Counted from the stretch's first letter, positions 1-64,000 are shown. The stretch: DNA of 64,000 nt from Roseibacillus sp. (GCA_051251855.1 JBPOGI010000001.1:352001-416000); one strand, 5' to 3'. Translations and numbers: made by a program. The notes: generated from the sequence alone by a model not told the origin.

Positions 1-2
1 AG

Positions 3-1394
3 AAAGGAAAGTTCTATGGTCACCCCGCGAGTCTTCCTTGGACAGAAGGTTACGATGGTCCTGCTTCGGTCGATCTTGAGACGGCTGAGCTGGAAAAACT
101 GCGCACTCCTGCCGCTGTCTGGTTCACCCAAAGCACGATGGCCAATTCTCCTACGCAGCCAATTCTCATCCCCGAAGGTTTTGGTCCTTTCGGTGGTCAG
201 ATGCTTATCGGCGAGATGAATAAACCTCGCGTGATTCGTCTCATGTTAGAAGAGGTGAATGGAGTCACCCAAGGAGCCTGTGCTCCCTTCATCGACAACA
301 ACGGGCTCGACATGGGAGTCAATCGTTTGGCCTTTGCTTCCGATGGAAGCCTTGTTCTTGGTCACTCCCACCTTTCCTGGCCTGGTGGGGAAGGGATGTC
401 TCGCATCACATTTCATGGCAAAGAGTCTTTCCAAGAAGTCAAAGACATCAAGATTACTCCTGATGGTTTTCTCGTCGAATTTCTTGAGAAGATTCCTGAC
501 CCTGCTGCTCTCGCTGAGGTCACACTCGACCGCTATACCTTTGACTACCACGTTTCCTACGGCTCTAAGCAAATTGACAAGGAAGCGGTTGCCCTTGAAT
601 GGAGTGCTCGCGGAGATGCAGGGACAACCTTCGAAGTGACCCTTGAGAAGCCTCACCGAAAAGACTTTTGCTATGAGTTCCAGTTCCCGATGTCCCTCAA
701 TCCGCTGCTCTGTTACACCGTTCGCGAGATTCCTAACAAGGGGAACAAGGCTTCCAAGGAAACCGTGGGGGAGAGTTACCAATGGGTGGACCTATTGGCG
801 GGAGATAGCTTGGAGCTCTGGCGCAATGGTTCGAAACACAACTACCATAAAGTTACTGAGGTTGGTGAACAGTGGTCTCTTAAGGACGGCGTTCTCTCTC
901 TCGACAAAAGCAAGGAGGGTCGAGGGGGGCATCTCATTACCAAGGATGACAGCTACTTCGACTTTGAATTCAAGTTCGAGTTCATGATCAGTGAAGAGGG
1001 AAATAGTGGAGTCAAATATCGGGTCAATAAAGAGACGGTGGGACTTGAGTATCAGGTCTACGACGATGCTATTTCCAAGGTGACCAAAAATAGCCTCGCC
1101 TCGCTCTATAACCTCAAGGCGGCCTCAGCGAAAAAGCAGGCTAAGACGCCTGGTAAAGAGTGGAACACAGGACGCATCGTTGCCGTTGGCAATAGTTTGC
1201 AGCACTGGCTCAATGGAGACCTTGTGCTGGAGATAGAGTTCGACTCCGAAGAGTGGAAAGAAGCTTTCGCCAAGAGCAAATACAAAGAAGACCCCACCTT
1301 CGCTCGTTCTCCTGGTCCGATTCATCTGCAAGACCACGGCAGCGATGTTCAATTCCGCAACCTTCGTATCCGAAAGTTGATGGATACGGAATAG
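3..1394 (+). CDS. 5'-truncated protein: beta-propeller-like region plus C-terminal DUF1080 (3-keto-disaccharide hydrolase) domain
   Basis: Frame is open from base 3 (KGKFYGHPASL...), upstream of the ATG at 138; C-terminal DUF1080-type motifs GNSGVKY, GLEYQVYD, GKEWNT, GPIHLQDHG, VQFRNLRIR. Confidence 0.8.
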   Translation, partial: KGKFYGHPASLPWTEGYDGPASVDLETAELEKLRTPAAVWFTQSTMANSPTQPILIPEGFGPFGGQMLIGEMNKPRVIRLMLEEVNGVTQGACAPFIDNNGLDMGVNRLAFASDGSLVLGHSHLSWPGGEGMSRITFHGKESFQEVKDIKITPDGFLVEFLEKIPDPAALAEVTLDRYTFDYHVSYGSKQIDKEAVALEWSARGDAGTTFEVTLEKPHRKDFCYEFQFPMSLNPLLCYTVREIPNKGNKASKETVGESYQWVDLLAGDSLELWRNGSKHNYHKVTEVGEQWSLKDGVLSLDKSKEGRGGHLITKDDSYFDFEFKFEFMISEEGNSGVKYRVNKETVGLEYQVYDDAISKVTKNSLASLYNLKAASAKKQAKTPGKEWNTGRIVAVGNSLQHWLNGDLVLEIEFDSEEWKEAFAKSKYKEDPTFARSPGPIHLQDHGSDVQFRNLRIRKLMDTE

Positions 1395-1849
1395 GGCTGA
1401 TTGAAAGGAGCGTCGTCTTCAGTCCCATGGCACTGTGTTAAACCGCCTAGTAGTGTCGAGGGCAAGGAAACGGGAGCGTGGTCTTTCCAAGCCGCCACCT
1501 TGTATTGCCGTCAGTTGAGGGTAGGCCTGTTCGTTCCCGAATCCGCTGTTCCTATGGGGATTCGTCGGCCCCCTTTTCTGAGCGAGAGCCTCCCCAGCGG
1601 CTTAAAAAGCCACTCTCCCGAGCCTGCGGTCACTGCCTTCGTAAGCTCCCGGTTTTTCGACTATCACAGTGCCATTCGACTTCAGTTGTCGGGTTTTTCG
1701 TGGTTTGGAATTGTAGACGTGCGGGAGCCATACTCTCGCTATCCTCTGACGGCAGTACCGTCGAATACGGACCGTCTGCGGACGACTGAAATCAACCCTC
1801 CTGGGTCACCGAATATTTTCTCGATATACTCAATTAGCGGAATGAAGAG

Positions 1850-4800
1850 TTACTTGAGGGTCTGAATATAACTCACCAAGTCCACCATGTTTTGCTCGGG
1901 AAGATTCCCAAAGTGAGAGGGCATGAACGATTCGCCATTTACTGCGCTTTCCTTCAGAATCTGTTCCTTAGGTACAAAAAACTCGCCTCCTCCCATAAAG
2001 GCGAGAGTGACCCCGTATGCATTGCTCTTTCTCATGTAACCTTCGAGGACGTCCCCATTGGTTTTAATCACGCGGTAGATTCGGTAACCTGCTTCCATCG
2101 CCTCGTTAGGTTTCACAATCGCAGTCAATAGATGGCTGATATCTCGATTCGCAGAGCCATCAAGAGCGGGAGCGATGTCGAGTCCTTGGTCACCCACGGC
2201 ATGGCAAGTGAGACAAGTGGCGCCAAAGAGGCTTTGCCCCGCGGTAGGGTTTCCCTGAAGCCTCTCAACCGCAGCCAGATACTTCTGCAGGCGTTCATCG
2301 GCGGCGGAAGCTTCTGCCCGAGCCTTTGCTTGCGTCGCTGCACGTAACTTCTTGGCCATGGGATTCTTGGGAAAGCTCGTGGAGATTCTCTTTGCGGTAT
2401 TCACATTTACCTCACTGAGGCTGAGCAATTTTCTTTGCGCAAGAGTCAAGGCCATGGCCGACCCATAGTGAGATGAGGCGAGAGAGGTCGCGACGGATTC
2501 TCGCTCCTCCTTGGAGAGGGGAGTGACGAGTTTTTCCAAATGACTGGAGGCCTCCTTGGGAGCCACTCTCGAAAGCTGAGTGAGAGCCTGCAAGCGAATG
2601 GCCCGAGGGACTTCCTCGTTCTGACCGAGTAGTAGCAGAGTCGCTTGGTTTTCTTTCGGAGTGATGGCGAGGGCGTTCACCCATTGAGCTGAAATTTGGT
2701 TCAAAGGGAGTGCTTCAACTGTCTTACGAAGTTCGACTGCGAGGGCAGGCGAGTTGAATCTCAGGGCAGTCTCGATGGCGAGGTTGCGGTCTTCCGTCGC
2801 CGGAGAATTAAAGAGCTTTTTGAGACCCAGCTCCAATGCTTTGAGTAGAGTGGCAGACTGGAGTCTTGGTTGAACTTCTAAGGCGAGTTCGACGAATTCC
2901 TTGGTCTCGAATTGAGGGGCCAGTAAAGCAAAGACCTTGCGGTTACTTAGCTGACTCGAGATAGAGACGAGGCCGTCACCATCAAGTGTTTTGGGCCCTT
3001 CTTTCTCCCAATTATCGATAAAGAGCTGGGCAAGTTTGTCGCCCTCGAGGGCTTTGGAAGCCCAATCTAAATTTTCGGGAGGAAGGGATTTCGCTGCGGG
3101 AGAGCTAATAAAGGCCGCGAGTTCGGTCGGGTATTGCTCGAGGGCTTTGCGGGCGAGAAAACGTTGGAAATTGGGTTCGTAACCTTCGCCCCAGTTGTTG
3201 TTCTTTGCGGCAGGCACACACGCAGTAATGAGGAGCTGAATTGTGTCTGGGTTGGCTTCCCCAATTTCAGCTAAAGTGCGGAGGACTTGTTCTTTGACCA
3301 TGTAGTGAGGGTCATTAATGAGTGGGCTGACCAAAGAAACCACTTCTTCGATTCTGGGCTGAAAGGTAGCGAGTGAACGCACTGCTTCTCGCCTCAAGTC
3401 TGGATCTTTGTTCTGACTCAGGGCTTGGAGAGTTGTGAAGTCGTAGGCCCCGAGGCTTTCAAGGGACCACAAGGCCACCAGGCGAGTGGAGAGACTTTGC
3501 CTTTGGTCGAGCACGATTTTGTTGAGATCGGGAGCCAACTCTTGTGCTTGTCGGTCCGCTATCTGGTGCCAAGCAGTTCGCTTTTCCCATTGAATCTCGG
3601 AAGCGAGATGCTTGATGAGTTCGTTGTTAGGGGTCTTTGTTAGATTCGGAATAGGCCCCTGGGGTTGGCTCTGGTGGCGCACGCGCCAGATGCGGCCATG
3701 AGTTTTGTCGCGGTCCGGATGGGTGCGAGCGACTTCGTTGTGAGAAACAATCTTGTTGTACCAGTCGACGATATAGAGGCAGCCATCGGGCCCGAACTCC
3801 ATATTGACGGGTCGGAACCAATCGTCGGAACAGGAGAGGAAATCCTCAAGATGCTCGGAGATGACGCTGCCGTCAGGTTTGCGGTCGGCGATGACGCAGT
3901 TGATGGTGCTGGTGATAGGATTGGCTAGGAACCCAAGGTTCTTCCATTTCTTGGGGAAGCCTTTGCTACCGTTTTCGTCGTAGGCGAGGGCAGAGATTCC
4001 GGTGCCGCCCACCCGGAAGGTGTGGAAGACGGGTGGGATAGGCTGGTAATCGCGAAACTTATCATTTCCGATTCCCTTGTAGGTCATCATGGGGTGCATG
4101 GGAGTGAGGGACCAACCTAGGTCATTGGCCTCGGTACCATACCATTGTCCGTTCTCCTTGAGGTGAAATCCCCAAATGTTTTGGAGGCCACAGTTGAGAA
4201 CTTCCAGCCTTTCTCCATCGAGCGAGAAGCGTCCAATCTTACTGAAGTTGAAGGTTTCTTGCTGCCCCGATTTGACGGCGGTCACTTTTCCTTTGTTGAG
4301 AGCGCCGTGTGAGAAGTGCACCCAGCCGCCGGGACCCCGCACGAGGGTGTGGGACATGGTGTGGGTGTCGAAAAAGCCGAAACCGCTGAGAATGGTCTCA
4401 TGCTGATCGAATTTACCATCACGGTCGGTATCGTTGAGAAAGAGCATTTCCGACCCGTGGGCGACAAAGACCCCATCTTTGTAAGGCAAGATGCTCTGAG
4501 GAATCGCAAGTCCCTCCGCAAAGACTGGAATCTGACCCTGCACTTTTTGAGTAGGATCAGAAATCACCAGAATTTGGTCCTCACCTTTCTTATCGAGCTG
4601 ATAAAATTCCCGCACTGTCGAGAACTCCCTAGATTTGGCGTCGACTTTGGCCAGATCGTTGCGGCCCACCTTCTTTGGAAGAGGATCGAGGGGATACATG
4701 CGAGCGGTTTGGGTCCAGAGTCGCCCCGCGTCGTCGAAGGCCAAATCGATGGGGTTTACGAGACCATTTTCCTCGGAAGCGACTAACTCGACCACAAATC

Positions 4801-4942
4801 CGGGGGGAACTTTGAAGGTTTTGAGCTGTTCTTCCGCTGACAAAGCTTCTTTGCGCGCCGACTGAGTCTTCTTTTTTGGAGCAGCGAAGGCGGAATCGAC
4901 CAGGCAAGTGGAAGTCAGGAGGATGAGGGGAAGAAACTTCAT
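1850..4942 (-). CDS. PVC-type heme-binding CxxCH protein (dehydrogenase-like propeller, HEAT repeats, cytochrome c)
   Basis: Signal peptide MKFLPLILL from 4942; FKVPPGFVVELVASE, NPIDLAFDDAGRLW, FRPVNMEFGPDGCLYIVDWYN, GRIWRV; C-terminal CLTCH. Confidence 0.88.
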   Translation of the reverse strand: MKFLPLILLTSTCLVDSAFAAPKKKTQSARKEALSAEEQLKTFKVPPGFVVELVASEENGLVNPIDLAFDDAGRLWTQTARMYPLDPLPKKVGRNDLAKVDAKSREFSTVREFYQLDKKGEDQILVISDPTQKVQGQIPVFAEGLAIPQSILPYKDGVFVAHGSEMLFLNDTDRDGKFDQHETILSGFGFFDTHTMSHTLVRGPGGWVHFSHGALNKGKVTAVKSGQQETFNFSKIGRFSLDGERLEVLNCGLQNIWGFHLKENGQWYGTEANDLGWSLTPMHPMMTYKGIGNDKFRDYQPIPPVFHTFRVGGTGISALAYDENGSKGFPKKWKNLGFLANPITSTINCVIADRKPDGSVISEHLEDFLSCSDDWFRPVNMEFGPDGCLYIVDWYNKIVSHNEVARTHPDRDKTHGRIWRVRHQSQPQGPIPNLTKTPNNELIKHLASEIQWEKRTAWHQIADRQAQELAPDLNKIVLDQRQSLSTRLVALWSLESLGAYDFTTLQALSQNKDPDLRREAVRSLATFQPRIEEVVSLVSPLINDPHYMVKEQVLRTLAEIGEANPDTIQLLITACVPAAKNNNWGEGYEPNFQRFLARKALEQYPTELAAFISSPAAKSLPPENLDWASKALEGDKLAQLFIDNWEKEGPKTLDGDGLVSISSQLSNRKVFALLAPQFETKEFVELALEVQPRLQSATLLKALELGLKKLFNSPATEDRNLAIETALRFNSPALAVELRKTVEALPLNQISAQWVNALAITPKENQATLLLLGQNEEVPRAIRLQALTQLSRVAPKEASSHLEKLVTPLSKEERESVATSLASSHYGSAMALTLAQRKLLSLSEVNVNTAKRISTSFPKNPMAKKLRAATQAKARAEASAADERLQKYLAAVERLQGNPTAGQSLFGATCLTCHAVGDQGLDIAPALDGSANRDISHLLTAIVKPNEAMEAGYRIYRVIKTNGDVLEGYMRKSNAYGVTLAFMGGGEFFVPKEQILKESAVNGESFMPSHFGNLPEQNMVDLVSYIQTLK

Positions 4943-5163
4943 GAAATATTGCAGTAAGGAATAGTAGGCAGGATACGAAAAAATCGAGCTGAAATTTTGG
5001 ATAAATTGAGTTCTGAAGGGGCCGCTCGACGAAAAGTGTTTTGTCCGTGAGAGAACACACTTAAGACTATCAAAAACCCTCATTTTTCTTGGCCAGATGA
5101 GCTTGGTATTACGTTTTCCAGAGAGATAATTCCTTGTAGATTGGCGTAACAAGCAATCGTCTT

Positions 5164-6507
5164 ATGAAATTAGGTCTTCCACTCCTCCTCTTGCTCTTCT
5201 TTGCCCAGACAGTCAGCTCAGAGCAAAAGCCCAATTTTATCATCATCTATACCGATGACCTCGGCTATGGCGACCTGAGTTGCTACGGTGCCAAAGACAT
5301 CAGTACGCCAAACATCGACCAGATGGCGAAGGATGGAGTGAGGATGTTAGATTTCTATGCCACCAGTGCCTCCTGCACACCCTCTCGCGCGGCCTTGATG
5401 ACGGGCTGTTATCCTGGACGAGTGGGGTTGAACAATGTGCTGATGCCCGATAGCAAAGATAAGAAAACGGGGAAGGTCTTGGGTCTGAATCCAGAAGAAG
5501 TGACCATCGCTGAGGTTGTAAAGGCGCAGGGTTACGCAACGGCATGTATTGGCAAATGGCATCTAGGCGATGATGAGGTGTTCATGCCGAACAACCATGG
5601 CTTCGATTATTTCTTCGGCATTCCCTATAGTAATGACATGGTCCCACCGCGGTTTCCGGACCTACCCCTGATGAGGAATCGCGATGTGTTAGAGGTGAAT
5701 CCCAATCAGGATTTTCTCACCAAGCGTCTTACCGAAGAAGCGATGGCGTTCGTTGAGAAGAATCGGGAGAAGCCCTTTTTTCTCTATCTCGCTCATCCCA
5801 TGCCTCACCGGCCTTGTCATGCCTCGCCAGCATTCCTGAAACGATTCTCCGATAAACAATTGGAGAAAGACCTCACTACCGAAGACAAAGGGGGACGTGA
5901 TTTTCTCTACCCCGCGGCAGTCGAGGAGATCGACTGGAGCACGGGAGAAATTCTTAGGCAGCTCGAATCACTTGGCTTAGCAGAGAATACCCTTGTGATT
6001 TTCACTTCTGACAATGGTCCTATGACTGGTTCGGCAGGGAAGCTGCGAGGAAAGAAGGGCAGTGTCTACGAAGGGGGGCATCGGGTGCCCGCCATCATCC
6101 AGTGGAAGGGCTCTATTCCAGCGAATACCGTGACGAAGCAGCTGGTCACGGGAATGGATTTTCTGCCTACCTTTGCTCACCTCTCGGGTTACACCTTACC
6201 TGCGAGGCCCAAGATTGATGGAATGAATGTTGCCTCTTTCATCACCACCGAAGTCGACAAGACTCTTTTGGAGCGCACTTTCTTTTACAATCATGGCGGA
6301 GTTGCGGTGAGAGAGGGGAACTGGAAATTCATCAGAGGTAAGAGAGGCGGGCTTTACAACCTTGAGAGCGATATTTCAGAGAAGAACGATCTTAGAAAGG
6401 AGCATCCTGAAAAAGCGGAACGGCTCAATCAGTTGATAAACGATTTCCAAATCGAAATCAAAAAGGACACTCGGAAAGCGGGAAGTCTTCCCGTCTCAAA
6501 GCCTTAA
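5164..6507 (+). CDS. Secreted Cys-type sulfatase (arylsulfatase A-like)
   Basis: PNFIIIYTDDLGYGD, CTPSRAALMTG, GKWHLG, FTSDNG, YEGGHRVP; signal peptide. Confidence 0.95.
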   Translation: MKLGLPLLLLLFFAQTVSSEQKPNFIIIYTDDLGYGDLSCYGAKDISTPNIDQMAKDGVRMLDFYATSASCTPSRAALMTGCYPGRVGLNNVLMPDSKDKKTGKVLGLNPEEVTIAEVVKAQGYATACIGKWHLGDDEVFMPNNHGFDYFFGIPYSNDMVPPRFPDLPLMRNRDVLEVNPNQDFLTKRLTEEAMAFVEKNREKPFFLYLAHPMPHRPCHASPAFLKRFSDKQLEKDLTTEDKGGRDFLYPAAVEEIDWSTGEILRQLESLGLAENTLVIFTSDNGPMTGSAGKLRGKKGSVYEGGHRVPAIIQWKGSIPANTVTKQLVTGMDFLPTFAHLSGYTLPARPKIDGMNVASFITTEVDKTLLERTFFYNHGGVAVREGNWKFIRGKRGGLYNLESDISEKNDLRKEHPEKAERLNQLINDFQIEIKKDTRKAGSLPVSKP

Positions 6508-6530
6508 GAACGGCAACGAACTGCGAGAGC

Positions 6531-9500
6531 TTAATCGCTTCCTTCGATACGAATTCGATAAAAGAGCTTCTCTGGGAGAGGGCGGTTCGCTTCGAGACTG
6601 ATTTTTTCGAAGTCTGCTCCCAGTTCGCTCGCTGGGTTTGGATTCGCGTAGCGGTAGTAGTCGGTGTAGGGACCCCAGCTTGCGAGGTCTTGGGAGAGGG
6701 TGACCTCATATCCGAGGCCAGCGTCGAGAACGCGGTGGAAATTGAAGTTGATGTCTGAAGTGTCTATGGCTTCGACGTCGTAGGCTGGAAGTTGGGTTAG
6801 AGACTTAGGATCGCTTCCCAGGGCAAACTCATCCAGATTACTTGCCCCATCGCCGTCGAAGTCGTCGCTTCCTGATTGGTTCAGGTCTCCGAAGGTGGCG
6901 AGCTCATAGTCATCGTTGAGTTGGTCGTTGTCGCTGTCCTTGTCTTCGACGGGGGTGTAGGTGACGAGGAGCTGGATGGTTTCGTCCTCAGGAGTGTTGG
7001 GGTCATCGCTATCGGCGAAACCAGCACCGACGAAGCCGAGAGTCTCGAAGGCGACGCGGACTCCATAGTTGGGGAAGATGCCCTGCTGCCAGTTGCTGGC
7101 CATGGTGGTGACTTGACTGTCGGGATCGAATCCGGTCTCGTCGCCCACAACTCCCGCAGCGCCACCGTAGAAACCAGAAGCATTGATGGCGGTTCCAAAA
7201 TCATCGTTACTGCCGAAGGTGAAAGTATCGGTGACAGGGGTAGAGTCGTAGAGGGGGTAGGTGCCGCTGGTGGTTCCCCAACTCGCGGTGACGCGGCTCA
7301 GTGCGATGGGAGCGCTGTTAGAGGTGTTCAGGCGGTTGGTTTGATAAATCTTGAGGCGAGCCTCGGTGACGTTACCTTCGATAGCGCTGAGGTCGAACTT
7401 GAGGAAAAGTTGGGTGCGTGTCGGTTGTTGGCTGCCGGATTCGGTGCGTTCGCGGATGTAGATGCTGCCTGAGTCGGTCCAGCTTCCCTGAACCATGGGG
7501 TCGTTTACGGTTCCATTGATACCGGCCATCTGCAGGCAAATGGGATCGAGGGCGACGGTGATGGGGCTGCCGATAGCGAGTGTTGAATTGGCATCGCGAG
7601 GGTTGGAGAAATTGGCGAGTTCGAGGCTGTCGCTCTGGCCGTCGCCGTCGGTGTCGTCGAGGGTGGGGTCGGTGTTCCAGAGATAGACTTCGTCGCCATC
7701 GGGGAGACCGTCGCCGTCGGTTTGGGCTGAGTCGGGGCGAGAGAAGAAGGTGAGGACTTCGAGGTCGTCGGTGATTTGGTCGTCGTCGGTGTCGGGGTCA
7801 AAGAGGTCGGCGCCGTTTTGGAATTCGGCTCCGTTGTTGAGTCCGTCGCTATCAAAATCTAACAGGCCGTCGGCGGGGTCGTCGCGGTCGAGTCCGTTGG
7901 TTTCGTTTTCGAAGTAGTTGGGTAGGCCGTCGTCGTCACTATCGATGGGAGGAACGTTGCTATCGCCATCGGTGCCGTAGGTGGTGTTGCCACGGATTTC
8001 ATTGAGGAGGTCGTAGAGCTCTTGTTCTTTTGCGAGAATAGCGGGGTCGGTGGAGGGAAGAAGGTTGGTCGTTTCCCCGATGTCGTTGGAAAGGTTGTAG
8101 AGCTGTCGCGGAGTGCCAAAGATTTCGCCGGCAGCGGTGGCGGCGGGGACGTTTACATTGTTAGAGTCGTAGGAGTTGCTGCCATTTCCGCCGGTGCCAT
8201 CGAGGAGTTTCCAGACGCCATCTTTGTCGAGAATGGCGAGTTGGCCGTTGTAGGCGTGTTGGGTGAGGGCCGCTCTGCGCTCGTTGGGCATGGGTTGACC
8301 GCTCAGGATGGGGAGAAAGCTCTCGGCATCGGGTGCTTCGTCGGGAGTGAAGTCGTAGCGGAGGAATTCCGCGAGGGTGGCAAAGAAGTCGCCTTGCCAG
8401 CAGGTATGGTTGGTGGTTGAGCCGGGGGTGGTTACTCCTGGCCAGCGCACCACAAAGGGGACGCGGGTGCCGCCTTCCCAGTTGTCGAGTTTTTGACCGC
8501 GGAAGGGGCCGTTGCCATCGTGGTTTTGGCCGAGCCCTTGGCCCATGGCGGAACGGGAGACGCCATTATCGCTGCTGAAGTAGACGATGGTATTGCTCTC
8601 TAAGCCATCCGCGGTCGCGGGGTCTCCGTCAGGGTCAGCGAGGGCATCAAGAATTTGGCCAGCGTAGTGGTCAGACTGGGCAAGGAAATCACCATAGGCG
8701 AAAGGAGTGCTGCCGCTGAAGGCGCTTTGCACCGCCCAAGGGAGGTGGGGAGAAGGGAAGGGAACGTAGATGAAGAAGGGGTCGCCATCGCGTGAATGGT
8801 CGAGCAGAACATCGGAGACCTTTTGAGCCTGCACTTGGAGGTAGTCGGAGACCACGAAGTTGGGGTCGTAAGCGCCATCGCGGACGTTGTTGACCGCGCC
8901 AATGGGTTCGCCTTCGAGGAAGTCGGAATTAGTAGCGGGGCTGGCTTGGCTGAAATCAACGTTACCTTCGCTGACGAGGCCGCCCTTGAAGAGAACGGTT
9001 TGGTTTTCTATCCAAGTGTAGGGTGGCATGTCGAGGGAAGCAGCCGTGCCGAAATAGTAATCGAAGCCGTAGGCATTCGGCGTTTCGGTGAGGGGGCGGG
9101 AGAAGTCGATCTCGTCGTCAGTGGTAGAAGTGGTGTCGGCTCCCAAGACATCGGCATCGTTGCCTAAATCAACTGGGGTTCCGCTGGGGCTGTAAAATTG
9201 CATCCCAATGTGCCACTTGCCGATCATGGAGGTGGAGTAGCCAAGTTCCTGAAACATCTTGGGCATGGTGAGGCGGTTGGGGTCGATGAGGGGGCGGGAG
9301 TATCCGCCGGTGACCCGGGTCTTGAGTCGGGTGCGCCAACAGTAGCGGCCGGTGAGGATGCCGTAACGGGAAGGGGTGCAAACAGCATCGCCCGAGTATC
9401 CGGCATCGAAACGAAGACCGCCGTTAGTGAGAGCATCGAGATTGGGGGTATAGGACGTTTGGGTGGTATCGTAGGCTCCGACATTGGAGTAGCCGAGGTC

Positions 9501-10202
9501 GTCATAGTAGAGAATGAGGACGTTGGGTTTGGTGGGGTCGAGGTTGGGATTCGGAGGACCCAAAGGATCGGGAGGGTCGACGGGGTCGCTCGTGGAGAGG
9601 TCAAGTTGGAGAACATTGAGTGCACTCGAACCGGAACCATTGGTATCCATCAAGAGCGAAATTTGGCCGCTCGCGTTGGGAGTGATTTCATTGAGTTCAA
9701 CGACTTGAGTGGAGTTGTTGAAAGCAGAGTTGAGGGTTCCGGTGACGGAATTGCTCCCTGTGGCGGTGAAGCTGGCTCCCGTGCCATTGTTGCCCCGGGC
9801 TCCATAGAGGCTGAGGACGTAACTCTCGGCTGGGTCCAGATTGCTGAGAGTGAGAGTGATGGTGCTGCTTTGGAAAAAGAGCCCATCCTGCAAGGCTGAT
9901 TGAGGAAAAGAGGAAAATAAGGACGGGTAGGGGCCCGCGAAATTAGCACCGCTACCAGCAGCACCGGAGTCGGTTCCTGAGGTGGTGTAAGCGAGACCGA
10001 TCGTGGTGGCCGCGCCAGATTCCGAAACAAGATTCGCCAAGTTCGCTGGGTCGCCACCGGTATTGGCGCTCATGTTGTTCCAGCCGATGTCGCTGGTGGT
10101 TTGAGTATTCAGACCCAAGTCGACAAGAATCGGAAGAGCCGACAAGGACGCGGGAGCAGCGAGAAAAATCGCGAGTAAAAGAGATGCGTTATGGCTTGGC
10201 AT
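6531..10202 (-). CDS. Multidomain secreted sulfatase with Asp-rich Ca-binding (TSP3-like) repeats and a DNRLRE-like module
   Basis: PNVLILYYDDLGY, CTPSRYGILTG, GKWHIG, SSDNG; repeated DTDGDG/DSDDDG; FLKFDLS..VTEARLKIY; ends FYRIRIE. Confidence 0.88.
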   Translation of the reverse strand: MPSHNASLLLAIFLAAPASLSALPILVDLGLNTQTTSDIGWNNMSANTGGDPANLANLVSESGAATTIGLAYTTSGTDSGAAGSGANFAGPYPSLFSSFPQSALQDGLFFQSSTITLTLSNLDPAESYVLSLYGARGNNGTGASFTATGSNSVTGTLNSAFNNSTQVVELNEITPNASGQISLLMDTNGSGSSALNVLQLDLSTSDPVDPPDPLGPPNPNLDPTKPNVLILYYDDLGYSNVGAYDTTQTSYTPNLDALTNGGLRFDAGYSGDAVCTPSRYGILTGRYCWRTRLKTRVTGGYSRPLIDPNRLTMPKMFQELGYSTSMIGKWHIGMQFYSPSGTPVDLGNDADVLGADTTSTTDDEIDFSRPLTETPNAYGFDYYFGTAASLDMPPYTWIENQTVLFKGGLVSEGNVDFSQASPATNSDFLEGEPIGAVNNVRDGAYDPNFVVSDYLQVQAQKVSDVLLDHSRDGDPFFIYVPFPSPHLPWAVQSAFSGSTPFAYGDFLAQSDHYAGQILDALADPDGDPATADGLESNTIVYFSSDNGVSRSAMGQGLGQNHDGNGPFRGQKLDNWEGGTRVPFVVRWPGVTTPGSTTNHTCWQGDFFATLAEFLRYDFTPDEAPDAESFLPILSGQPMPNERRAALTQHAYNGQLAILDKDGVWKLLDGTGGNGSNSYDSNNVNVPAATAAGEIFGTPRQLYNLSNDIGETTNLLPSTDPAILAKEQELYDLLNEIRGNTTYGTDGDSNVPPIDSDDDGLPNYFENETNGLDRDDPADGLLDFDSDGLNNGAEFQNGADLFDPDTDDDQITDDLEVLTFFSRPDSAQTDGDGLPDGDEVYLWNTDPTLDDTDGDGQSDSLELANFSNPRDANSTLAIGSPITVALDPICLQMAGINGTVNDPMVQGSWTDSGSIYIRERTESGSQQPTRTQLFLKFDLSAIEGNVTEARLKIYQTNRLNTSNSAPIALSRVTASWGTTSGTYPLYDSTPVTDTFTFGSNDDFGTAINASGFYGGAAGVVGDETGFDPDSQVTTMASNWQQGIFPNYGVRVAFETLGFVGAGFADSDDPNTPEDETIQLLVTYTPVEDKDSDNDQLNDDYELATFGDLNQSGSDDFDGDGASNLDEFALGSDPKSLTQLPAYDVEAIDTSDINFNFHRVLDAGLGYEVTLSQDLASWGPYTDYYRYANPNPASELGADFEKISLEANRPLPEKLFYRIRIEGSD

Positions 10203-10328
10203 ATTGGAGGGTTTGTCGGTTCGAATCTCAAGCCCAGCCTAGGACAGCCGAGATGGGAAGAATGGGAGGAAGTGTGGCTTTTTCGAGGCTGCGCCTCAAC
10301 AGGTAAATAGCGAGGGTGACTCCGAGCT

Positions 10329-10342
10329 TATCTTTAAAGATA
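10329..10342. promoter_or_regulatory. Perfect 14-bp palindrome TATCTTTAAAGATA, possible operator
   Basis: Self-complementary; ~130 bp upstream of the 10202 sulfatase start. Confidence 0.3.
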
Positions 10343-10365
10343 TGAGGAGATGATCGAAGGTGCGA

Positions 10366-10440
10366 ATGGACCGCGAACTTGAGTTTGTCCCCCAGCCGAG
10401 AGCCGATGTCAGTGGGGCGGGCTGAAGACCCGCGGTCCGT
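10366..10440. repeat. REP-like inverted repeat/hairpin
   Basis: ATGGACCGCG...GCGGGCTGAAGACCCGCGGTCCGT; GGACCGCG pairs with CGCGGTCC; just downstream of the 10466 stop. Confidence 0.55.
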
Positions 10441-10465
10441 CTGGGGTGAGAGAAGAACAGCGTAG

Positions 10466-13400
10466 CTACTCCACGATCATCTCGCCCTTCATCAGTCTCC
10501 AGTGGCCGGGGAAGGTGCAGAGGATGGGGTAGGTGCCGGGTTCGGTGGGGGCGGTGAAGGGAAGCTCGACTTTTTTACCGTAGGGAATTTGGGGGGTGGC
10601 AAAGAGGATGAGGTCGGTGTCGGGGATATAGTGTCTTTCCATGGCGTCCGGTTCGGCGGCCATAGCGTCGGCGAGGGCTCCCACTTCTTGGTCAGCTCCT
10701 TGTTGGGTGACGACGAGGTTGTGCAGCATGTGATCGTCATTCTTGAAGACGAAGTTGTATTTCTGACCGGCTTTGACTCGGATGGAGGTGACGTTGAACG
10801 CGAGCTGGGAGGGGATGGTTTTGATGTAGATTCGGTCGTCGGTGACGGTGGCGAATTCGGCTTCGTAGGCGGAGGCCCACTCCTTGTGCTGCTCTTCGTT
10901 GGCGGCATGGGTGACTCCGGAGGGAACTCCGCCGGTGAGGCTGGTGAGGTAAATTTTGGCGGTGTTCTTTCTCGGCTTGCCATTGAGGGCGGAGAAGAAT
11001 TCGATTTTGTTGAGCCCTTTTTCCAAGGTGATGCTCACCTGCCCGTCCTTGGTGTGTTGGCTGCCCGTGGCGCGGGTGATGGGGATATCATTCACGTTGA
11101 GATTGAGGACAGGGCTGCCGGTGTAGCCGAGGATAGCGGACTGGTTTTGGTCGCTTTCGATCCACATGAGACCGCCGATGCCTTCTTCGCGTTTGATCCA
11201 CTTGGTGAGGTAGCTATCGCTGGAGACTTTGAGGAGAGGGAACTCGGCGCCAAGGGGGGGCATGTTGTTAAGAGCAGCGAGCTGCTTCATCTTGTCGATG
11301 GGCGAGCCGCTCTTGGCCTCGATGCCTTGAATCAATTCTCCCCAGAAGGGATCTTCGTTTTGAAGGTAGCTTGCGGAGGAAAGGAGGCAGAGCTGGGTGC
11401 GCTCGTCGCTATCTTGGGAGAGCTTGCTGGCGATTTCCTGTGCATCGGAGCCGAGCGCGCTGGCCCAAGTGTGGAGGACACGGGCGGCGGAGCGGCGGAT
11501 GATGGGGTTGGAGGAGGCGGCTAGTTGGCGATAGAGGTCGCTTTGGCTGAAGTCTTTGAGGCGCTCGAAAATGTAGAGAAGCTCGACGCCGAGGTCCTCG
11601 TTGGAGGAGGCGGCTGCAACTTGTGATTTTGCGAAGGCGAGGACTTTGTCGTTGGGGTGGTTCTCTAATTCACCTCGGACGATTTCGCGAACGTCAATTT
11701 GGGGATGAGTGAGAAGGGTGAAGAGTTCCGCGAGGGAGGCTCCTTCGATTTGAGGGGGAGTGGAAAGAGGAGAGCCTTTCTTGGTCACGCGCCAGATACG
11801 GCCGTTCTTGTAGTCTCGGTTACGGTCGCGGATGGAGTGTTGCGCGTGGCCGATGATGGGGTAGTAGAAGTCGGAGACGTAGAGGGCTCCGTCGAGTCCG
11901 AAACGGAGGTCGACAGGGCGGAAGACTTTGTTCTTGGAGGTGAGCAGTTCGAGGGAGTTCTGGGCTTTTACGGGGGTTCCGGCTTGGAGTTCGAGGGGGG
12001 TGTAGAGAACGGCGTTCTTTCCTAACAGGTGTGCGGTAAGGACGCCGCCTTGCCATTCTTTTGGAAAGTGAGAGCCGGTGACAGTGGCGATGGAATTGCC
12101 TTTGTCGTCGCGGAAGGGCATGCCCATGTCGCCGGAGCTGGAGACGCCGACGGGGGTGCTGACGTTATAGAAGTCGCAGTCGATGATTTGGCCGCCGCCG
12201 AACATGTGGAAGGAGTCACCGGAGGTGGCATAGCTGATTTTCCACGGGTTGGGGTGGGTGGTCTGGCGAATGATGCGCAGGTCACGGGTGGCGGGGTCGA
12301 AGTAGATGGTCGCGGCGTCTTTGGTGCGCAAGGGTCCGTGTGGGGTCTCGAACTGGCCGCGATGGAAGAGGGCTTCGTCGATGATGATGTCGCCTTGAGG
12401 AGTACGTGCGAGGAAGCCGCCGTGGTGGGTGTCGGTATCATCGGCACCGCGTAGGAGTTCTTCAGTGAGGTCGGCTTTGTCGTCGCCATCGGTGTCGCGT
12501 AGCCAGAGGAATTTGCGGGCAACCGCTGCCACGATACCGTCTTTATAGAAGACGAATCCGTCGGGGAGTTTGAGGCCGTCAGCGAAGACGGTGCGCTTGT
12601 CAGCTTGGCCGTCTCCGTCGGTGTCTTCGAAGATGAGAATGGTGTCGTTGGCGAGTTCGCCGGGAAGGGGGACGGGATAACTTGCAAAGCAACAGACCCA
12701 AAGTCGGCCGCGGGCATCGAATTGGATTTGGAGAGGGTTGATGAGCTCAGGGAATTGTTCGCTGGAGGCGAAGAGATTGACCTCGAAACCGTCGGCGACA
12801 GTGAAGCCGGCGAGGTCTTGTTCGGAGGTTTGGATTGTGCCGAGTCCTTTTCTGGGCTTTTTGGCGGGGGGCTTGGCCTCGGCGGTTTCAAACTTGGGAA
12901 GAGGGAGAGCGGTTTGGAGGTTGCTCGCTTGCTTCCAAATGACTTGGTCAATCTGGTTGGCGAGTTTGAAGTGGTGGGGGATTTCTCCCGAATACTCGAA
13001 GTCGCGGCCGCGAACGCCGTAGTAGTGAATGCCGTTAGCGGGTTTGTAGGCCATGGCGACTTCGTAGGCTTTGCGGGAGACTTGTTGGCGCAGGGATTCG
13101 AAGCCCGAGCTGTCGGTGGCTACTTTGGCAACAGCTTCAGGGCTGGTGAGGGCGGCTGCGAACTCGGAGGCGAGGAGACGGTTGCCAGCCTGATTAAGGT
13201 GGAGGCCGTTGTCGGTGAGGGGGGCGGTGCTGTCGGCAAAGAGCTTTTGGCTGACTGTGAAGAGGTCGATGAAAGAGGTGCTCTTATTGGCGGCGGCTTT
13301 TCTCATGGCCTCGGTGTAGAGGGCGAGGTCAGCGTTGCGCTGGGCGGGGTCTGGGAATTGACCGGCATCAGAGGGTTCGATAGCGGTGGGGGAGACGAGA

Positions 13401-14671
13401 ACGAGTTCGGCCTTGGGATGGCGCTCGCGCATGAGGTTGAGGTAGAGACTGAGGTTTTTCTCAAAGGCGGGGAGGCCTTCGATACCCGCAAAGGATTCGT
13501 TCATGCCGAAGCACATCATGACACGGCTGGCGGAATACTGGCTCTCGAAGTAGGCGAGGTGTTCGCCGAACTTGGAAGGGCGGATGCGGAACCCGACCTC
13601 GTCGCCGGTGTAGGCGAGGGAGCGGTATTGGATGCGCTTGTTAGGTTGGGCTGATTGGAGAAGGGCTTCGAAAGTGCCGTCTTCTTGTAGGCGCTCGACG
13701 AAGCTATTGCCGTAGAAAAGGGTGACACCATCGTTCGCGATTTTCGGCACCGCCATGGGGTAGCTGGCAGCGGTGGGCTTTTTTGCAGGAGCTTTCTTTG
13801 CGGGCTCCTTTTTCGCCGGTGCCTTGCCGCTGATTTGGAAAGTTTTGATGGCGGTAGTCGCGCTGGGGACCTCTTGGCCTGCCGCCCAAAAGACGCCGTT
13901 GACCATCACGCGCATGGAATTGGGCTCGGCGAAGTCGCCCACGTGACCGAGGGAGGTGGTGAAGGTGCGTCCATCCCACTTGTTCTGCCAAGTCCAAGCC
14001 ACGACGTCGGTCATCTCGGCTTTGAGTTCGTGGGTTCCAAAGCCGTTGGAGACGGTTCCGACTCTTTTCGCCTTACCCGTTCCGACGAGGAGGGGCCGGG
14101 TGCCTTCTTGGAGGTCGGTGAGGTAAAGAGTGCCGGGAGATTTCCAATTGGCGGCCTCAACTCCAGTGAGAATGGGGTGCTTTTGCGCTCCTTCGACGGG
14201 TTTGATGTTGGTGGAGCCAGCCAAGTGAATGCGGTAAGGCGTTCCGAGGGCTTCTTTGCCGAAATCGTTGTTCCACTTTACTTGTGGATGGTCCTTGGGG
14301 TATTTGAAGCCGTGGGTGCTGGTGCGGAAGCCGACGACGGGCTTACCAGATTCGAGGTAGCTGGTGATGTGTCCGAGTTGTTGGTCGTCGAGCTTGAGAA
14401 AGCGGGTGAAGAAGATGCCGACATCGGCGTCAGCAAGGGCTTCGATGCCGGGGAGACCGCGTTTGTCCTTTTCGGGATCCCAGTCGGGGTTGATGACGGT
14501 GGTCTTGAAACCCAGTCGCTCCAGTTCGGCCGCGAAAGGAGGCATCGTCTTGTGGGGTGAGTAGTGATAGGTGCCACAGACGATGACGGCGTGGGGTTTG
14601 TCGGCGGCAGTCGCGAGAATCGTGTTGGCCAGCGAGACAAGGCTGAGGGCGAGAGTGTGAATTTTATTCAT
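10466..14671 (-). CDS. Multidomain PVC-type protein: ThuA-like + SGNH-like + dehydrogenase propeller + HEAT + C-terminal cupredoxin
   Basis: FTTSLGH (ThuA-like); YGNSF, FGMNES, DNGLH (SGNH-like); FEVNLFASSE, FRPVDLRFGLDGALYVSDFY; HNLV...CTFPGHWRLM type-1 copper motif. Confidence 0.85.
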   Translation of the reverse strand: MNKIHTLALSLVSLANTILATAADKPHAVIVCGTYHYSPHKTMPPFAAELERLGFKTTVINPDWDPEKDKRGLPGIEALADADVGIFFTRFLKLDDQQLGHITSYLESGKPVVGFRTSTHGFKYPKDHPQVKWNNDFGKEALGTPYRIHLAGSTNIKPVEGAQKHPILTGVEAANWKSPGTLYLTDLQEGTRPLLVGTGKAKRVGTVSNGFGTHELKAEMTDVVAWTWQNKWDGRTFTTSLGHVGDFAEPNSMRVMVNGVFWAAGQEVPSATTAIKTFQISGKAPAKKEPAKKAPAKKPTAASYPMAVPKIANDGVTLFYGNSFVERLQEDGTFEALLQSAQPNKRIQYRSLAYTGDEVGFRIRPSKFGEHLAYFESQYSASRVMMCFGMNESFAGIEGLPAFEKNLSLYLNLMRERHPKAELVLVSPTAIEPSDAGQFPDPAQRNADLALYTEAMRKAAANKSTSFIDLFTVSQKLFADSTAPLTDNGLHLNQAGNRLLASEFAAALTSPEAVAKVATDSSGFESLRQQVSRKAYEVAMAYKPANGIHYYGVRGRDFEYSGEIPHHFKLANQIDQVIWKQASNLQTALPLPKFETAEAKPPAKKPRKGLGTIQTSEQDLAGFTVADGFEVNLFASSEQFPELINPLQIQFDARGRLWVCCFASYPVPLPGELANDTILIFEDTDGDGQADKRTVFADGLKLPDGFVFYKDGIVAAVARKFLWLRDTDGDDKADLTEELLRGADDTDTHHGGFLARTPQGDIIIDEALFHRGQFETPHGPLRTKDAATIYFDPATRDLRIIRQTTHPNPWKISYATSGDSFHMFGGGQIIDCDFYNVSTPVGVSSSGDMGMPFRDDKGNSIATVTGSHFPKEWQGGVLTAHLLGKNAVLYTPLELQAGTPVKAQNSLELLTSKNKVFRPVDLRFGLDGALYVSDFYYPIIGHAQHSIRDRNRDYKNGRIWRVTKKGSPLSTPPQIEGASLAELFTLLTHPQIDVREIVRGELENHPNDKVLAFAKSQVAAASSNEDLGVELLYIFERLKDFSQSDLYRQLAASSNPIIRRSAARVLHTWASALGSDAQEIASKLSQDSDERTQLCLLSSASYLQNEDPFWGELIQGIEAKSGSPIDKMKQLAALNNMPPLGAEFPLLKVSSDSYLTKWIKREEGIGGLMWIESDQNQSAILGYTGSPVLNLNVNDIPITRATGSQHTKDGQVSITLEKGLNKIEFFSALNGKPRKNTAKIYLTSLTGGVPSGVTHAANEEQHKEWASAYEAEFATVTDDRIYIKTIPSQLAFNVTSIRVKAGQKYNFVFKNDDHMLHNLVVTQQGADQEVGALADAMAAEPDAMERHYIPDTDLILFATPQIPYGKKVELPFTAPTEPGTYPILCTFPGHWRLMKGEMIVE

Positions 14672-14708
14672 TGGCTTGTGAGAATGGTGAGTGATTGAAA
14701 ATTTGAGG

Positions 14709-16202
14709 CTACTTGAGGTCGCTGAATGAGAAGGGGTCGTTGTGGGCTTTCATTTCGCTGAGGAGGAGTTGCTCCATTTCTTGGAGTTTCTCGGCATGGG
14801 CTGGGTTGTCAGCGAGATTGACTTGAGATTCTGTGGGTTGAGATCCGGTGCGAGAAACCACTGCAGGGTCCTGATGCTCGGCGAGGAGTTCGTCGGGGTT
14901 TTGGTCGAGATTGAAGAGTTGGGTCTCTTTGGTTCCATTCTTGTCGGATTCGTATTTGATGAGTTTCCAGTCGCCCTTTCGAACGGCGCGCATTCCGGGT
15001 CGAGCTCCTCCGCAGTAGGCGCCGTAAAGAACGTCGCGGACGGTTTCGGTTTCGCCCTTCAGGACTTTGGTGAAGCTCTTTCCTTGGTTGGTTGCAGGCG
15101 GGGGGATGTCGGCGAGATCGCAAAGGGTGGCGAGGCTGTCGAGGAGGTAGACGTTGCCTTGCGCGCGGGTGCCGGGTTTGATGCCGGGGCCTTTCACAAT
15201 GAAGGGGACGCGCCAGGTGTGCTCGTAGAGGTTCTGCTTACCTTGCAGTCCGTGGCGACCAATAGCCATGCCGTGGTCGGCGGTGTAGATGATGTAGGTG
15301 TTGTCGAGTTCGCCCATCTCCTCGAGTTTGGCGAGGACCTTGGCGATTTGAATGTCAATGTTTTCGCTGCAAGCAAACTCGCGGCCGAGCTCGTTGCGGA
15401 TGGTGTTCTCGTCGCGGTTTTTCCACACGCCGGGGACCCTCACTTCATCGCGCACGCCTAGGTCGGTATTGTCGAAGGGGTGGGCGGGGAGATAGTTCTT
15501 GGGAAGGGAAGGTTGTTTGGGATGGGCGGCAGGGAGGCTCTCTCTATCACGATGATTGACTGCGCCATATTTGGCTAAGAGCTCTGGCTTGCCGTCACGG
15601 ACATCGTGGGGATGGGAGAAGCCGAAGTAGATGAGGAAGGGATCTTCGTCTTGGGTGGTCTCACGTTCGGCGAGGTAGTCGAGAACTTGAGTCGCGTGCC
15701 AGCCGCTGCCTTTCTCATCGCTCGCACCACGCTTGACTGCATCCCGGACGACGGTGAACTGTTGGTTAGCGGCGGCATAGCTGTTGCCCCTTTTGCAGGT
15801 GCGCATGGTGTCGTAGCCTGCGGCATTGAAGACTGCTGCAAGCGAGTGGTCAGCGAGGTCTTTGGGGACGAGGGTCTCGTCCTTTTCGTTGGGATTTCTT
15901 CCTTGTTTCGGCTTGTCGGGAATATGCCACAGAGTGCGGCCAGACATCACCATGTGACGGGAAGGAGTACAGACCCCACCACACCAGGCTCCCATCTGAT
16001 AGGCTCGATCGAGAACCACTCCTTCGGCGGCAAGGGAATCGATGGTGGGGGTTTCCAGCGGGGAAGATGAGTCGTAGACCTTGAGATCGAAGGGTGACTG
16101 ATCATCTGCGATGATAAAGAGGATGTTCGGGCGCTCTGAGGCCGAAAGGGTTAAGGCGAGAGCCAAAACGGGAGCTGTTAAGAGCGAGGTCAGTCTTTTC
16201 AT
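14709..16202 (-). CDS. Secreted Cys-type sulfatase (choline-sulfatase-like subfamily)
   Basis: PNILFIIADDQ, CTPSRHMVMSG, YTADHG, GKQNLYEH. Confidence 0.92.
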   Translation of the reverse strand: MKRLTSLLTAPVLALALTLSASERPNILFIIADDQSPFDLKVYDSSSPLETPTIDSLAAEGVVLDRAYQMGAWCGGVCTPSRHMVMSGRTLWHIPDKPKQGRNPNEKDETLVPKDLADHSLAAVFNAAGYDTMRTCKRGNSYAAANQQFTVVRDAVKRGASDEKGSGWHATQVLDYLAERETTQDEDPFLIYFGFSHPHDVRDGKPELLAKYGAVNHRDRESLPAAHPKQPSLPKNYLPAHPFDNTDLGVRDEVRVPGVWKNRDENTIRNELGREFACSENIDIQIAKVLAKLEEMGELDNTYIIYTADHGMAIGRHGLQGKQNLYEHTWRVPFIVKGPGIKPGTRAQGNVYLLDSLATLCDLADIPPPATNQGKSFTKVLKGETETVRDVLYGAYCGGARPGMRAVRKGDWKLIKYESDKNGTKETQLFNLDQNPDELLAEHQDPAVVSRTGSQPTESQVNLADNPAHAEKLQEMEQLLLSEMKAHNDPFSFSDLK

Positions 16203-16489
16203 CTAGGATTTGAGAGAAGTCTAATACTCTGTTTTTTAGCCTTACTTTCAAGGTCTAGGACTTCAAAATTGTCTTTCAATTGGAGAGGGCCTATTTCTTG
16301 AGGCTGTGGGGCAGAGTTTCGACCAATTGAGGGACGATGATGAGGGTTTTCGATAGTTCGAAGAGTGTTTTGGTGATTCGAATGAGGTTGTAGGATGGGT
16401 GATGGTGCTTTTGACTCAAAGACCTCTATTTCACAGAGAAAGGTGGGATCTTTCTGCGAAAGGGAGAGTGTTTTCGAACTGACCACATT

Positions 16490-17893
16490 ATGTGCTCTTT
16501 TATGACTTTTCCGTTGGTCGGTGTCTTCTCCTTTTTTCTGTGTGTCGCTGCCGGAGGGCGGCCACCAAACTTTGTGGTGATTTTGACAGATGACCAAGGT
16601 TACGGAGATTTGGGGTGTTATGGAGGTGAACATGTAGAGACGCCGCGTATTGATCAGATGGCGGCGGAGGGAGCGAAGTTGACCAGCTTTTATGTGGCGG
16701 CTCCAGTCTGTACTCCTTCGCGAGCCGCGCTGATGACCGGTTGCTATCCCAAGCGAATCGATATGGCGACGGGATCGAATTTTGGAGTTCTTCTTGCGGG
16801 TGATAAGAAGGGGTTGAATCCAGATGAGATAACAATTGCTGAAGTGCTGAAGGAAGCTGGCTACAGAACGGGGATGTTTGGAAAATGGCATCTTGGCGAT
16901 CAGCCCGAGTTCATGCCCACGAATCAGGGGTTTGATGAGTTTTTCGGGATTCCCTACAGCCACGACATTCATTCCTTTCATCCTCGCCAAGAGCGATTCC
17001 AGTTCCCACTTCTTCCGCTCCTCGAGGGGGTAGAAGTGGTGGAGATGGAACCTGATGCCGACTACCTGACGAAGCGCTTCACTGAGCGGGCGGTGAGCTT
17101 CATTGAGAAACATAAGGACGAGCCCTTCTTCCTTTACCTGCCACATCCGATTCCACATGCGCCTTTGCATGTCTCGCCTCCATTTATGAAAGGAGTCTCC
17201 GAGGATATTGTGGCGAAGTTGGCGAAAGAAGATGGCAATATCGATTACAGGACAAGGGATGAGCTCTTCAAGCAGGCGATTGCTGAGATTGATTGGTCCG
17301 TAGGACAAATCCTCGACACCCTCAAGGGTAACGGGCTGGATGAGAACACCCTCGTTATTTTCACTTCGGACAATGGGCCTCCGAAGAACACGATCTATGC
17401 TAGTCCCGGTGTCCTACGCGGCAACAAGGGCTCTACTTTGGAAGGAGGGATGCGCGAACCAACAGTCATCCGTTGGCCGGGAAGAATCCCCGCCGGCGGT
17501 GCTAATGACGAATTAATGACTACGATGGATCTGTTGCCTACGTTTGCGAAGCTAGCTGGGGCTGTCGTGCCCAATGATCGCGTTATTGATGGTAAAGATA
17601 TTTGGCCGACTCTGATTGGTGAAGGCAAGACCCCTCACGAGGCCTTTTTCTATCACAGCGGAAACACCTTGAGCGCGGTGAGAGCGGGGAAATGGAAACT
17701 CCACTGGAAAAAGAGAAAGCCGGCTCAGCTTTACAACTTGGAGAGCGACATTAGGGAGGAGAATAATCTTCTCGAGACTGAGCCTCAGGTTGCTCAGAGA
17801 CTTATGGGCTATTTGAAGGCATTCGAGAAAGAGATTACTGAGAATCGTCGACCAGCCGCATTCGTTGAGAAACCAGATGTCTTCTCAAAGTGA
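16490..17893 (+). CDS. Cys-type sulfatase, paralog of 5164..6507
   Basis: PNFVVILTDDQGYGD, CTPSRAALMTGCYP, GLNPDEITIAE, GKWHLG, FTSDNG; start could be 16502. Confidence 0.95.
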   Translation: MCSFMTFPLVGVFSFFLCVAAGGRPPNFVVILTDDQGYGDLGCYGGEHVETPRIDQMAAEGAKLTSFYVAAPVCTPSRAALMTGCYPKRIDMATGSNFGVLLAGDKKGLNPDEITIAEVLKEAGYRTGMFGKWHLGDQPEFMPTNQGFDEFFGIPYSHDIHSFHPRQERFQFPLLPLLEGVEVVEMEPDADYLTKRFTERAVSFIEKHKDEPFFLYLPHPIPHAPLHVSPPFMKGVSEDIVAKLAKEDGNIDYRTRDELFKQAIAEIDWSVGQILDTLKGNGLDENTLVIFTSDNGPPKNTIYASPGVLRGNKGSTLEGGMREPTVIRWPGRIPAGGANDELMTTMDLLPTFAKLAGAVVPNDRVIDGKDIWPTLIGEGKTPHEAFFYHSGNTLSAVRAGKWKLHWKKRKPAQLYNLESDIREENNLLETEPQVAQRLMGYLKAFEKEITENRRPAAFVEKPDVFSK

Positions 17894-17979
17894 TCGTAGA
17901 AAGGGTCATTTCCCCTATTTAGCTACGGCTTTTAGTTCGGAAGAACGCTGACGCATTTCGGCGAGGACTTTGGCGTGAG

Positions 17980-18170
17980 GAAGAATCTTCTGGGCTAGTT
18001 CCGGCAGGGTGTTCTTCGTAGTTGGTCGTGCTATCTCCGTCGGCATCGTCTAGTTGCGAGTCAAGGTTTCCAAAGAGGTACTGGGACCATTGCTCGAATG
18101 ACTCGCCTCCGCGGGAGAGGTTGATTCGGTTGATGAGGCTTTGGCTGGAGAAGCCGTAGTTGAAAGTGGC
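17980..18170 (-). pseudogene. Remnant C-terminal module of a secreted protein
   Basis: SFEQWSQYLFG..DDADGDSTTNYEEHPAGTSPED resembles the module ending the 6531 and 36099 proteins; no plausible start outside nnr. Confidence 0.55.
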
Positions 18171-18246
18171 TCTGCCTGCTAGGAAGGTTTCAGTGAGGAG
18201 TCGCGGGGAGACAGGGTTGGATGGGCGGTTTCCTTCAGTGGAATTA

Positions 18247-19653
18247 CTAGGAAAAGAGTTCGCCAAAGGCCAGGCCGAGAGCGTTGGCGGTATCGCTAGG
18301 GGTGAGCGACTGTTCGCTGGTTTGGGCTTTCTCAGCTGCTCGCCCACAAATCCAAGCTCCCGCGCGGCCAGCTTCGAAAGACGTTAATTTTTGAGCGAGG
18401 AGAGCCCCGATGACTCCAGAAAGAAGGTCTCCCTGACCGCCGCATGCCATCCCTGGTGTTCCCGTGGTGTTGTAGTGGAGAAATTCGCCTCGCTTTGTCA
18501 CTATGGTGCGCGCTCCTTTGAAAAGAAGAGTAGCGGGATACATCTCGGTGAAGGCTCTGGCTAGATCTGCGCGGGTGCCCGTCATTGGCAGGAGGCGCGC
18601 CAGCTCACCAGGGTGAGGGGTGGCGATGATGTTTTCGGTGAGCAGGTCGTGCCGGTTGTGGCTTGCGATTAGGTTGAGAGCGTCGGCATCGAGCACGGTC
18701 GGGAGAGAGGAGGATTCTAGCAGATTGAAGAGCGCTTCTGGATGTTCGGCTCCCAAACCTGGCCCGATTACCAGAGCGTCTGGGGCTAGTTCAAAGACTT
18801 CCGTCCAATCCTTTGCTCGTTGTCGGACCATGATTTCGGGCGAAGGGGTGGGGTGGCCTTCGGTCCAAAGGGTGATGAGTCCTGCGCCAGCCCGAAGCGC
18901 TCCTTCACTCGTTAGGGTGGCCGCTCCAAGCAATCCCGGAGAGCCAGCTATGATGGCGACTCGCCCAGCTTGCCCCTTGTGATAGGAAAAGGGACGAGGA
19001 GGGAAGAGGGGGCGGAGGCTAGAGGGGGTGATGAGTTGGTCTCCGGTTGTGGGAATAGGCAGTTCAGACAACTTAATGAGCGTCAGTCGTCCCACGAAAT
19101 CGATGGCAGAATCAACGACTAGTCCACTCTTCGGAATGCCGACTGTGAGGGTGTGATCTGCGATAACGTGACCTCTACTACCATCATCCGGATGGAGACC
19201 AGAGGGGATGTCCATGGCGATGGTACGGGCACCCTCAGCGAGCCGAAGCTGGTTCATTTCGTCGCCTAACTCTCCCAAGGACCCCTGTAAAGCTCCTTTC
19301 GCTCCGATACCTAAGAGGCCATCTAACAGTAGAAGGGGTTGTCGTGGTAGCGCTGATTCTTGCGGTTTGATAAGGCGTAGTTTTTCAAGAGTGAGTGGGG
19401 CTAACTCTTCTTCCGGAAAAGGACATCGAATCGAGGTTTGCCAGCCTGCTCTTTGCAAGTGCCGTAGCACGACGAGAGCGTCCCCGGCATTGTGTCCTTT
19501 GCCAAGAAAGGCCACGACTCGTCCGGGACTCGGGTAGTCGGACAAGATTATCCCAGCCATGACTAAGCCCACTTTTTCCATGAGTTCATCGGCATGGACG
19601 CCTTTTGCAAAGGCAGTTTTCTCAATGAGCTGAACTTGATGGGCAGTGAGCAT
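18247..19653 (-). CDS. nnr: Bifunctional NAD(P)H-hydrate epimerase/dehydratase
   Basis: GKGHNAGDA, DGLLGIG, DIPSG (YjeF_N); HKGQAG, GPGLG, LDADALN, TPHPGE, GGQGDLLSG. Confidence 0.95.
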   Translation of the reverse strand: MLTAHQVQLIEKTAFAKGVHADELMEKVGLVMAGIILSDYPSPGRVVAFLGKGHNAGDALVVLRHLQRAGWQTSIRCPFPEEELAPLTLEKLRLIKPQESALPRQPLLLLDGLLGIGAKGALQGSLGELGDEMNQLRLAEGARTIAMDIPSGLHPDDGSRGHVIADHTLTVGIPKSGLVVDSAIDFVGRLTLIKLSELPIPTTGDQLITPSSLRPLFPPRPFSYHKGQAGRVAIIAGSPGLLGAATLTSEGALRAGAGLITLWTEGHPTPSPEIMVRQRAKDWTEVFELAPDALVIGPGLGAEHPEALFNLLESSSLPTVLDADALNLIASHNRHDLLTENIIATPHPGELARLLPMTGTRADLARAFTEMYPATLLFKGARTIVTKRGEFLHYNTTGTPGMACGGQGDLLSGVIGALLAQKLTSFEAGRAGAWICGRAAEKAQTSEQSLTPSDTANALGLAFGELFS

Positions 19654-19759
19654 AGGCCTAGAGGTTAGCTGAAAAGGCGATTTTGGACGACTTTAATAGC
19701 TGCCGCGGTGCTGACCTTTCTGGCAGTCGTTCCCAGAAGCGGTTTCTTGGTCTAATTTG

Positions 19760-19791
19760 GCAAGAGCTGCGGATGAGAGGGCAAGGTAGGA
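19760..19791 (+). promoter_or_regulatory. 21-bp-period direct-repeat site (second half degenerate)
   Basis: GCAA-GAGC-TGC-N10-GCAA-GGTA-GGA upstream of USP. Confidence 0.65.
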
Positions 19792-19841
19792 AGAGTCACT
19801 GCGTGGGAAGTAAGCCAGTGTTTCGGCGAAAGGAAATGAGA

Positions 19842-20723
19842 ATGAAGAAAGTGATCGTGGTGGGAATTGATTTTTCGGAGTGTTCTCTTGGGGCGCTGCA
19901 AGAGGGCGCTCGATTGGCGAGTCTATGGGGGGGTGCGCTCCACCTTGTTCATATTGTGAATACGAAATTCTTTGAGCGAGAAGTTGATGAAAGCTATTTG
20001 ACGGAAGAAGTCGTGCTCAACGCTGCCCGAGAAGCTCTCGAGAATGTTGCAAGCGAGACCCTGGGCGCAGATGCGGCCTATCAAAGTCATGTTGCGGCGG
20101 GGCATCCCATCTACGGCCTTTTGGATCAAGTGAGTGAATTGAAGGCAGACCTTCTGGTGCTGGGGCGACAGGGAAATCATTTGAAGACTGCTCGTGATCC
20201 GGGTTCGGTTTCCCGAAGGGTCGCAACCTATGCTTCCTGTTCCGTTTTGCTGGTGGACTCCCATCGTCCTTCGTCGGAGGTGGTGCTTGCGTGTCTTGAT
20301 TTTTCAGAGTCAGCAGAGCGGGCGGTCGAGTTGGCTGCGAAGATGGCAGTGGAGTCAGGGAAGGACCTTTACCTTCTTCATATTGTTCCTTCTCTGAACG
20401 AACTCAGGGGGCCGTATTACGGACTCACCATTTTAGAAGAGAGTGATTATGAAAAATTGGTGCTCAGGGATAAGGAGAAGCTCAAAGTTTTTGCGGCCGC
20501 ACTTAAGGAGGAGCACCCTGTTCTGAGAATTGAAACGATTTTGGAGACTGGGGCTGCAATTCCATGTTTGATTTGTCGGACGACAGACCACGTTCATGCG
20601 GATCTTGTTGTCTTAGGCGCAAGCGGAAGCTCGGGCCTCATTACCAGATTTCTAGGAACCAATGCGGAGCGGGTGAACCAGGATTGCGCCTGTTCGGTTT
20701 TGACCGTTCGAGGGGAATGCTAG
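19842..20723 (+). CDS. Universal stress protein (two USP domains)
   Basis: IVVGIDFSE, DLLVLGRQG, LACLDFSE, DLVVLGASG..FLGTNAERV..CSVLTVR. Confidence 0.92.
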   Translation: MKKVIVVGIDFSECSLGALQEGARLASLWGGALHLVHIVNTKFFEREVDESYLTEEVVLNAAREALENVASETLGADAAYQSHVAAGHPIYGLLDQVSELKADLLVLGRQGNHLKTARDPGSVSRRVATYASCSVLLVDSHRPSSEVVLACLDFSESAERAVELAAKMAVESGKDLYLLHIVPSLNELRGPYYGLTILEESDYEKLVLRDKEKLKVFAAALKEEHPVLRIETILETGAAIPCLICRTTDHVHADLVVLGASGSSGLITRFLGTNAERVNQDCACSVLTVRGEC

Positions 20724-20743
20724 GTGGTGGGGATGGAGTCTTC

Positions 20744-21322
20744 TCAGGTGAAACTAGGAGCCTTCTCACCCGCTAGTGAGCAAAAGGTATCCAGCCACTT
20801 CGTAGTGCTCTCGAAGAGTTTGTTCGTAGGTGATTCAGCGGCATTCTGATAGGCTAGCTGGGCACTCTTAATTTGGGAGTCTGGGGCTCCGAGGTTTTTC
20901 AGGGTCGTCTCGATAGCTTTGGGGAGGCCTTCCTGAAATTCATGTTCGGGAAAAAGGCAGGTGGAGAGGTAGGCGAAGGGAGAACCATTGGCTCTGACGG
21001 GGGCGACATGAACACGGAGTCCAAAGTAGCAGGGGCAGTCCACAGCATCTTGGGTGGCGACAATTCTGATTCGGTGGTGACAGGCCTCGCAGACCGATTG
21101 AGTGAGAGCTTCCTCCTGCATGGCTTGACAAAAGGAGTTTCGAGTGGTGCCGATGGATTCACTAACTTGGTTGTTAGCGTCCTCTAGGCGTAGCGGAAGG
21201 CCTGTTGCCGCTTCGAAGGCGACAGCGAAGTCTTTCAGGAGCTTGCTTTGAGAGAAACTCTGAAAGAGTTCTTCGTTCTGAGTGCTTGCATCCTTCTGGT
21301 TGTGCGTTGTGGTTGAGTTCAT
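20744..21322 (-). CDS. Stand-alone PocR-like sensor-domain protein without HTH
   Basis: FEAATGLPLRL, NSFCQ, CEACH, CYFGLR align with the N-terminal domain of the 27303 AraC; ends before any HTH; start overlaps the upstream stop (ATGA). Confidence 0.75.
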   Translation of the reverse strand: MNSTTTHNQKDASTQNEELFQSFSQSKLLKDFAVAFEAATGLPLRLEDANNQVSESIGTTRNSFCQAMQEEALTQSVCEACHHRIRIVATQDAVDCPCYFGLRVHVAPVRANGSPFAYLSTCLFPEHEFQEGLPKAIETTLKNLGAPDSQIKSAQLAYQNAAESPTNKLFESTTKWLDTFCSLAGEKAPSFT

Positions 21323-22047
21323 AGCGTGGTGGTTTCTGATGAGTTCTTGGGAGCGTGATTACTGATTTCGATGGGGGTGCCCCGGTTCGCCCATTGGTAG
21401 AAGAATCGTGCCGGATTCCCATCCGTGAGTGGGACTCGGATACAGCCATGAGAAGCCGGATAGTTGGGAACGGAAGAGAATCCGTGGATGAAGATGTGGC
21501 CGTTGACCTGGACCGACCAAGGCATGGGAGCGTTGTGGTAGAGGCTGGAGTAGTGGCGCTTTGCCTTGTAGGGGCCGGCTCGAAAATGACCTATGGGGGT
21601 GCGGCCGTTCTTGCCTGAACTGATGCGGGTCTTGAGGACCAGCCGGTCTCCTTGCCATGCTGAAAGGCGCTGGGTCGAGAGATTGATAAAGACGCGCTTT
21701 GATCCGATGTGAACGGAGAGCTGCTGGCGACCTTTTTTTAGGATGATATCTTCGGCGTTGGACGCGGGTGTTCGCTGAAAGCCTTTTTTTTCCAAGGTCG
21801 TTAGGTTCACAAGAGGAGTGCCATCGACGAGACTACGCGTGCTTGGGGCGCTGGTGTTCTTTGGCAAAAAGGACTGTACCTCGGGGAGGGGGAGGAACAC
21901 TGAGGACCCAGTGTCTGCGAAGGTGATGCCTTGAAGTGGCTTCTGTGTGCTCGATGCACCCGCCAGCTTGGTGCTTGTTGGCAGTGTCTGGCAAGCGGTG
22001 AAAGTAGAGCAGCAAAGAACGAGGGCGAGGGTGTTCAGATTGGTCAT
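21319..22047 (-). CDS. L,D-transpeptidase (YkuD) family, probable lipoprotein
   Basis: INLSTQRL, ISSGK, TPIG, IFIHG, SHGCIRV; lipobox-like FTAC; start 22047 or 22053. Confidence 0.9.
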   Translation of the reverse strand: MTNLNTLALVLCCSTFTACQTLPTSTKLAGASSTQKPLQGITFADTGSSVFLPLPEVQSFLPKNTSAPSTRSLVDGTPLVNLTTLEKKGFQRTPASNAEDIILKKGRQQLSVHIGSKRVFINLSTQRLSAWQGDRLVLKTRISSGKNGRTPIGHFRAGPYKAKRHYSSLYHNAPMPWSVQVNGHIFIHGFSSVPNYPASHGCIRVPLTDGNPARFFYQWANRGTPIEISNHAPKNSSETTTL

Positions 22048-22083
22048 CTGCACCAGTTTAGTGCCTCAGGCACTGGCAGCTTC

Positions 22084-22115
22084 GCCTCCATTGCTCAGCT
22101 TAGCGCACGCTTTGG
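22084..22115 (-). promoter_or_regulatory. 21-bp-period direct-repeat site
   Basis: CCAA-AGCG-TGC-N10-GCAA-TGGA-GGC; TAAACT 23 nt downstream. Confidence 0.75.
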
Positions 22116-22128
22116 CAGGGGGAGGCTC

Positions 22129-24786
22129 TCATTGATGGTTTTGATTTCGCCAAGCAGCCCAACCGCGACCTACAAGGAGCGGGAAAAAGCTGCCGATAGC
22201 GATGAGTGTCCAGCCAACTTTTCCAGGGATGGTGAGTGAGAGAACAGTGGCAGGAAGGGGGAGAAAGAGCGCGCAGGATAGGATCAGGAGACAAAGAGCG
22301 AGCGCCCCCCACACCCACGAGTTTCGGGTGATTTCATTGTGAAAAATTCTGCTTCCTCGCTCGGTAATATTGAAGACATGCAAGAGCTGGGCCAGAGCCA
22401 GAATGAGGAAGGCGATGGTGACCGCTTCCTGCGCGGGAAGGTGGTAGGTAAAGAGGGCGAGGGTGAAGCAGGTCAGAACGGTGGCACTGATTAGGAGACT
22501 GAAGAGGGTAATGCGCAGCCATTCCTTGCGGGCAATGAGGGGTTCTCCGATATCACGCGGAGTTTGAGACATCATGGATGAATTTCCTCGACCCATCCCT
22601 AGCGCAAGGGCGGGGAAGACATCGGTGACCATGTTGAGAAAGAGAATTTGGAGCGGCAGGAGTGGCAAAGGACCGTTGAATCCTGCAGAGAGGCCGATGA
22701 TGAGGACTTCGCTCAAATTACAGGACATGAGGTAGACCACAAACTTGCGAATATTGCTAAAGATGACTCGTCCCTCTTGGATGGCCATCACGATGGTGGC
22801 GAAGGAGTCATCCTTGAGGACCATGTCAGAAGCCTCGCGCGCGACCTCGGTGCCACGCTGGCCCATTGCGATACCAATATCGGCCTTTTTGAGGGCGGGA
22901 GCGTCGTTGACACCATCACCCGTCATAGCGACAACCGAGCCGTGCTCTTGATGGCATTGCACAATGTCCAGCTTGTCCTTGGGGGTGACGCGAGCGAAAA
23001 TGTCAGTTGTTATGAGTTCGCTCTGGTCCTCTTTCTCTAACAAGTCAGCGAGCTCACTTCCGGTCACGCAGATTGGCTCCCGACCCTTTTGGCCGATGCC
23101 TAAGCTTTTGGAGACATGTTGCGCGGTGCCGGCTTGGTCGCCGGTAATCATGACTACTCGAATGCCTGCATTCTGGCACTGTTGCAAGCAGTCTTGAATT
23201 TCGTGTCGTGGAGGATCGAGGAAGCAGGCCAGTCCGAGAAAAGTAAGATTTTGGTAGGGGTCGGCCTTGAGGTCGGAAACGGTTTGATAGGCGAGAGCCA
23301 AGACTCGCTTACCCGCAAGAGCGAGTTCGTTGTTCTGATCGAGCCATCGATTGCGAGCTGTGGTGGTGAACGGACGGGAAATTCCGAGGTGTTCTTCTTG
23401 AGTCACCAAAGGAAGGATGACTTCGGGTGCTCCTTTGACCGCTACGAGGTAGCCTTCCTCGTCCTCGTGAAAGGTGGCCATTCGCTTCTCTTTTGAATCG
23501 AAGGCTTCTTCCCTCACGAGAGGCATTTCTTTTCGGATGCTCTCCCAATTGAGCTCATTGATGGTTGCGGCATTGAGGAGAGCGATTTCGACGGGATCGC
23601 CGATGGTTTGCTTGGGCGAGGGGGTGGAACGGTTGCAGAGAAGACCAATTTGGAGGGCTCGTTGAATGGCTTCCTCTTTTCCCTTGTCGCTATCGATGGG
23701 GTAGCAGCCGGAGGGGGTGACTAGCTCTGTTAGAGTCATTTTGTTCTCGGTCAGAGTTCCCGTTTTATCGGAACAGATCAGAGTGGTGGCTCCCAGAGTT
23801 TCGACTGCGGAGAGGCGATTGATGAGAGCGTTGGAGCGAGCCATGCGCCACATTCCTCGGGCAAGGGAAAGCGTTGCAATGACGGGCAAACCTTCGGGAA
23901 TGGCGGCCACAGCAAGGGCAATGGAAGTCTCTATCATGAGGTAGAGTTCCTTTCCTGAGAGGAGACCGACCCCCAGAGTGCAAAGGGCGATCAAGAGGGT
24001 TATCCCAATCAATTTTCGCCCAAGGAGAGCGAGATTTTTTTCTAGGGGAGTGTCGTCGGATTCAGTTTTACTGACGAGGGAGGAGATTTGGCCAAGTTCA
24101 GTCCCAAGTCCGGTGGCTACCACGACCGCGCTGGCGGTTCCGCGCGTGATCGATGTTCCGCGATAGAGCATGTTCTTTCTCTCGGCCAAGAGAGTGGTCG
24201 GCGGGAGTTCGGCTGGATCTTTGCTGGCGGGAAAGGATTCTCCGGTGAATAGGGACTCATCGACTAGGAGGCGAGAGGCGGTGATGATTCTAAGATCAGC
24301 TCCGACCACATCACCGGCTTCGATAACGACGAGGTCCCCTGGAACCAATTCCTCGGAAGGGACTCTCTGTACTTGGCCGTTCCGGCGCACTCGGGTTGTG
24401 ATTTGAGTGAACTTGCGGAGGGATTCCATCGAGCGGACCGCCCCCAGTTCAGTGAGATAGCCGATGGCAACATTAATGAGAACGACCACGCAAATGGCGC
24501 TCCCTTCTACCCAGTTCTGAAAGGCGAAGGAGAGAACTGCCGCAAAGGTGAGCAGGACGACCAGAAGATTTTGAAACTGGCTGAGAAGGATTTGAATCCA
24601 AGGTCTCTTAACGGCTTCTTGAAGTAAATTGGGACCGTGCTTCTGAAGTCGAGTTTGGCATTCTTGTGTGCTGAGACCATCATCTGGGGAGGTCTTCAGT
24701 TGCGTCAAAAGGAGAACGAGTGATTCCGCCCAAGGTTGGTCGCGGAGTAGGATTCTTGGCGTTCCGGTAGAGAGAGGGATCTTCAC
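22129..24786 (-). CDS. Cation-transporting P-type ATPase (type IIA-like)
   Basis: TGES, IPEGL, DKTGTLT, KGAPE, TGD, MTGDGVNDAPALK. Confidence 0.96.
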   Translation of the reverse strand: MKIPLSTGTPRILLRDQPWAESLVLLLTQLKTSPDDGLSTQECQTRLQKHGPNLLQEAVKRPWIQILLSQFQNLLVVLLTFAAVLSFAFQNWVEGSAICVVVLINVAIGYLTELGAVRSMESLRKFTQITTRVRRNGQVQRVPSEELVPGDLVVIEAGDVVGADLRIITASRLLVDESLFTGESFPASKDPAELPPTTLLAERKNMLYRGTSITRGTASAVVVATGLGTELGQISSLVSKTESDDTPLEKNLALLGRKLIGITLLIALCTLGVGLLSGKELYLMIETSIALAVAAIPEGLPVIATLSLARGMWRMARSNALINRLSAVETLGATTLICSDKTGTLTENKMTLTELVTPSGCYPIDSDKGKEEAIQRALQIGLLCNRSTPSPKQTIGDPVEIALLNAATINELNWESIRKEMPLVREEAFDSKEKRMATFHEDEEGYLVAVKGAPEVILPLVTQEEHLGISRPFTTTARNRWLDQNNELALAGKRVLALAYQTVSDLKADPYQNLTFLGLACFLDPPRHEIQDCLQQCQNAGIRVVMITGDQAGTAQHVSKSLGIGQKGREPICVTGSELADLLEKEDQSELITTDIFARVTPKDKLDIVQCHQEHGSVVAMTGDGVNDAPALKKADIGIAMGQRGTEVAREASDMVLKDDSFATIVMAIQEGRVIFSNIRKFVVYLMSCNLSEVLIIGLSAGFNGPLPLLPLQILFLNMVTDVFPALALGMGRGNSSMMSQTPRDIGEPLIARKEWLRITLFSLLISATVLTCFTLALFTYHLPAQEAVTIAFLILALAQLLHVFNITERGSRIFHNEITRNSWVWGALALCLLILSCALFLPLPATVLSLTIPGKVGWTLIAIGSFFPLLVGRGWAAWRNQNHQ

Positions 24787-24826
24787 TTTCTCGGCGAGTA
24801 TGAACTAAGGGTTGGAGATAGATTCA

Positions 24827-24858
24827 GCGTCGGCTGCTTATCTTTGAGCACGGCTTGC
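24827..24858 (-). promoter_or_regulatory. 21-bp-period direct-repeat site
   Basis: GCAA-GCCG-TGC-N10-GCAG-CCGA-CGC; CATACT 24 nt downstream. Confidence 0.78.
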
Positions 24859-24873
24859 AGAGACCGCTTCGCC

Positions 24874-24905
24874 GCAATTAATGCCATCTCGAGGTCAATG
24901 GATGC
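24874..24905 (+). promoter_or_regulatory. 21-bp-period direct-repeat site (perfect)
   Basis: GCAA-TTAA-TGC-N10-TCAA-TGGA-TGC; TATTCT 24 nt downstream; ATG at 24944. Confidence 0.85.
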
Positions 24906-24943
24906 CGAGTTCTTTGATGCGTCGAAGGGTATTCTCCTTCACT

Positions 24944-25783
24944 ATGATTCATCCCATTCGACGCATTCTGGTTCCCCTTGACCCCTCGGCCTATACCCAT
25001 GCCTCTACCATTCATGCTTGTCGCATTGCAAAGGCACACAATGCCACGGTCTCGGGATTGGCTGTTTTCGATTCGCCGGAGATTCGGAGTCTTCTCTCAC
25101 CTTCGGTTCCTTCGAGCTTGCCGTTTATTGAGAGTTTCATCAAGAAACACAGCGACCATGCCCACAAGAAACTCGACCTGGAGGATGAGAAGTTTCGTGA
25201 ACGTTGCACTCGCGAAGGGGTCGCATTCTCCGAGAGGGAGGTAGAAGGAATGCCTCAGGAACTCATTCTGGAGTCAGCTGCTCTCTATGATCTTGTGGTG
25301 ATGGGGTTGCGCACATTCTACCAGTTTGAGACGAAGAACGAAGACGGTGATTTGCTCAGTAAAGTCTTGAGCCGATCCTCTACTCCCATTCTGGCCGTCC
25401 CGAAAAAGGTGAAGCCGCTCAAGAAAGTTCTCGTGGCCTACGATGGTAGTTTTTCGGCTGCCCGGGCAGCGCGCGATTTTCTCGATTTTTCCTGCGTTCT
25501 GGACTTTGAGATCGACCTTTTTTGTTGTCACGATGATGTGGCTCAAGCCGAGTTCTTGTTGAACAAGCTCGAAAGTTTTTTCGAAGTTCATAGCCGTTCC
25601 ATTCATCAGAAAATCATCAGGAGTGGTTCTGAAAACGAATTGGTTGAGAGCGATTTTTTTGACCCTTACGACCTCGTGGTCTGCGGCACTCACGGGCATC
25701 GTCAACTCTCGGATTTCTTTGTGGGGAGCTTTTCCAAAAAGCTCATCGAGAAGAACGAGCGCTGCCTCTACCTTTCCCATTAG
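24944..25783 (+). CDS. Universal stress protein (two USP domains)
   Basis: RILVPLDPS, DLVVMG, KVLVAYDGS, DLVVCGTHG..FFVGSFS. Confidence 0.92.
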   Translation: MIHPIRRILVPLDPSAYTHASTIHACRIAKAHNATVSGLAVFDSPEIRSLLSPSVPSSLPFIESFIKKHSDHAHKKLDLEDEKFRERCTREGVAFSEREVEGMPQELILESAALYDLVVMGLRTFYQFETKNEDGDLLSKVLSRSSTPILAVPKKVKPLKKVLVAYDGSFSAARAARDFLDFSCVLDFEIDLFCCHDDVAQAEFLLNKLESFFEVHSRSIHQKIIRSGSENELVESDFFDPYDLVVCGTHGHRQLSDFFVGSFSKKLIEKNERCLYLSH

Positions 25784-25799
25784 AAGGCAGCGGGGGTCA

Positions 25800-25831
25800 G
25801 CAATCCCTGCTGGAACGAGGGCAAGAGACGC
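25800..25831 (+). promoter_or_regulatory. 21-bp-period direct-repeat site (perfect)
   Basis: GCAA-TCCC-TGC-N10-GCAA-GAGA-CGC. Confidence 0.85.
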
Positions 25832-25888
25832 GGAGCCCTATCTAATGGATTCTGCTGAGATAAATAGGCTTCCCAAAAAAAAATCATC

Positions 25889-26503
25889 ATGGCAATTGAA
25901 CTTCAAAAAGCAGACGAGATTCCGATCCTGATTCTTCGTCTCTCAGGCATCGTAGAACACCAAGAGCACCAACCTGTCATACCCTTGTTAGAGCGTGAGC
26001 TCGAGGAAGGTGGCTATCGAAATGTGCTGCTCGATATGCGTGACCTGGTTTCTTGGCAACCCTCGGCAGTGTGGGAGGAACTACGCTTCGATGCCGAGCT
26101 ACTTACTCATTTTCAGCGAGTGGCAGTGGTCAGTGACCGGACGCATCATCGTTGGGTCGCGTTTTTTGCAAGGCATCTCTCTTCTGCTGAGATTCGCTCT
26201 TTTCACAGCTCCGATATTGATGCGGCGAAGGAGTGGCTTGTCACTGGAACTCAAGAAGGTGATTCGAAAGAGGATACTGTAACAAGAGCGACTCCCACTC
26301 AGAATGACGGGGATTCCCTGCCTTTACGGAATCAGGAGGTTCTTGAAAATGTGATGCCTTATCGCTGGGGTGCTCTTTCTCTCATTTGGCGGTTGCTCAT
26401 CAATGGGAAGGAAAAGGGCTCAGCGAGGACGAGCCCTTCTCTTGCCGGCGTTTCTGAGCGGAGGTCTCACTCCACGCGGCTTATCCCTTTTCTCGATATC
26501 TAA
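25889..26503 (+). CDS. STAS/SEC14 (SpoIIAA-like) protein with an ~85-aa extra tail
   Basis: LSG.V, VLLDM, AVWEELRFD, RVAVV, AEIRSF, AAKEWL. Confidence 0.8.
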   Translation: MAIELQKADEIPILILRLSGIVEHQEHQPVIPLLERELEEGGYRNVLLDMRDLVSWQPSAVWEELRFDAELLTHFQRVAVVSDRTHHRWVAFFARHLSSAEIRSFHSSDIDAAKEWLVTGTQEGDSKEDTVTRATPTQNDGDSLPLRNQEVLENVMPYRWGALSLIWRLLINGKEKGSARTSPSLAGVSERRSHSTRLIPFLDI

Positions 26504-26514
26504 CAAACAAAAGA

Positions 26515-27144
26515 ATGAAGACACTAGAACCAAAAGAACAAGTAGACCTCCAACGATTGCACGACAAGTTGGATGAGTTTAAGAATCAGCTCTACATGGA
26601 TCGAGTTACCGTTGCTCAAGAAATGCGACTGCAGCTCAACGAGATGAAGTCCATGGTCGACGAACCATCCTCTCGCAAGCGGCATGATGCTGAGGAAGAA
26701 AGCGTGGCCCTTTATCAACAAGTCGTCTCAGATTTACAGACTCTCGAGTTGAAACTCGATCTTGTCGCGCTCGAAGTAGGAGAAGTTTTTACGGAAAAGA
26801 GAGAGCTCGCCCTGCAGCATTTGGATCAATTGCAGTCCAGCCTAAGGGAAGCCTCGGTCCAGATTCCTGATTCATCAGGCTCGATTCTTTATCAGTTAAG
26901 AATTTGCGCTGAGAAGTTGGAAGACAAGCTGGAGGGCATGCACCTGCACTTATTATTGAATAGTTGCGAGGGGAGTTTGGCTGAAGAGAAAAGGGAGGAG
27001 TTGTCACATGCCATTGACCAGGTGAAGTCAAGCTTGAGTGATTTTCCCAAGGGATTAGCGGTCAAGGGGCGAGGTCTTCGTAGTCGCCTCAAGATACTCT
27101 CCGAGGATGTGAACAATGCGCTCGAACGTTTCCTCGGGCACTAG
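26515..27144 (+). CDS. Helical coiled-coil protein, distant paralog of the 46513 and 53218 genes
   Basis: LQTLELKLDL and KLEDKLEGMHLHL match LDDLELQLTL and KLEDKMETLHIHL. Confidence 0.7.
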   Translation: MKTLEPKEQVDLQRLHDKLDEFKNQLYMDRVTVAQEMRLQLNEMKSMVDEPSSRKRHDAEEESVALYQQVVSDLQTLELKLDLVALEVGEVFTEKRELALQHLDQLQSSLREASVQIPDSSGSILYQLRICAEKLEDKLEGMHLHLLLNSCEGSLAEEKREELSHAIDQVKSSLSDFPKGLAVKGRGLRSRLKILSEDVNNALERFLGH

Positions 27145-27180
27145 TAGATTGCGGGGTGGCTTTGCTTCCTTTCAGCGTGG

Positions 27181-27195
27181 TAGGGAATTTGCTTA
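27181..27195. promoter_or_regulatory. Degenerate copy of the TAGGGAA(A/T)TTCCCTA palindrome
   Basis: TAGGGAATTTGCTTA, ~110 bp upstream of the PocR-AraC gene. Confidence 0.4.
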
Positions 27196-27302
27196 GGTGC
27201 CGACACGGCAGTCTCCCAATAGACGGGATCGTGCTTTTGGATAGTCTGCTTAGGGACGGGGGTAGGTAATCTTCCGCTGTTCCAAACCCAACTCTACTAG
27301 CC

Positions 27303-28226
27303 ATGCTTGCCGAATCAAATTCCACCATTGCCGACACTGTTGAGCTCGTTAAGCACCAGAAGATATTTGATCGCCTCAAAGAATCTCCTTTTTTTCAAAG
27401 CTATTGCAGCATCTTTCAGCAGACAACGGGGCTGCCTCTTGAACTCCACTCTCTGAGCGACGAGCATGTTCAAGTCTGTAGCGGTAGCATTAATCAGAAC
27501 CGATTTTGCCAACTATTGAACCAAGGAACCGAGGGCTGTGAGCAATGCCATCTTTCGCAAAAATGCCTTTCGCAAGGCGACGCGAAGTCGCGCGTGCAGT
27601 CCATCACCTGTTTCGCTGGGTTAAGGGAGACCGCCATTCCTCTCATGCTGGGTGGAGTAGTGATTGCCTTACTGAAGACCGGTCAAGTCCTTCATGAACC
27701 GATAACTTCGGTGAACTGGGATCAGGTCTCGAGTCAGTTGGGAGTGGAAGGGGAAGAACTTGCGGAGTTGGCTCAAGCTTACCTCGAGACTCCGGTGATC
27801 GGGGCGGAGAAGTATCGCGCGATGGTAACCCTTCTGGCTGCCTTCTCCTTGCAGTTGAACAAACTCGCCAGTCGTATCGCGTTTGACTTGGAGCAAGAAC
27901 AAGTTGACTTAGTCGAACGAGCGAAGGCTCTCATTGAAGAGCACCTCACCGAGTCGCTGACCTTCAATGATGTCGCTGAGTATCTCAAAATTAGCCCTTT
28001 CTATTTTTGTCGCCGCTTCAAGAAAGAGACCGGAATGACGATGACTCAATACCTCTCGATGCATCGCGTTGAAGTGGCGAAAGAGCTTTTAAGGTCTTCC
28101 AAGTTGCGTGTGACCGATGTCGCATACGAGGTAGGGTTTCAATCGCTCTCTCAGTTCAACCGAAGCTTTCGCAAGTTGACAGGTGTAAGTCCGAGCCAGT
28201 TTAGAAAGGCGAGGGAGTTTGCTTGA
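27303..28226 (+). CDS. AraC-family regulator with Cys-rich PocR-like sensor domain
   Basis: FQQTTGLPL, NRFCQ, CEQCH, TCFAGLRETAIP, LKTGQV; HTH region ISPFYFCRRFKKETG...VGFQSLSQFNRSFRK. Confidence 0.93.
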   Translation: MLAESNSTIADTVELVKHQKIFDRLKESPFFQSYCSIFQQTTGLPLELHSLSDEHVQVCSGSINQNRFCQLLNQGTEGCEQCHLSQKCLSQGDAKSRVQSITCFAGLRETAIPLMLGGVVIALLKTGQVLHEPITSVNWDQVSSQLGVEGEELAELAQAYLETPVIGAEKYRAMVTLLAAFSLQLNKLASRIAFDLEQEQVDLVERAKALIEEHLTESLTFNDVAEYLKISPFYFCRRFKKETGMTMTQYLSMHRVEVAKELLRSSKLRVTDVAYEVGFQSLSQFNRSFRKLTGVSPSQFRKAREFA

Positions 28227-28827
28227 AATTGTGCCATTTCAACCAGCATAGAGCGGCAATCCCTCCAACCATATTTGCAATCAGATCCCAACCAGTGTTG
28301 GAATAGTCCCCAACATTGGTCTCCGGGATGAAGAGGGTGGCAATGAACTCGATGACTTCATTGAGGGCTCCCAAACCCATGCCTGCGAAAAATACCAGTA
28401 GGAGGGGACCAATCCTTGGAGTGAGAAGCTGTCCATTTCGGCAGGCGATGATGCTTTTGAGCGAATGCCAGCAGACAAGGGTGGCGATGTAGAAGCCCGA
28501 AGCGTGAACGACCTGATCATATTTTAGAAGATTGGGAATGAGCCAGAGGCTATAGAGCACGCGAATGGGGCCTTCGATTTGCCAACTGGTGGGCACTGGT
28601 AGGATGCCTCCCATCACGTGTAAGAGTCCCCAAACAGCAAGTCCCCATAGTAGAGGGAGCGTGAGACGGACATGACTGTGGAGCAGCGCGGTGACGGCTA
28701 TCATGATCAGCATGACTAAGAGGTAAAAGACGAACTCAAAGTTGTCGGTGAGAATAGCAGTTGCCCCTCCTAGCAACAGATAGCTCGTGGTAAAGAGGAT
28801 GAGAGGGCGAAGAGGTTTGGGGAACAT
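28201..28827 (-). CDS. Membrane protein, DUF2238/YjdF-like
   Basis: Multiple TM segments; YDQVVH, GALNEVIEF, NTGWDLIAN; start 28827 (ATG) or 28881. Confidence 0.75.
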   Translation of the reverse strand: MFPKPLRPLILFTTSYLLLGGATAILTDNFEFVFYLLVMLIMIAVTALLHSHVRLTLPLLWGLAVWGLLHVMGGILPVPTSWQIEGPIRVLYSLWLIPNLLKYDQVVHASGFYIATLVCWHSLKSIIACRNGQLLTPRIGPLLLVFFAGMGLGALNEVIEFIATLFIPETNVGDYSNTGWDLIANMVGGIAALCWLKWHNFKQTPSPF

Positions 28828-28938
28828 AGATTTGGAATCAACGAGGTTTTTAAGAGCGCTCCAAGCAAAGGGAGAGCTCACTCAGTGCGTTGCAGGTTCT
28901 CCTTATACGATTTCGAACGAGGTGAGAGACTCTCGTAA

Positions 28939-29874
28939 TCAAAGGATTTGTCCTTCCGTTCGATATCTTTCCAAGACGGGATCGGGTTTCACCGCGAGAA
29001 TGGAACAATCGCAATCGCGGATGATTCGCTCAACTGTGGTGCCCAGCAAGAGGTTGTGAATCTGAGAACGGCCCCGAGTTCCGACCACGACAAGTGATAT
29101 CTCACGGTCATGGATGAACTTGCTGATGGCGTGACCTGGCCGAGCTTCGTTGAGGATCTGGACTCGCACGGGGAGGTCAGGATAGCTTTTTCGAATCTCG
29201 CCAGCCTCTCTATCCAAGCGGGTCAGACGGTCCTTGTCGAAGTCATCGCCGATGGGAGCTTCAATGAGGTCCGCGCGGTCCCAGAAGGAATAATCTGCAA
29301 GGTGGAGCATGGGGGTGTAGACGTGTAAGATGTGGAGGAGCGCGCTTTGTTCGTAGGCAATTTCGGCTGCCTGATTGATGGCTCTGGTAGCAGTGCGGGA
29401 GAAGTCGGTGGCGACCACGATTTGGTGAAAAGGGTCTTCATGGCTCGGGCGAATGAGGAGGACGCTGACTGGCGCTTTACGGAGACAGTTGGCCGCGATG
29501 GTGCCAATTTGGCTTCCTTTACTTGATTGACCACAACGTCCCAAGACGAGGAGTTTGGCATCAATATCTTCTAGCAGTTGGCAAAGCTCGCGAAAAGGGT
29601 GACCCGTCATTACGTGATATTCGATCTCGTTGAAGAATTCAATCTCGTGAAGGGTGATGCGGCGAAGTTCTTCTTCGACCTTGCTGCGGACGAGAGAAAT
29701 GGTGACCGTGTTCTCGCTCTCACCGGAACTTTCTTCGCTTTTTTCAAAAGGAATGACGTGGGCGACATGGAGCGTTGATTGATGCCAGTTTGCCAGGCGT
29801 GCGGCTTCCCTCAGAGCCGCCAACGAAGCGGAGGAAAAATCGATAGCAACAACGATGGTATTCCAGTTTTTCAT
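28939..29874 (-). CDS. Universal stress protein (two USP domains)
   Basis: IVVAIDFS, IVVATDFS, VVGTRGRS..LLLGTTVERI. Confidence 0.93.
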   Translation of the reverse strand: MKNWNTIVVAIDFSSASLAALREAARLANWHQSTLHVAHVIPFEKSEESSGESENTVTISLVRSKVEEELRRITLHEIEFFNEIEYHVMTGHPFRELCQLLEDIDAKLLVLGRCGQSSKGSQIGTIAANCLRKAPVSVLLIRPSHEDPFHQIVVATDFSRTATRAINQAAEIAYEQSALLHILHVYTPMLHLADYSFWDRADLIEAPIGDDFDKDRLTRLDREAGEIRKSYPDLPVRVQILNEARPGHAISKFIHDREISLVVVGTRGRSQIHNLLLGTTVERIIRDCDCSILAVKPDPVLERYRTEGQIL

Positions 29875-29932
29875 AGCTGTAAGGAAGGGGCTGGTCTCAA
29901 TTTTTTAATAAGGTTCTCTTCGTCGTTGGGTG

Positions 29933-31525
29933 CTACTTCGAGAGGGATTCTCTTTCCCGGGCGGCCTTCAGGTCCCTTTCAAGCTTCCGGAAGATGGCCT
30001 GATACTTCGGGAACATCGCTCGACTACCAAAGTCACTTTGAGCGTCCGTCATGATACGGGCGATAATGCGTTCTCTCTCTTCGAAAGGCTGCCGGTAAAA
30101 GGTGAGTGCTTGCTCGATGGCCCAGCGCAAACCGTGGCTCGTGAAATAGTCAAAGACGAATCCGTTTCCGCTCTCTCCTCCGTCCCTCAGGGGCTCGACA
30201 GTATCGTGGAGCCCTCCAGTATTGTGCACGATAGGGATAGTGCCATAGCGGGCCCCAATCATCTGCGGGAGTCCGCAGGGTTCAAAGGAAGAGGGCAGGA
30301 GAACAAAGTCGGCACTTGCGAACGCTTGTCGGGAGAGACGTTCATCGAAGCTTCTAAGCGCAACCCGGTGAGAGATGTCGTGACGCTCGATGATGTCTTG
30401 AAAGTGCTTTTGGTAGCTGCCGTCTCCGATGATGACGAGGTGCAATCCCTCTTCGGTATGAGCATCCAAAGTTTCGTAGAGGATTTCGGTCAGGAGTTGG
30501 CAGCCTTTCTGAATAGGATCCAGACGAGAAGGCCAGAAGAGCATGGGAGCGTCAGGGTTCTCGGGGAGATCGAGCTCTCGCTGAAGCATCATTTTATTGA
30601 AGCGTTTGCTCTCACGGTGGTCATCAACATCATAGCATTTGGCAATGCTTTCATCCTTCCTGGGGTCATAGGAAGAGCTAGGGGTGTTGAGGATTCCCTC
30701 CGCATAACCATACTCCAGTTTAACCGAGAGATCGTGCTGAATGCTGCCTGGGAGCTCACCGAATTTTCCGTGAATCATCTCTTGCAGGAAGGTTGGGCTT
30801 ACAGTGGTGACAAAGTCCGCGTTCAGGATTGCGGAAGAAAGGAGGTCAATGGTGTTGTGATAATAGCTACTCTCGAAGTCATAGGGATAGTTCTCGAAGT
30901 AGAGCTGATGCCAGAAGTCGCGGACATCAATACCTCGGTTTTCGATTTCGGCCAAGGAGGTGCGCTCGCGATGGATATTGTGAATCGTGAAGAGACTCTT
31001 GATGCCTTGTTGGCGGCAGACGGCGGGAATCAGGCTGGTCATCCAATCGTTACAATGAACGATATCGGGCTGAACTTTGGGAATGATGTGATTGATGACT
31101 TCCCGCTGAAAGGCGAGGGAGGCCGTTAGCAATTGTGCGGCATTACCATGGTAAGCGGAGGGTTTATGGTAGAAGGCGCTGTCTTCGGCGAGATGAATAC
31201 GTGAGTTCTCTCGGGGGGGGCTACCTTTCTGGTGATCGTTGCGGAAGAGATCGCGGTAGTGGGGGATGGCGAGATGGACATCGGCTCCGTCATCCGCGAG
31301 GCCCTCCAGAAGGGTCGCAGAGACATCGGCCATTCCGCCGGCCTTGGCGCGAATGGATTGCACACCTTCTCCTAATAAGCTCGGGACCGAAGAGATCTCG
31401 GGGGTGATAAAAAGGATGCGCGGTCGGCCCAGCTCTTTCTGCTGGTTTATTGTTTGCGTTGGTGTGCTTCCATCGCTTGCTACCCTCTCCGGCGAGGAGG
31501 CTAGCTTGTCCAAGTTGGTTGTCAT
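29933..31525 (-). CDS. glgA: Glycogen/starch synthase (GT5)
   Basis: KAGGMADV, IVHCNDW, FTIHN, QKG, EPCGLPQM, TGGLHDTV. Confidence 0.92.
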   Translation of the reverse strand: MTTNLDKLASSPERVASDGSTPTQTINQQKELGRPRILFITPEISSVPSLLGEGVQSIRAKAGGMADVSATLLEGLADDGADVHLAIPHYRDLFRNDHQKGSPPRENSRIHLAEDSAFYHKPSAYHGNAAQLLTASLAFQREVINHIIPKVQPDIVHCNDWMTSLIPAVCRQQGIKSLFTIHNIHRERTSLAEIENRGIDVRDFWHQLYFENYPYDFESSYYHNTIDLLSSAILNADFVTTVSPTFLQEMIHGKFGELPGSIQHDLSVKLEYGYAEGILNTPSSSYDPRKDESIAKCYDVDDHRESKRFNKMMLQRELDLPENPDAPMLFWPSRLDPIQKGCQLLTEILYETLDAHTEEGLHLVIIGDGSYQKHFQDIIERHDISHRVALRSFDERLSRQAFASADFVLLPSSFEPCGLPQMIGARYGTIPIVHNTGGLHDTVEPLRDGGESGNGFVFDYFTSHGLRWAIEQALTFYRQPFEERERIIARIMTDAQSDFGSRAMFPKYQAIFRKLERDLKAARERESLSK

Positions 31526-31689
31526 GGCTGTTCGGTTTCTTGAGGTTGCTCTTTTGGAGCGTTGAGCGGGGTGGGGGCTGGGAGGTTCTGAGCGGCTACG
31601 GCGGCCAGAAGAAGGAGAGTGATGAGCACAAGCAGAAGCGTCCAGATGAGGTGGGGATGGCCGAAAGTATCCCGCGAGCTTGATTTCAT
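31522..31689 (-). CDS. 55-aa single-TM or secreted small protein
   Basis: MKSSSRDTFGHPHLIWTLLLVLITLLLLAAVAAQNLPAPTPLNAPKEQPQETEQP; stop overlaps the glgA start (ATGA). Confidence 0.65.
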   Translation of the reverse strand: MKSSSRDTFGHPHLIWTLLLVLITLLLLAAVAAQNLPAPTPLNAPKEQPQETEQP

Positions 31690-31724
31690 ATTGCCAGACT
31701 AGGCTTGATTAACTGAATATCTCA

Positions 31725-31756
31725 GCATGGTTTGCCACGGGTTGGGCGCCGATTGC
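31725..31756 (-). promoter_or_regulatory. 21-bp-period direct-repeat site (perfect)
   Basis: GCAA-TCGG-CGC-N10-GCAA-ACCA-TGC; TAGTCT 23 nt downstream. Confidence 0.85.
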
Positions 31757-31839
31757 GAGAAAGGAGAGGAGCACGGTGAGAGGTCTCGCTTTAGAAGAGC
31801 TGTTTTCGCAGTAAGGGCATCTCAATCCGATTGATATTT

Positions 31840-33531
31840 ATGAAAGACGATCCCGAAATTGCTTACTTCTCGATGGAGATTGCACTCCAATCCAAGCTCC
31901 CCACCTATGCCGGTGGTCTCGGAATTCTTGCGGGTGACACCCTTCGATCCGCTGCCGACATGGAGGTGCCGATGTGTGCCGTGACTCTTCTTCATCGTAA
32001 GGGCTATCTTCGCCAGGAATTGGATGCCAGCGGGTGGCAGTTCGAGCATGAATGTCCTTGGTCTGTTGAGGGGGCTTTGGAGGAAATGAGTCCTCGTGTG
32101 CGGTTGTCGTTGGATGGTAGGGAGTTAGAGGTGAGATGTTGGCGCTACTTTATCGTGGGAATTACCGGTCACCAGTTGCCCGTCTATTTGCTCGATGTTG
32201 ATTTGAATGAGAACGAAGAGCGAGACCGGCACTTCACCGATCGTCTGTACTTGGGCGACCATTATCACCGTATTATTCAAGAGGCGATTCTAGGGATAGG
32301 GGGGGTGCGCATGTTGACTGCTCTGGGTTATGATAGCATCCGTCGCTATCACATGAACGAAGGCCATGCCGCCCTGCTTGGTTTGGAGCTGTTAGAAGAA
32401 GAAATGATGAAACAGGGAGGTGAAGAGCTGAGCGATTCCGTCCTGAGTGCGGTACGACGAAAGTGCGTCTTCACGACTCATACGCCCGTCGCGGCGGGTC
32501 ATGACCAATTCAGTTTGGGTCTGATGAAGCAAATCTTGGGGGACCGTGTCCTCTTTCGTCAGGGACAGCACTTGTTTAGGCCAAAGGCTCATGAGGAAAA
32601 CCAATTCAACATGACCTACCTCGCGCTTAATGTGAGCCGTTACGTGAATGGGGTGGCCAAGCGCCATGCCGAAATTTCGCGTATCATGTTCGCAGAGTAT
32701 GAGATAGATGCCATTACCAATGGTGTTCACGCAGGTACTTGGGTAACTTCGTCCTTTGCAGAGTTGTTTGACCGCTATCTTCCCAAATGGAGGGAGGATA
32801 ATTTTCTTTTTCGGTCGGTGCTTAAAATTCCGCGAGAAGAGATTTGGGATGCGCACTTGGATTGTAAGAAAGCGCTCTTTGCCCGGGTGCAGGCCGAGGC
32901 CGGGGTGTCCTTTGACCCCGAACTTCTGACGCTGGGCTTTGCGAGACGAGCCACTGCATACAAGCGTCCAGAACTCCTTTTTGAAAACGAGGACTGGCTC
33001 TTTGACATCGCTCGGGAGGCTGGTGGGTTACAGATTATCTTTGCGGGGAAAGCGCATCCCGGCGACGACCAAGGTAAGTTTCACATTCAACATATTGTGC
33101 AGTCCAGAGAACGGATGGCTGCTCACGGGGTACATCTCGTTTTCCTGACGAACTACGATATGGCGCTCGGTAAGTTGATGACGAGTGGAGTTGATCTCTG
33201 GTTGAATACTCCGCAGCCACCCTTGGAAGCCTCGGGAACGAGTGGCATGAAGGCTGCGCTGAATGGGGTGCCGAGTCTCAGTATTCTCGATGGTTGGTGG
33301 CATGAGGGCTGTCTGGAGGATGTCACTGGGTGGGCCATCTGCTCGGAGGCGAGTGGTCAGGATGCCCGTTCTCTCTATGAGAAGTTAGAGCGCCGGATTG
33401 TGCCGATGTATCGCGATCGACGTTCGGACTTCATCGACGTGATGCGCCAAGCCATCGCCCTCAATGGTTCCTACTTCAATACCGAACGCATGGTTTTGCA
33501 GTACGTAGAGCGAGCCTATTTTTCGCGATGA
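31840..33531 (+). CDS. glgP: Alpha-glucan (glycogen) phosphorylase, short form
   Basis: AYFSME, YAGGLGILAGD, HMNEGH, FTTHTP, GFARR..YKR, EASGTSGMK. Confidence 0.95.
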   Translation: MKDDPEIAYFSMEIALQSKLPTYAGGLGILAGDTLRSAADMEVPMCAVTLLHRKGYLRQELDASGWQFEHECPWSVEGALEEMSPRVRLSLDGRELEVRCWRYFIVGITGHQLPVYLLDVDLNENEERDRHFTDRLYLGDHYHRIIQEAILGIGGVRMLTALGYDSIRRYHMNEGHAALLGLELLEEEMMKQGGEELSDSVLSAVRRKCVFTTHTPVAAGHDQFSLGLMKQILGDRVLFRQGQHLFRPKAHEENQFNMTYLALNVSRYVNGVAKRHAEISRIMFAEYEIDAITNGVHAGTWVTSSFAELFDRYLPKWREDNFLFRSVLKIPREEIWDAHLDCKKALFARVQAEAGVSFDPELLTLGFARRATAYKRPELLFENEDWLFDIAREAGGLQIIFAGKAHPGDDQGKFHIQHIVQSRERMAAHGVHLVFLTNYDMALGKLMTSGVDLWLNTPQPPLEASGTSGMKAALNGVPSLSILDGWWHEGCLEDVTGWAICSEASGQDARSLYEKLERRIVPMYRDRRSDFIDVMRQAIALNGSYFNTERMVLQYVERAYFSR

Positions 33532-33541
33532 GTCCCATCGA

Positions 33542-33572
33542 CAAAAAATAGGCCCCGGGGGTTCCCTGTTTT
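33542..33572. terminator. Possible weak bidirectional terminator
   Basis: A-tract, TAGG...CCTG, T-tract between convergent genes. Confidence 0.35.
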
Positions 33573-33575
33573 TGG

Positions 33576-35918
33576 CTATCTCCGGATAATTTGATAGAAG
33601 GCCTTGGCCTCAGTGGCTGTGGTATCCGTGAAGGTGCCGGTGCCGCTTTCACTACTGACTGTGTCCACTTGATACCAACTTCCGTCCCTGAAGGAGGTGG
33701 ATTTCAAGAGAGAATAGGTGAATCCATTCTCGATCGGAGCGGTACATTGGAATTCCTGATTGGCTGCATTGTATTGTAAGTCGGAAGTGGCAGGCATGGG
33801 GCTGAGCGTGTCCGGAAGCAGATCTAGAAAGAAGTTCATATGAGAAATGGTCGCTCCTGGAGCGATAGTCACTTCCGCTGCGTCGGCAATGTCGTAGGCA
33901 TTGTCGAACCATTGCGGTGTCGGATAGCCGGGTTCCTCTTCGGTTTTCCAACGGATCTTGTATGTGCCCGCTGGAATATTCGGAAGGTAGTAGTCCCAGC
34001 CTTCGCCCCAAGGCAGCGTCATCTCGAAGGATTTGAGGCCGGTCGAGGGATCGTAGAACTCCACCGTGCCAGTGGCTCCATGCGAAAAGAAGGGGTCGCG
34101 CATGAGAGCTTGGTAACCAGTGAGCATTCCAGCGGCGGGGTTGTTCGTGACCTCAAAGACTTTGGCCTGAGTGGCACTTCCGCTGGGAAGGGTGGCGCCG
34201 ACATCCAGGGTGTAGAGTCCCGGCTTGGTGTCGGCGTCAACTTGCAGTGTCGCCGTGTAAGTGAGGTTTCCGTTCGAAAATTCACCGTCAATGCTTTGTA
34301 CGATACTTCCGTTATTGCCCCAGCTGAAGCCGGTCATCGCTTGGCTAGCGGTCACGGTGATGACAAATGTGGAGGTCCCTGAGTTGTCGATAGAGGTGCC
34401 CGTGGGGACAATGGTGAAGCTCTCGATCTTCGGATCGGCGGGAGTCGCTATCGTGACCGGGTAGTCACTACTGATCGCGCCCGGGCCATTGACTGTAATC
34501 GTGCAGGAACCATCGTCCTGAGGCATGACCAGCGAAGAGTCCCATGGTTGAGACGCATTCCAGGCCTGGATAACCGTTGAATCACAGGTGGAGATGGTGA
34601 GGTCGACATAGTCAGTGATGTCATTGCCGCCATCGTCGACGAGGGTGGCCTGGACTGGCACCTCTTTTTGTGAAGTGAGGGCGAGGGGAGTGGGTAATGG
34701 GATCCAGTTGAAGGAAGAATCCTGATATTCGAGAGTCAAGGCACCTGGATTGCGCACATCAATTGTCAGCGGAAAGGTCCGTGGTGCAAAGCCGGCAGCA
34801 CTAGCCGTGATGGTGAAGGTGTGGAGCCCCGGGGTGAGGCCGGTGGTATCGATTCCGATGCGGCTGCCGCCATCTCCTGCGATATTCGCGGGGTAGGGAG
34901 TGGCGGTCGGGGCTTCGGGCACGGAAAAGGTGATGCCACCGACGGGCGCGCAGTTGTTATGGCAATCGATATCGACATTCACTTGGACCACCTAACCGGG
35001 CACGGCGATGGGAACTGTCAGTTCTTGGTCAAAGCCGGACGCACGGAAGCGAGTGGCAGTAAAATGGGGTGAGGTGATCTCAATGTTGCGTGATTCTCCA
35101 GTGCGGACTTTGTTGGGAAGGACGACCGAAGTGAGCCCGCCGCCGCAGGGGTCGTTCACTGTCATCTCGATGAGGGTGTCGGACCAAGAATTGATGACCA
35201 CCCCCGCCTCGCTATCAGAGATGAGGACGCTTCCTTGAATTGCTCCGAAACCGCTGCCGTTGATTTGCACGGTGTCGCCGTAGGTAACCTGGGAAGGGGA
35301 AACTTGTCCCAAAATGGGTAGCACTTCCGGGGTGAGAGAGGAGGTGAGGCTGACGTTGTCTCCGAAGTAGCTTCCGTCGCCCACTTTTTCGATGGTCAGG
35401 GCGAGCAAGCGTTCAGCATCGGCGGGGAAGGTGAAGCTCTCGGATACGGTCGTGAAACTTGAGTTTACGATCATCGAGTTGTCTGGAATAACCACAGTCT
35501 CTTGGGCGATGCTGCCATTAGAGAGACTGAACTCCAAACTTAACTCGATGGTGTCGGAGTCTGGGAACTCCCATCGGGATTTCATGTCGATTGAGGCAAT
35601 CATCGTTTGGTTTGCGATGCTGGGAACATTGAGGTTTTGACGCAGTAGCGTGCCTTGGTAGCCGAAATCTTGAAGGCTAAAGCTTAAATAGCCACCCGGT
35701 GCTTCGTGAACATAGGGAGAGTCTCCAGCGAGGGCAGCAGGCACCGTCCAGTCTACGAGAATCTCATTGAATCCTCCATTGCGAATGAGTTCGGATTGAG
35801 CTTGCCCCGCAAGAGGTGCAAGCGAAATTGCCGCGCCAAGCAAGAAGCGACTAGAACGGGTTTTACTTAGAAAGGTGGAGGGTAAGCCGGCTCCACTCGG
35901 CATTGTTTGTGTTTTCAT
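33576..35918 (-). pseudogene. Secreted multidomain protein (IPT/TIG and Ig-like modules) interrupted by one in-frame TAG at 34992-34994
   Basis: ORFs 34992..35939 and 33576..34991 are contiguous and in frame (VPG*VVQV); only the first has a signal peptide; GDTVQINGSGFG..SWSDT TIG motif; ends AFYQIIRR. Confidence 0.7.
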
Positions 35919-35979
35919 AAGATTTTTTAGATTTTTCAATTCAATTGAATTATCTCACTGGGGACCGAGAGCGTTCTCG

Positions 35980-36011
35980 GCATCTATTGATTCCATTTGC
36001 GCAGTTTTTGG
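35980..36011 (-). promoter_or_regulatory. 21-bp-period direct-repeat site (perfect)
   Basis: CCAA-AAAC-TGC-N10-TCAA-TAGA-TGC. Confidence 0.85.
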
Positions 36012-36045
36012 TGATTCGTGACCAATAAGGCGGCGGCTGCGCTGC

Positions 36046-36082
36046 AAAAAAACGGCCCCTGTCACGCGAGTGACAAGGGCCG
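36046..36082 (-). terminator. Intrinsic terminator after the 36099 gene
   Basis: CGGCCC-TTGTCAC-TCGC-GTGACAG-GGGCCG followed by a T-tract on the minus strand. Confidence 0.8.
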
Positions 36083-36098
36083 GGATTGCCGCAAAAAG

Positions 36099-39000
36099 TT
36101 AGTTGAACTCGTTTAAGAAGAAATCCAGGCGTAGAAATTTTTTAGGTGTGTCCATTGGAACTCTGCAAAGGCGGCCCTCGGAGCCGGTGACGAGAACGGC
36201 ACTCGGGTCCAACTCGTCAACGACATTCAACTTCGACCACATCGATAGGTCGGGAGACCATTCCCCAAGGTAGAGGAGGTCCGCTCCCACCCGGTCATTC
36301 CAACTACGATAGCGCAGCACAAGCCAGTTTTGACCATCGAATGTCTCAACAGACGATGCGATGGGCGGAACGTCAGCGACATTGGGATTCATGTTGAGGG
36401 CGTATTCGACCCAGTTGCTGATACCGTCGCCATCCGGATCTGCGAATTCGAGGGCATCACTTCCGGTGAGGCCGTTGATGCTTGCCCAATCCTGGTAGGA
36501 TATCTCGCTGGAGTCTTGGGCGACTAACACCGCATTGTGGCGCGAGACCGGAGGGTCTCCATCTGTCGGATAGATGACGCTGAAGTGGGGGGCGACCACG
36601 GAGTCAAACGTTCCCACTCGATTGGAGGATTTTAGAACTTCGAATTCCGTGCCAACCGGAGGACTGTAGCCACTCTCGTTCCAAGCCACCAAGGTGCCTG
36701 CGATTGTTGCGGTGGAATTGACTTGTAGAATGTCGAAGTCAGGACTCGTGGCATCACTCCCGGCAACCCCGATCCTGAGCTCTCCGGTCGCGGTCTGAAC
36801 AAAGGAATACTCCATGGTTACTTTGCCTGATGAGGGGGCGATGGCGAGGGAGCCCTCGTTGATGAACTGGTTTCCGGCACTGTAGTATCTGTCTAACAGA
36901 ACCCCATTGCCCAAGGTCAGGGAGCCATTGCTTGTGTTGCGGAGAATGGAGTTCTCCCAGTTCTGAATCGAACCGTCTGTCACATTCATGGCTCCCGCAT
37001 TGCGGAGTTCGGAGCCACTATTGATTCGGTGGAGGGAAGGGCCCGAGACCGTTGCGTCGCCATCGAAGGTGACAACGCCATCAAGATAGCCTGAGGTCCA
37101 GAGGATATTGGACCCGGAAAGAACTCCTGCGTCCCCAGCTGAAGAAGAGAGGGTGCCTCCCGCTAGTTGGAAGGTGGTATCGAAGAGGGTAGTGGTTCCT
37201 ACAAGAGTAGTGGTACTGGACTCGACAATCAGAGTGCCGCCGCCGGTGATTGAGCCCCCATCCATAAGACCCAGAGGATCGCGAACCAAGAGGCGTCCTG
37301 TCTCGATAGCGATTCCGCTCTCATTTACAGTGGTGATGTCATCCAGAATGGCATCGCCGCTCGAGCTTGTGCGGCGAATGAGTCCTTGGTTAACAAGGGA
37401 GTGATCACCGTAGAATTGGGTGAAAATGTTCCCCTCTCCAGCCATTTCTAGAGTGCCGCTGGGTGAGATTGTCCAAGTGACGGTATCGTAGTTTTCCACC
37501 GACCCAGGCCCCAACCAGAGCAAACGGCCGTCGATTTCGATGGTCGCTAGCGATTGGGCCCGTTTGAGGGCGCCATCTCCGGAGATGGTCATCGTTTCGT
37601 TGCTTTTGACCCGACTGGCTCCATCCAGATATCCTGCGGTCCACAGGCTCCCCTCGGTAAAAATAGCTTCGCCATCAGGAGCCGCTCCCTCCACGGTTCC
37701 TCCCGCGAGATGAACTCGAACTTCCACGGGATTGAGCGCACTGATAGTGCCACCAGTAACGTTCACTTCGCCTGGTCCTGTGATGGATGCTCCCGTCATG
37801 AGGATGTAGCTGTCGCTGCGGAAACGGAGTTCGCCCGTTCCGGTGGATTCGAAAAGTCCGCTGCTTTCTCCGCCTCCATCGAGAATGAGGAGACCATTGG
37901 GAATGGAAACTGTGCCGTCGTTGTCCAACTTCCAAGTCATGGTTGTATCCGAGAGAACACTGGTTTCCAGCAGCCCTCCGCTCTGAATCTCGACTGTGGG
38001 ATAGGTGTAGAAGTCATCTAGCACACAATTGCCATTGAGGTGAAAGAGACCTCCATTAAGGATCACGATTCGCACCAAGTTGTTGTAGCCAATGATAGTA
38101 CCCGAGCTAAAGAGAATCTCTCCGGCGACCTGAAGCTCGGCTTCGCTTTCGAACCGCTTGGTCGCGCCTGCGCCCTCTTGAATTTCAAGAGTGGAGTCCG
38201 CGCCAATCGTCCAGTGACCTTCTGCGTATCCGCCGGTCCAAACAAGGTGGCCGGTCACCGTTCCGCCCAGTCCTGTCCAACTCCCCGCAGACCAAGTCGT
38301 GGGCGCGAGGATGTCGACTGTTCCTTCGAGCTCGGTCGTTCCATTAATGAGGACCTCTCCGCTGCCGGTGATGGTGGAGGTTTCTTCGAAGAGTTGTGTG
38401 CCTTGCAACTCCAGAGTCGAAGTTGAGCAACTGACATCTCCTTTTTGGTGATAGATGAGAGAGTCGCAGACGGTCGATCCTCCCGCACCTGTGCTTTTGT
38501 TGAGGAGGCCTGCGTTGACGAGTTGGCTTCCTTCATAGAATCGGCTGAATGGCTGCCCGTCTGCAGCCAAATCGCAGAGGCCGCCCGGGAGGATATTGAA
38601 AAGGTTGTTGCTATACGCTTCCACTGAGGAGGGACCTGACCAGCGATAGGTTCCGGCAATATCAATGACGGCCGCATCCTTCAGCCGTTTGAAACCTGCT
38701 CCTGAGACATCCAAAAGGGAGCCGCTGGGGACGGTTAAGTGCCCAGTGAGAGAGCCAGCTTCCCAATCAAATAGACCCACGATGGAGCAAGGATTCGAGC
38801 AAGTGAGGTCGTTGCCGAGGAAGCGCAAGGCAGTGGCGTTTTGAGTCACGCTGCCGTTCAAGAAAATGTCTCCATTGAGGTGAACCTCTCCAACTCCTTG
38901 GATAATGCTATGATTTTCTAGATTCCAAACTCCATCCAAGAGGATGATTCCACTCTGGACGTCAATCGTTCCTAGATGGGTGGTGGTCCAATTGTTCAGT

Positions 39001-40235
39001 TGTAGGGTGCCTGCTCCGGCAGATTTGCGAATGGTTCCGTAGTTGGTGAGGCTGCTAGAGTCGTAGTATTCTGAAAAAGGATCTCCATCAATGGCGCAGT
39101 CGATCACTCCTCCGGCCTGATTAACGAAGGAGCAATCGTCGTAGGCTTCAACTGCGCTCGTTGCTTGGTAGAGGAAAGTTCCGTGATTCTCGATCGAGGT
39201 CGCGGTCGTCATGCGGCGAGAGCCGGATCCGGTGACTTGTAGGGTGGCTCCGCTTGGGATGGTGAGTGTGCCTGTGATATTTCCGGTCTGCCACTCCAAG
39301 TTGCCTTGGATTGCCGCACTGGCAGCTGCAGTCAGGGTGCCACCGTCTAGGATGAGGCTGACGATAGACTCATTGAGAGTCCCTCCGAGGGTGGTCGTGC
39401 TACTGGCAATTCGTATGGTGGATGTGCCTGAGAAGGTCGCGTTGTGGGGTACGGCGACGGGAGCTTTGAACTGTAGCTCGCCAGCATCGCAGCGAGTGTC
39501 GCCCGGCAGATTGTAGGTCCAGTCGCCACTGAGCTCGGTGGTATCGGTAGAACCGTTTTTTAGCAGTAAGCCAGAGTTGTTGAAAATGTTGTCGCCGTAG
39601 AAATTGGTGAAGGGGATGATACTACCATTTAAGGTCCAGGTGCCAATGTTGTTGATAATGCATTCATCATAGCCTTCCAAAACTCCGCCGCTCATCAGAA
39701 CGGATCCGTTGTTGGTAATGGTAGAGGCTGTTCCCAAGCGAGTTTGGCCGGAGGGAAGGATGAGAGTCGCTCCGCTTGGAACGAACAGGTTTCCGTAGAG
39801 GCCTCCTCCACTGTAGCTGAGGCTAGAGTCGAAGGTGAAGGCGGGCGAGTGGAGGTTGAGACCGGTCAAGGAGGCCGCGTTGGTGATGTGGAAGCTGTTC
39901 GCTCTCAGGGTTCCTCCGCTGCAGTTAAAAGTCTGGACCGAGAGGTCTCCCATCCCAGCGATTTCTCCCGAGAGATTGAGTTCGGCCAAGGAGACACTGT
40001 CTCCGCCTGCCACGATGTAACCATCGACTGTTACGGTATCTCCAGTGGTTGGAACCCCACTGGGAATCCAGTTGGCACTGGCACTCCAGCTGCCGCCCCA
40101 TGGGCCATCCCAGTGGAAATTGGTAGCTCCTGCGTGACTAGAAAAAGCCAGTAAGCCAATGACAATTTGGGTGATTTGATAGAATCTCTTCTGCTTGGTT
40201 AGGTTCTCTTTGGAGTTTCTTACTTTTGACTTCAT
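36099..40235 (-). CDS. Large secreted Gly/Thr/Ser-rich repeat protein (passenger-like beta-helix) with DPDGDG C-terminal module
   Basis: Signal peptide, WSASANW..GVP, ~145-aa repeats (WxxGxxxG...FY...NxG), DPDGDGISNWVEYALNMNP, KKFLRL; ATG 40235 supported by promoter geometry. Confidence 0.8.
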   Translation of the reverse strand: MKSKVRNSKENLTKQKRFYQITQIVIGLLAFSSHAGATNFHWDGPWGGSWSASANWIPSGVPTTGDTVTVDGYIVAGGDSVSLAELNLSGEIAGMGDLSVQTFNCSGGTLRANSFHITNAASLTGLNLHSPAFTFDSSLSYSGGGLYGNLFVPSGATLILPSGQTRLGTASTITNNGSVLMSGGVLEGYDECIINNIGTWTLNGSIIPFTNFYGDNIFNNSGLLLKNGSTDTTELSGDWTYNLPGDTRCDAGELQFKAPVAVPHNATFSGTSTIRIASSTTTLGGTLNESIVSLILDGGTLTAAASAAIQGNLEWQTGNITGTLTIPSGATLQVTGSGSRRMTTATSIENHGTFLYQATSAVEAYDDCSFVNQAGGVIDCAIDGDPFSEYYDSSSLTNYGTIRKSAGAGTLQLNNWTTTHLGTIDVQSGIILLDGVWNLENHSIIQGVGEVHLNGDIFLNGSVTQNATALRFLGNDLTCSNPCSIVGLFDWEAGSLTGHLTVPSGSLLDVSGAGFKRLKDAAVIDIAGTYRWSGPSSVEAYSNNLFNILPGGLCDLAADGQPFSRFYEGSQLVNAGLLNKSTGAGGSTVCDSLIYHQKGDVSCSTSTLELQGTQLFEETSTITGSGEVLINGTTELEGTVDILAPTTWSAGSWTGLGGTVTGHLVWTGGYAEGHWTIGADSTLEIQEGAGATKRFESEAELQVAGEILFSSGTIIGYNNLVRIVILNGGLFHLNGNCVLDDFYTYPTVEIQSGGLLETSVLSDTTMTWKLDNDGTVSIPNGLLILDGGGESSGLFESTGTGELRFRSDSYILMTGASITGPGEVNVTGGTISALNPVEVRVHLAGGTVEGAAPDGEAIFTEGSLWTAGYLDGASRVKSNETMTISGDGALKRAQSLATIEIDGRLLWLGPGSVENYDTVTWTISPSGTLEMAGEGNIFTQFYGDHSLVNQGLIRRTSSSGDAILDDITTVNESGIAIETGRLLVRDPLGLMDGGSITGGGTLIVESSTTTLVGTTTLFDTTFQLAGGTLSSSAGDAGVLSGSNILWTSGYLDGVVTFDGDATVSGPSLHRINSGSELRNAGAMNVTDGSIQNWENSILRNTSNGSLTLGNGVLLDRYYSAGNQFINEGSLAIAPSSGKVTMEYSFVQTATGELRIGVAGSDATSPDFDILQVNSTATIAGTLVAWNESGYSPPVGTEFEVLKSSNRVGTFDSVVAPHFSVIYPTDGDPPVSRHNAVLVAQDSSEISYQDWASINGLTGSDALEFADPDGDGISNWVEYALNMNPNVADVPPIASSVETFDGQNWLVLRYRSWNDRVGADLLYLGEWSPDLSMWSKLNVVDELDPSAVLVTGSEGRLCRVPMDTPKKFLRLDFFLNEFN

Positions 40236-40273
40236 CGGAGTCACTATGAAGAAAGATAGGGTCACTTCACCAC

Positions 40274-40305
40274 GCGTGGGTTGACGTGGGATACGCACTT
40301 ATTGA
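40274..40305 (-). promoter_or_regulatory. 21-bp-period direct-repeat site (perfect)
   Basis: TCAA-TAAG-TGC-N10-TCAA-CCCA-CGC; CATAGT 25 nt downstream. Confidence 0.85.
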
Positions 40306-40354
40306 GGATGTTCTCCTCGGCGAAGCTAGTTGTGAACTAGGGCTTTAGAACGGC

Positions 40355-40369
40355 TAGGGAAATTCCCTA
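40355..40369. promoter_or_regulatory. 7-1-7 palindrome TAGGGAAATTCCCTA, candidate response-regulator site
   Basis: Perfect inverted arms upstream of the AraC gene, next to the NarL-type pair. Confidence 0.55.
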
Positions 40370-40412
40370 TGGGGCTAAGGAGTCGCATTAGATTCGTCAG
40401 GACAAGCTGCCA

Positions 40413-41114
40413 ATGGACGGCTTCTTTGCAGGCAGACAAGATGGTAGTGCTATGGAGAAACAATGCACTTGCCAGGACCTTCTAGAATTTCGCGTGACCT
40501 CCTCTAGCTTGTTTCAAACCTATTGCCTGGCCTTTCAATCGGTAACGGGATGGGCTTTGGATTTGGTGCTGGAGCGTCCTTCTCCAGAGGCGGGAGTGCT
40601 GACGATTCCTGTTCCGATGGGTCAAATCTTCCCGTTTTTCTTGGTTGCTTCCAGTCCGGTGGCAGGCGTGAAGCCCTCTTCATTGATTAAGGGGTTGCTC
40701 GAGGTCTTTGCGATTCAGCTAGGCGATGAAGTTAATCGAACTCTCATTTGTGATCAGGGAACCGAACCCGCACCAGTGAAGCGAGCGAAAGAGGTGATTA
40801 AATCCAATCTGTCTCGTAAATACTCTCTTGATGATTTGGCCGCTCAGGTTGGAATTTGTCCTTACTACCTCTGTCGACTCTTCAAGGCTCATACCGGCCT
40901 GACCCTGACGGAATATCATGGGCGCTTGCGAGTCGAGCGGGCGCGGCAGTTATTGATTAACCCTGCGTTATCGGTTGCAGAGGTCTCGGAACGGGTCGGT
41001 TTTCATTCCATCTCGCAATTCAATCGCGCCTTTCGAAAATACGCGGGAGATGCGCCACGTGAGTATCGTGACCGTTTGCGGCAACTTGAGAAGTGCGACT
41101 TTCAAATCGCGTGA
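40413..41114 (+). CDS. AraC-family regulator with reduced PocR-like N-terminus
   Basis: LFQTYCLAFQSVTG matches FFQSYCSIFQQTTG of 27303; HTH region CPYYLCRLFKAHTG...VGFHSISQFNRAFRK; start could be 40452. Confidence 0.9.
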   Translation: MDGFFAGRQDGSAMEKQCTCQDLLEFRVTSSSLFQTYCLAFQSVTGWALDLVLERPSPEAGVLTIPVPMGQIFPFFLVASSPVAGVKPSSLIKGLLEVFAIQLGDEVNRTLICDQGTEPAPVKRAKEVIKSNLSRKYSLDDLAAQVGICPYYLCRLFKAHTGLTLTEYHGRLRVERARQLLINPALSVAEVSERVGFHSISQFNRAFRKYAGDAPREYRDRLRQLEKCDFQIA

Positions 41115-41292
41115 AGGCGTGGCCTTCTAGTCATCCTAAAAAGGCAAAATAGGAGACCCTGCCAATTGGCCTATCGATTGTTAGAACCAAATTCTTATTG
41201 TTGAATTTTCCACAAGAAATAGTTATAGCTCTCGGTAACCCCGTAAAAAGTTTGGAGCTGTCTCTCAGGCTCTTCCAAGTGAAAGCATTGAA

Positions 41293-42708
41293 ATGAATCG
41301 TCGCCCTCCCAGAGTCCTGATTGTTGACGATGATGAGGAGATGATGATTCTTTTGCAGCAAGAGCTGGGGCAAGGGAACATTGAGGTTCAGGGTGTTTGC
41401 TCAGGAGCGGAGGCTCTCGCCTGGTTGGAGAAAGAAGAAGCGAGCTTGATCCTTCTCGACTTGAGCTTACCCGATATGACGGGACAAGAGTTGCTAACCT
41501 CTTTGCATAAACGAGGGCAAAAGGTTCCCTTTGTAGTGGTGAGCGAGATGGGTGATGTGCGCTTAACGGTAGAAATGATGCGCATTGGAGCTCTTGACTT
41601 CATTCTAAAGGATTCTCAGCTCACTGAATTGATTTTGCCAGTGGTGAAGCGGGTCTTTGCTGTTTTGGAGGCCCGTCGGAAGTTCGATGAAAGTGAGTTC
41701 CGCTTTCAGCAGATTAGCGATACCATTGATGATGTCTTTTGGATGATGAGTCCCAAGAACGACCGCTTCCTCTACGTGAGCCCCGCCTTTGAGCGTATCT
41801 GGGGCAAGTCGCGTCAGTCGCTCTACACCGATTCTTCCATCTGGTTGCAGGCGACAGTGGCGGAGGACCATTCCAAATACCTGCGGCATATGAGCTTTCT
41901 TCGTGGGGGATATGAGAAGGACTTTGATCTCGTCTATCGCATTCGAGACCGTCAGGGCGAAGTGTGCTGGATCCGCGACCGAGCCTTTGCAAAGCGGGAT
42001 GAGAGTGGGGAACTCCTTTATTTCATCGGAGTGGCGACCGACGTGACAGCACAGAAGGTGTTAGAGGGGCAAGCTCTTGAAGCGACCGAGGCTGAGCGAA
42101 TTCGTATTGGGCAGGATATTCATGATGACCTCTGCCAGCGTCTTGCCGCTCTCAAGATGAAGTGCGGGATGATGCAAAACTCGTTTCAAGGATTGACTGG
42201 TGAGCAGCAGGCAATGATGGCATCAGCTTTGATAGAGCTACAAGATGCCACCGATCTAGCGCGAGGAATTTCCAAAGGGCTAGCCCCGGTGGCTCTTGAG
42301 GCTGAGGGCTTGATGGCCGCGTTGGAAGAGCTAGCGCAAGGGACAGCGCAACGGTACTCTGTCGATAGCGCCTTTCGTTGCCCCCGGCCTGTAGAAATCG
42401 ATGATGCTACGGTGGCGACACATCTTTTCCGAATCGCGCAGGAGCTTATCACCAATGCCGCCAAGCACGCTAAGCCGACTCGGGTGGATATCGGTCTTTT
42501 CCATGCGGCAGGTGGTATTCGGTTGGAAGTCGAGAATGATGGCAGGCCTTTCCAAGGTCCAGTGGGATTTTCCGATGGGATGGGACTTCATTTTGTGCAG
42601 TTCCGGGCAGATTCGTTGGGTGCTAGTTTGGTATTTAGTCCAGGAGAACTACCCGATGGAGGCACGCGGGTGATTTGCACCGTGCCGCTCAAAGAAGAAC
42701 GAGAGTAA
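41293..42708 (+). CDS. Cytoplasmic hybrid sensor kinase REC-PAS-HisKA_3-HATPase
   Basis: VLIVDD, LLDLSLPD; YVSPAFERIWG (PAS); ERIRIGQDIHDDLCQ; FRIAQELITNAAKHA; no TM segment seen. Confidence 0.93.
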   Translation: MNRRPPRVLIVDDDEEMMILLQQELGQGNIEVQGVCSGAEALAWLEKEEASLILLDLSLPDMTGQELLTSLHKRGQKVPFVVVSEMGDVRLTVEMMRIGALDFILKDSQLTELILPVVKRVFAVLEARRKFDESEFRFQQISDTIDDVFWMMSPKNDRFLYVSPAFERIWGKSRQSLYTDSSIWLQATVAEDHSKYLRHMSFLRGGYEKDFDLVYRIRDRQGEVCWIRDRAFAKRDESGELLYFIGVATDVTAQKVLEGQALEATEAERIRIGQDIHDDLCQRLAALKMKCGMMQNSFQGLTGEQQAMMASALIELQDATDLARGISKGLAPVALEAEGLMAALEELAQGTAQRYSVDSAFRCPRPVEIDDATVATHLFRIAQELITNAAKHAKPTRVDIGLFHAAGGIRLEVENDGRPFQGPVGFSDGMGLHFVQFRADSLGASLVFSPGELPDGGTRVICTVPLKEERE

Positions 42709-42709
42709 A

Positions 42710-43384
42710 ATGACTGAATCTACTAAAGGGACCGTCGTGACGGTGGCGATTGTTGATGACCATCCCATGATGCGGGAAGGACTTTGCGGGCTCGTCGGCT
42801 CCATTGAAGGCTTCCATTGTTGTTGGGCTGCAGGCGATGCGAAAGAAACTATGACTGCTCTAGAGGGGGAGATTCCCAACTTGCTGATTGTGGACATGAG
42901 TCTGCCGGGAAGAAATGGATTGGAGCTGACCAAGGACATCCTCGCCCTCTATCCTAGTCTTCATATCTTAATGGTGTCCATGCATGACGAGACTCTCTAC
43001 GCGCAGAGAATTCTGCGGGCGGGTGCCAAGGGCTACATTATGAAGGATGCCCCGACCGAGCAGCTGATCGATGCGATTCAGAAAGTAGCTGTTGGGTCCA
43101 TGTGGGTCAGTGCCGCGATGTCGACCAAGATTATCGAGGCTTTTTCGGGGCAGCCGGGAGCGGACAAGGTGGAGGGGGTGCATCGACTCACTGATCGTGA
43201 GTTCGAGGTCTTTCAGTTGATCGGAGAGGGAAAGTCCAAGGCCGCTATTGCGGAGGCTCTCAATATCAGTCCTAAGACTGCCGATGTTCACAAGGCCCAC
43301 ATCCGAGAGAAGCTTGAGTTAGAGGATGCTGCCTCCGTTCTTCGCTATGCTGTGCGCTGGGTCGAGATGCGGAATCTTTCGTAA
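42710..43384 (+). CDS. NarL/LuxR-family response regulator
   Basis: IVDDHPMMREG, VDMSLPG, GAKGYIMK, LTDREFEV..IAEALNISPKT. Confidence 0.95.
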   Translation: MTESTKGTVVTVAIVDDHPMMREGLCGLVGSIEGFHCCWAAGDAKETMTALEGEIPNLLIVDMSLPGRNGLELTKDILALYPSLHILMVSMHDETLYAQRILRAGAKGYIMKDAPTEQLIDAIQKVAVGSMWVSAAMSTKIIEAFSGQPGADKVEGVHRLTDREFEVFQLIGEGKSKAAIAEALNISPKTADVHKAHIREKLELEDAASVLRYAVRWVEMRNLS

Positions 43385-43425
43385 GAGGCTAGAAGTGGCC
43401 TAATGTTCATTACCCTTCGTTGGGA

Positions 43426-43755
43426 TTACGAGTGAAGTGTTTGCTCACGGAGTTTGCGAAGCTCCTGGTCCTTTATCTCCAGCTCGTCCATGAGATGGGC
43501 GATATGGCGGAGCAAACGGAGACTCGCTCTCCCCTCGTTGTGAAGCACGGCCAGATGTCGGAGCCTGAGCAAGCCCTTGGCATCGAAAATCATGTCTCCG
43601 CTGGCATCGGAATAAGCCCTCACGAAGTGTCCTCGTGCAAATTCCTCCACCAAATCGGGATGCAGTTCACAGCAATCGGCGGCTTCTTGGAGAGTGATCG
43701 TGGTTTGGGAACCTTTGTCGTGATTCCAAACCGTAATTTCTGTCGAAGAGTTCAT
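43426..43755 (-). CDS. cbpM: Chaperone modulator CbpM-like (MerR-type)
   Basis: ITLQEAA..C.LH..LV, LRLRHL; directly downstream of the cbpA-like gene. Confidence 0.75.
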   Translation of the reverse strand: MNSSTEITVWNHDKGSQTTITLQEAADCCELHPDLVEEFARGHFVRAYSDASGDMIFDAKGLLRLRHLAVLHNEGRASLRLLRHIAHLMDELEIKDQELRKLREQTLHS

Positions 43756-43778
43756 GGCATTGTGCGTTTGGTTTGTTT

Positions 43779-44744
43779 TTAAAGGGAGGGGCGAGGAAAG
43801 AAGTTGGAAGCGGAAGCGAGAGCCTGCCAGGATTCCTTTTCGGCTGAGGAAATGGTTTCTGGAACGACGATTTTGATTCGGGCGTATAGGTCTCCGCGTT
43901 TGGCTTCGACGCCAGTGGAAAGACCCTTCCCTTTGACTCGAAGTTCGGTGTCAGCGGTGGAACCTTCGGGCACTCGAATTTGAATTGGGCCATCCAAGCC
44001 GGCGAGCGATACGGTGGTTCCGAGCACTGCTTCCCAAGGTGTGAGGAGGAGTTCTTGCTCAAGATCGCATCCCTTGACCTGAAAATATGGGTGCTTCTCG
44101 AGCCGAGCATGAAGAAAAAGATCGCCTGAGGCTCCGCCATGGAAGCCCGGCTCGCCATAGCCAGCACAGCGTATCAGCTGACCCTCGCCGATTCCTTTTG
44201 GAATTCGGATTTTCGGTGTTTTGATGGTCCGCTCACCGGTGGCTTGGTCAACCTGCACGAGCTGAAGAGTTCTCTCTGCTCCGAGGTGAGCTTCCTTCAG
44301 AGAGAGCAGAATGTCAGCATGAACATCGCGTCCTCTCCTTCCAGTTCCAGAGGTGCCGGAGGAGCGGGAACGAAATTGTTCGAAGCCGTTGGCCCCAGCA
44401 CCAGGATGTCCTTGGGCTCCGAACATTTGCTCGAAGAAATCACTGAAGCCGGTGCCTGAAAATTGCTGTTCAAAGCCTTCTTCCGAGGTTGCACCGGGTC
44501 TTCCTGTTGGGGTGCCTGACTCTTGCCAGTTGGGTCCCAGCTCATCGTATTTCTTTCGTTTTTCAGGTGAGCCGAGAACTTCGTAAGCCTCATTGATTTC
44601 TTTGAATTTTTCTTCTGCAACCTCGGGGTTCTCGGCCACATCAGGGTGATACTTGCGGGCCAGCTTACGAAATGCCTTTTTGATTTCGTCCTGTTTGGCG
44701 GTCTTCTCGACCCCAAGAATCTGATAGTAGTCGCGGTAATTCAT
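43779..44744 (-). CDS. cbpA: DnaJ class B co-chaperone (CbpA-like)
   Basis: [26 protein letters not shown]; no Zn finger. Confidence 0.9.
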
Positions 44745-44750
44745 CAGCGA

Positions 44751-45098
44751 TTATTGACCTTGCTCATGTTTGGTCTGGCAAGAGAGACAGAGCGAGACCG
44801 AGGGCTTGGCCTGTAGGCGAGCAAGGGGGATTTCCTCCTGACAATTCGAGCAGGCGCCATAGCTTCCATCCTCGATACGTGCGAGAGCGAGTTTGATTTT
44901 AGCAATCAGCTTGATCTCGCTGCCTTTGACCCGTTCAAGAACTTCAATACTAGAATCCGTAGCTTGATCGACTCGGTCACCCAGATCTTTTCTGGAGGCT
45001 TCCGTTTCTTGTTCGTCGAAATCCTGCAACAGGCGCTCCTGCTCTATCAGTTGTTCTTCCAGCTCGTTTTTGAGTTTCTTGATTTCAGAGGCCGTCAT
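44751..45098 (-). CDS. TraR/DksA-family C4 zinc-finger protein
   Basis: DRVDQA coiled-coil tip; ALARIEDGSYGACSNC..IPLARL...CLSC. Confidence 0.9.
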   Translation of the reverse strand: MTASEIKKLKNELEEQLIEQERLLQDFDEQETEASRKDLGDRVDQATDSSIEVLERVKGSEIKLIAKIKLALARIEDGSYGACSNCQEEIPLARLQAKPSVSLCLSCQTKHEQGQ

Positions 45099-45135
45099 AT
45101 CGTTTGAGAGTAGTCTTTTTCTCATCTTCAGCAAC

Positions 45136-45167
45136 GCGTGCATTGCTCGATGCAAAGCGGGAATTGT
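45136..45167 (-). promoter_or_regulatory. 21-bp-period direct-repeat site (perfect)
   Basis: ACAA-TTCC-CGC-N10-GCAA-TGCA-CGC; TACTCT 23 nt downstream. Confidence 0.85.
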
Positions 45168-45175
45168 CGTGGATG

Positions 45176-45505
45176 CTACCGGTCGGTGAAGACATCGAGG
45201 TAAGTCTGGAGGGAGTTTTCTTCTTTAGCGGAAAGGTCGGCCAAGTGCGCCATGGATGCGATTTTAGCGTGGTATTCGGGAAGCGTCGTTGTGGAAGGGA
45301 GTTGGTGTTCATGGCATTGGGCACAGTGCTGCCGATAGATTTGGTAGCCTTGCTTCAATTCCACGTAAGACTTGCCACTGACTTTAGCCATTTTGGGTGA
45401 AGGAACAGGGGTTGCTATCTCTTGCTCAGCGGAGATGCGCTGGTGTTGGGAGCATGAAGCGAGGAGAAACCCGAGAGAGAAAAAAGAGACGATGGGTGAT
45501 TTCAT
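45176..45505 (-). CDS. Small monoheme cytochrome c lipoprotein
   Basis: LLASC lipobox, CAQCH, downstream Met; ATGA overlap with the USP stop. Confidence 0.8.
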   Translation of the reverse strand: MKSPIVSFFSLGFLLASCSQHQRISAEQEIATPVPSPKMAKVSGKSYVELKQGYQIYRQHCAQCHEHQLPSTTTLPEYHAKIASMAHLADLSAKEENSLQTYLDVFTDR

Positions 45506-46392
45506 TTGGTGGGGTCGGGTTTGACGGTGAGGACGGAACTGGGGCACTTATGGACGATTTTTTCCGCTGTGGTTCCAAGTAGAATGCTTTTAATTCCGGT
45601 GCGACCTCGAGTGCCTAAGATGGTGAGGTCTGCGTTCATCTGAGTGACGTAGTCGATGATTTCTTTGTCGCTGGAACCACCGTCTCTGACAGCGGTCGTA
45701 ATCTGAAGGTTGGGATGGTCTTGCAAGAGGCCGTTTGCGGCTGCGGCCACTTTTTTTTGCAATCGTTCCTGCCGTTCGACGAAGAAGGTGTCGGGGAGGG
45801 ACGGCATGTCGTAGGTCCAGTTGTAGGGATAGGGTTCCGTGAGCTGAACGTGGAGAATATGGAGGTGAGACTGATGGGCGAGAGCAACTTCGGTAGCGTA
45901 TGCCAGAGCCTTGTCCGAGGTCGGAGAGAAGTCGTGGCAGGCGACGATAGTTTTGAAGGGAACTCGCTCCTTTTCTCTGACGAGAAGGACCGGGAGAGCG
46001 CTTTTCCTCACAAAGCGAGTCGCGATTGTTCCCGTGCGGTCTTTGTTGCCACTATTTCCGTAGCAGCCAAGGACGAGGAGGTCGCAGTGCAGGGACTTGG
46101 TCGCATTCTCCAATTCTTCAAACGGGTGCCCGATGAAGATATGGAAATGAAACGGGGGAGGAAAGTCAAAGGATTCAAGAGCTAGCTTTTGAAGACTTTT
46201 CTCAGCCTGAGCTTTGAGGCTGTCGAAGGTAAGGTATTTCTCATCGATCGCATTTTCGAAAAATTCAATATCGATAACGTGCACGAGGTGAAGCTCTGAT
46301 TTTCGGAGGTTAGCAATATAGCCCGCCTCCTTGAGAGCTGCTTGCGAGGCTTCCGAGAAGTCGATTCCAACAATGATATCTGAGGTGCTCAT
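45502..46392 (-). CDS. Universal stress protein (two USP domains)
   Basis: IIVGIDFSE, IVACHDFS, LGTRGRTG..LLGTTAEKIV. Confidence 0.93.
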   Translation of the reverse strand: MSTSDIIVGIDFSEASQAALKEAGYIANLRKSELHLVHVIDIEFFENAIDEKYLTFDSLKAQAEKSLQKLALESFDFPPPFHFHIFIGHPFEELENATKSLHCDLLVLGCYGNSGNKDRTGTIATRFVRKSALPVLLVREKERVPFKTIVACHDFSPTSDKALAYATEVALAHQSHLHILHVQLTEPYPYNWTYDMPSLPDTFFVERQERLQKKVAAAANGLLQDHPNLQITTAVRDGGSSDKEIIDYVTQMNADLTILGTRGRTGIKSILLGTTAEKIVHKCPSSVLTVKPDPTK

Positions 46393-46431
46393 GACTTTAT
46401 CAACCTGAGCCTTGGGACGGAAAAGAACTCG

Positions 46432-46463
46432 GCACTCCTTGCTCTTTTCTAGTTCGGTATTGA
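46432..46463 (-). promoter_or_regulatory. 21-bp-period direct-repeat site (first half degenerate)
   Basis: TCAA-TACC-GAA-N10-GCAA-GGAG-TGC; ~40 nt from ATG 46392. Confidence 0.65.
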
Positions 46464-46512
46464 TACGAATTGAGAAGGACGACTATCCTACCTAAGGGGC
46501 GCATAGACAGGA

Positions 46513-47196
46513 TTAGTCTGGCACGTTACCGTCTGTCTCCTTGCGTTCTTGGCGCTCTGCGTCCGTTAAATCATAGCCAAACATGCCGGCGGCGAGGGCT
46601 TCCCAGACGAAGGCCGAGGCTTTCTGGATCTTTCTCCCAATCACAGGTAGCTCATCCTTGGACGTCTCACCGAGTTCTCTCAGTTCTTGGGAGAATTCCT
46701 TAGCTAGTTTTTTGGTCTTCTCTCGCTCGCGAACGAGGGCTTCTCCGGTATAGTGCTTACCCAGTTTGAAGTGAATGTGGAGGTTCTCCATTTTGCCCTC
46801 AAGTTTCCGGATCTTTGCCACAAAGTCCTTGTAGCGGAGGATTCCCTCATGGTCTTCAGCTGATTCGATCCGCTGCATGGTGGTGTCCATGGCAGTGAGA
46901 GAATTTAGAATACCTTCTTTTTGTTCTCGGAAGGCGTCCTCGGTTTCCATGCGCGCTAGCGTGAGTTGTAGCTCGAGGTCATCGAGTTGCTGTTTGAGTG
47001 CGTGCCATTCAATCCCAAGGGTATCATTGAGTCCATGTGCCTGCTCGAGAAATCCTTGAGAGGCCTTCTTCAGTTCCTGACAGTGTTCCTCAAATTGGTG
47101 GATAGCTTCGTTGGTATCGAGAGCCATTTCACTTTCGAGTTCCTCTAGCTTGGAGGCAAGTTGCTCGATTGTGTTGGTAGTCTGATTTGTGGTCAT
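46513..47196 (-). CDS. Helical coiled-coil protein, copy A
   Basis: 227 aa, colinear with 53218..53901. Confidence 0.85.
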   Translation of the reverse strand: MTTNQTTNTIEQLASKLEELESEMALDTNEAIHQFEEHCQELKKASQGFLEQAHGLNDTLGIEWHALKQQLDDLELQLTLARMETEDAFREQKEGILNSLTAMDTTMQRIESAEDHEGILRYKDFVAKIRKLEGKMENLHIHFKLGKHYTGEALVREREKTKKLAKEFSQELRELGETSKDELPVIGRKIQKASAFVWEALAAGMFGYDLTDAERQERKETDGNVPD

Positions 47197-47217
47197 TTTA
47201 TTGTTCTTAGTATGTGC

Positions 47218-47305
47218 CTAGAAGAGAAGGTTGAGAACCGCCATGAGCGCTCGTCCCGCGAGGAGGTTCGTGAAGCCTGCTGAGAATCCAAAAGAAGGCA
47301 CTCAC
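47218..47305 (-). pseudogene. ZIP transporter remnant with ~650-bp internal deletion
   Basis: Start MSAFFWILS is joined out of frame to the end LLAGRALMAVLNLLF*. Confidence 0.8.
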
Positions 47306-47314
47306 AACACGGGA

Positions 47315-47847
47315 TTAAGCCTCACTAGAGGAATGATTTTTGAGGAAGCGATGGCTGAGGAAAGTAGCGATGATGAGGAGGGCGATCCATACAGGGGCTG
47401 GCACTGGGGTAGCTTCATCGAGGCGGATTTTTCCCAGGACGCCCACGGACAGGATATGCTCATTGACCCATCCGTAGGAGAGCGCGTAGAGAATTCCTCC
47501 TACGAGCATGCCCACCATTCCGATCAAGGCGTGGACACTTCCAATCGCTGCTGCAGCGATTCCGGTGCCGGGGCAATATCCATAGATCACCATGCCAGCT
47601 CCAAAGAGGAGCCCTCCCAAAGAGACTCCGAGGACGAGGGTGTCCTTGATATGGTATCCCGCAATCCAGTCCAGGCGGGCAAAGAGATAAACGCCGATGC
47701 TCCCCACTGTGATGGCGGTGAGCATGACCTTGGGGACGGTCATGTCCCTGAAGCGGAAGAAGTTGACGATGACATTGTAGTCGGTGACTCGACCCTTGTT
47801 CAGCAGGCTGCCAAAGAGAGTGCCGAAGATTGCGGCGAGAATGAGTC
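47315..47847 (-). pseudogene. 5'-truncated YeeE/YedE copy
   Basis: Near-identical to 54668..55200 but lacks the first ~11 codons. Confidence 0.8.
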
Positions 47848-48079
47848 AATCTGGAGCGATAAGCATGCCAGTAAAACAGGGGGACGGCTGAAGAATCATG
47901 TTCTCCCATATTTGGGGAAACGACAGATAGCAGATATTGAGCCGATGGAAGTATTAGTTATAATCCAAAAAATAGAGGCCAAGGGGATGACGTATATGAG
48001 TCGGAGGGTCTTGCCGCTTTGCCAATCGGTTTTTCGATTTGGAAAAATTACAGGGCATCTGAAACGTAAATCACAGTGA
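47848..48079 (+). mobile_element. Fragment of a P4-type tyrosine integrase (central core-binding domain)
   Basis: WSDKHA..RLKNHVLPYLGKRQIADIEPMEVL..IEAKG..SRRVL..VFRFG.ITG; visibly more AT-rich; no start, no catalytic domain. Confidence 0.75.
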
Positions 48080-48268
48080 ACTCGGATAGCACGCACTGGG
48101 AGTAGTTTTAAAATGGATTCTGCGGGTCAGTGTTCATCGCCTGCCGAGTGTCTTTCCTTTAAGTGTCTTCAACGCGATGCTTTTCTTGAATTTAGTGGTT
48201 GAGATGAAAGAGAGTCTGTTGAGAGGGGGCTTGCTTGGTTGCGTTCTTGATAGGAAGCTTTGCAAGCT

Positions 48269-48904
48269 ATGAGAGGTCTTCCTAAATTGGTTGTCGCGAT
48301 TTGGATGGGTTTGATCGTCTCGATTGCAGGTTCGTTGTATGTGGGGAGCTGGGATACGGTACTGGTTTCCTCCCTCACTCTGATTCTCACGATTCTGCCC
48401 ATCGCGTTTGCAAATCGCTTTGAGGTGAAATTGCCGACACGCTTTGCGGTTGCGATCATCGTGTTCGTTTTTGCGACGATGTTCCTTGGTGAAGTCGAGG
48501 GTTTCTATGAACGTTTTTGGTGGTGGGATGTGCTTTTGCACGGTGGTTCGGCCGTGGCGCTTGGGCTTTTTGGATTCCTCTGCATCTTTATGTTGTTTGA
48601 AGGGGATCGTTTCGCGGCTCCGCCAATTGCTCTTGCGATTCTGAGCTTCTGTTTTGCGGTTGCAGTTGGTGCGGTTTGGGAAATCTTTGAGTTCACGATG
48701 GATCGGTATTTTGGATCGAACATGCAGAAGTCCGGGCTCGTGGATACGATGTGGGATCTCGTTGTTGATTGCGCTGGCGGGTTGATCGGTTCGCTCAGTG
48801 GTTACCTCTATTTACTCAAGCGCCGAGGCTATGGTGTTTTTGCGGGATGGTTCGATGCCTTTATCGAGCGCAACAAATCGCACTTTAAGAAGTTCCAACG
48901 CTGA
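48269..48904 (+). CDS. Membrane protein, DUF2238-like
   Basis: FYERFWWWDVLLH, GAVWEIFEF, DTMWDL. Confidence 0.75.
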   Translation: MRGLPKLVVAIWMGLIVSIAGSLYVGSWDTVLVSSLTLILTILPIAFANRFEVKLPTRFAVAIIVFVFATMFLGEVEGFYERFWWWDVLLHGGSAVALGLFGFLCIFMLFEGDRFAAPPIALAILSFCFAVAVGAVWEIFEFTMDRYFGSNMQKSGLVDTMWDLVVDCAGGLIGSLSGYLYLLKRRGYGVFAGWFDAFIERNKSHFKKFQR

Positions 48905-48920
48905 ACCGTTGTCTCTTGCT

Positions 48921-50225
48921 TTATTTGCCTTCTCCGACTGTGCGGCCAAAGAATTTATTTAGAATGATCTCGGTCACTACGGCTGCTAGAAGGAAGAGAC
49001 CAAGGGAGATCAAGATGTCCTTGGACTCGCGGCTCACGTAGATGATGGCGAGAATCATTGCGCCGAGACTGACAAGGGCGGCAAGTAAGACTACGAAATA
49101 GGAAGCCCCAGTTTCTTTGATCCTTCGGAGGTGTCCGATGTGGGTGACGCCATGAACGAGGAGCACAGAAATGGAGCCAATGGCGGCAATTTGGGAGAGA
49201 TCGAAAAAGAGGTCCAATAAGATGATGATAATGCCACTGATGACGAGGCCCTCACGGCTATGGCCGAGGGGCTTGCCGAAGGCTTGGGGGAGTTCTCCGT
49301 TCTTGGCCAACTCATAAGTGACGTTGGTCACTGCGTAGAGGTTGGCATTGATGGAGGAAGCGGTTGAGATAAGTGCGGTGATAGCTACGATTGTGAAGCC
49401 AATGCTTCCAAAAATAGGCTTGGCTGCTTCGGCAAGGGCGTATTCCTTTGCCGCAATAACTTCAGGAGTGGTGAGATGTCCAAAGACGGCGAAAGAAATT
49501 GCGATGTAGAGGCCCATCACGAGAAGGATCGCGGTCATGATGGCCCGAGGTAGAGTTCGCTCAGGGTCGGGCATGTCTTCGACACTATTGGTGATGACCC
49601 GGAATCCTTCAAAAGCGAAGAAGGTGATTGCGAGGCTGAAGAGAATATTCCCGGTGGGCGGGAAGCCAGAAGGAGAGAGTAGTTCAGGTTTTAAAGTGAC
49701 GATTCCAACAATCGCGAGTGCTACGAGAACGATGAACTTGATTGCGACAGTGAGCTTTTCCCAAAACGCGACATCTTTTGCTCCTCGTAGATTGATCAGA
49801 ACGAAGAGGACGATCACTCCCACGGAAAAAATGTGATGCCAGTAGTCTGGTGCTGATCCGGGAAGGAAGGTGGCGGCGTAGTTGCCAAAGGTTTTTGAAA
49901 CAAGTGAGATTGAGACGACGGCAGCGATGTAGAGTACGATACTCATGGAGCCAGTGAACAATCCTGGACCAAATCCTCGCACCAAATATTCCACGATCCC
50001 GCCGGCTGATTGGTAGCGCGCTCCAAGTTTTCCAAGGGAGTATCCACTGAAGAGGGCAATGACTCCACCGATGATAAAGGAGATGTAAACAGCGCTTCCT
50101 GCAATGGCTCCAGCTTCACCGAGGAGGGCGAAGATTCCCGCGCCGATCATCGCCCCGATACCGAGTGAGACTGCTGCCCAGAAAGTCATGGGCCTTTCAT
50201 TGGAGTGGGGCTTTTGCTTTTTCAT
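48921..50225 (-). CDS. APC-family amino acid permease
   Basis: GIGAMIGAGIF, SAGG, FFAFEGF, many TM segments; start uncertain. Confidence 0.92.
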   Translation of the reverse strand: MKKQKPHSNERPMTFWAAVSLGIGAMIGAGIFALLGEAGAIAGSAVYISFIIGGVIALFSGYSLGKLGARYQSAGGIVEYLVRGFGPGLFTGSMSIVLYIAAVVSISLVSKTFGNYAATFLPGSAPDYWHHIFSVGVIVLFVLINLRGAKDVAFWEKLTVAIKFIVLVALAIVGIVTLKPELLSPSGFPPTGNILFSLAITFFAFEGFRVITNSVEDMPDPERTLPRAIMTAILLVMGLYIAISFAVFGHLTTPEVIAAKEYALAEAAKPIFGSIGFTIVAITALISTASSINANLYAVTNVTYELAKNGELPQAFGKPLGHSREGLVISGIIIILLDLFFDLSQIAAIGSISVLLVHGVTHIGHLRRIKETGASYFVVLLAALVSLGAMILAIIYVSRESKDILISLGLFLLAAVVTEIILNKFFGRTVGEGK

Positions 50226-50401
50226 TTGCGATGAGGTAATAGGGCGAAGTCCGAACTGACAAGTCCCGGAGGGTGAGAATACCCTGTGGTCGCTATCCGT
50301 GCAATTGCCGGGAGAGACAGGTGTCGATGTGCCTAAGATGGCGTTCAATAGCTGTGGACAATCGGTCGATTTCTAGGGATTCCATGGGATTCTGGCTAAT
50401 G

Positions 50402-50433
50402 CCAATTGGCGCATAAGTTCAGGCAAAAAACGC
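50402..50433 (+). promoter_or_regulatory. 21-bp-period direct-repeat site (perfect)
   Basis: CCAA-TTGG-CGC-N10-GCAA-AAAA-CGC; CAGTCT 24 nt downstream. Confidence 0.85.
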
Positions 50434-50472
50434 CCAGTCAGGTGCTCGGATCCTGCGCAGTCTGTCGGCACA

Positions 50473-50833
50473 ATGCCCATCGAAATTAGAGAATTGAACG
50501 GTAACGAAGCTCTCGAACTGATCCTCTCAGGCTCAATCGGCAAGGAGGACTACGGGGAGACCATTCCCATTGTTGAGGGAGCCATTGCCCAACATGGAAA
50601 GGTTTCGCTCCTAATGAATCTGTGCCAGATGGAACACTGGGAGCCGAATACGATCTGGGAGGAGCTAAAGTTTGATGTGAAGAATTTTCGTCACTTCGCC
50701 AAGATTGCGGTGGTTGGAAATGAAAGATGGGAAGAGTGGCTGACCAAGGCCTCGGGGTATTACTCCTGCCGAGGTTCGATTCTTTGGTTGCTCAGCGAGC
50801 GAGGCTGCTGAGCGATGGTTTTTAGATGAGTAA
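50473..50833 (+). pseudogene. STAS/SEC14 (SpoIIAA-like) gene frameshifted near 50761
   Basis: IWEELKFD..KIAVVG..W; expected end TPAEVRFF...AAERWFLDE* lies in another frame. Confidence 0.75.
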
Positions 50834-51031
50834 GTTGCTTTGACTCCGAAGAGTTAACTGGAATAAGCGGGATCAGACTCCGGACAATGGCCTGTCGCTA
50901 GGCTCACTAGTGGCGAGTTGGCTATTCGCAACTGGGCTGATGCCAGTGGGGCGGAGACCCTTTTTCGCTACCCGGTACCCGCTGGCAGAAGAGGGGGCTC
51001 ATTGAGAAGGAGGGAGATGCTCGCGATGATG

Positions 51032-53197
51032 TCACTCCGGAAGAATGGCCAAGTGGTCGTATGGGGCTTCTGTTGCAGGAACTGGTTTGACCACGATGCG
51101 GGCATCCAACGCCATGACGCCTCCCGGATGAGCGACTAGGGGGTTGATGTCCAGTTCGACGATCTCGGGCAGCTCACAGACGAGTTGAGATAATCTTAGT
51201 AGGGCGTGCACGAGTTGTGCTTCATCGACGGGTGGCATGTTCCGGAACGGTCCCAGCAAGCGCGCTACCTTTGTGCGTGAAATCATGTGATGAATCAGGA
51301 CTTCATTCAGTGGCGGAAGGGCGACGGCCCGGTCTTTGAAAACCTCGACTGTGACTCCCCCTGAACCGAAGCTAATGGCAGGACCAAAAACTTCATCACT
51401 GATGACTCCTGCAATCAATTCTCTCGCATGGCTGGGCCGGAACATGGGTTCGATTGTCACTCCGCAGATATTCGCTTCAGGTGCGACCTTTCTGATTCGC
51501 TTGAGCATTGTTTGATAGGCTTCTTCGACCTGATTCGCATCTGTGAGATTGAGTTCGATCCCTCCGACATCTGATTTGTGGGTGAGTTCTGGGGAGCTGA
51601 TTTTGAGCGCGACGGGATAGCCCACCTCTTCGGCAGCATCGATCGCCTCTTGCACGCTTGTCGCTTCGCGTGTGGGAATGATGGGGATCTGAAATGCTTC
51701 GAGAATACGTTTTGACTCGATTGCGGTGAGTTGCTCACGTCCGCTATCGAGAGCTTCCCTGATGACTCGACGTGCCGTTTGAACCTCGGCAGGTCGATGG
51801 TCCCGCAGTGGGCTTGGGAGCTCTAACATCATCTTTTGATTGCGACGGTATTGCGCGAGATGAGAGAAGGCAGCCATGGCGCTTTCCGGAGTGGAGAAGG
51901 AGGGGATGTCGGCCTCGGTGAAAAGATGCCGGGCTCCTTCCACTTGCTTGCCGCCCATCCAACAGGCGAGCACCGGTTTCTGAGATTCTGTGTGCGCGGT
52001 CATTGTGGCCTGCGCCACCGCAATTGGGTCAGTCATGGCCTGTGGGGTGAGCATGGCCAGCACCGCATCAATATTCTTATCGGCGAGGCATACGCGGAGG
52101 GCTCCACGATACCTATCTACTCCTGCATCTCCGAGAATGTCCGCAGGGTTTGCATGCGACCATTGGGGAGGTAGGCAGGCGTTGAGTTTCTCGAGAGTGC
52201 TTGCTTCGAACTCGGGCAACCTTACGCCCAGTTCGCTGGCGCAATCGGCAGCGATCACTCCAGGTCCTCCCGCATTACTCACAATCGCGAGACCGTTACC
52301 TCTCACTTGGCAATTGCTAGAGAGAATCCGGGCAGCTGAAAAGAGTTCTTCAAAGGTTCTGACGCGCACGACACCTGTCCGCTCCAATGCGGCATCAAAA
52401 ACATCATCCGCTCCAACGAAGGCGCCCGTGTGCGAAACAGCGGCTTTGGCTCCAGCTTGGTGACGTCCTGCCTTCATCACAATAACGGGTTTCAACTGTG
52501 CGGCTGCTCGCAGTCCTCTTAAGAAGGATCGCGCATGATGGACGCCTTCGATATAGAGAAGGATACTGTTCGTTTTCTCATCGCGAGCGAGAAAATCGAG
52601 CATTTCACCTAAATCAATATCAGCAGTGGCTCCGAGTGACACCACTGCCGAAAACCCGATTTCTTGGGACTCCGCCCAATCTAGGATTGCGGTGCAGAGG
52701 GCTCCGCTTTGGGAGATTAAAGCAAGGTTTCCAGACAGGGCACCGTTTTTGCTAAAGGTGGCATTGAGACCAGCCGAGGGGCGCATCACTCCGAGGCAGT
52801 TTGGACCGACGAAGCGAATGTTCGCCCGTTGAGCAGCGGAGAGGACTTTATCTTGCAGGAGTCGGCCCTCAGTGCCTATTTCGGCAAATCCAGCCGAGAG
52901 AACAATCGCCGCTGGTATTTTGGCTTTACCGCATTGCTCAATAATTTTGGGAACAGAGTTCGCAGGAGTAGCGATGACCGCCAAGTCGATTGAGTCCTCT
53001 AGGGAGGCAAGATCAGGATAGCATTTGTGTTGAAGAACGGTCTTCCGCTTCGGATTGATCGGAATGACCTTTCCTTTGAATCCAAAGGAAAGGAGGTTCT
53101 CAAAGACACGCCCTCCGACTGATTCGGATCGCGTGCTCGCTCCAAAAACGGCAATGGTCTTGGGCGCAAAAAGAGGACTGAGGGAGTGTCCTTTCAT
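51032..53197 (-). CDS. ADP-forming acetate/acyl-CoA ligase family (CoA-binding + ligase + ATP-grasp), no GNAT domain
   Basis: PKTIAVFGAS, GPNCLG, SQSGA, SHTGA, HKSDVGG, ELDINPL, ALDARI. Confidence 0.9.
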   Translation of the reverse strand: MKGHSLSPLFAPKTIAVFGASTRSESVGGRVFENLLSFGFKGKVIPINPKRKTVLQHKCYPDLASLEDSIDLAVIATPANSVPKIIEQCGKAKIPAAIVLSAGFAEIGTEGRLLQDKVLSAAQRANIRFVGPNCLGVMRPSAGLNATFSKNGALSGNLALISQSGALCTAILDWAESQEIGFSAVVSLGATADIDLGEMLDFLARDEKTNSILLYIEGVHHARSFLRGLRAAAQLKPVIVMKAGRHQAGAKAAVSHTGAFVGADDVFDAALERTGVVRVRTFEELFSAARILSSNCQVRGNGLAIVSNAGGPGVIAADCASELGVRLPEFEASTLEKLNACLPPQWSHANPADILGDAGVDRYRGALRVCLADKNIDAVLAMLTPQAMTDPIAVAQATMTAHTESQKPVLACWMGGKQVEGARHLFTEADIPSFSTPESAMAAFSHLAQYRRNQKMMLELPSPLRDHRPAEVQTARRVIREALDSGREQLTAIESKRILEAFQIPIIPTREATSVQEAIDAAEEVGYPVALKISSPELTHKSDVGGIELNLTDANQVEEAYQTMLKRIRKVAPEANICGVTIEPMFRPSHARELIAGVISDEVFGPAISFGSGGVTVEVFKDRAVALPPLNEVLIHHMISRTKVARLLGPFRNMPPVDEAQLVHALLRLSQLVCELPEIVELDINPLVAHPGGVMALDARIVVKPVPATEAPYDHLAILPE

Positions 53198-53217
53198 CTG
53201 GTAAAAGGGGATGTGGT

Positions 53218-53901
53218 TTAGTCAGGCACGTTCCCGTCCGTCTCTTTTCGTTCCCGACGTTCTTCGTCCGTTAGATCATACCCTAGCATGCCGGCGGCGA
53301 GGGCCTCCCAGACAAAGGCCGAGGCTTTCTGAATCTTCCGCCCAATCACCGGGAGCTCTTCCTTGGACGCCTCGCCAAGCTCTCTGAGTTCCCCAGAGAA
53401 TTTTTTTGCAATTTTTTGGATGTTCTCTTTTTCCCGGTCCAGAGCTTCTTCGGTATGGGTTTTGCTCAATTTCAGGTGAATGTGGAGGGTCTCCATTTTG
53501 TCCTCGAGTTTCCGGACCTTGGCCACAAAGTCTTTGTAGCGGAGAATGCCCTCATGATCTTCTGCCGATTCGATCAGCTGTATGGTGGAGTCCATGGCGG
53601 CGAGGGACTTCAGAATACCTTCTTTTTGTTCCCGAAAGGCGTCCTCGGTTTCCATGCGTGCCAGGGTGAGTTGTAGCTCAAGGTCATCGAGTTGCTGTTT
53701 AAGTTCGTGCCATTCGATTCCGAGGGTTTCGTTGAGTCCATCCGCCTGTTCGGGGAATCCTGCGGAGGCCTTCTTCAGGTCCTGACAGTGTTCCTCGAAT
53801 TGGTGGATAGCTTGGTCGGTATCGAGGGCCATTTCACTTTCGATCTTCTCTAGCTTGGCCGCGAGTTGTTCGATTGTTTTGGTAGTCTGATTTGTCGTCA
53901 T
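53218..53901 (-). CDS. Helical coiled-coil protein, copy B
   Basis: 227 aa paralog of 46513..47196. Confidence 0.85.
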   Translation of the reverse strand: MTTNQTTKTIEQLAAKLEKIESEMALDTDQAIHQFEEHCQDLKKASAGFPEQADGLNETLGIEWHELKQQLDDLELQLTLARMETEDAFREQKEGILKSLAAMDSTIQLIESAEDHEGILRYKDFVAKVRKLEDKMETLHIHLKLSKTHTEEALDREKENIQKIAKKFSGELRELGEASKEELPVIGRKIQKASAFVWEALAAGMLGYDLTDEERRERKETDGNVPD

Positions 53902-53920
53902 TTTATTTTTCTGTAAGTGA

Positions 53921-54658
53921 TTAGAAGAGAAGCTTGAGAGCCGCCATAAGTAATATCCCAGCGAGGAAGCTCAGAAAATGGATGGTGTTTTTGTGTGTGT
54001 CGGAATGTTTGTTAATCTCAGGAACGAGATCGGAAGCTCCAATATAGAGGAAGTTTCCCGCTGCCAGTGGCACGAGAAAGGCGATGTCTAAATTGAAGGA
54101 GGCGAAGTAAGCAACGAGGCCTCCAACCAAGAAGGTGAGGGCTGAGAGGGCATTAAAGAGTAGTGCCTTTCGCTTGTCCCATCCTCCATGAATCAATACC
54201 CCAAAGTCACCGAGTTCCTGGGGGACCTCATGTGCCGCTGCTGCCAGCCAGCTCATGATTCCTAGACGGATGTCGATCAGGAAAGTGCCGCCAATCGCAA
54301 GCCCACCGATGAAATTATGGAGGCCGTCTCCGATTAAAATCAGATAGGTGAGTGGCTCCTTGCACTCAGTCTCGGCCCGGTGACAGTGATGCCAATGAAG
54401 GAACTGCTCCAGAGCAAAGAAGGTTGTGAAGCCCGCGAGAATCCAAAGATAGAATCCGACCTTGTCCCCGTATTCGGCTAAACCTGCCGGAATCATGTGC
54501 AGAAAGGCACCGCCAATGAGGGAACCCGCAGCAAAGGCGACTAGCGGCAATAGGATTTTGTCGAGAGCCTCTTTTTTTAGAAAGAGAGTCACACTCCCAA
54601 CCAAAGCAATAGCACTCATGAGGAGGCCACTGCTGAGAATCCAAAAGAAGGCACTCAC
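53921..54658 (-). CDS. ZIP-family metal transporter
   Basis: HWHHCH loop, GDGLHNFIGG, HEVPQELGDFG. Confidence 0.93.
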   Translation of the reverse strand: MSAFFWILSSGLLMSAIALVGSVTLFLKKEALDKILLPLVAFAAGSLIGGAFLHMIPAGLAEYGDKVGFYLWILAGFTTFFALEQFLHWHHCHRAETECKEPLTYLILIGDGLHNFIGGLAIGGTFLIDIRLGIMSWLAAAAHEVPQELGDFGVLIHGGWDKRKALLFNALSALTFLVGGLVAYFASFNLDIAFLVPLAAGNFLYIGASDLVPEINKHSDTHKNTIHFLSFLAGILLMAALKLLF

Positions 54659-54667
54659 AACACGGGA

Positions 54668-55234
54668 TTAAGCCTCACTAGAGGAATGATTTTTGAGGAA
54701 GCGATGGCTGAGGAAAGTAGCGATGATGAGGAGGGCGATCCATACAGGGGCTGGCACTGGGGTAGCTTCATCGAGGCGGATTTTTCCCAGGACGCCCACG
54801 GACAGGATATGCTCATTGACCCATCCGTAGGAGAGCGCGTAGAGAATTCCTCCTACGAGCATGCCCACCATTCCGATCAAGGCGTGGACACTTCCAATCG
54901 CTGCTGCAGCGATTCCGGTGCCGGGGCAATATCCATAGATCACCATGCCAGCTCCAAAGAGGAGCCCTCCCAGGGAGACTCCGAGGACGAGGGTGTCCTT
55001 GATATGGTATCCCGCAATCCAGTCCATGCGGGCAAAGAGATAAACGCCGATGCTCCCCACGGTGATGGCGGTGAGCATGACCTTGGGGACGGTCATGTCC
55101 CTGAAGCGGAAGAAGTTGACGATGACGTTGTAGTCAGTGACACGGCCTTTATTGAGAAGGAACCCAAAGAGAGTGCCGAAGACTGCGGCGAGAATGAGTC
55201 CTGCGGTGGATGAGGTTTCGATGGGTAGGTTCAT
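54668..55234 (-). CDS. YeeE/YedE sulfur-compound transporter half
   Basis: FGFLL, GGLLFGAGM..GYCPGT. Confidence 0.88.
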   Translation of the reverse strand: MNLPIETSSTAGLILAAVFGTLFGFLLNKGRVTDYNVIVNFFRFRDMTVPKVMLTAITVGSIGVYLFARMDWIAGYHIKDTLVLGVSLGGLLFGAGMVIYGYCPGTGIAAAAIGSVHALIGMVGMLVGGILYALSYGWVNEHILSVGVLGKIRLDEATPVPAPVWIALLIIATFLSHRFLKNHSSSEA

Positions 55235-55247
55235 AAGAATGTTTGGA

Positions 55248-55802
55248 CTATTTTTTAAAGAGGAGGCGAGCTGTGATGACGCCACCGACAAACATTGCAG
55301 CGAAGAAGAGCCATCCCGAAACGGCGAGTTGGAGAGTGCCACTGATGGCGTGACCGCTGGTGCAGCCTCCGGCCATACGTGCACCGTAGAGAACGAGCGC
55401 TCCGCCACCAAAGGCTGCGAGGAAACGCTTCCATGGCTGTCCTCCGAAGTGTTCTTGCCAGACCGTGGGGACAAGTTCCGCGCGGAAGGTCTTTGATATC
55501 ATGGAACTCAGAAATGCGCCGACGGCGGTGAAGATAAGAAAGATGGTGGAGTAGCCAAACTTGGGAACTGTTTTGACCCAGTAGGTATTGGTTGCAACGA
55601 ATTCGTCGCCGCCGAGGGCCTTAAGCGTCCAGCCGGAGAGCTTAGAGACTTCAGTGGACATACCGAGTGGCTTGTCCACGAAGAGGAAGACGAACCAACT
55701 CAAGATTCCGATACCTGCACCCACAAGGTAGGGGTTCCAGGTCGCTTGTGCGAGGAAGCATGAAAATTCACCTTTCGGAGAACGAGATGAGATAGTCTTC
55801 AC
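55248..55802 (-). CDS. YeeE/YedE sulfur-compound transporter half
   Basis: WNPYLVG, GARMAGGCTSGH. Confidence 0.9.
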   Translation of the reverse strand: MKTISSRSPKGEFSCFLAQATWNPYLVGAGIGILSWFVFLFVDKPLGMSTEVSKLSGWTLKALGGDEFVATNTYWVKTVPKFGYSTIFLIFTAVGAFLSSMISKTFRAELVPTVWQEHFGGQPWKRFLAAFGGGALVLYGARMAGGCTSGHAISGTLQLAVSGWLFFAAMFVGGVITARLLFKK

Positions 55803-55839
55803 AACTCGCAGGCTAGGGAGCCTGCTCGAGTAGGACTGT

Positions 55840-55871
55840 GCAGGGATTGCTCTAGACCTCGCGGAGATTGA
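55840..55871 (-). promoter_or_regulatory. 21-bp-period direct-repeat site (perfect)
   Basis: TCAA-TCTC-CGC-N10-GCAA-TCCC-TGC; TAGCCT 24 nt downstream. Confidence 0.85.
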
Positions 55872-56032
55872 GACGCTCTTAGGACTTCATCGATCTCATT
55901 ACCGGAAGTATTTAAATTCAGAGGAGGTTTTTCGCAAGGAGCTGCAACCTCCATTGAAGATCGGTCAACTGTGTTTGAAAGAATTGGATTCTTCCGCAGT
56001 TGAGCCGATGTGGTCTCATTTTTCCGCAATCC

Positions 56033-56611
56033 TCACTTTCGGGCGAGAGTATAGGTGTCGCCCTTTTCCTTGTTGTTCGATGTCTCTATCGTAAGTCCGG
56101 GATCGAGAGCGCGAACAGTGTTCTGTAAAAGCTCATGAAGAGTGTGCTTTGCCAGTTCGACTTCATCGATTCCAGTGCGATCGGCCGCTTCGCGGATAGG
56201 ATGTCTGCTGAACTGGTAGAGTGTGTTCTGTGCGGAATCTTCCACCGTGAAGGTCGTATTGAGGGAGTTGAGAAGGCAGCGTACAGCCAAGCGGGCGCGA
56301 TCCTCTGGGGTGCGCTCGGAGGTCTGCTTCGTGATGTGCCGTGCGATCGCGGTGCCCAAGGCATGACTGAAGCCATCAACGATATGCTCGCTTTCCTCAG
56401 CTTCCCCTGTGTCGCTCGACAAGGCTTCTTCTAGCAGGATTTCGCTTAAATCAATGGCATCATTTTCTTCATCGATCGTTCCCCAGAGATGAAATCCTTC
56501 GCTGTCATTCCCACCGAGATAGACCGTCCGTTGATACATGGGAATGTCTCGTGGGGCTCCACTGCGGGCGATATAGCTGTAAACGGGAGTGACTGTGGAT
56601 TCAGAGTTCAT
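56033..56611 (-). CDS. Hypothetical protein
   Basis: 192-aa ORF 9 bp downstream of gpmA on the same strand. Confidence 0.7.
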   Translation of the reverse strand: MNSESTVTPVYSYIARSGAPRDIPMYQRTVYLGGNDSEGFHLWGTIDEENDAIDLSEILLEEALSSDTGEAEESEHIVDGFSHALGTAIARHITKQTSERTPEDRARLAVRCLLNSLNTTFTVEDSAQNTLYQFSRHPIREAADRTGIDEVELAKHTLHELLQNTVRALDPGLTIETSNNKEKGDTYTLARK

Positions 56612-56620
56612 AATGACTGG

Positions 56621-57349
56621 TTAGTTTGGTAGTTTGTGAGGGGTTGTAAGATGTTCTTGATGGCTCAGGTACTTTCTTGAAGAAGCTGAGAGATCTGGGT
56701 TCAGTTTATAGACTAGAGGAATACCGGTGGGGACTTCTAAGTCTTCAACGTCCGTATCCGATAGTCCGTCGAAATATTTGATGAGGGCGCGAAAGGTATT
56801 GCCGTGCGCTACAATGAGGATGCGCTCTCCACTTTGGACTTGGGGTGCGATGCTCTCCAGCCAATAGGCTACAGTGCGTTTGAGAACATCTTGCAGGCTT
56901 TCAGTAAACGGAATTTCGGTTCTTGAGAGGCTTGAGTAGCGAGGGTCCTTAATGGGGTTTCTCGCATCATCTTCGGTGATGGCTGGAGGGCGGGGGTGAT
57001 AGCCACGCCTCCAGAGTTGGACCTGTTCGTCACCGTGCTTGCGCGCGGTCTCCGCTTTGTTGAGGCCCTGTAACTTTCCGTAGTGGCGTTCGTTGAGGTG
57101 CCAGTCTTTGACCACCGGCAGCCAGGCTTGGTCCAGTTCATCCATCACGCCCCACGCGGTATGCACGGCGCGTTTCAACAGGGAGGTGTAGACTCGGTCA
57201 AAGGTGGAGTCCTCTTTTCGTAGAAGTTGGCCCGCGCGCTGGGCTTCCTTCCGGCCTTGTTCGCACAGGTCTACATCAGTCCAGCCTGTGAACCTGTTCT
57301 CCAGATTCCACTGACTGAACCCGTGCCTGAGTAGCGTGAGTTGATGCAT
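56621..57349 (-). CDS. gpmA: 2,3-BPG-dependent phosphoglycerate mutase
   Basis: LLRHG, NRFTGW, LNERHYG, WRR, VAHGN. Confidence 0.96.
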   Translation of the reverse strand: MHQLTLLRHGFSQWNLENRFTGWTDVDLCEQGRKEAQRAGQLLRKEDSTFDRVYTSLLKRAVHTAWGVMDELDQAWLPVVKDWHLNERHYGKLQGLNKAETARKHGDEQVQLWRRGYHPRPPAITEDDARNPIKDPRYSSLSRTEIPFTESLQDVLKRTVAYWLESIAPQVQSGERILIVAHGNTFRALIKYFDGLSDTDVEDLEVPTGIPLVYKLNPDLSASSRKYLSHQEHLTTPHKLPN

Positions 57350-57364
57350 TGAACGCCCTTTTTC

Positions 57365-58135
57365 TTAGCGCGCGGTGTATCCGCCATCAATGACAAGTTC
57401 ACTTCCGGTGACAAATTTGGATTCATCGGATGCGAGATAGATGGCTCCATAGGCGATGTCCTCAGGCTGGCCGACATGCCCTATGGGGTGGAGACTATCC
57501 AAGGTTTCACGAAACTTATCAGGACCTTCCGGGGAGCGGTTCCCGAGCTCTTCCACTAGCGGAGTCCAGATGAATCCAGGATGAATTGAATTTACTCGGA
57601 TGCCTTTCGAAGCGTAGAAGAGCGCGTCTGTCTTTGTCATCAGGCGCACGGCTCCCTTGGAGGCGTGATAGGCTGGTAAGTCCGGTGCACTAACGAGTCC
57701 GTAGATTGAAGAGAGATTGATGATGCTGCCTCCGCTTGTTTTTAGAAGATAGGGGATGGCATGCTTGGTGCACAGAAAGACTCCTTTGACATTGACGTTG
57801 ATGACCTTGTCCCATTCTTCTTCCGTCACTTCGTGAGTTGGCTTGCTCACCCCGGCAATGCCCGCGTTGTTTACCAGAATGTCGATGCGGCCGTGCTTGT
57901 CGAATGTTGCTTTCATGACGGATTCGACGTTGCTGGAATCTGTCACATCAAGGCTGAGAAAGTCAGCGCTGCCGCCAGCGTCGCGGATTTCCTGAGCGGC
58001 GGCCTCACCTTCTCTTTCAAGTAGGTCCGCGATGACAACGAGTGCTCCTTCTGCAGCAAATTGTTTAGCGATGGATTCTCCGATGCCGAGTGCGGCGCCT
58101 GTGACGATAGCTATTTTGTCCTTAAGTCGATTCAT
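57365..58135 (-). CDS. SDR-family oxidoreductase
   Basis: TGAALGIG, NNAG, YHASK, DGG. Confidence 0.95.
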   Translation of the reverse strand: MNRLKDKIAIVTGAALGIGESIAKQFAAEGALVVIADLLEREGEAAAQEIRDAGGSADFLSLDVTDSSNVESVMKATFDKHGRIDILVNNAGIAGVSKPTHEVTEEEWDKVINVNVKGVFLCTKHAIPYLLKTSGGSIINLSSIYGLVSAPDLPAYHASKGAVRLMTKTDALFYASKGIRVNSIHPGFIWTPLVEELGNRSPEGPDKFRETLDSLHPIGHVGQPEDIAYGAIYLASDESKFVTGSELVIDGGYTAR

Positions 58136-58186
58136 TGTTCTCTTAGATTTCTTCGGAGCTTACTCCGATATTTTCAGCACTACTGA

Positions 58187-58218
58187 CTCCTGACTGCCCT
58201 TGGATCCGCTAATATTGC
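58187..58218 (-). promoter_or_regulatory. Weak 21-bp-period direct-repeat site
   Basis: GCAA-TATT-AGC-N10-GCAG-TCAG-GAG; TAAGCT 24 nt downstream. Confidence 0.45.
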
Positions 58219-58333
58219 GAGAATAGTCTTTGGTTCAGCCACACTTCCGGAAAAAGAGCGCTAGCATACCGCTAATGTTCATTAGAAGTTGAGCTAGATT
58301 GCGTTCTGAAGCGTTTGAATACTGGCTCACAAG

Positions 58334-59458
58334 TTAGTGGCTTGAGGCGAGTGATTTGCGGAAGAGTTGCAGGCTGAGAAGAAAGAAGATGCAGCCTTGG
58401 CCGACTACGACCGCGAATTGAGGCCAGACAATTTGGAAATCAGCTCCTCGGAAAATAATGGCTTGAGAGCTTGATATGAAGTGCCGGGAGGGGAGGAGCC
58501 AAGTGAGTTTACGAAGCCATTCAGGTTGGCTTTCAATGGGGGTGACCCCACCGGAAAGAAGTTGCACGACTAGGATTGTGACGATGAATAGGAGTGCGAA
58601 CTGTGCCATGGAGCGTGCGATGGTGCCGAGGAGAATTCCCAAGGCGGTGGCAAAGAAAAGGTAAAGGACCGTGCCCGTCAGGAAGAGTGGGATGGACCCT
58701 GCGATGGGCACTTGCAGTAGTCTTATCACTACGAAATACAGTGACAGTGCAACACCCAGGAGAAGCACGAGACTATTTGCCCACACCTTGGACATGGCGA
58801 TGTCAAAGGAGGTAAGAGGCATGACCAGCAGGTGTTCTAAGGTGCCGTGTTCGCGCTCGCGAATGAGAGCCGCTCCGGTCAGAATGACAGTGAGCATGGT
58901 GATTTGGTCAATGAGAGCGACGATGCTGGCAAACCAGGCCGTTGTGCGGTTCGGGTTAAAGGCGGTGTGGGTAATGATGTTCACTGGGTAGCTATTCGAT
59001 TCCTCCGAACCGGTGGCGTAGCGGTTGATCTCCTTGGCTAGAATATTTTGCACATAACTGGCTCCCACTCCGGCTTGGATGACGGCGGTGGCATCAATAT
59101 TCAGCTGAATCGTGGGCTGTCGTCCGTCCCGCACATCGGCCTCAAAATTGGGTGGGACATTGACAATGAAAATATAGTGACCTTCATCCATTGCTTCGTC
59201 CATTTCTGAGGAATCAATGAGTTCAGGTTCAAAGAAGCTCGGCGGATAGAAGGCCTTGACCATCTTGCGAGAAAGCGCGGAATGATCCTCATCGACAAAG
59301 GCTATGGAAGCGTTGTGGACTTCGGTAGAAGTGCCCTTGGCCATGGTGTAAACACTGAAGGTGAGAGCCCAGATGAGCAGAGCGATGACGAGCTTGTCCT
59401 GAGAAAGACTACGCAGTTCCTTGATGCCGAGCCAGAAGATGTTCTTGAAGCGTATCAT
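58334..59458 (-). CDS. yhhJ: ABC-2 permease
   Basis: LGIKELRSL, REREHGTLEHLLVMP; follows rbbA. Confidence 0.88.
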   Translation of the reverse strand: MIRFKNIFWLGIKELRSLSQDKLVIALLIWALTFSVYTMAKGTSTEVHNASIAFVDEDHSALSRKMVKAFYPPSFFEPELIDSSEMDEAMDEGHYIFIVNVPPNFEADVRDGRQPTIQLNIDATAVIQAGVGASYVQNILAKEINRYATGSEESNSYPVNIITHTAFNPNRTTAWFASIVALIDQITMLTVILTGAALIREREHGTLEHLLVMPLTSFDIAMSKVWANSLVLLLGVALSLYFVVIRLLQVPIAGSIPLFLTGTVLYLFFATALGILLGTIARSMAQFALLFIVTILVVQLLSGGVTPIESQPEWLRKLTWLLPSRHFISSSQAIIFRGADFQIVWPQFAVVVGQGCIFFLLSLQLFRKSLASSH

Positions 59459-59464
59459 GGTTTG

Positions 59465-62206
59465 CTAGCGTTCTTGTTTCTTCAGGACGATGGTGGTGAG
59501 AAGAGTGAAGATGGGGATGAAGAGGGCGAGCTTGAGCAAGTCGCCACTCAATTCGCGAAAGGTGAGACCTTTGGTGAAGGCTCCCACACTGGTGTGCATG
59601 TAGTAGGTAGTTGGCCAGATTGTTCCGATGCTTTTGGCAACTCCTTCGAGGGTCGAGACTGGTTGTAACATGCCGGAAAACTGAACGGTCGGTAAGATGG
59701 CTAAAATGGCGGTGCCAAAGACCGCGGCAACTTGGCTGGAAGTAAAAGTGGAAATCAGAAGGCCAAGCCCGGTGGTTCCAATGATGTAGAGAAGTGCACC
59801 GAGGGTGAGGGCGAACCCGTCTCCCTTGATAGGCACCTTGAAGATAAAGAGCGTGAGCAGGGTGAGTATGGCAAAATTCAGCATTCCAATCGCGATGTAG
59901 GGGAGTTGCTTGCCGATGATGAATTCGATCTTCTTGCTTGGGGTGACGTAGAAATTCGTGATGGATCCCAGTTCCTTCTCACGCACCACGCTCAAGGCCA
60001 TGAGAATTGCAGGGATGAGAATCAGCAGCATGGCCGGGATGGAGGGAACGAGAGCATTGATGCTTTTGAAGCTGGGGTTGTAGCGGTAGCGGGGCTCGAT
60101 AGTGGCTGGTAGATAGGCTGGCACTTCGCCGATGGTCCGACGGGCGAGATCCTCGAGGTAGTTGAGATGGTTTCCCTTTACATAGCCGTCGATGGTCTCG
60201 CCTCGGAAGGGAGCCGAGCCATCGATCCAAGCTGAAATGGTGGGAGCATGACCGCGCTTTAGATCCTTGCCGAAGTTCGGTGGAATTTCGTAGGCGACGG
60301 TGATGTCATTGGCTCTCATTCGTTCACTCATCTCGTGAGAATTACTGAGAGGCGCTTGTTCGGAAAAGTAGGGAGAACTGGAAAGGTTCTGTAGGTAGGT
60401 GATGCTTTCCGGAGTTTGGTCGAGGTCGAGAATGGCATAGCGGATGTCTTCAACATCCGTGTTCATGCCATAGCCAAAGAGCAGCATCAGGAGAACCGAG
60501 CCTACGAAAGCGAAAACGAGCCGAATGGGATCACGCATGACCTCGAGTGACTCGCGGCGGCTGAAGGCAAAGAGACGGGTCAAGCTGAAGTTGCCTTGGT
60601 CCGTAGCTTGGCTTTGAGAGGGAAGTGGAGCATCATTCTTGGACGCACTTGAAGGGGAGTTTTTTGTCTCGGTGATCGCTTCCTCAATGTAAGAAATGAA
60701 GGCCTCCTCGAGGCTGTCCGCTTTGCGTGATTCTTTCAGAGCCGTGGGACTGTCACAGGCCAGCACCTTACCGGCGTGCATCAGAGAGATGCGGTCACAG
60801 CGCATGGCTTCATTCATGAAGTGAGTTGAGATGAAGATGGTGACCTTGTCCTCGCGAGCGAGAGTAATGAGCAGTTCCCAAAAGATATCGCGCGCCACGG
60901 GGTCGACTCCCGAAGTGGGCTCATCGAGAATGAGCATCTCGGGTTCGTGAATGATGGCCACCGCGAGAGAAAGCCGCTGGCGAACGCCCAAGGGGAGTTT
61001 GCCAGACAATCGGTCGGCGCTATCGACTAGATCGAATCGCTCTAACAGCTCTGAGATGCGGGAGGGAACTCGTGTTTTTGCGAGGTCGAATAGGCGCGCG
61101 TGAAGGACGAGGTTTTGGCGGACGGTGAGCTCTGAATAGAGCGAGAACGCCTGCGACATGTAGCCGACCCGTTTACGAGCCTTCAGATTGTGAGCGTCAA
61201 TGGGGTGGCCAAAGAGTTCTGCCGTTCCCTCGGAGGCCGGTAAAAGACCGGTAAGAACCTTCATGGTGGTGGTCTTTCCGCAACCGTTTGAGCCCAGAAA
61301 GCCAAAGATTTCGCCACGATGAATCGAGAAGCTGACGTTGTCCACCGCGGTGAATTTTCCAAAGCGCCTGGTCAGTCCTTTTGCGACGATGACAGGCTTG
61401 CTCTCGGTCTGGGTGAAGGGAGGAATGGTGAGTTTGTGGCTGGAACCCTTTTGTTGATCAGGGAGAAGAGCGATGAATGCGTCTTCGAGGCTTTCGGTCC
61501 TAGTTTCGCATTTCAAATGAGTCGGGGAACCTGTCGCGAGAATTTTTCCCGCATCCATGGCCGCCAACCAATCGAACTGCTCGGCTTCGTCCATGTAGGC
61601 GGTGGAAACGAGAACGCTCATGCCGGGGCGTTCGACGCGGATGGAGTCAATGAGGTCCCAGAACTGCCGTCGAGAGAGAGGGTCAACGCCGGTTGTTGGC
61701 TCATCGAGGATGAGGAGATCGGGGTCGTGAATGAGCGCACAGCAAAGGCCGAGTTTTTGCTTCATGCCGCCTGATAGATTTCCTGCAGGACGATCGGGAA
61801 AGGGATCAAGGCCGGTGGCTTTCAGGAGAACTGCGATGCGCTCCCGGCGTTCAGCTGCAGCTTGCCCAAAGAGGCGGGCAAAAAAATCGAGATTCTCAGT
61901 GACACTGAGTTCCGCGTAGAGATTCTTTCCGAGTCCCTGTGGCATGTAGGCGATGCGTGGGCAGACGAGGGTTCGATGTCTTTGGTTTCCAATGTCTCCT
62001 TTCAGCACCTCGACATGACCCTCTTGGATGATTCTCACCCCCGAGACCAATGCCAACATCGTCGATTTTCCCACGCCGTCCGGCCCGATGATTCCGGCCA
62101 TGCAACCTTGTGGGATTTCCAAAGTGACATCGTCAAGCGCCTTGTTTTTCCCGTAGTAATGGGAAACTTTAGAGAGGCTGGCAACCGCTGTAGGGTGTTC
62201 CGGCAT
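59465..62206 (-). CDS. rbbA: Ribosome-associated ATPase/ABC transporter (two NBDs + permease)
   Basis: GPDGVGKST, YMPQGLG, GSNGCGKTT, REKELGSITNFY; start 62206 preferred over 62257. Confidence 0.92.
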   Translation of the reverse strand: MPEHPTAVASLSKVSHYYGKNKALDDVTLEIPQGCMAGIIGPDGVGKSTMLALVSGVRIIQEGHVEVLKGDIGNQRHRTLVCPRIAYMPQGLGKNLYAELSVTENLDFFARLFGQAAAERRERIAVLLKATGLDPFPDRPAGNLSGGMKQKLGLCCALIHDPDLLILDEPTTGVDPLSRRQFWDLIDSIRVERPGMSVLVSTAYMDEAEQFDWLAAMDAGKILATGSPTHLKCETRTESLEDAFIALLPDQQKGSSHKLTIPPFTQTESKPVIVAKGLTRRFGKFTAVDNVSFSIHRGEIFGFLGSNGCGKTTTMKVLTGLLPASEGTAELFGHPIDAHNLKARKRVGYMSQAFSLYSELTVRQNLVLHARLFDLAKTRVPSRISELLERFDLVDSADRLSGKLPLGVRQRLSLAVAIIHEPEMLILDEPTSGVDPVARDIFWELLITLAREDKVTIFISTHFMNEAMRCDRISLMHAGKVLACDSPTALKESRKADSLEEAFISYIEEAITETKNSPSSASKNDAPLPSQSQATDQGNFSLTRLFAFSRRESLEVMRDPIRLVFAFVGSVLLMLLFGYGMNTDVEDIRYAILDLDQTPESITYLQNLSSSPYFSEQAPLSNSHEMSERMRANDITVAYEIPPNFGKDLKRGHAPTISAWIDGSAPFRGETIDGYVKGNHLNYLEDLARRTIGEVPAYLPATIEPRYRYNPSFKSINALVPSIPAMLLILIPAILMALSVVREKELGSITNFYVTPSKKIEFIIGKQLPYIAIGMLNFAILTLLTLFIFKVPIKGDGFALTLGALLYIIGTTGLGLLISTFTSSQVAAVFGTAILAILPTVQFSGMLQPVSTLEGVAKSIGTIWPTTYYMHTSVGAFTKGLTFRELSGDLLKLALFIPIFTLLTTIVLKKQER

Positions 62207-62211
62207 CGGGA

Positions 62212-63237
62212 CTATTGGGGATCTCCTGGATAACGTTTTTCGAGAAAGAGAGGCCATGTTGCGGAGTCATCAAGGCGGACATAGCCGATGCCGCGCACTC
62301 CGGTTTTTACTTTCTCGATGTGCTTTAGGACGAGTTCTTGTGGGATGCGAATCTTCACGCGAAACATCAGTTTTTGTCGCTCACTCAGGGTCTCGACCTG
62401 CTTGGGCGTGAATTGCGCCTCCGGAGAAACAAAACTGACGACGGCAGGAATGGCATACTCTGAGGATGCGGAATCGATGGTGATGCGGGCTTCCGAGCCG
62501 ATGGATATTTTTCCGGCGTCACCTGAGGGGAGAAACACTTCCATGTAGACTTCGCTCAGATCGAGAAGGGTGAGAACTTTGCCTCCGGCTCCTAAGATCT
62601 CGCCATCTTCTGCCAATTGAAAGAGGACGCGTCCGAAGGTGGATGACTTCAAGATACATTCGTCGAGTTGAATCTGAATCTGATCGACGGTGGCTTGTGC
62701 GGCATCGACCATGCTCTTGGAGGTCGCGTGGTGAGACTTGGCGGCTGTGAAGGCGGCCTGTGCCGAGTCCCGTTGCGCCTGACGTTGGTCGCCAACGCGC
62801 TTTGCCATCGAGCCTCTTTCGATGAGTGGTAGGGCGCGATCAAGCTCCTGTTGCGCTAGCGTGAGATTGCTTTCTCTCTGTTCGATCAGTGCTGCTGCTT
62901 CGATAACGGATTCCTTTGCCGTCGAAAGCTGCGCCTGAGCCCTCGCAAATTGGGTTTTCATTTCGGCGGTGTCCATGCGCGCGAGAATTTGTCCCGGCTT
63001 TACCATATCACCTTCGTCCACCAGCACTTCCTGAACACGTCCGGGATACTTTGTCGAGATGTCCACCTGATCTGTTTCGATGCGACCGTTGCCACTCACG
63101 ATTCCTTGGGGAAGTGTGGAGGGAGGTTCGCGATTTAAAAACCAGATGCCGCCTCCTAACAGGGCCGCTACCACTATGATGATTGGGAGCCGCAAGTTGG
63201 TGGCTCCTCGATGATGGGTGACCTTTTTTGTTTTCAT
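62212..63237 (-). CDS. HlyD-family membrane fusion protein (YhiI-like)
   Basis: SGNGRIE, AQFTPKQVET, LMFRVK. Confidence 0.92.
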   Translation of the reverse strand: MKTKKVTHHRGATNLRLPIIIVVAALLGGGIWFLNREPPSTLPQGIVSGNGRIETDQVDISTKYPGRVQEVLVDEGDMVKPGQILARMDTAEMKTQFARAQAQLSTAKESVIEAAALIEQRESNLTLAQQELDRALPLIERGSMAKRVGDQRQAQRDSAQAAFTAAKSHHATSKSMVDAAQATVDQIQIQLDECILKSSTFGRVLFQLAEDGEILGAGGKVLTLLDLSEVYMEVFLPSGDAGKISIGSEARITIDSASSEYAIPAVVSFVSPEAQFTPKQVETLSERQKLMFRVKIRIPQELVLKHIEKVKTGVRGIGYVRLDDSATWPLFLEKRYPGDPQ

Positions 63238-63249
63238 TTTGATGAGCTG

Positions 63250-64000
63250 TTATTGCCAACCACCACCAAGAGCTTTGTAGAGCATGATGATGTTGGTGGT
63301 GACTTGCGCGTTACTTTGGGTGAGTTGATCTTGGACTTGGAAAAGGGAGCGCTGGGCGTCGAGGACGGTTAGAAAACTGGTCTCGCCGCTGCGGTAGAGG
63401 TCTTGCGCAATCTTGACGCTCTTCCCGGTGGCGGCTTCGGCTCGCATGAGGGAATCGCGTCGAACCATTTCCTTGCCGTAGGAGACTAGGGCGTCTTCGA
63501 CGTCTTTGAGGGCGTTCAAGATGGTTGCCTCGTAGGCGATGAGAGCCTGCTTCTGTTTCTCGTTCTGAATGACGATGTTTTTTCGGACGCGGCCGGCACT
63601 GAAGATGTTCCATTCGACCGATGGTCCGACGTTGAAAACGCGGCTGGCGGATTCGAGAAAATCGCCGGAATCGAGCGACTCCAGACCCACGGTTCCGAAC
63701 AAGGTGAGCTTGGGATAGAGGTCGGCAACCGCGACTCCAACCTTCGCTGTTTGGGCCGCAAGTTCGCGTTCGGCTTGGCGGACATCGGGACGACGGCGCA
63801 GGACTTCGGCGGGGATTCCCACCGCAATGTTGGCGGGTGCGATGGGGATGGGGCGACGTTCGCGTAGTTCACTTTTCAGCGAACCGGGAGCTCTGCCGAG
63901 GAGCACTGCGAGACGGTGTTGTGCTTGAGATAGAGCGGACTGAATACTAGGGATTTCCGAGCGAGTGGCCTCAAGATTCGCGCGCGCCTGATTGAGATCG
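63250..64000 (-). CDS. TolC/NodT-family outer-membrane efflux protein (5' part outside window)
   Basis: RRPDVRQAE, ADLYP, LYKALGGGW. Confidence 0.92.
   Translation of the reverse strand, partial: DLNQARANLEATRSEIPSIQSALSQAQHRLAVLLGRAPGSLKSELRERRPIPIAPANIAVGIPAEVLRRRPDVRQAERELAAQTAKVGVAVADLYPKLTLFGTVGLESLDSGDFLESASRVFNVGPSVEWNIFSAGRVRKNIVIQNEKQKQALIAYEATILNALKDVEDALVSYGKEMVRRDSLMRAEAATGKSVKIAQDLYRSGETSFLTVLDAQRSLFQVQDQLTQSNAQVTTNIIMLYKALGGGWQ

Follow-up and report, generated by a model that had tools for sequence, protein, structure and literature searches.

A tandem CAA-N4-YGC box as the putative operator of PocR-AraC activators in a stress-survival island of a marine verrucomicrobium

Introduction

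What is the 31-bp direct repeat that stands before one gene group after another in a Roseibacillus stress-survival island, and which protein would read it? The question arises in a 64-kb stretch of DNA, called the window here, for which a sequence-only reading had proposed a single local regulon, with direct repeats of 21-bp period before 12 to 13 transcription units serving as the operator of the local AraC proteins. Very few transcription-factor operators have been defined so far in the Verrucomicrobiota, and a literature search did not find a prior description of the box or of the regulon.

Results

Pattern search of the window returned eight perfect copies of CAA-N4-YGC-N11-CAA-N4-YGC (31 bp; Table 1) at the positions where they had been noticed before (coordinates here are core starts; the earlier plus-strand starts carry one leading N). 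None of 100 dinucleotide-preserving shuffles of the window contained the perfect motif, and genomic density predicts 0.22 copies. All eight lie outside ORFs of at least 120 aa and are oriented toward the downstream gene, as had been claimed. When half-sites CAA-N4-YGC are paired at any spacing from 11 to 40, eight pairs in the window fall at 21 and all the other spacings sum to five. Conservation is confined to the specified positions, and the N positions vary freely. The whole genome (4.96 Mb) has 17 perfect copies, and the nine outside the window comprise seven inside long ORFs and two on contig C9, in its cbb3-oxidase region.

We scored the weaker copies with a matrix built solely from the eight perfect window sites. 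Its background is 0.066 matches per 20 kb at a score of at least 16 and rises to 0.23 when the threshold is lowered to 14; the rest of the genome yields two matches of at least 18 bits (0.008 per 20 kb). The window has four one-mismatch copies where 3.08 would be expected, half of them in coding DNA, so that this class is at background. Both one-mismatch copies of the sequence-only reading, at 22084(-) and 24827(-), do exist, but they belong to this unenriched class. Its more degenerate copies at 19760(+) and 46432(-) are retained with the scores in Table 1, whereas the one at 58187(-) scores below 8, resembles the motif in its distal half only, and leaves its unit unsupported. We therefore count eight firm box-bearing promoters, two probable ones (YkuD/PocR-only and the USP gene at 19.8 kb) and two possible ones (the P-type ATPase and the USP gene at 45.5 kb), which makes the earlier 12 to 13 units an overcount. 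The first 18 kb of the window, where no motif had been noticed upstream of genes, indeed contain no copy with zero or one mismatch and no matrix match above 10.3.

Table 1. Boxes, the genes that follow them, and regulators in the window
Feature	Positions	Strand	Match	Genes or description
Box 1	24875..24905	+	perfect	before tandem-USP gene (ORF up to 25783)
Box 2	25801..25831	+	perfect	before SpoIIAA-like 25889-26503, 209-aa gene 26515-27144, possibly AraC1 (27303)
Box 3	31725..31755	-	perfect	before glgA-like 29933-31525, tandem USP 28939-29874, DUF2238 28201-28881
Box 4	35980..36010	-	perfect	before TIG-domain protein 34992-35939 and 471-aa protein 33576-34991
Box 5	40274..40304	-	perfect	before 1399-aa ORF 36099-40298; divergent from AraC2
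Box 6	45136..45166	-	perfect	before DksA-like 44751-45155, CbpA-like 43779-44744, CbpM-like 43426-43755
Box 7	50403..50433	+	perfect	before SpoIIAA-like gene 50473-50811
Box 8	55840..55870	-	perfect	before two YeeE/YedE-type genes, ZIP 53921-54658, 227-aa gene 53218-53901, ADP-forming acyl-CoA synthetase 51032-53197
Probable box	22084..22114	-	1 mismatch, score 17.1	before YkuD 21319-22053 and stand-alone PocR-domain protein 20744-21322
Probable box	19761..19791	+	2 mismatches, score 16.8	before tandem-USP gene ending 20723
Possible box	24827..24857	-	1 mismatch, score 11.1	back to back with Box 1; before P-type ATPase 22129-24786
Possible box	46432..46462	-	score 14.5	before tandem USP 45502-46392
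AraC1	27303..28226	+		PocR sensor domain and AraC double-HTH domain; proposed cognate activator
Stand-alone PocR-domain protein	20744..21322	-		same cysteine motif, without DNA-binding domain
AraC2	40413..41114	+		AraC1 paralogue whose PocR domain lacks its middle, cysteine-bearing portion
Two-component system	41293..43384	+		hybrid REC-PAS-HisKA_3 kinase 41293-42708 and NarL/GerE response regulator 42710-43384; downstream of AraC2

The position of the box relative to the putative promoter would suit an activator site. A -10-like nAnnnT occurs 23 to 25 nt past the box end at seven of the eight window sites and at 11 of 17 island-type sites, although the strict form TAnnnT, sought at +18 to +30, occurs at only six of the 17. 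This distance would place the box at about -37 to -67, which would bring the promoter-proximal repeat close to the -35 region, with the box ending near -37. A consensus scan of 24700-28300 found zero sigma-70 promoters versus 2.2 in shuffles, which fits activator-dependent promoters. As expected of an AraC/XylS-type operator, the box has a pair of direct repeats separated by about two turns of the helix (20-21 bp).

Among the regulators encoded in the window, AraC1 is the proposed activator. Pfam assigns it a PocR domain (PF10114, E=1.5e-22, residues 30-187) followed by HTH_AraC (E=8e-28) and HTH_18 (E=2e-26). Residues 201-307 of its structural model (pLDDT 87) match AraC-type DNA-binding domains with Z of 12-18, including MarA and AdpA on DNA; for the N-terminal half the matches are GAF and IclR-type effector domains, with Z of 8-10. 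Cysteines C69, C82 and C103 do not vary across 24 sequences. The gap of 158 nt that precedes AraC1 suggests that it may be co-transcribed with the Box 2 unit. Although the domain order is shared with Salmonella PocR, the pdu/cob activator, orthology was rejected: the best NCBIfam model, NF047788 (PocR), gives 110.5 bits against an equivalog cut-off of 500, and a Pfam scan of 40 ORFs (18.2-63.2 kb) reported no pdu/cob-indicative families. Nor is AraC1 a CRP/FNR-type regulator, as it has neither a cNMP-binding nor an HTH_Crp domain and the box is a direct repeat, not a palindrome. A canonical CRP/FNR protein, sought as an ORF joining PF00027 (cNMP_binding) with PF13545 (HTH_Crp_2), was not found in the whole genome.

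Phylogenetic footprinting, which had been suggested as a check, recovers the box in three related islands and at cco promoters, in two orders. At 18 bits or more, the eight-site matrix gives four matches in the 20-kb G004 island, two in G279 (six at 14 or above) and one in the 6.8-kb contig L018. Several of these boxes precede orthologous targets, namely glgA (Box 3) and the P-type ATPase gene in G279, the DksA-like gene (Box 6) and the USP operon in G004, and DUF2238; the G004 box before the USP operon, whose counterpart in the window is the 45502-46392 unit, is a strong one. All three islands combine the box with AraC genes of the PocR-domain type.

The same association is seen at oxidase loci. 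The genome has two PocR-AraC paralogues, and the candidate regulon extends beyond the island to four boxes in the cbb3-oxidase region, beside the second PocR-AraC gene; the flanks of island boxes and cco boxes differ. Within this order, a PocR-AraC gene stands beside ccoNO, ccoG or ccoI in 16 of 22 PocR-AraC loci. All 13 loci examined in the order have a box with zero to three mismatches at 194-339 bp upstream of ccoNO, with at most one mismatch in 11; chance would put a box with at most one mismatch in this interval at about 0.004 per locus. At seven of the nine loci checked, the ccoNO box directly precedes a small CcoS-like ORF. The related genomes compared here are not independent samples. 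In another order of the class, ccoNO is present at eight of 12 PocR-AraC loci, boxes with zero or one mismatch lie between both genes in six of the eight, and boxes also stand before tandem-USP genes and before a gene for pyruvate:ferredoxin oxidoreductase (PFOR). AraC1 belongs to a clade that branched off these regulators, which sit beside cbb3-oxidase clusters throughout the class and have the same type of box. In G279, which has the island, ccoNO was not found.

Discussion

The box precedes at least eight island gene groups and, in relatives, oxidase genes next to one family of regulators, which makes it the likely docking site of that family. The 31-bp tandem box is a conserved promoter element, and we consider it probable, from comparative sequence evidence, that it is the operator of PocR-AraC activators, here putatively bound by the 27303 protein. 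Two DNA-binding domains might each occupy one 10-bp half-site, and the activator, sitting at about -37 to -67, would stand in for an absent -35 contact and bring RNA polymerase to the promoter as AraC and XylS do, while the GAF-like PocR domain with its three invariant cysteines would sense the signal. What the sequences show is the motif itself, together with its spacing, position, conservation and company of the regulator gene; binding, activation, dimer stoichiometry and signal are all inferred steps of this model. Much of the original proposal survives in this form: comparative evidence favors one regulon on 21-bp direct repeats beside -35, but one that is not purely local given the cbb3 boxes, and co-occurrence points to the PocR-AraC type as its reader rather than to the two AraC proteins alike.

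AraC at araI1-I2 and XylS at Pm are familiar cases of class II activation, in which tandem direct repeats are separated by one or two turns of the helix and the proximal one extends to -35. The sub-motifs of MarA, AraC and XylS sites are spaced by roughly 11 bp, and it counts against our assignment that CAA and YGC are only about 7 bp apart, centre to centre, within a half-site. For CphR, an AraC-type regulator of Rhodococcus, two 15-bp repeats in direct orientation, with the sequence TGCA-N6-GGNTA, are described, one at -35 to -49 and the other at -55 to -69 (PMC6205950). A C-terminal double-HTH regulator and tandem direct repeats are common to all these systems, the reach to -35 being implied here by the -10-like spacing. 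The present system differs in its half-site (CAA-N4-YGC, with sub-motifs closer together), in its sensor, a GAF-like PocR domain with invariant cysteines instead of a cupin or sugar-binding domain, and in its targets, which are respiration and stress genes and not a catabolic operon. Similar in layout is the PIP or hrpII box (TTCGB-N15-TTCGB) of the AraC-family regulators HrpX and HrpB in Xanthomonas and Ralstonia, with repeats about 20 bp apart and a -10-like element at a fixed distance. It likewise heads many scattered units of one regulon, but its sequence, phylum and regulon (type III secretion) are different and no PocR domain is involved.

The most serious competitor for the island boxes is AraC2, which might occupy them under the adjacent PAS kinase and NarL-type system, with AraC1 acting elsewhere or only modulating. 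The two proteins share 38% identity in the double-HTH domain and a second recognition helix that is nearly letter-for-letter the same (SQFNR). AraC2 also divergently adjoins a box in three genomes (the window's, G004 and L018), so that it may bind the same sequence. Full-length AraC2 orthologues were found only in island-bearing genomes; as every island with sufficient sequence also has AraC1, the phyletic pattern cannot separate the two there. At cco promoters, however, boxes of this type stand beside PocR-AraC genes in many genomes in which only HTH-domain matches to AraC2 were found, such as G026, where box and PocR-AraC gene are present and full-length AraC2 is absent. Nor was a clear box seen near the one AraC2-like locus examined in a more distant genome (G054, 36% identity). 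On balance we regard AraC2 as an unlikely principal occupant.

Binding by the NarL/GerE response regulator, in the manner of DevR/DosR at dormancy promoters, is far less probable. A NarL-type regulator binds the Dev box, which is palindromic and 20 bp long. Island gene content does resemble dormancy regulons: like the mycobacterial DevR/DosR system it features many USP genes and tandem boxes, the proximal one lying near -35 at DevR promoters (PMC3177182), and the HisKA_3 kinase and GerE regulator recur in the islands of four genomes (the window's, G004, G279 and L018). However, the motif repeats a short asymmetric half-site in direct orientation, with no palindrome, and it travels with AraC-type genes. 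The island GerE regulator is not tied to the box, and at the cco loci examined the regulator gene adjoining the box, as identified by tblastn with cco, PocR-AraC, AraC2 and USP queries, is PocR-AraC; a DevR/DosR-type regulon was rejected. We give even less credence to the notion that the pattern is a dispersed repeat or an alternative-sigma recognition sequence, a suspicion invited by the post hoc derivation of the motif from the same sites. A mobile repeat would not be conserved at the specified positions only, and a half-site that occurs twice in identical form, with a -10-like element set apart behind it, does not suit a -35/-10 sigma signature. Furthermore, the Pfam scan of the 40 ORFs found no sigma-factor gene, its sole sigma-related match being a sub-cutoff Sigma70_r4_2 on the GerE regulator, and the motif was recovered independently at orthologous promoters of distant genomes.

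With PocR-AraC activators as the preferred readers of the box, the sequence by itself yields a regulator family together with its operator and a coherent set of targets, a scheme that holds across at least two orders. The targets comprise high-affinity oxidase, PFOR, ADP-forming acyl-CoA synthetase, glycogen genes, USPs, the DksA-like factor, CbpA/CbpM and, in the G279 island, HSP20. At the regulon level this recalls FNR, Anr and FixK, which likewise join a high-affinity oxidase to clustered USP, HSP20 and storage or fermentation genes through one box. In the Lxa locus of Burkholderia cenocepacia, USPs, HSP20, phasin and acetoacetyl-CoA reductase rise in hypoxia and a FixK site is proposed (PMC12973609). 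Those regulators belong to the CRP/FNR family and use a palindromic TTGAT-N4-ATCAA-type site, as opposed to an AraC-type protein on a direct repeat. The box thus offers a testable handle on the low-oxygen and energy-stress response of abundant marine and soil bacteria without an FNR-type regulator, a physiological context for the poorly understood PocR domain and for several island proteins of obscure function, two of them large, and a compact design for inducible promoters in a phylum short of genetic tools.

As to the signal, the box would probably switch on the island genes when oxygen is low; that PocR-AraC itself responds to oxygen limitation or a linked redox cue is a prediction to which we give about an even chance. 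In its favor are the targets listed above and the whole-genome scan in which no ORF joining cNMP_binding with HTH_Crp_2 turned up. Against it are the G279 island, for which no ccoNO was found, and the sole PocR studied to our knowledge, that of Salmonella, which responds to 1,2-propanediol. More speculatively, and with rather less confidence, PocR-AraC proteins may be oxygen sensors that replace FNR/FixK in the Verrucomicrobiae, using a cysteine-ligated iron-sulfur or metal centre in the GAF-like domain and switching on cbb3 oxidase, PFOR and USP genes from the 21-bp-period tandem box. The island would then be a patchily distributed, probably transferable hypoxia-survival unit that brought its own regulator copy, a sensor-less paralogue and a stand-alone sensor. 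Alternatively, the cysteines could hold structural zinc, or they could sense copper, which is conceivable because ccoI encodes a copper pump.

The box and its promoter geometry

The direct repeat CAA-N4-YGC-N11-CAA-N4-YGC (31 bp) is a real and conserved box, most likely the operator of an undescribed PocR-AraC regulon. All eight perfect copies listed for the window by the sequence-only reading were found again, and none arose in 100 dinucleotide-preserving shuffles. As that reading had also claimed, all eight are intergenic and co-oriented, lying outside ORFs of at least 120 amino acids and facing the downstream gene. The whole assembly (4.96 Mb in 13 contigs) holds 17 perfect matches, 8 of which fall in the window, inside a 31-kb stretch of it, where the genomic density predicts 0.22. 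Of the nine outside the window, seven are embedded in long ORFs, the pattern expected of chance matches, and the remaining two are intergenic in the cbb3-oxidase region of contig C9. The 21-bp spacing of the half-sites (CAA-N4-YGC) is specific: eight same-strand pairs in the window are exactly 21 bp apart, compared with five in total over the rest of the 11- to 40-bp range.

One-mismatch copies as a class occur in the window at background density (4 observed versus 3.08 expected) and for that reason were dropped as evidence, being kept only where independent support existed. Degenerate sites were scored with a matrix built solely from the window's eight perfect boxes. Those at 46432 and 24827 are retained solely because orthologues in relatives bear boxes. 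Taken together, matrix scores and orthologue support lead to a tally of eight firm, two probable (22084 and 19761), and two possible (46432 and 24827) promoters in place of the 12 to 13 transcription units originally proposed. The site at 58187 (-) fails on the matrix and was rejected. Further matrix hits elsewhere in the genome (C6:418054, C1:775928, C6:492511, C8:284090, and others) lie within ORFs or before unrelated genes and are taken as chance.

The distal half-site has the consensus (G)CAA(T/A)-N3-YGC and the proximal one (G)CAA-N3-A-YGC, followed by nnAG; the N positions are free to vary, which rules out a dispersed repeat. In seven of the eight window sites, against an expectation of about 1.3, a -10-like nAnnnT begins 23 to 25 nt past the box, and it does so in 11 of 17 island-type sites from four genomes. 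The strict form TAnnnT is present at only 6 of these 17 and is weaker than the positional test with nAnnnT. If a 17-bp spacer is assumed, the box would lie at about -37 to -67. A TTGACA-like hexamer is absent from the inferred -35 position, and a consensus scan of 24700-28300 found no sigma-70 promoter. We infer from these features the geometry of an activator-dependent promoter. Box and regulator architecture agree with AraC/XylS-type activation, the kind of system to which the PocR-AraC regulon would belong. For the AraC-type regulator CphR, the published account places one 15-bp direct repeat at -35 to -49 and a second at -55 to -69 (PMC6205950).

Conservation of the island in relatives

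The motif is recovered independently in relatives. AraC1, the regulator with a PocR sensor and an AraC domain, has orthologues (59% and 43% identity) that accompany full-length AraC2, its sensor-less paralogue, in the congener G004, in G279 from a different genus of the family, and on L018, a short MAG contig. The remaining congeners carry only the PocR-AraC paralogue linked to the cco (cbb3-oxidase) genes. At 18 bits or more, the matrix gives four hits in the 20-kb G004 island, two in G279 (six at 14 bits or more), one in L018, and, outside the window, two in all in its own genome. The relatives' boxes precede orthologous targets, namely, USP-USP-DUF2238, the DksA-like gene, glgA, the P-type ATPase, and DUF2238-AraC1. 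The most distant AraC2-like locus (G054) showed no clear box.

The box at cbb3-oxidase loci

On contig C9, the extra boxes stand before ccoS-ccoNO, before ccoG, and before the gene that precedes ccoI. This cco cluster ends with a second PocR-AraC gene (C9:159783-160712), 40% identical to AraC1. The regulator stands with cco genes in 16 of the 22 PocR-AraC loci fetched from Verrucomicrobiales; the first loci (L002 to L012), limited to 1.5 kb of flank, are uninformative. Thirteen loci cover the ccoNO 5' region. In every one of them, the best match has zero to three mismatches and sits 194 to 339 bp ahead of the point where the ccoNO alignment starts; in 11 it has at most one, for which the chance in this interval is about 0.004 per locus at the genomic rate. 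The locus counts come from related, non-independent genomes and overstate the statistical weight; the intergenic DNA has otherwise diverged. The ccoNO-upstream box stands shortly before a small CcoS-like ORF in seven of nine loci checked. A second box, about 780 to 810 bp upstream of ccoNO and before an ORF of about 180 amino acids, is seen here as well as in G004, G007, and G015.

A phylum search revealed full-length relatives, about 40% identical, in further orders of the class. There, ccoNO is present at 8 of 12 PocR-AraC loci. In six of these eight, boxes with zero or one mismatch lie in the stretch from the regulator gene to the oxidase genes, frequently paired back to back and divergent, as 24827-/24875+ are in the window. 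At L075, boxes precede two tandem-USP genes, and L072 (genome G473, another order) carries six perfect boxes within 20 kb, with one (6793-6823, -) 39 nt before a 1,207-aa pyruvate:ferredoxin oxidoreductase (PFOR) gene.

The proposal that the box serves the local AraC proteins is better supported for the PocR-AraC type than for AraC2. The cco-locus counts, together with a genome (G026) that lacks a full-length AraC2 but has the box, the oxidase, and a PocR-AraC gene, indicate that the box travels with PocR-AraC genes and not with AraC2. Searches with cco, PocR-AraC, AraC2, and USP queries identified no other regulator gene beside the cco-locus boxes. In a tree, the three island regulators form one clade (support, 96/97), separate from the family's cco-linked clade (97/94).

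The proposed regulator and its possible signal

The AlphaFold model of AraC1 (24-sequence alignment; mean pLDDT, 87.1) has a C-terminal AraC-type DNA-binding domain, with Z scores of 12 to 18 to 3oou, AdpA-DNA (3w6v), MarA-DNA (1bl0), and SoxS (7w5w). Its N-terminal domain resembles GAF and IclR-type effector domains (PobR 5w1e, 9.8; Nlh1 GAF, 9.3; NifA GAF, 9.2; DevS GAF-B, 7.2), middling scores that indicate fold class, not function. Sequence matches among solved structures were confined to the DNA-binding domain, and an Atlas search returned PocR-domain clusters only. All 24 sequences share C69, C82, and C103, and most also have C79 as a fourth cysteine; the motif is retained in a stand-alone PocR protein and lost in AraC2.

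Oxygen limitation, or a redox cue linked to it, has about an even chance of being the signal. This reading draws on the sensor cysteine set, the conserved targets (high-affinity oxidase, PFOR, USPs, ADP-forming acyl-CoA synthetase, glycogen genes, and, in G279, HSP20), and the lack of a CRP/FNR-type ORF. In the whole 95%-complete genome, no ORF combining cNMP_binding and HTH_Crp_2 was found (cNMP_binding gave one 171-aa hit only and HTH_Crp_2 two marginal hits elsewhere), and no canonical CRP/FNR-type regulator was detected. Against an oxygen signal, PocR of Salmonella senses propanediol, and the sensor cysteines may instead bind zinc or copper. Likewise, ccoNO was not found in G279 (96%-complete assembly, E<=1e-50), though the island, both AraC orthologues, and boxes are present, so that the island regulon can exist without the oxidase. 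Were oxygen nevertheless the cue, the PocR-AraC system could be the oxygen switch of this bacterial class, an interesting and testable possibility. The Burkholderia Lxa locus, under a proposed FixK box, is a functional parallel (PMC12973609). A full-text literature search, with supplements and RegPrecise outside its scope, yielded no paper on the regulon or on a PocR-cbb3 link.

Gene content of the island

Boxes below the perfect class, the cbb3-oxidase region, transcription units behind firm boxes, and regulators
Feature	Position	Strand	Detail
Box	22084	-	matrix score 17.1; above a level that the rest of the genome reaches at 0.066 per 20 kb
Box	19761	+	matrix score 16.8; above that level
Box	46432	-	matrix score 14.5; below that level
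Box	24827	-	matrix score 11.1; below that level
cbb3 region, own genome	C9:142011-167042		four boxes: 144795-, 145357-, 165337-, 167012-
Firm unit			tandem USP
Firm unit			SpoIIAA-like gene, 209-aa gene, possibly AraC1
Firm unit			glgA-like, tandem USP, DUF2238
Firm unit			TIG-domain protein, 471-aa protein
Firm unit			1399-aa protein
Firm unit			DksA-like, CbpA, weak CbpM-like gene
Firm unit			second SpoIIAA-like gene
Firm unit			two YeeE-type genes, ZIP, 227-aa gene, ADP-forming acyl-CoA synthetase
AraC1	27303	+	PocR and AraC domains
AraC2	40413	+	followed by hybrid PAS-HisKA_3 kinase and NarL-type regulator
Stand-alone PocR-domain protein	20744-21322	-	cysteine motif as in AraC1; no DNA-binding domain

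The island encodes three kinds of regulators. AraC2 can be aligned with AraC1 over the first ~25 and the last 139 residues (38% identity) and lacks the central ~115 residues of the PocR domain. The stand-alone PocR gene follows a YkuD transpeptidase gene, with a probable box ahead of both, and its product may be a modulator of the regulator.

A partial duplication within the island relates 46510-47576 to 53215-54929, with one 300-nt stretch 100% identical and another 80% identical. The offsets of the two stretches differ by 648 bp, and hence the left copy lacks most of the ZIP gene. Next to the duplication lies part of a phage integrase (47837-48079; Pfam Phage_int_M, E=5e-18), and the two together look like a recombination scar. 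Finally, the YeeE/YedE-type sulfur-transport homologue at 54668-55802 (-) reads as two overlapping ORFs that each match one half of the Pfam profile, positions 172-310 in the 184-aa ORF and 2-147 in the 268-aa ORF, reflecting either two genes or a frameshift.
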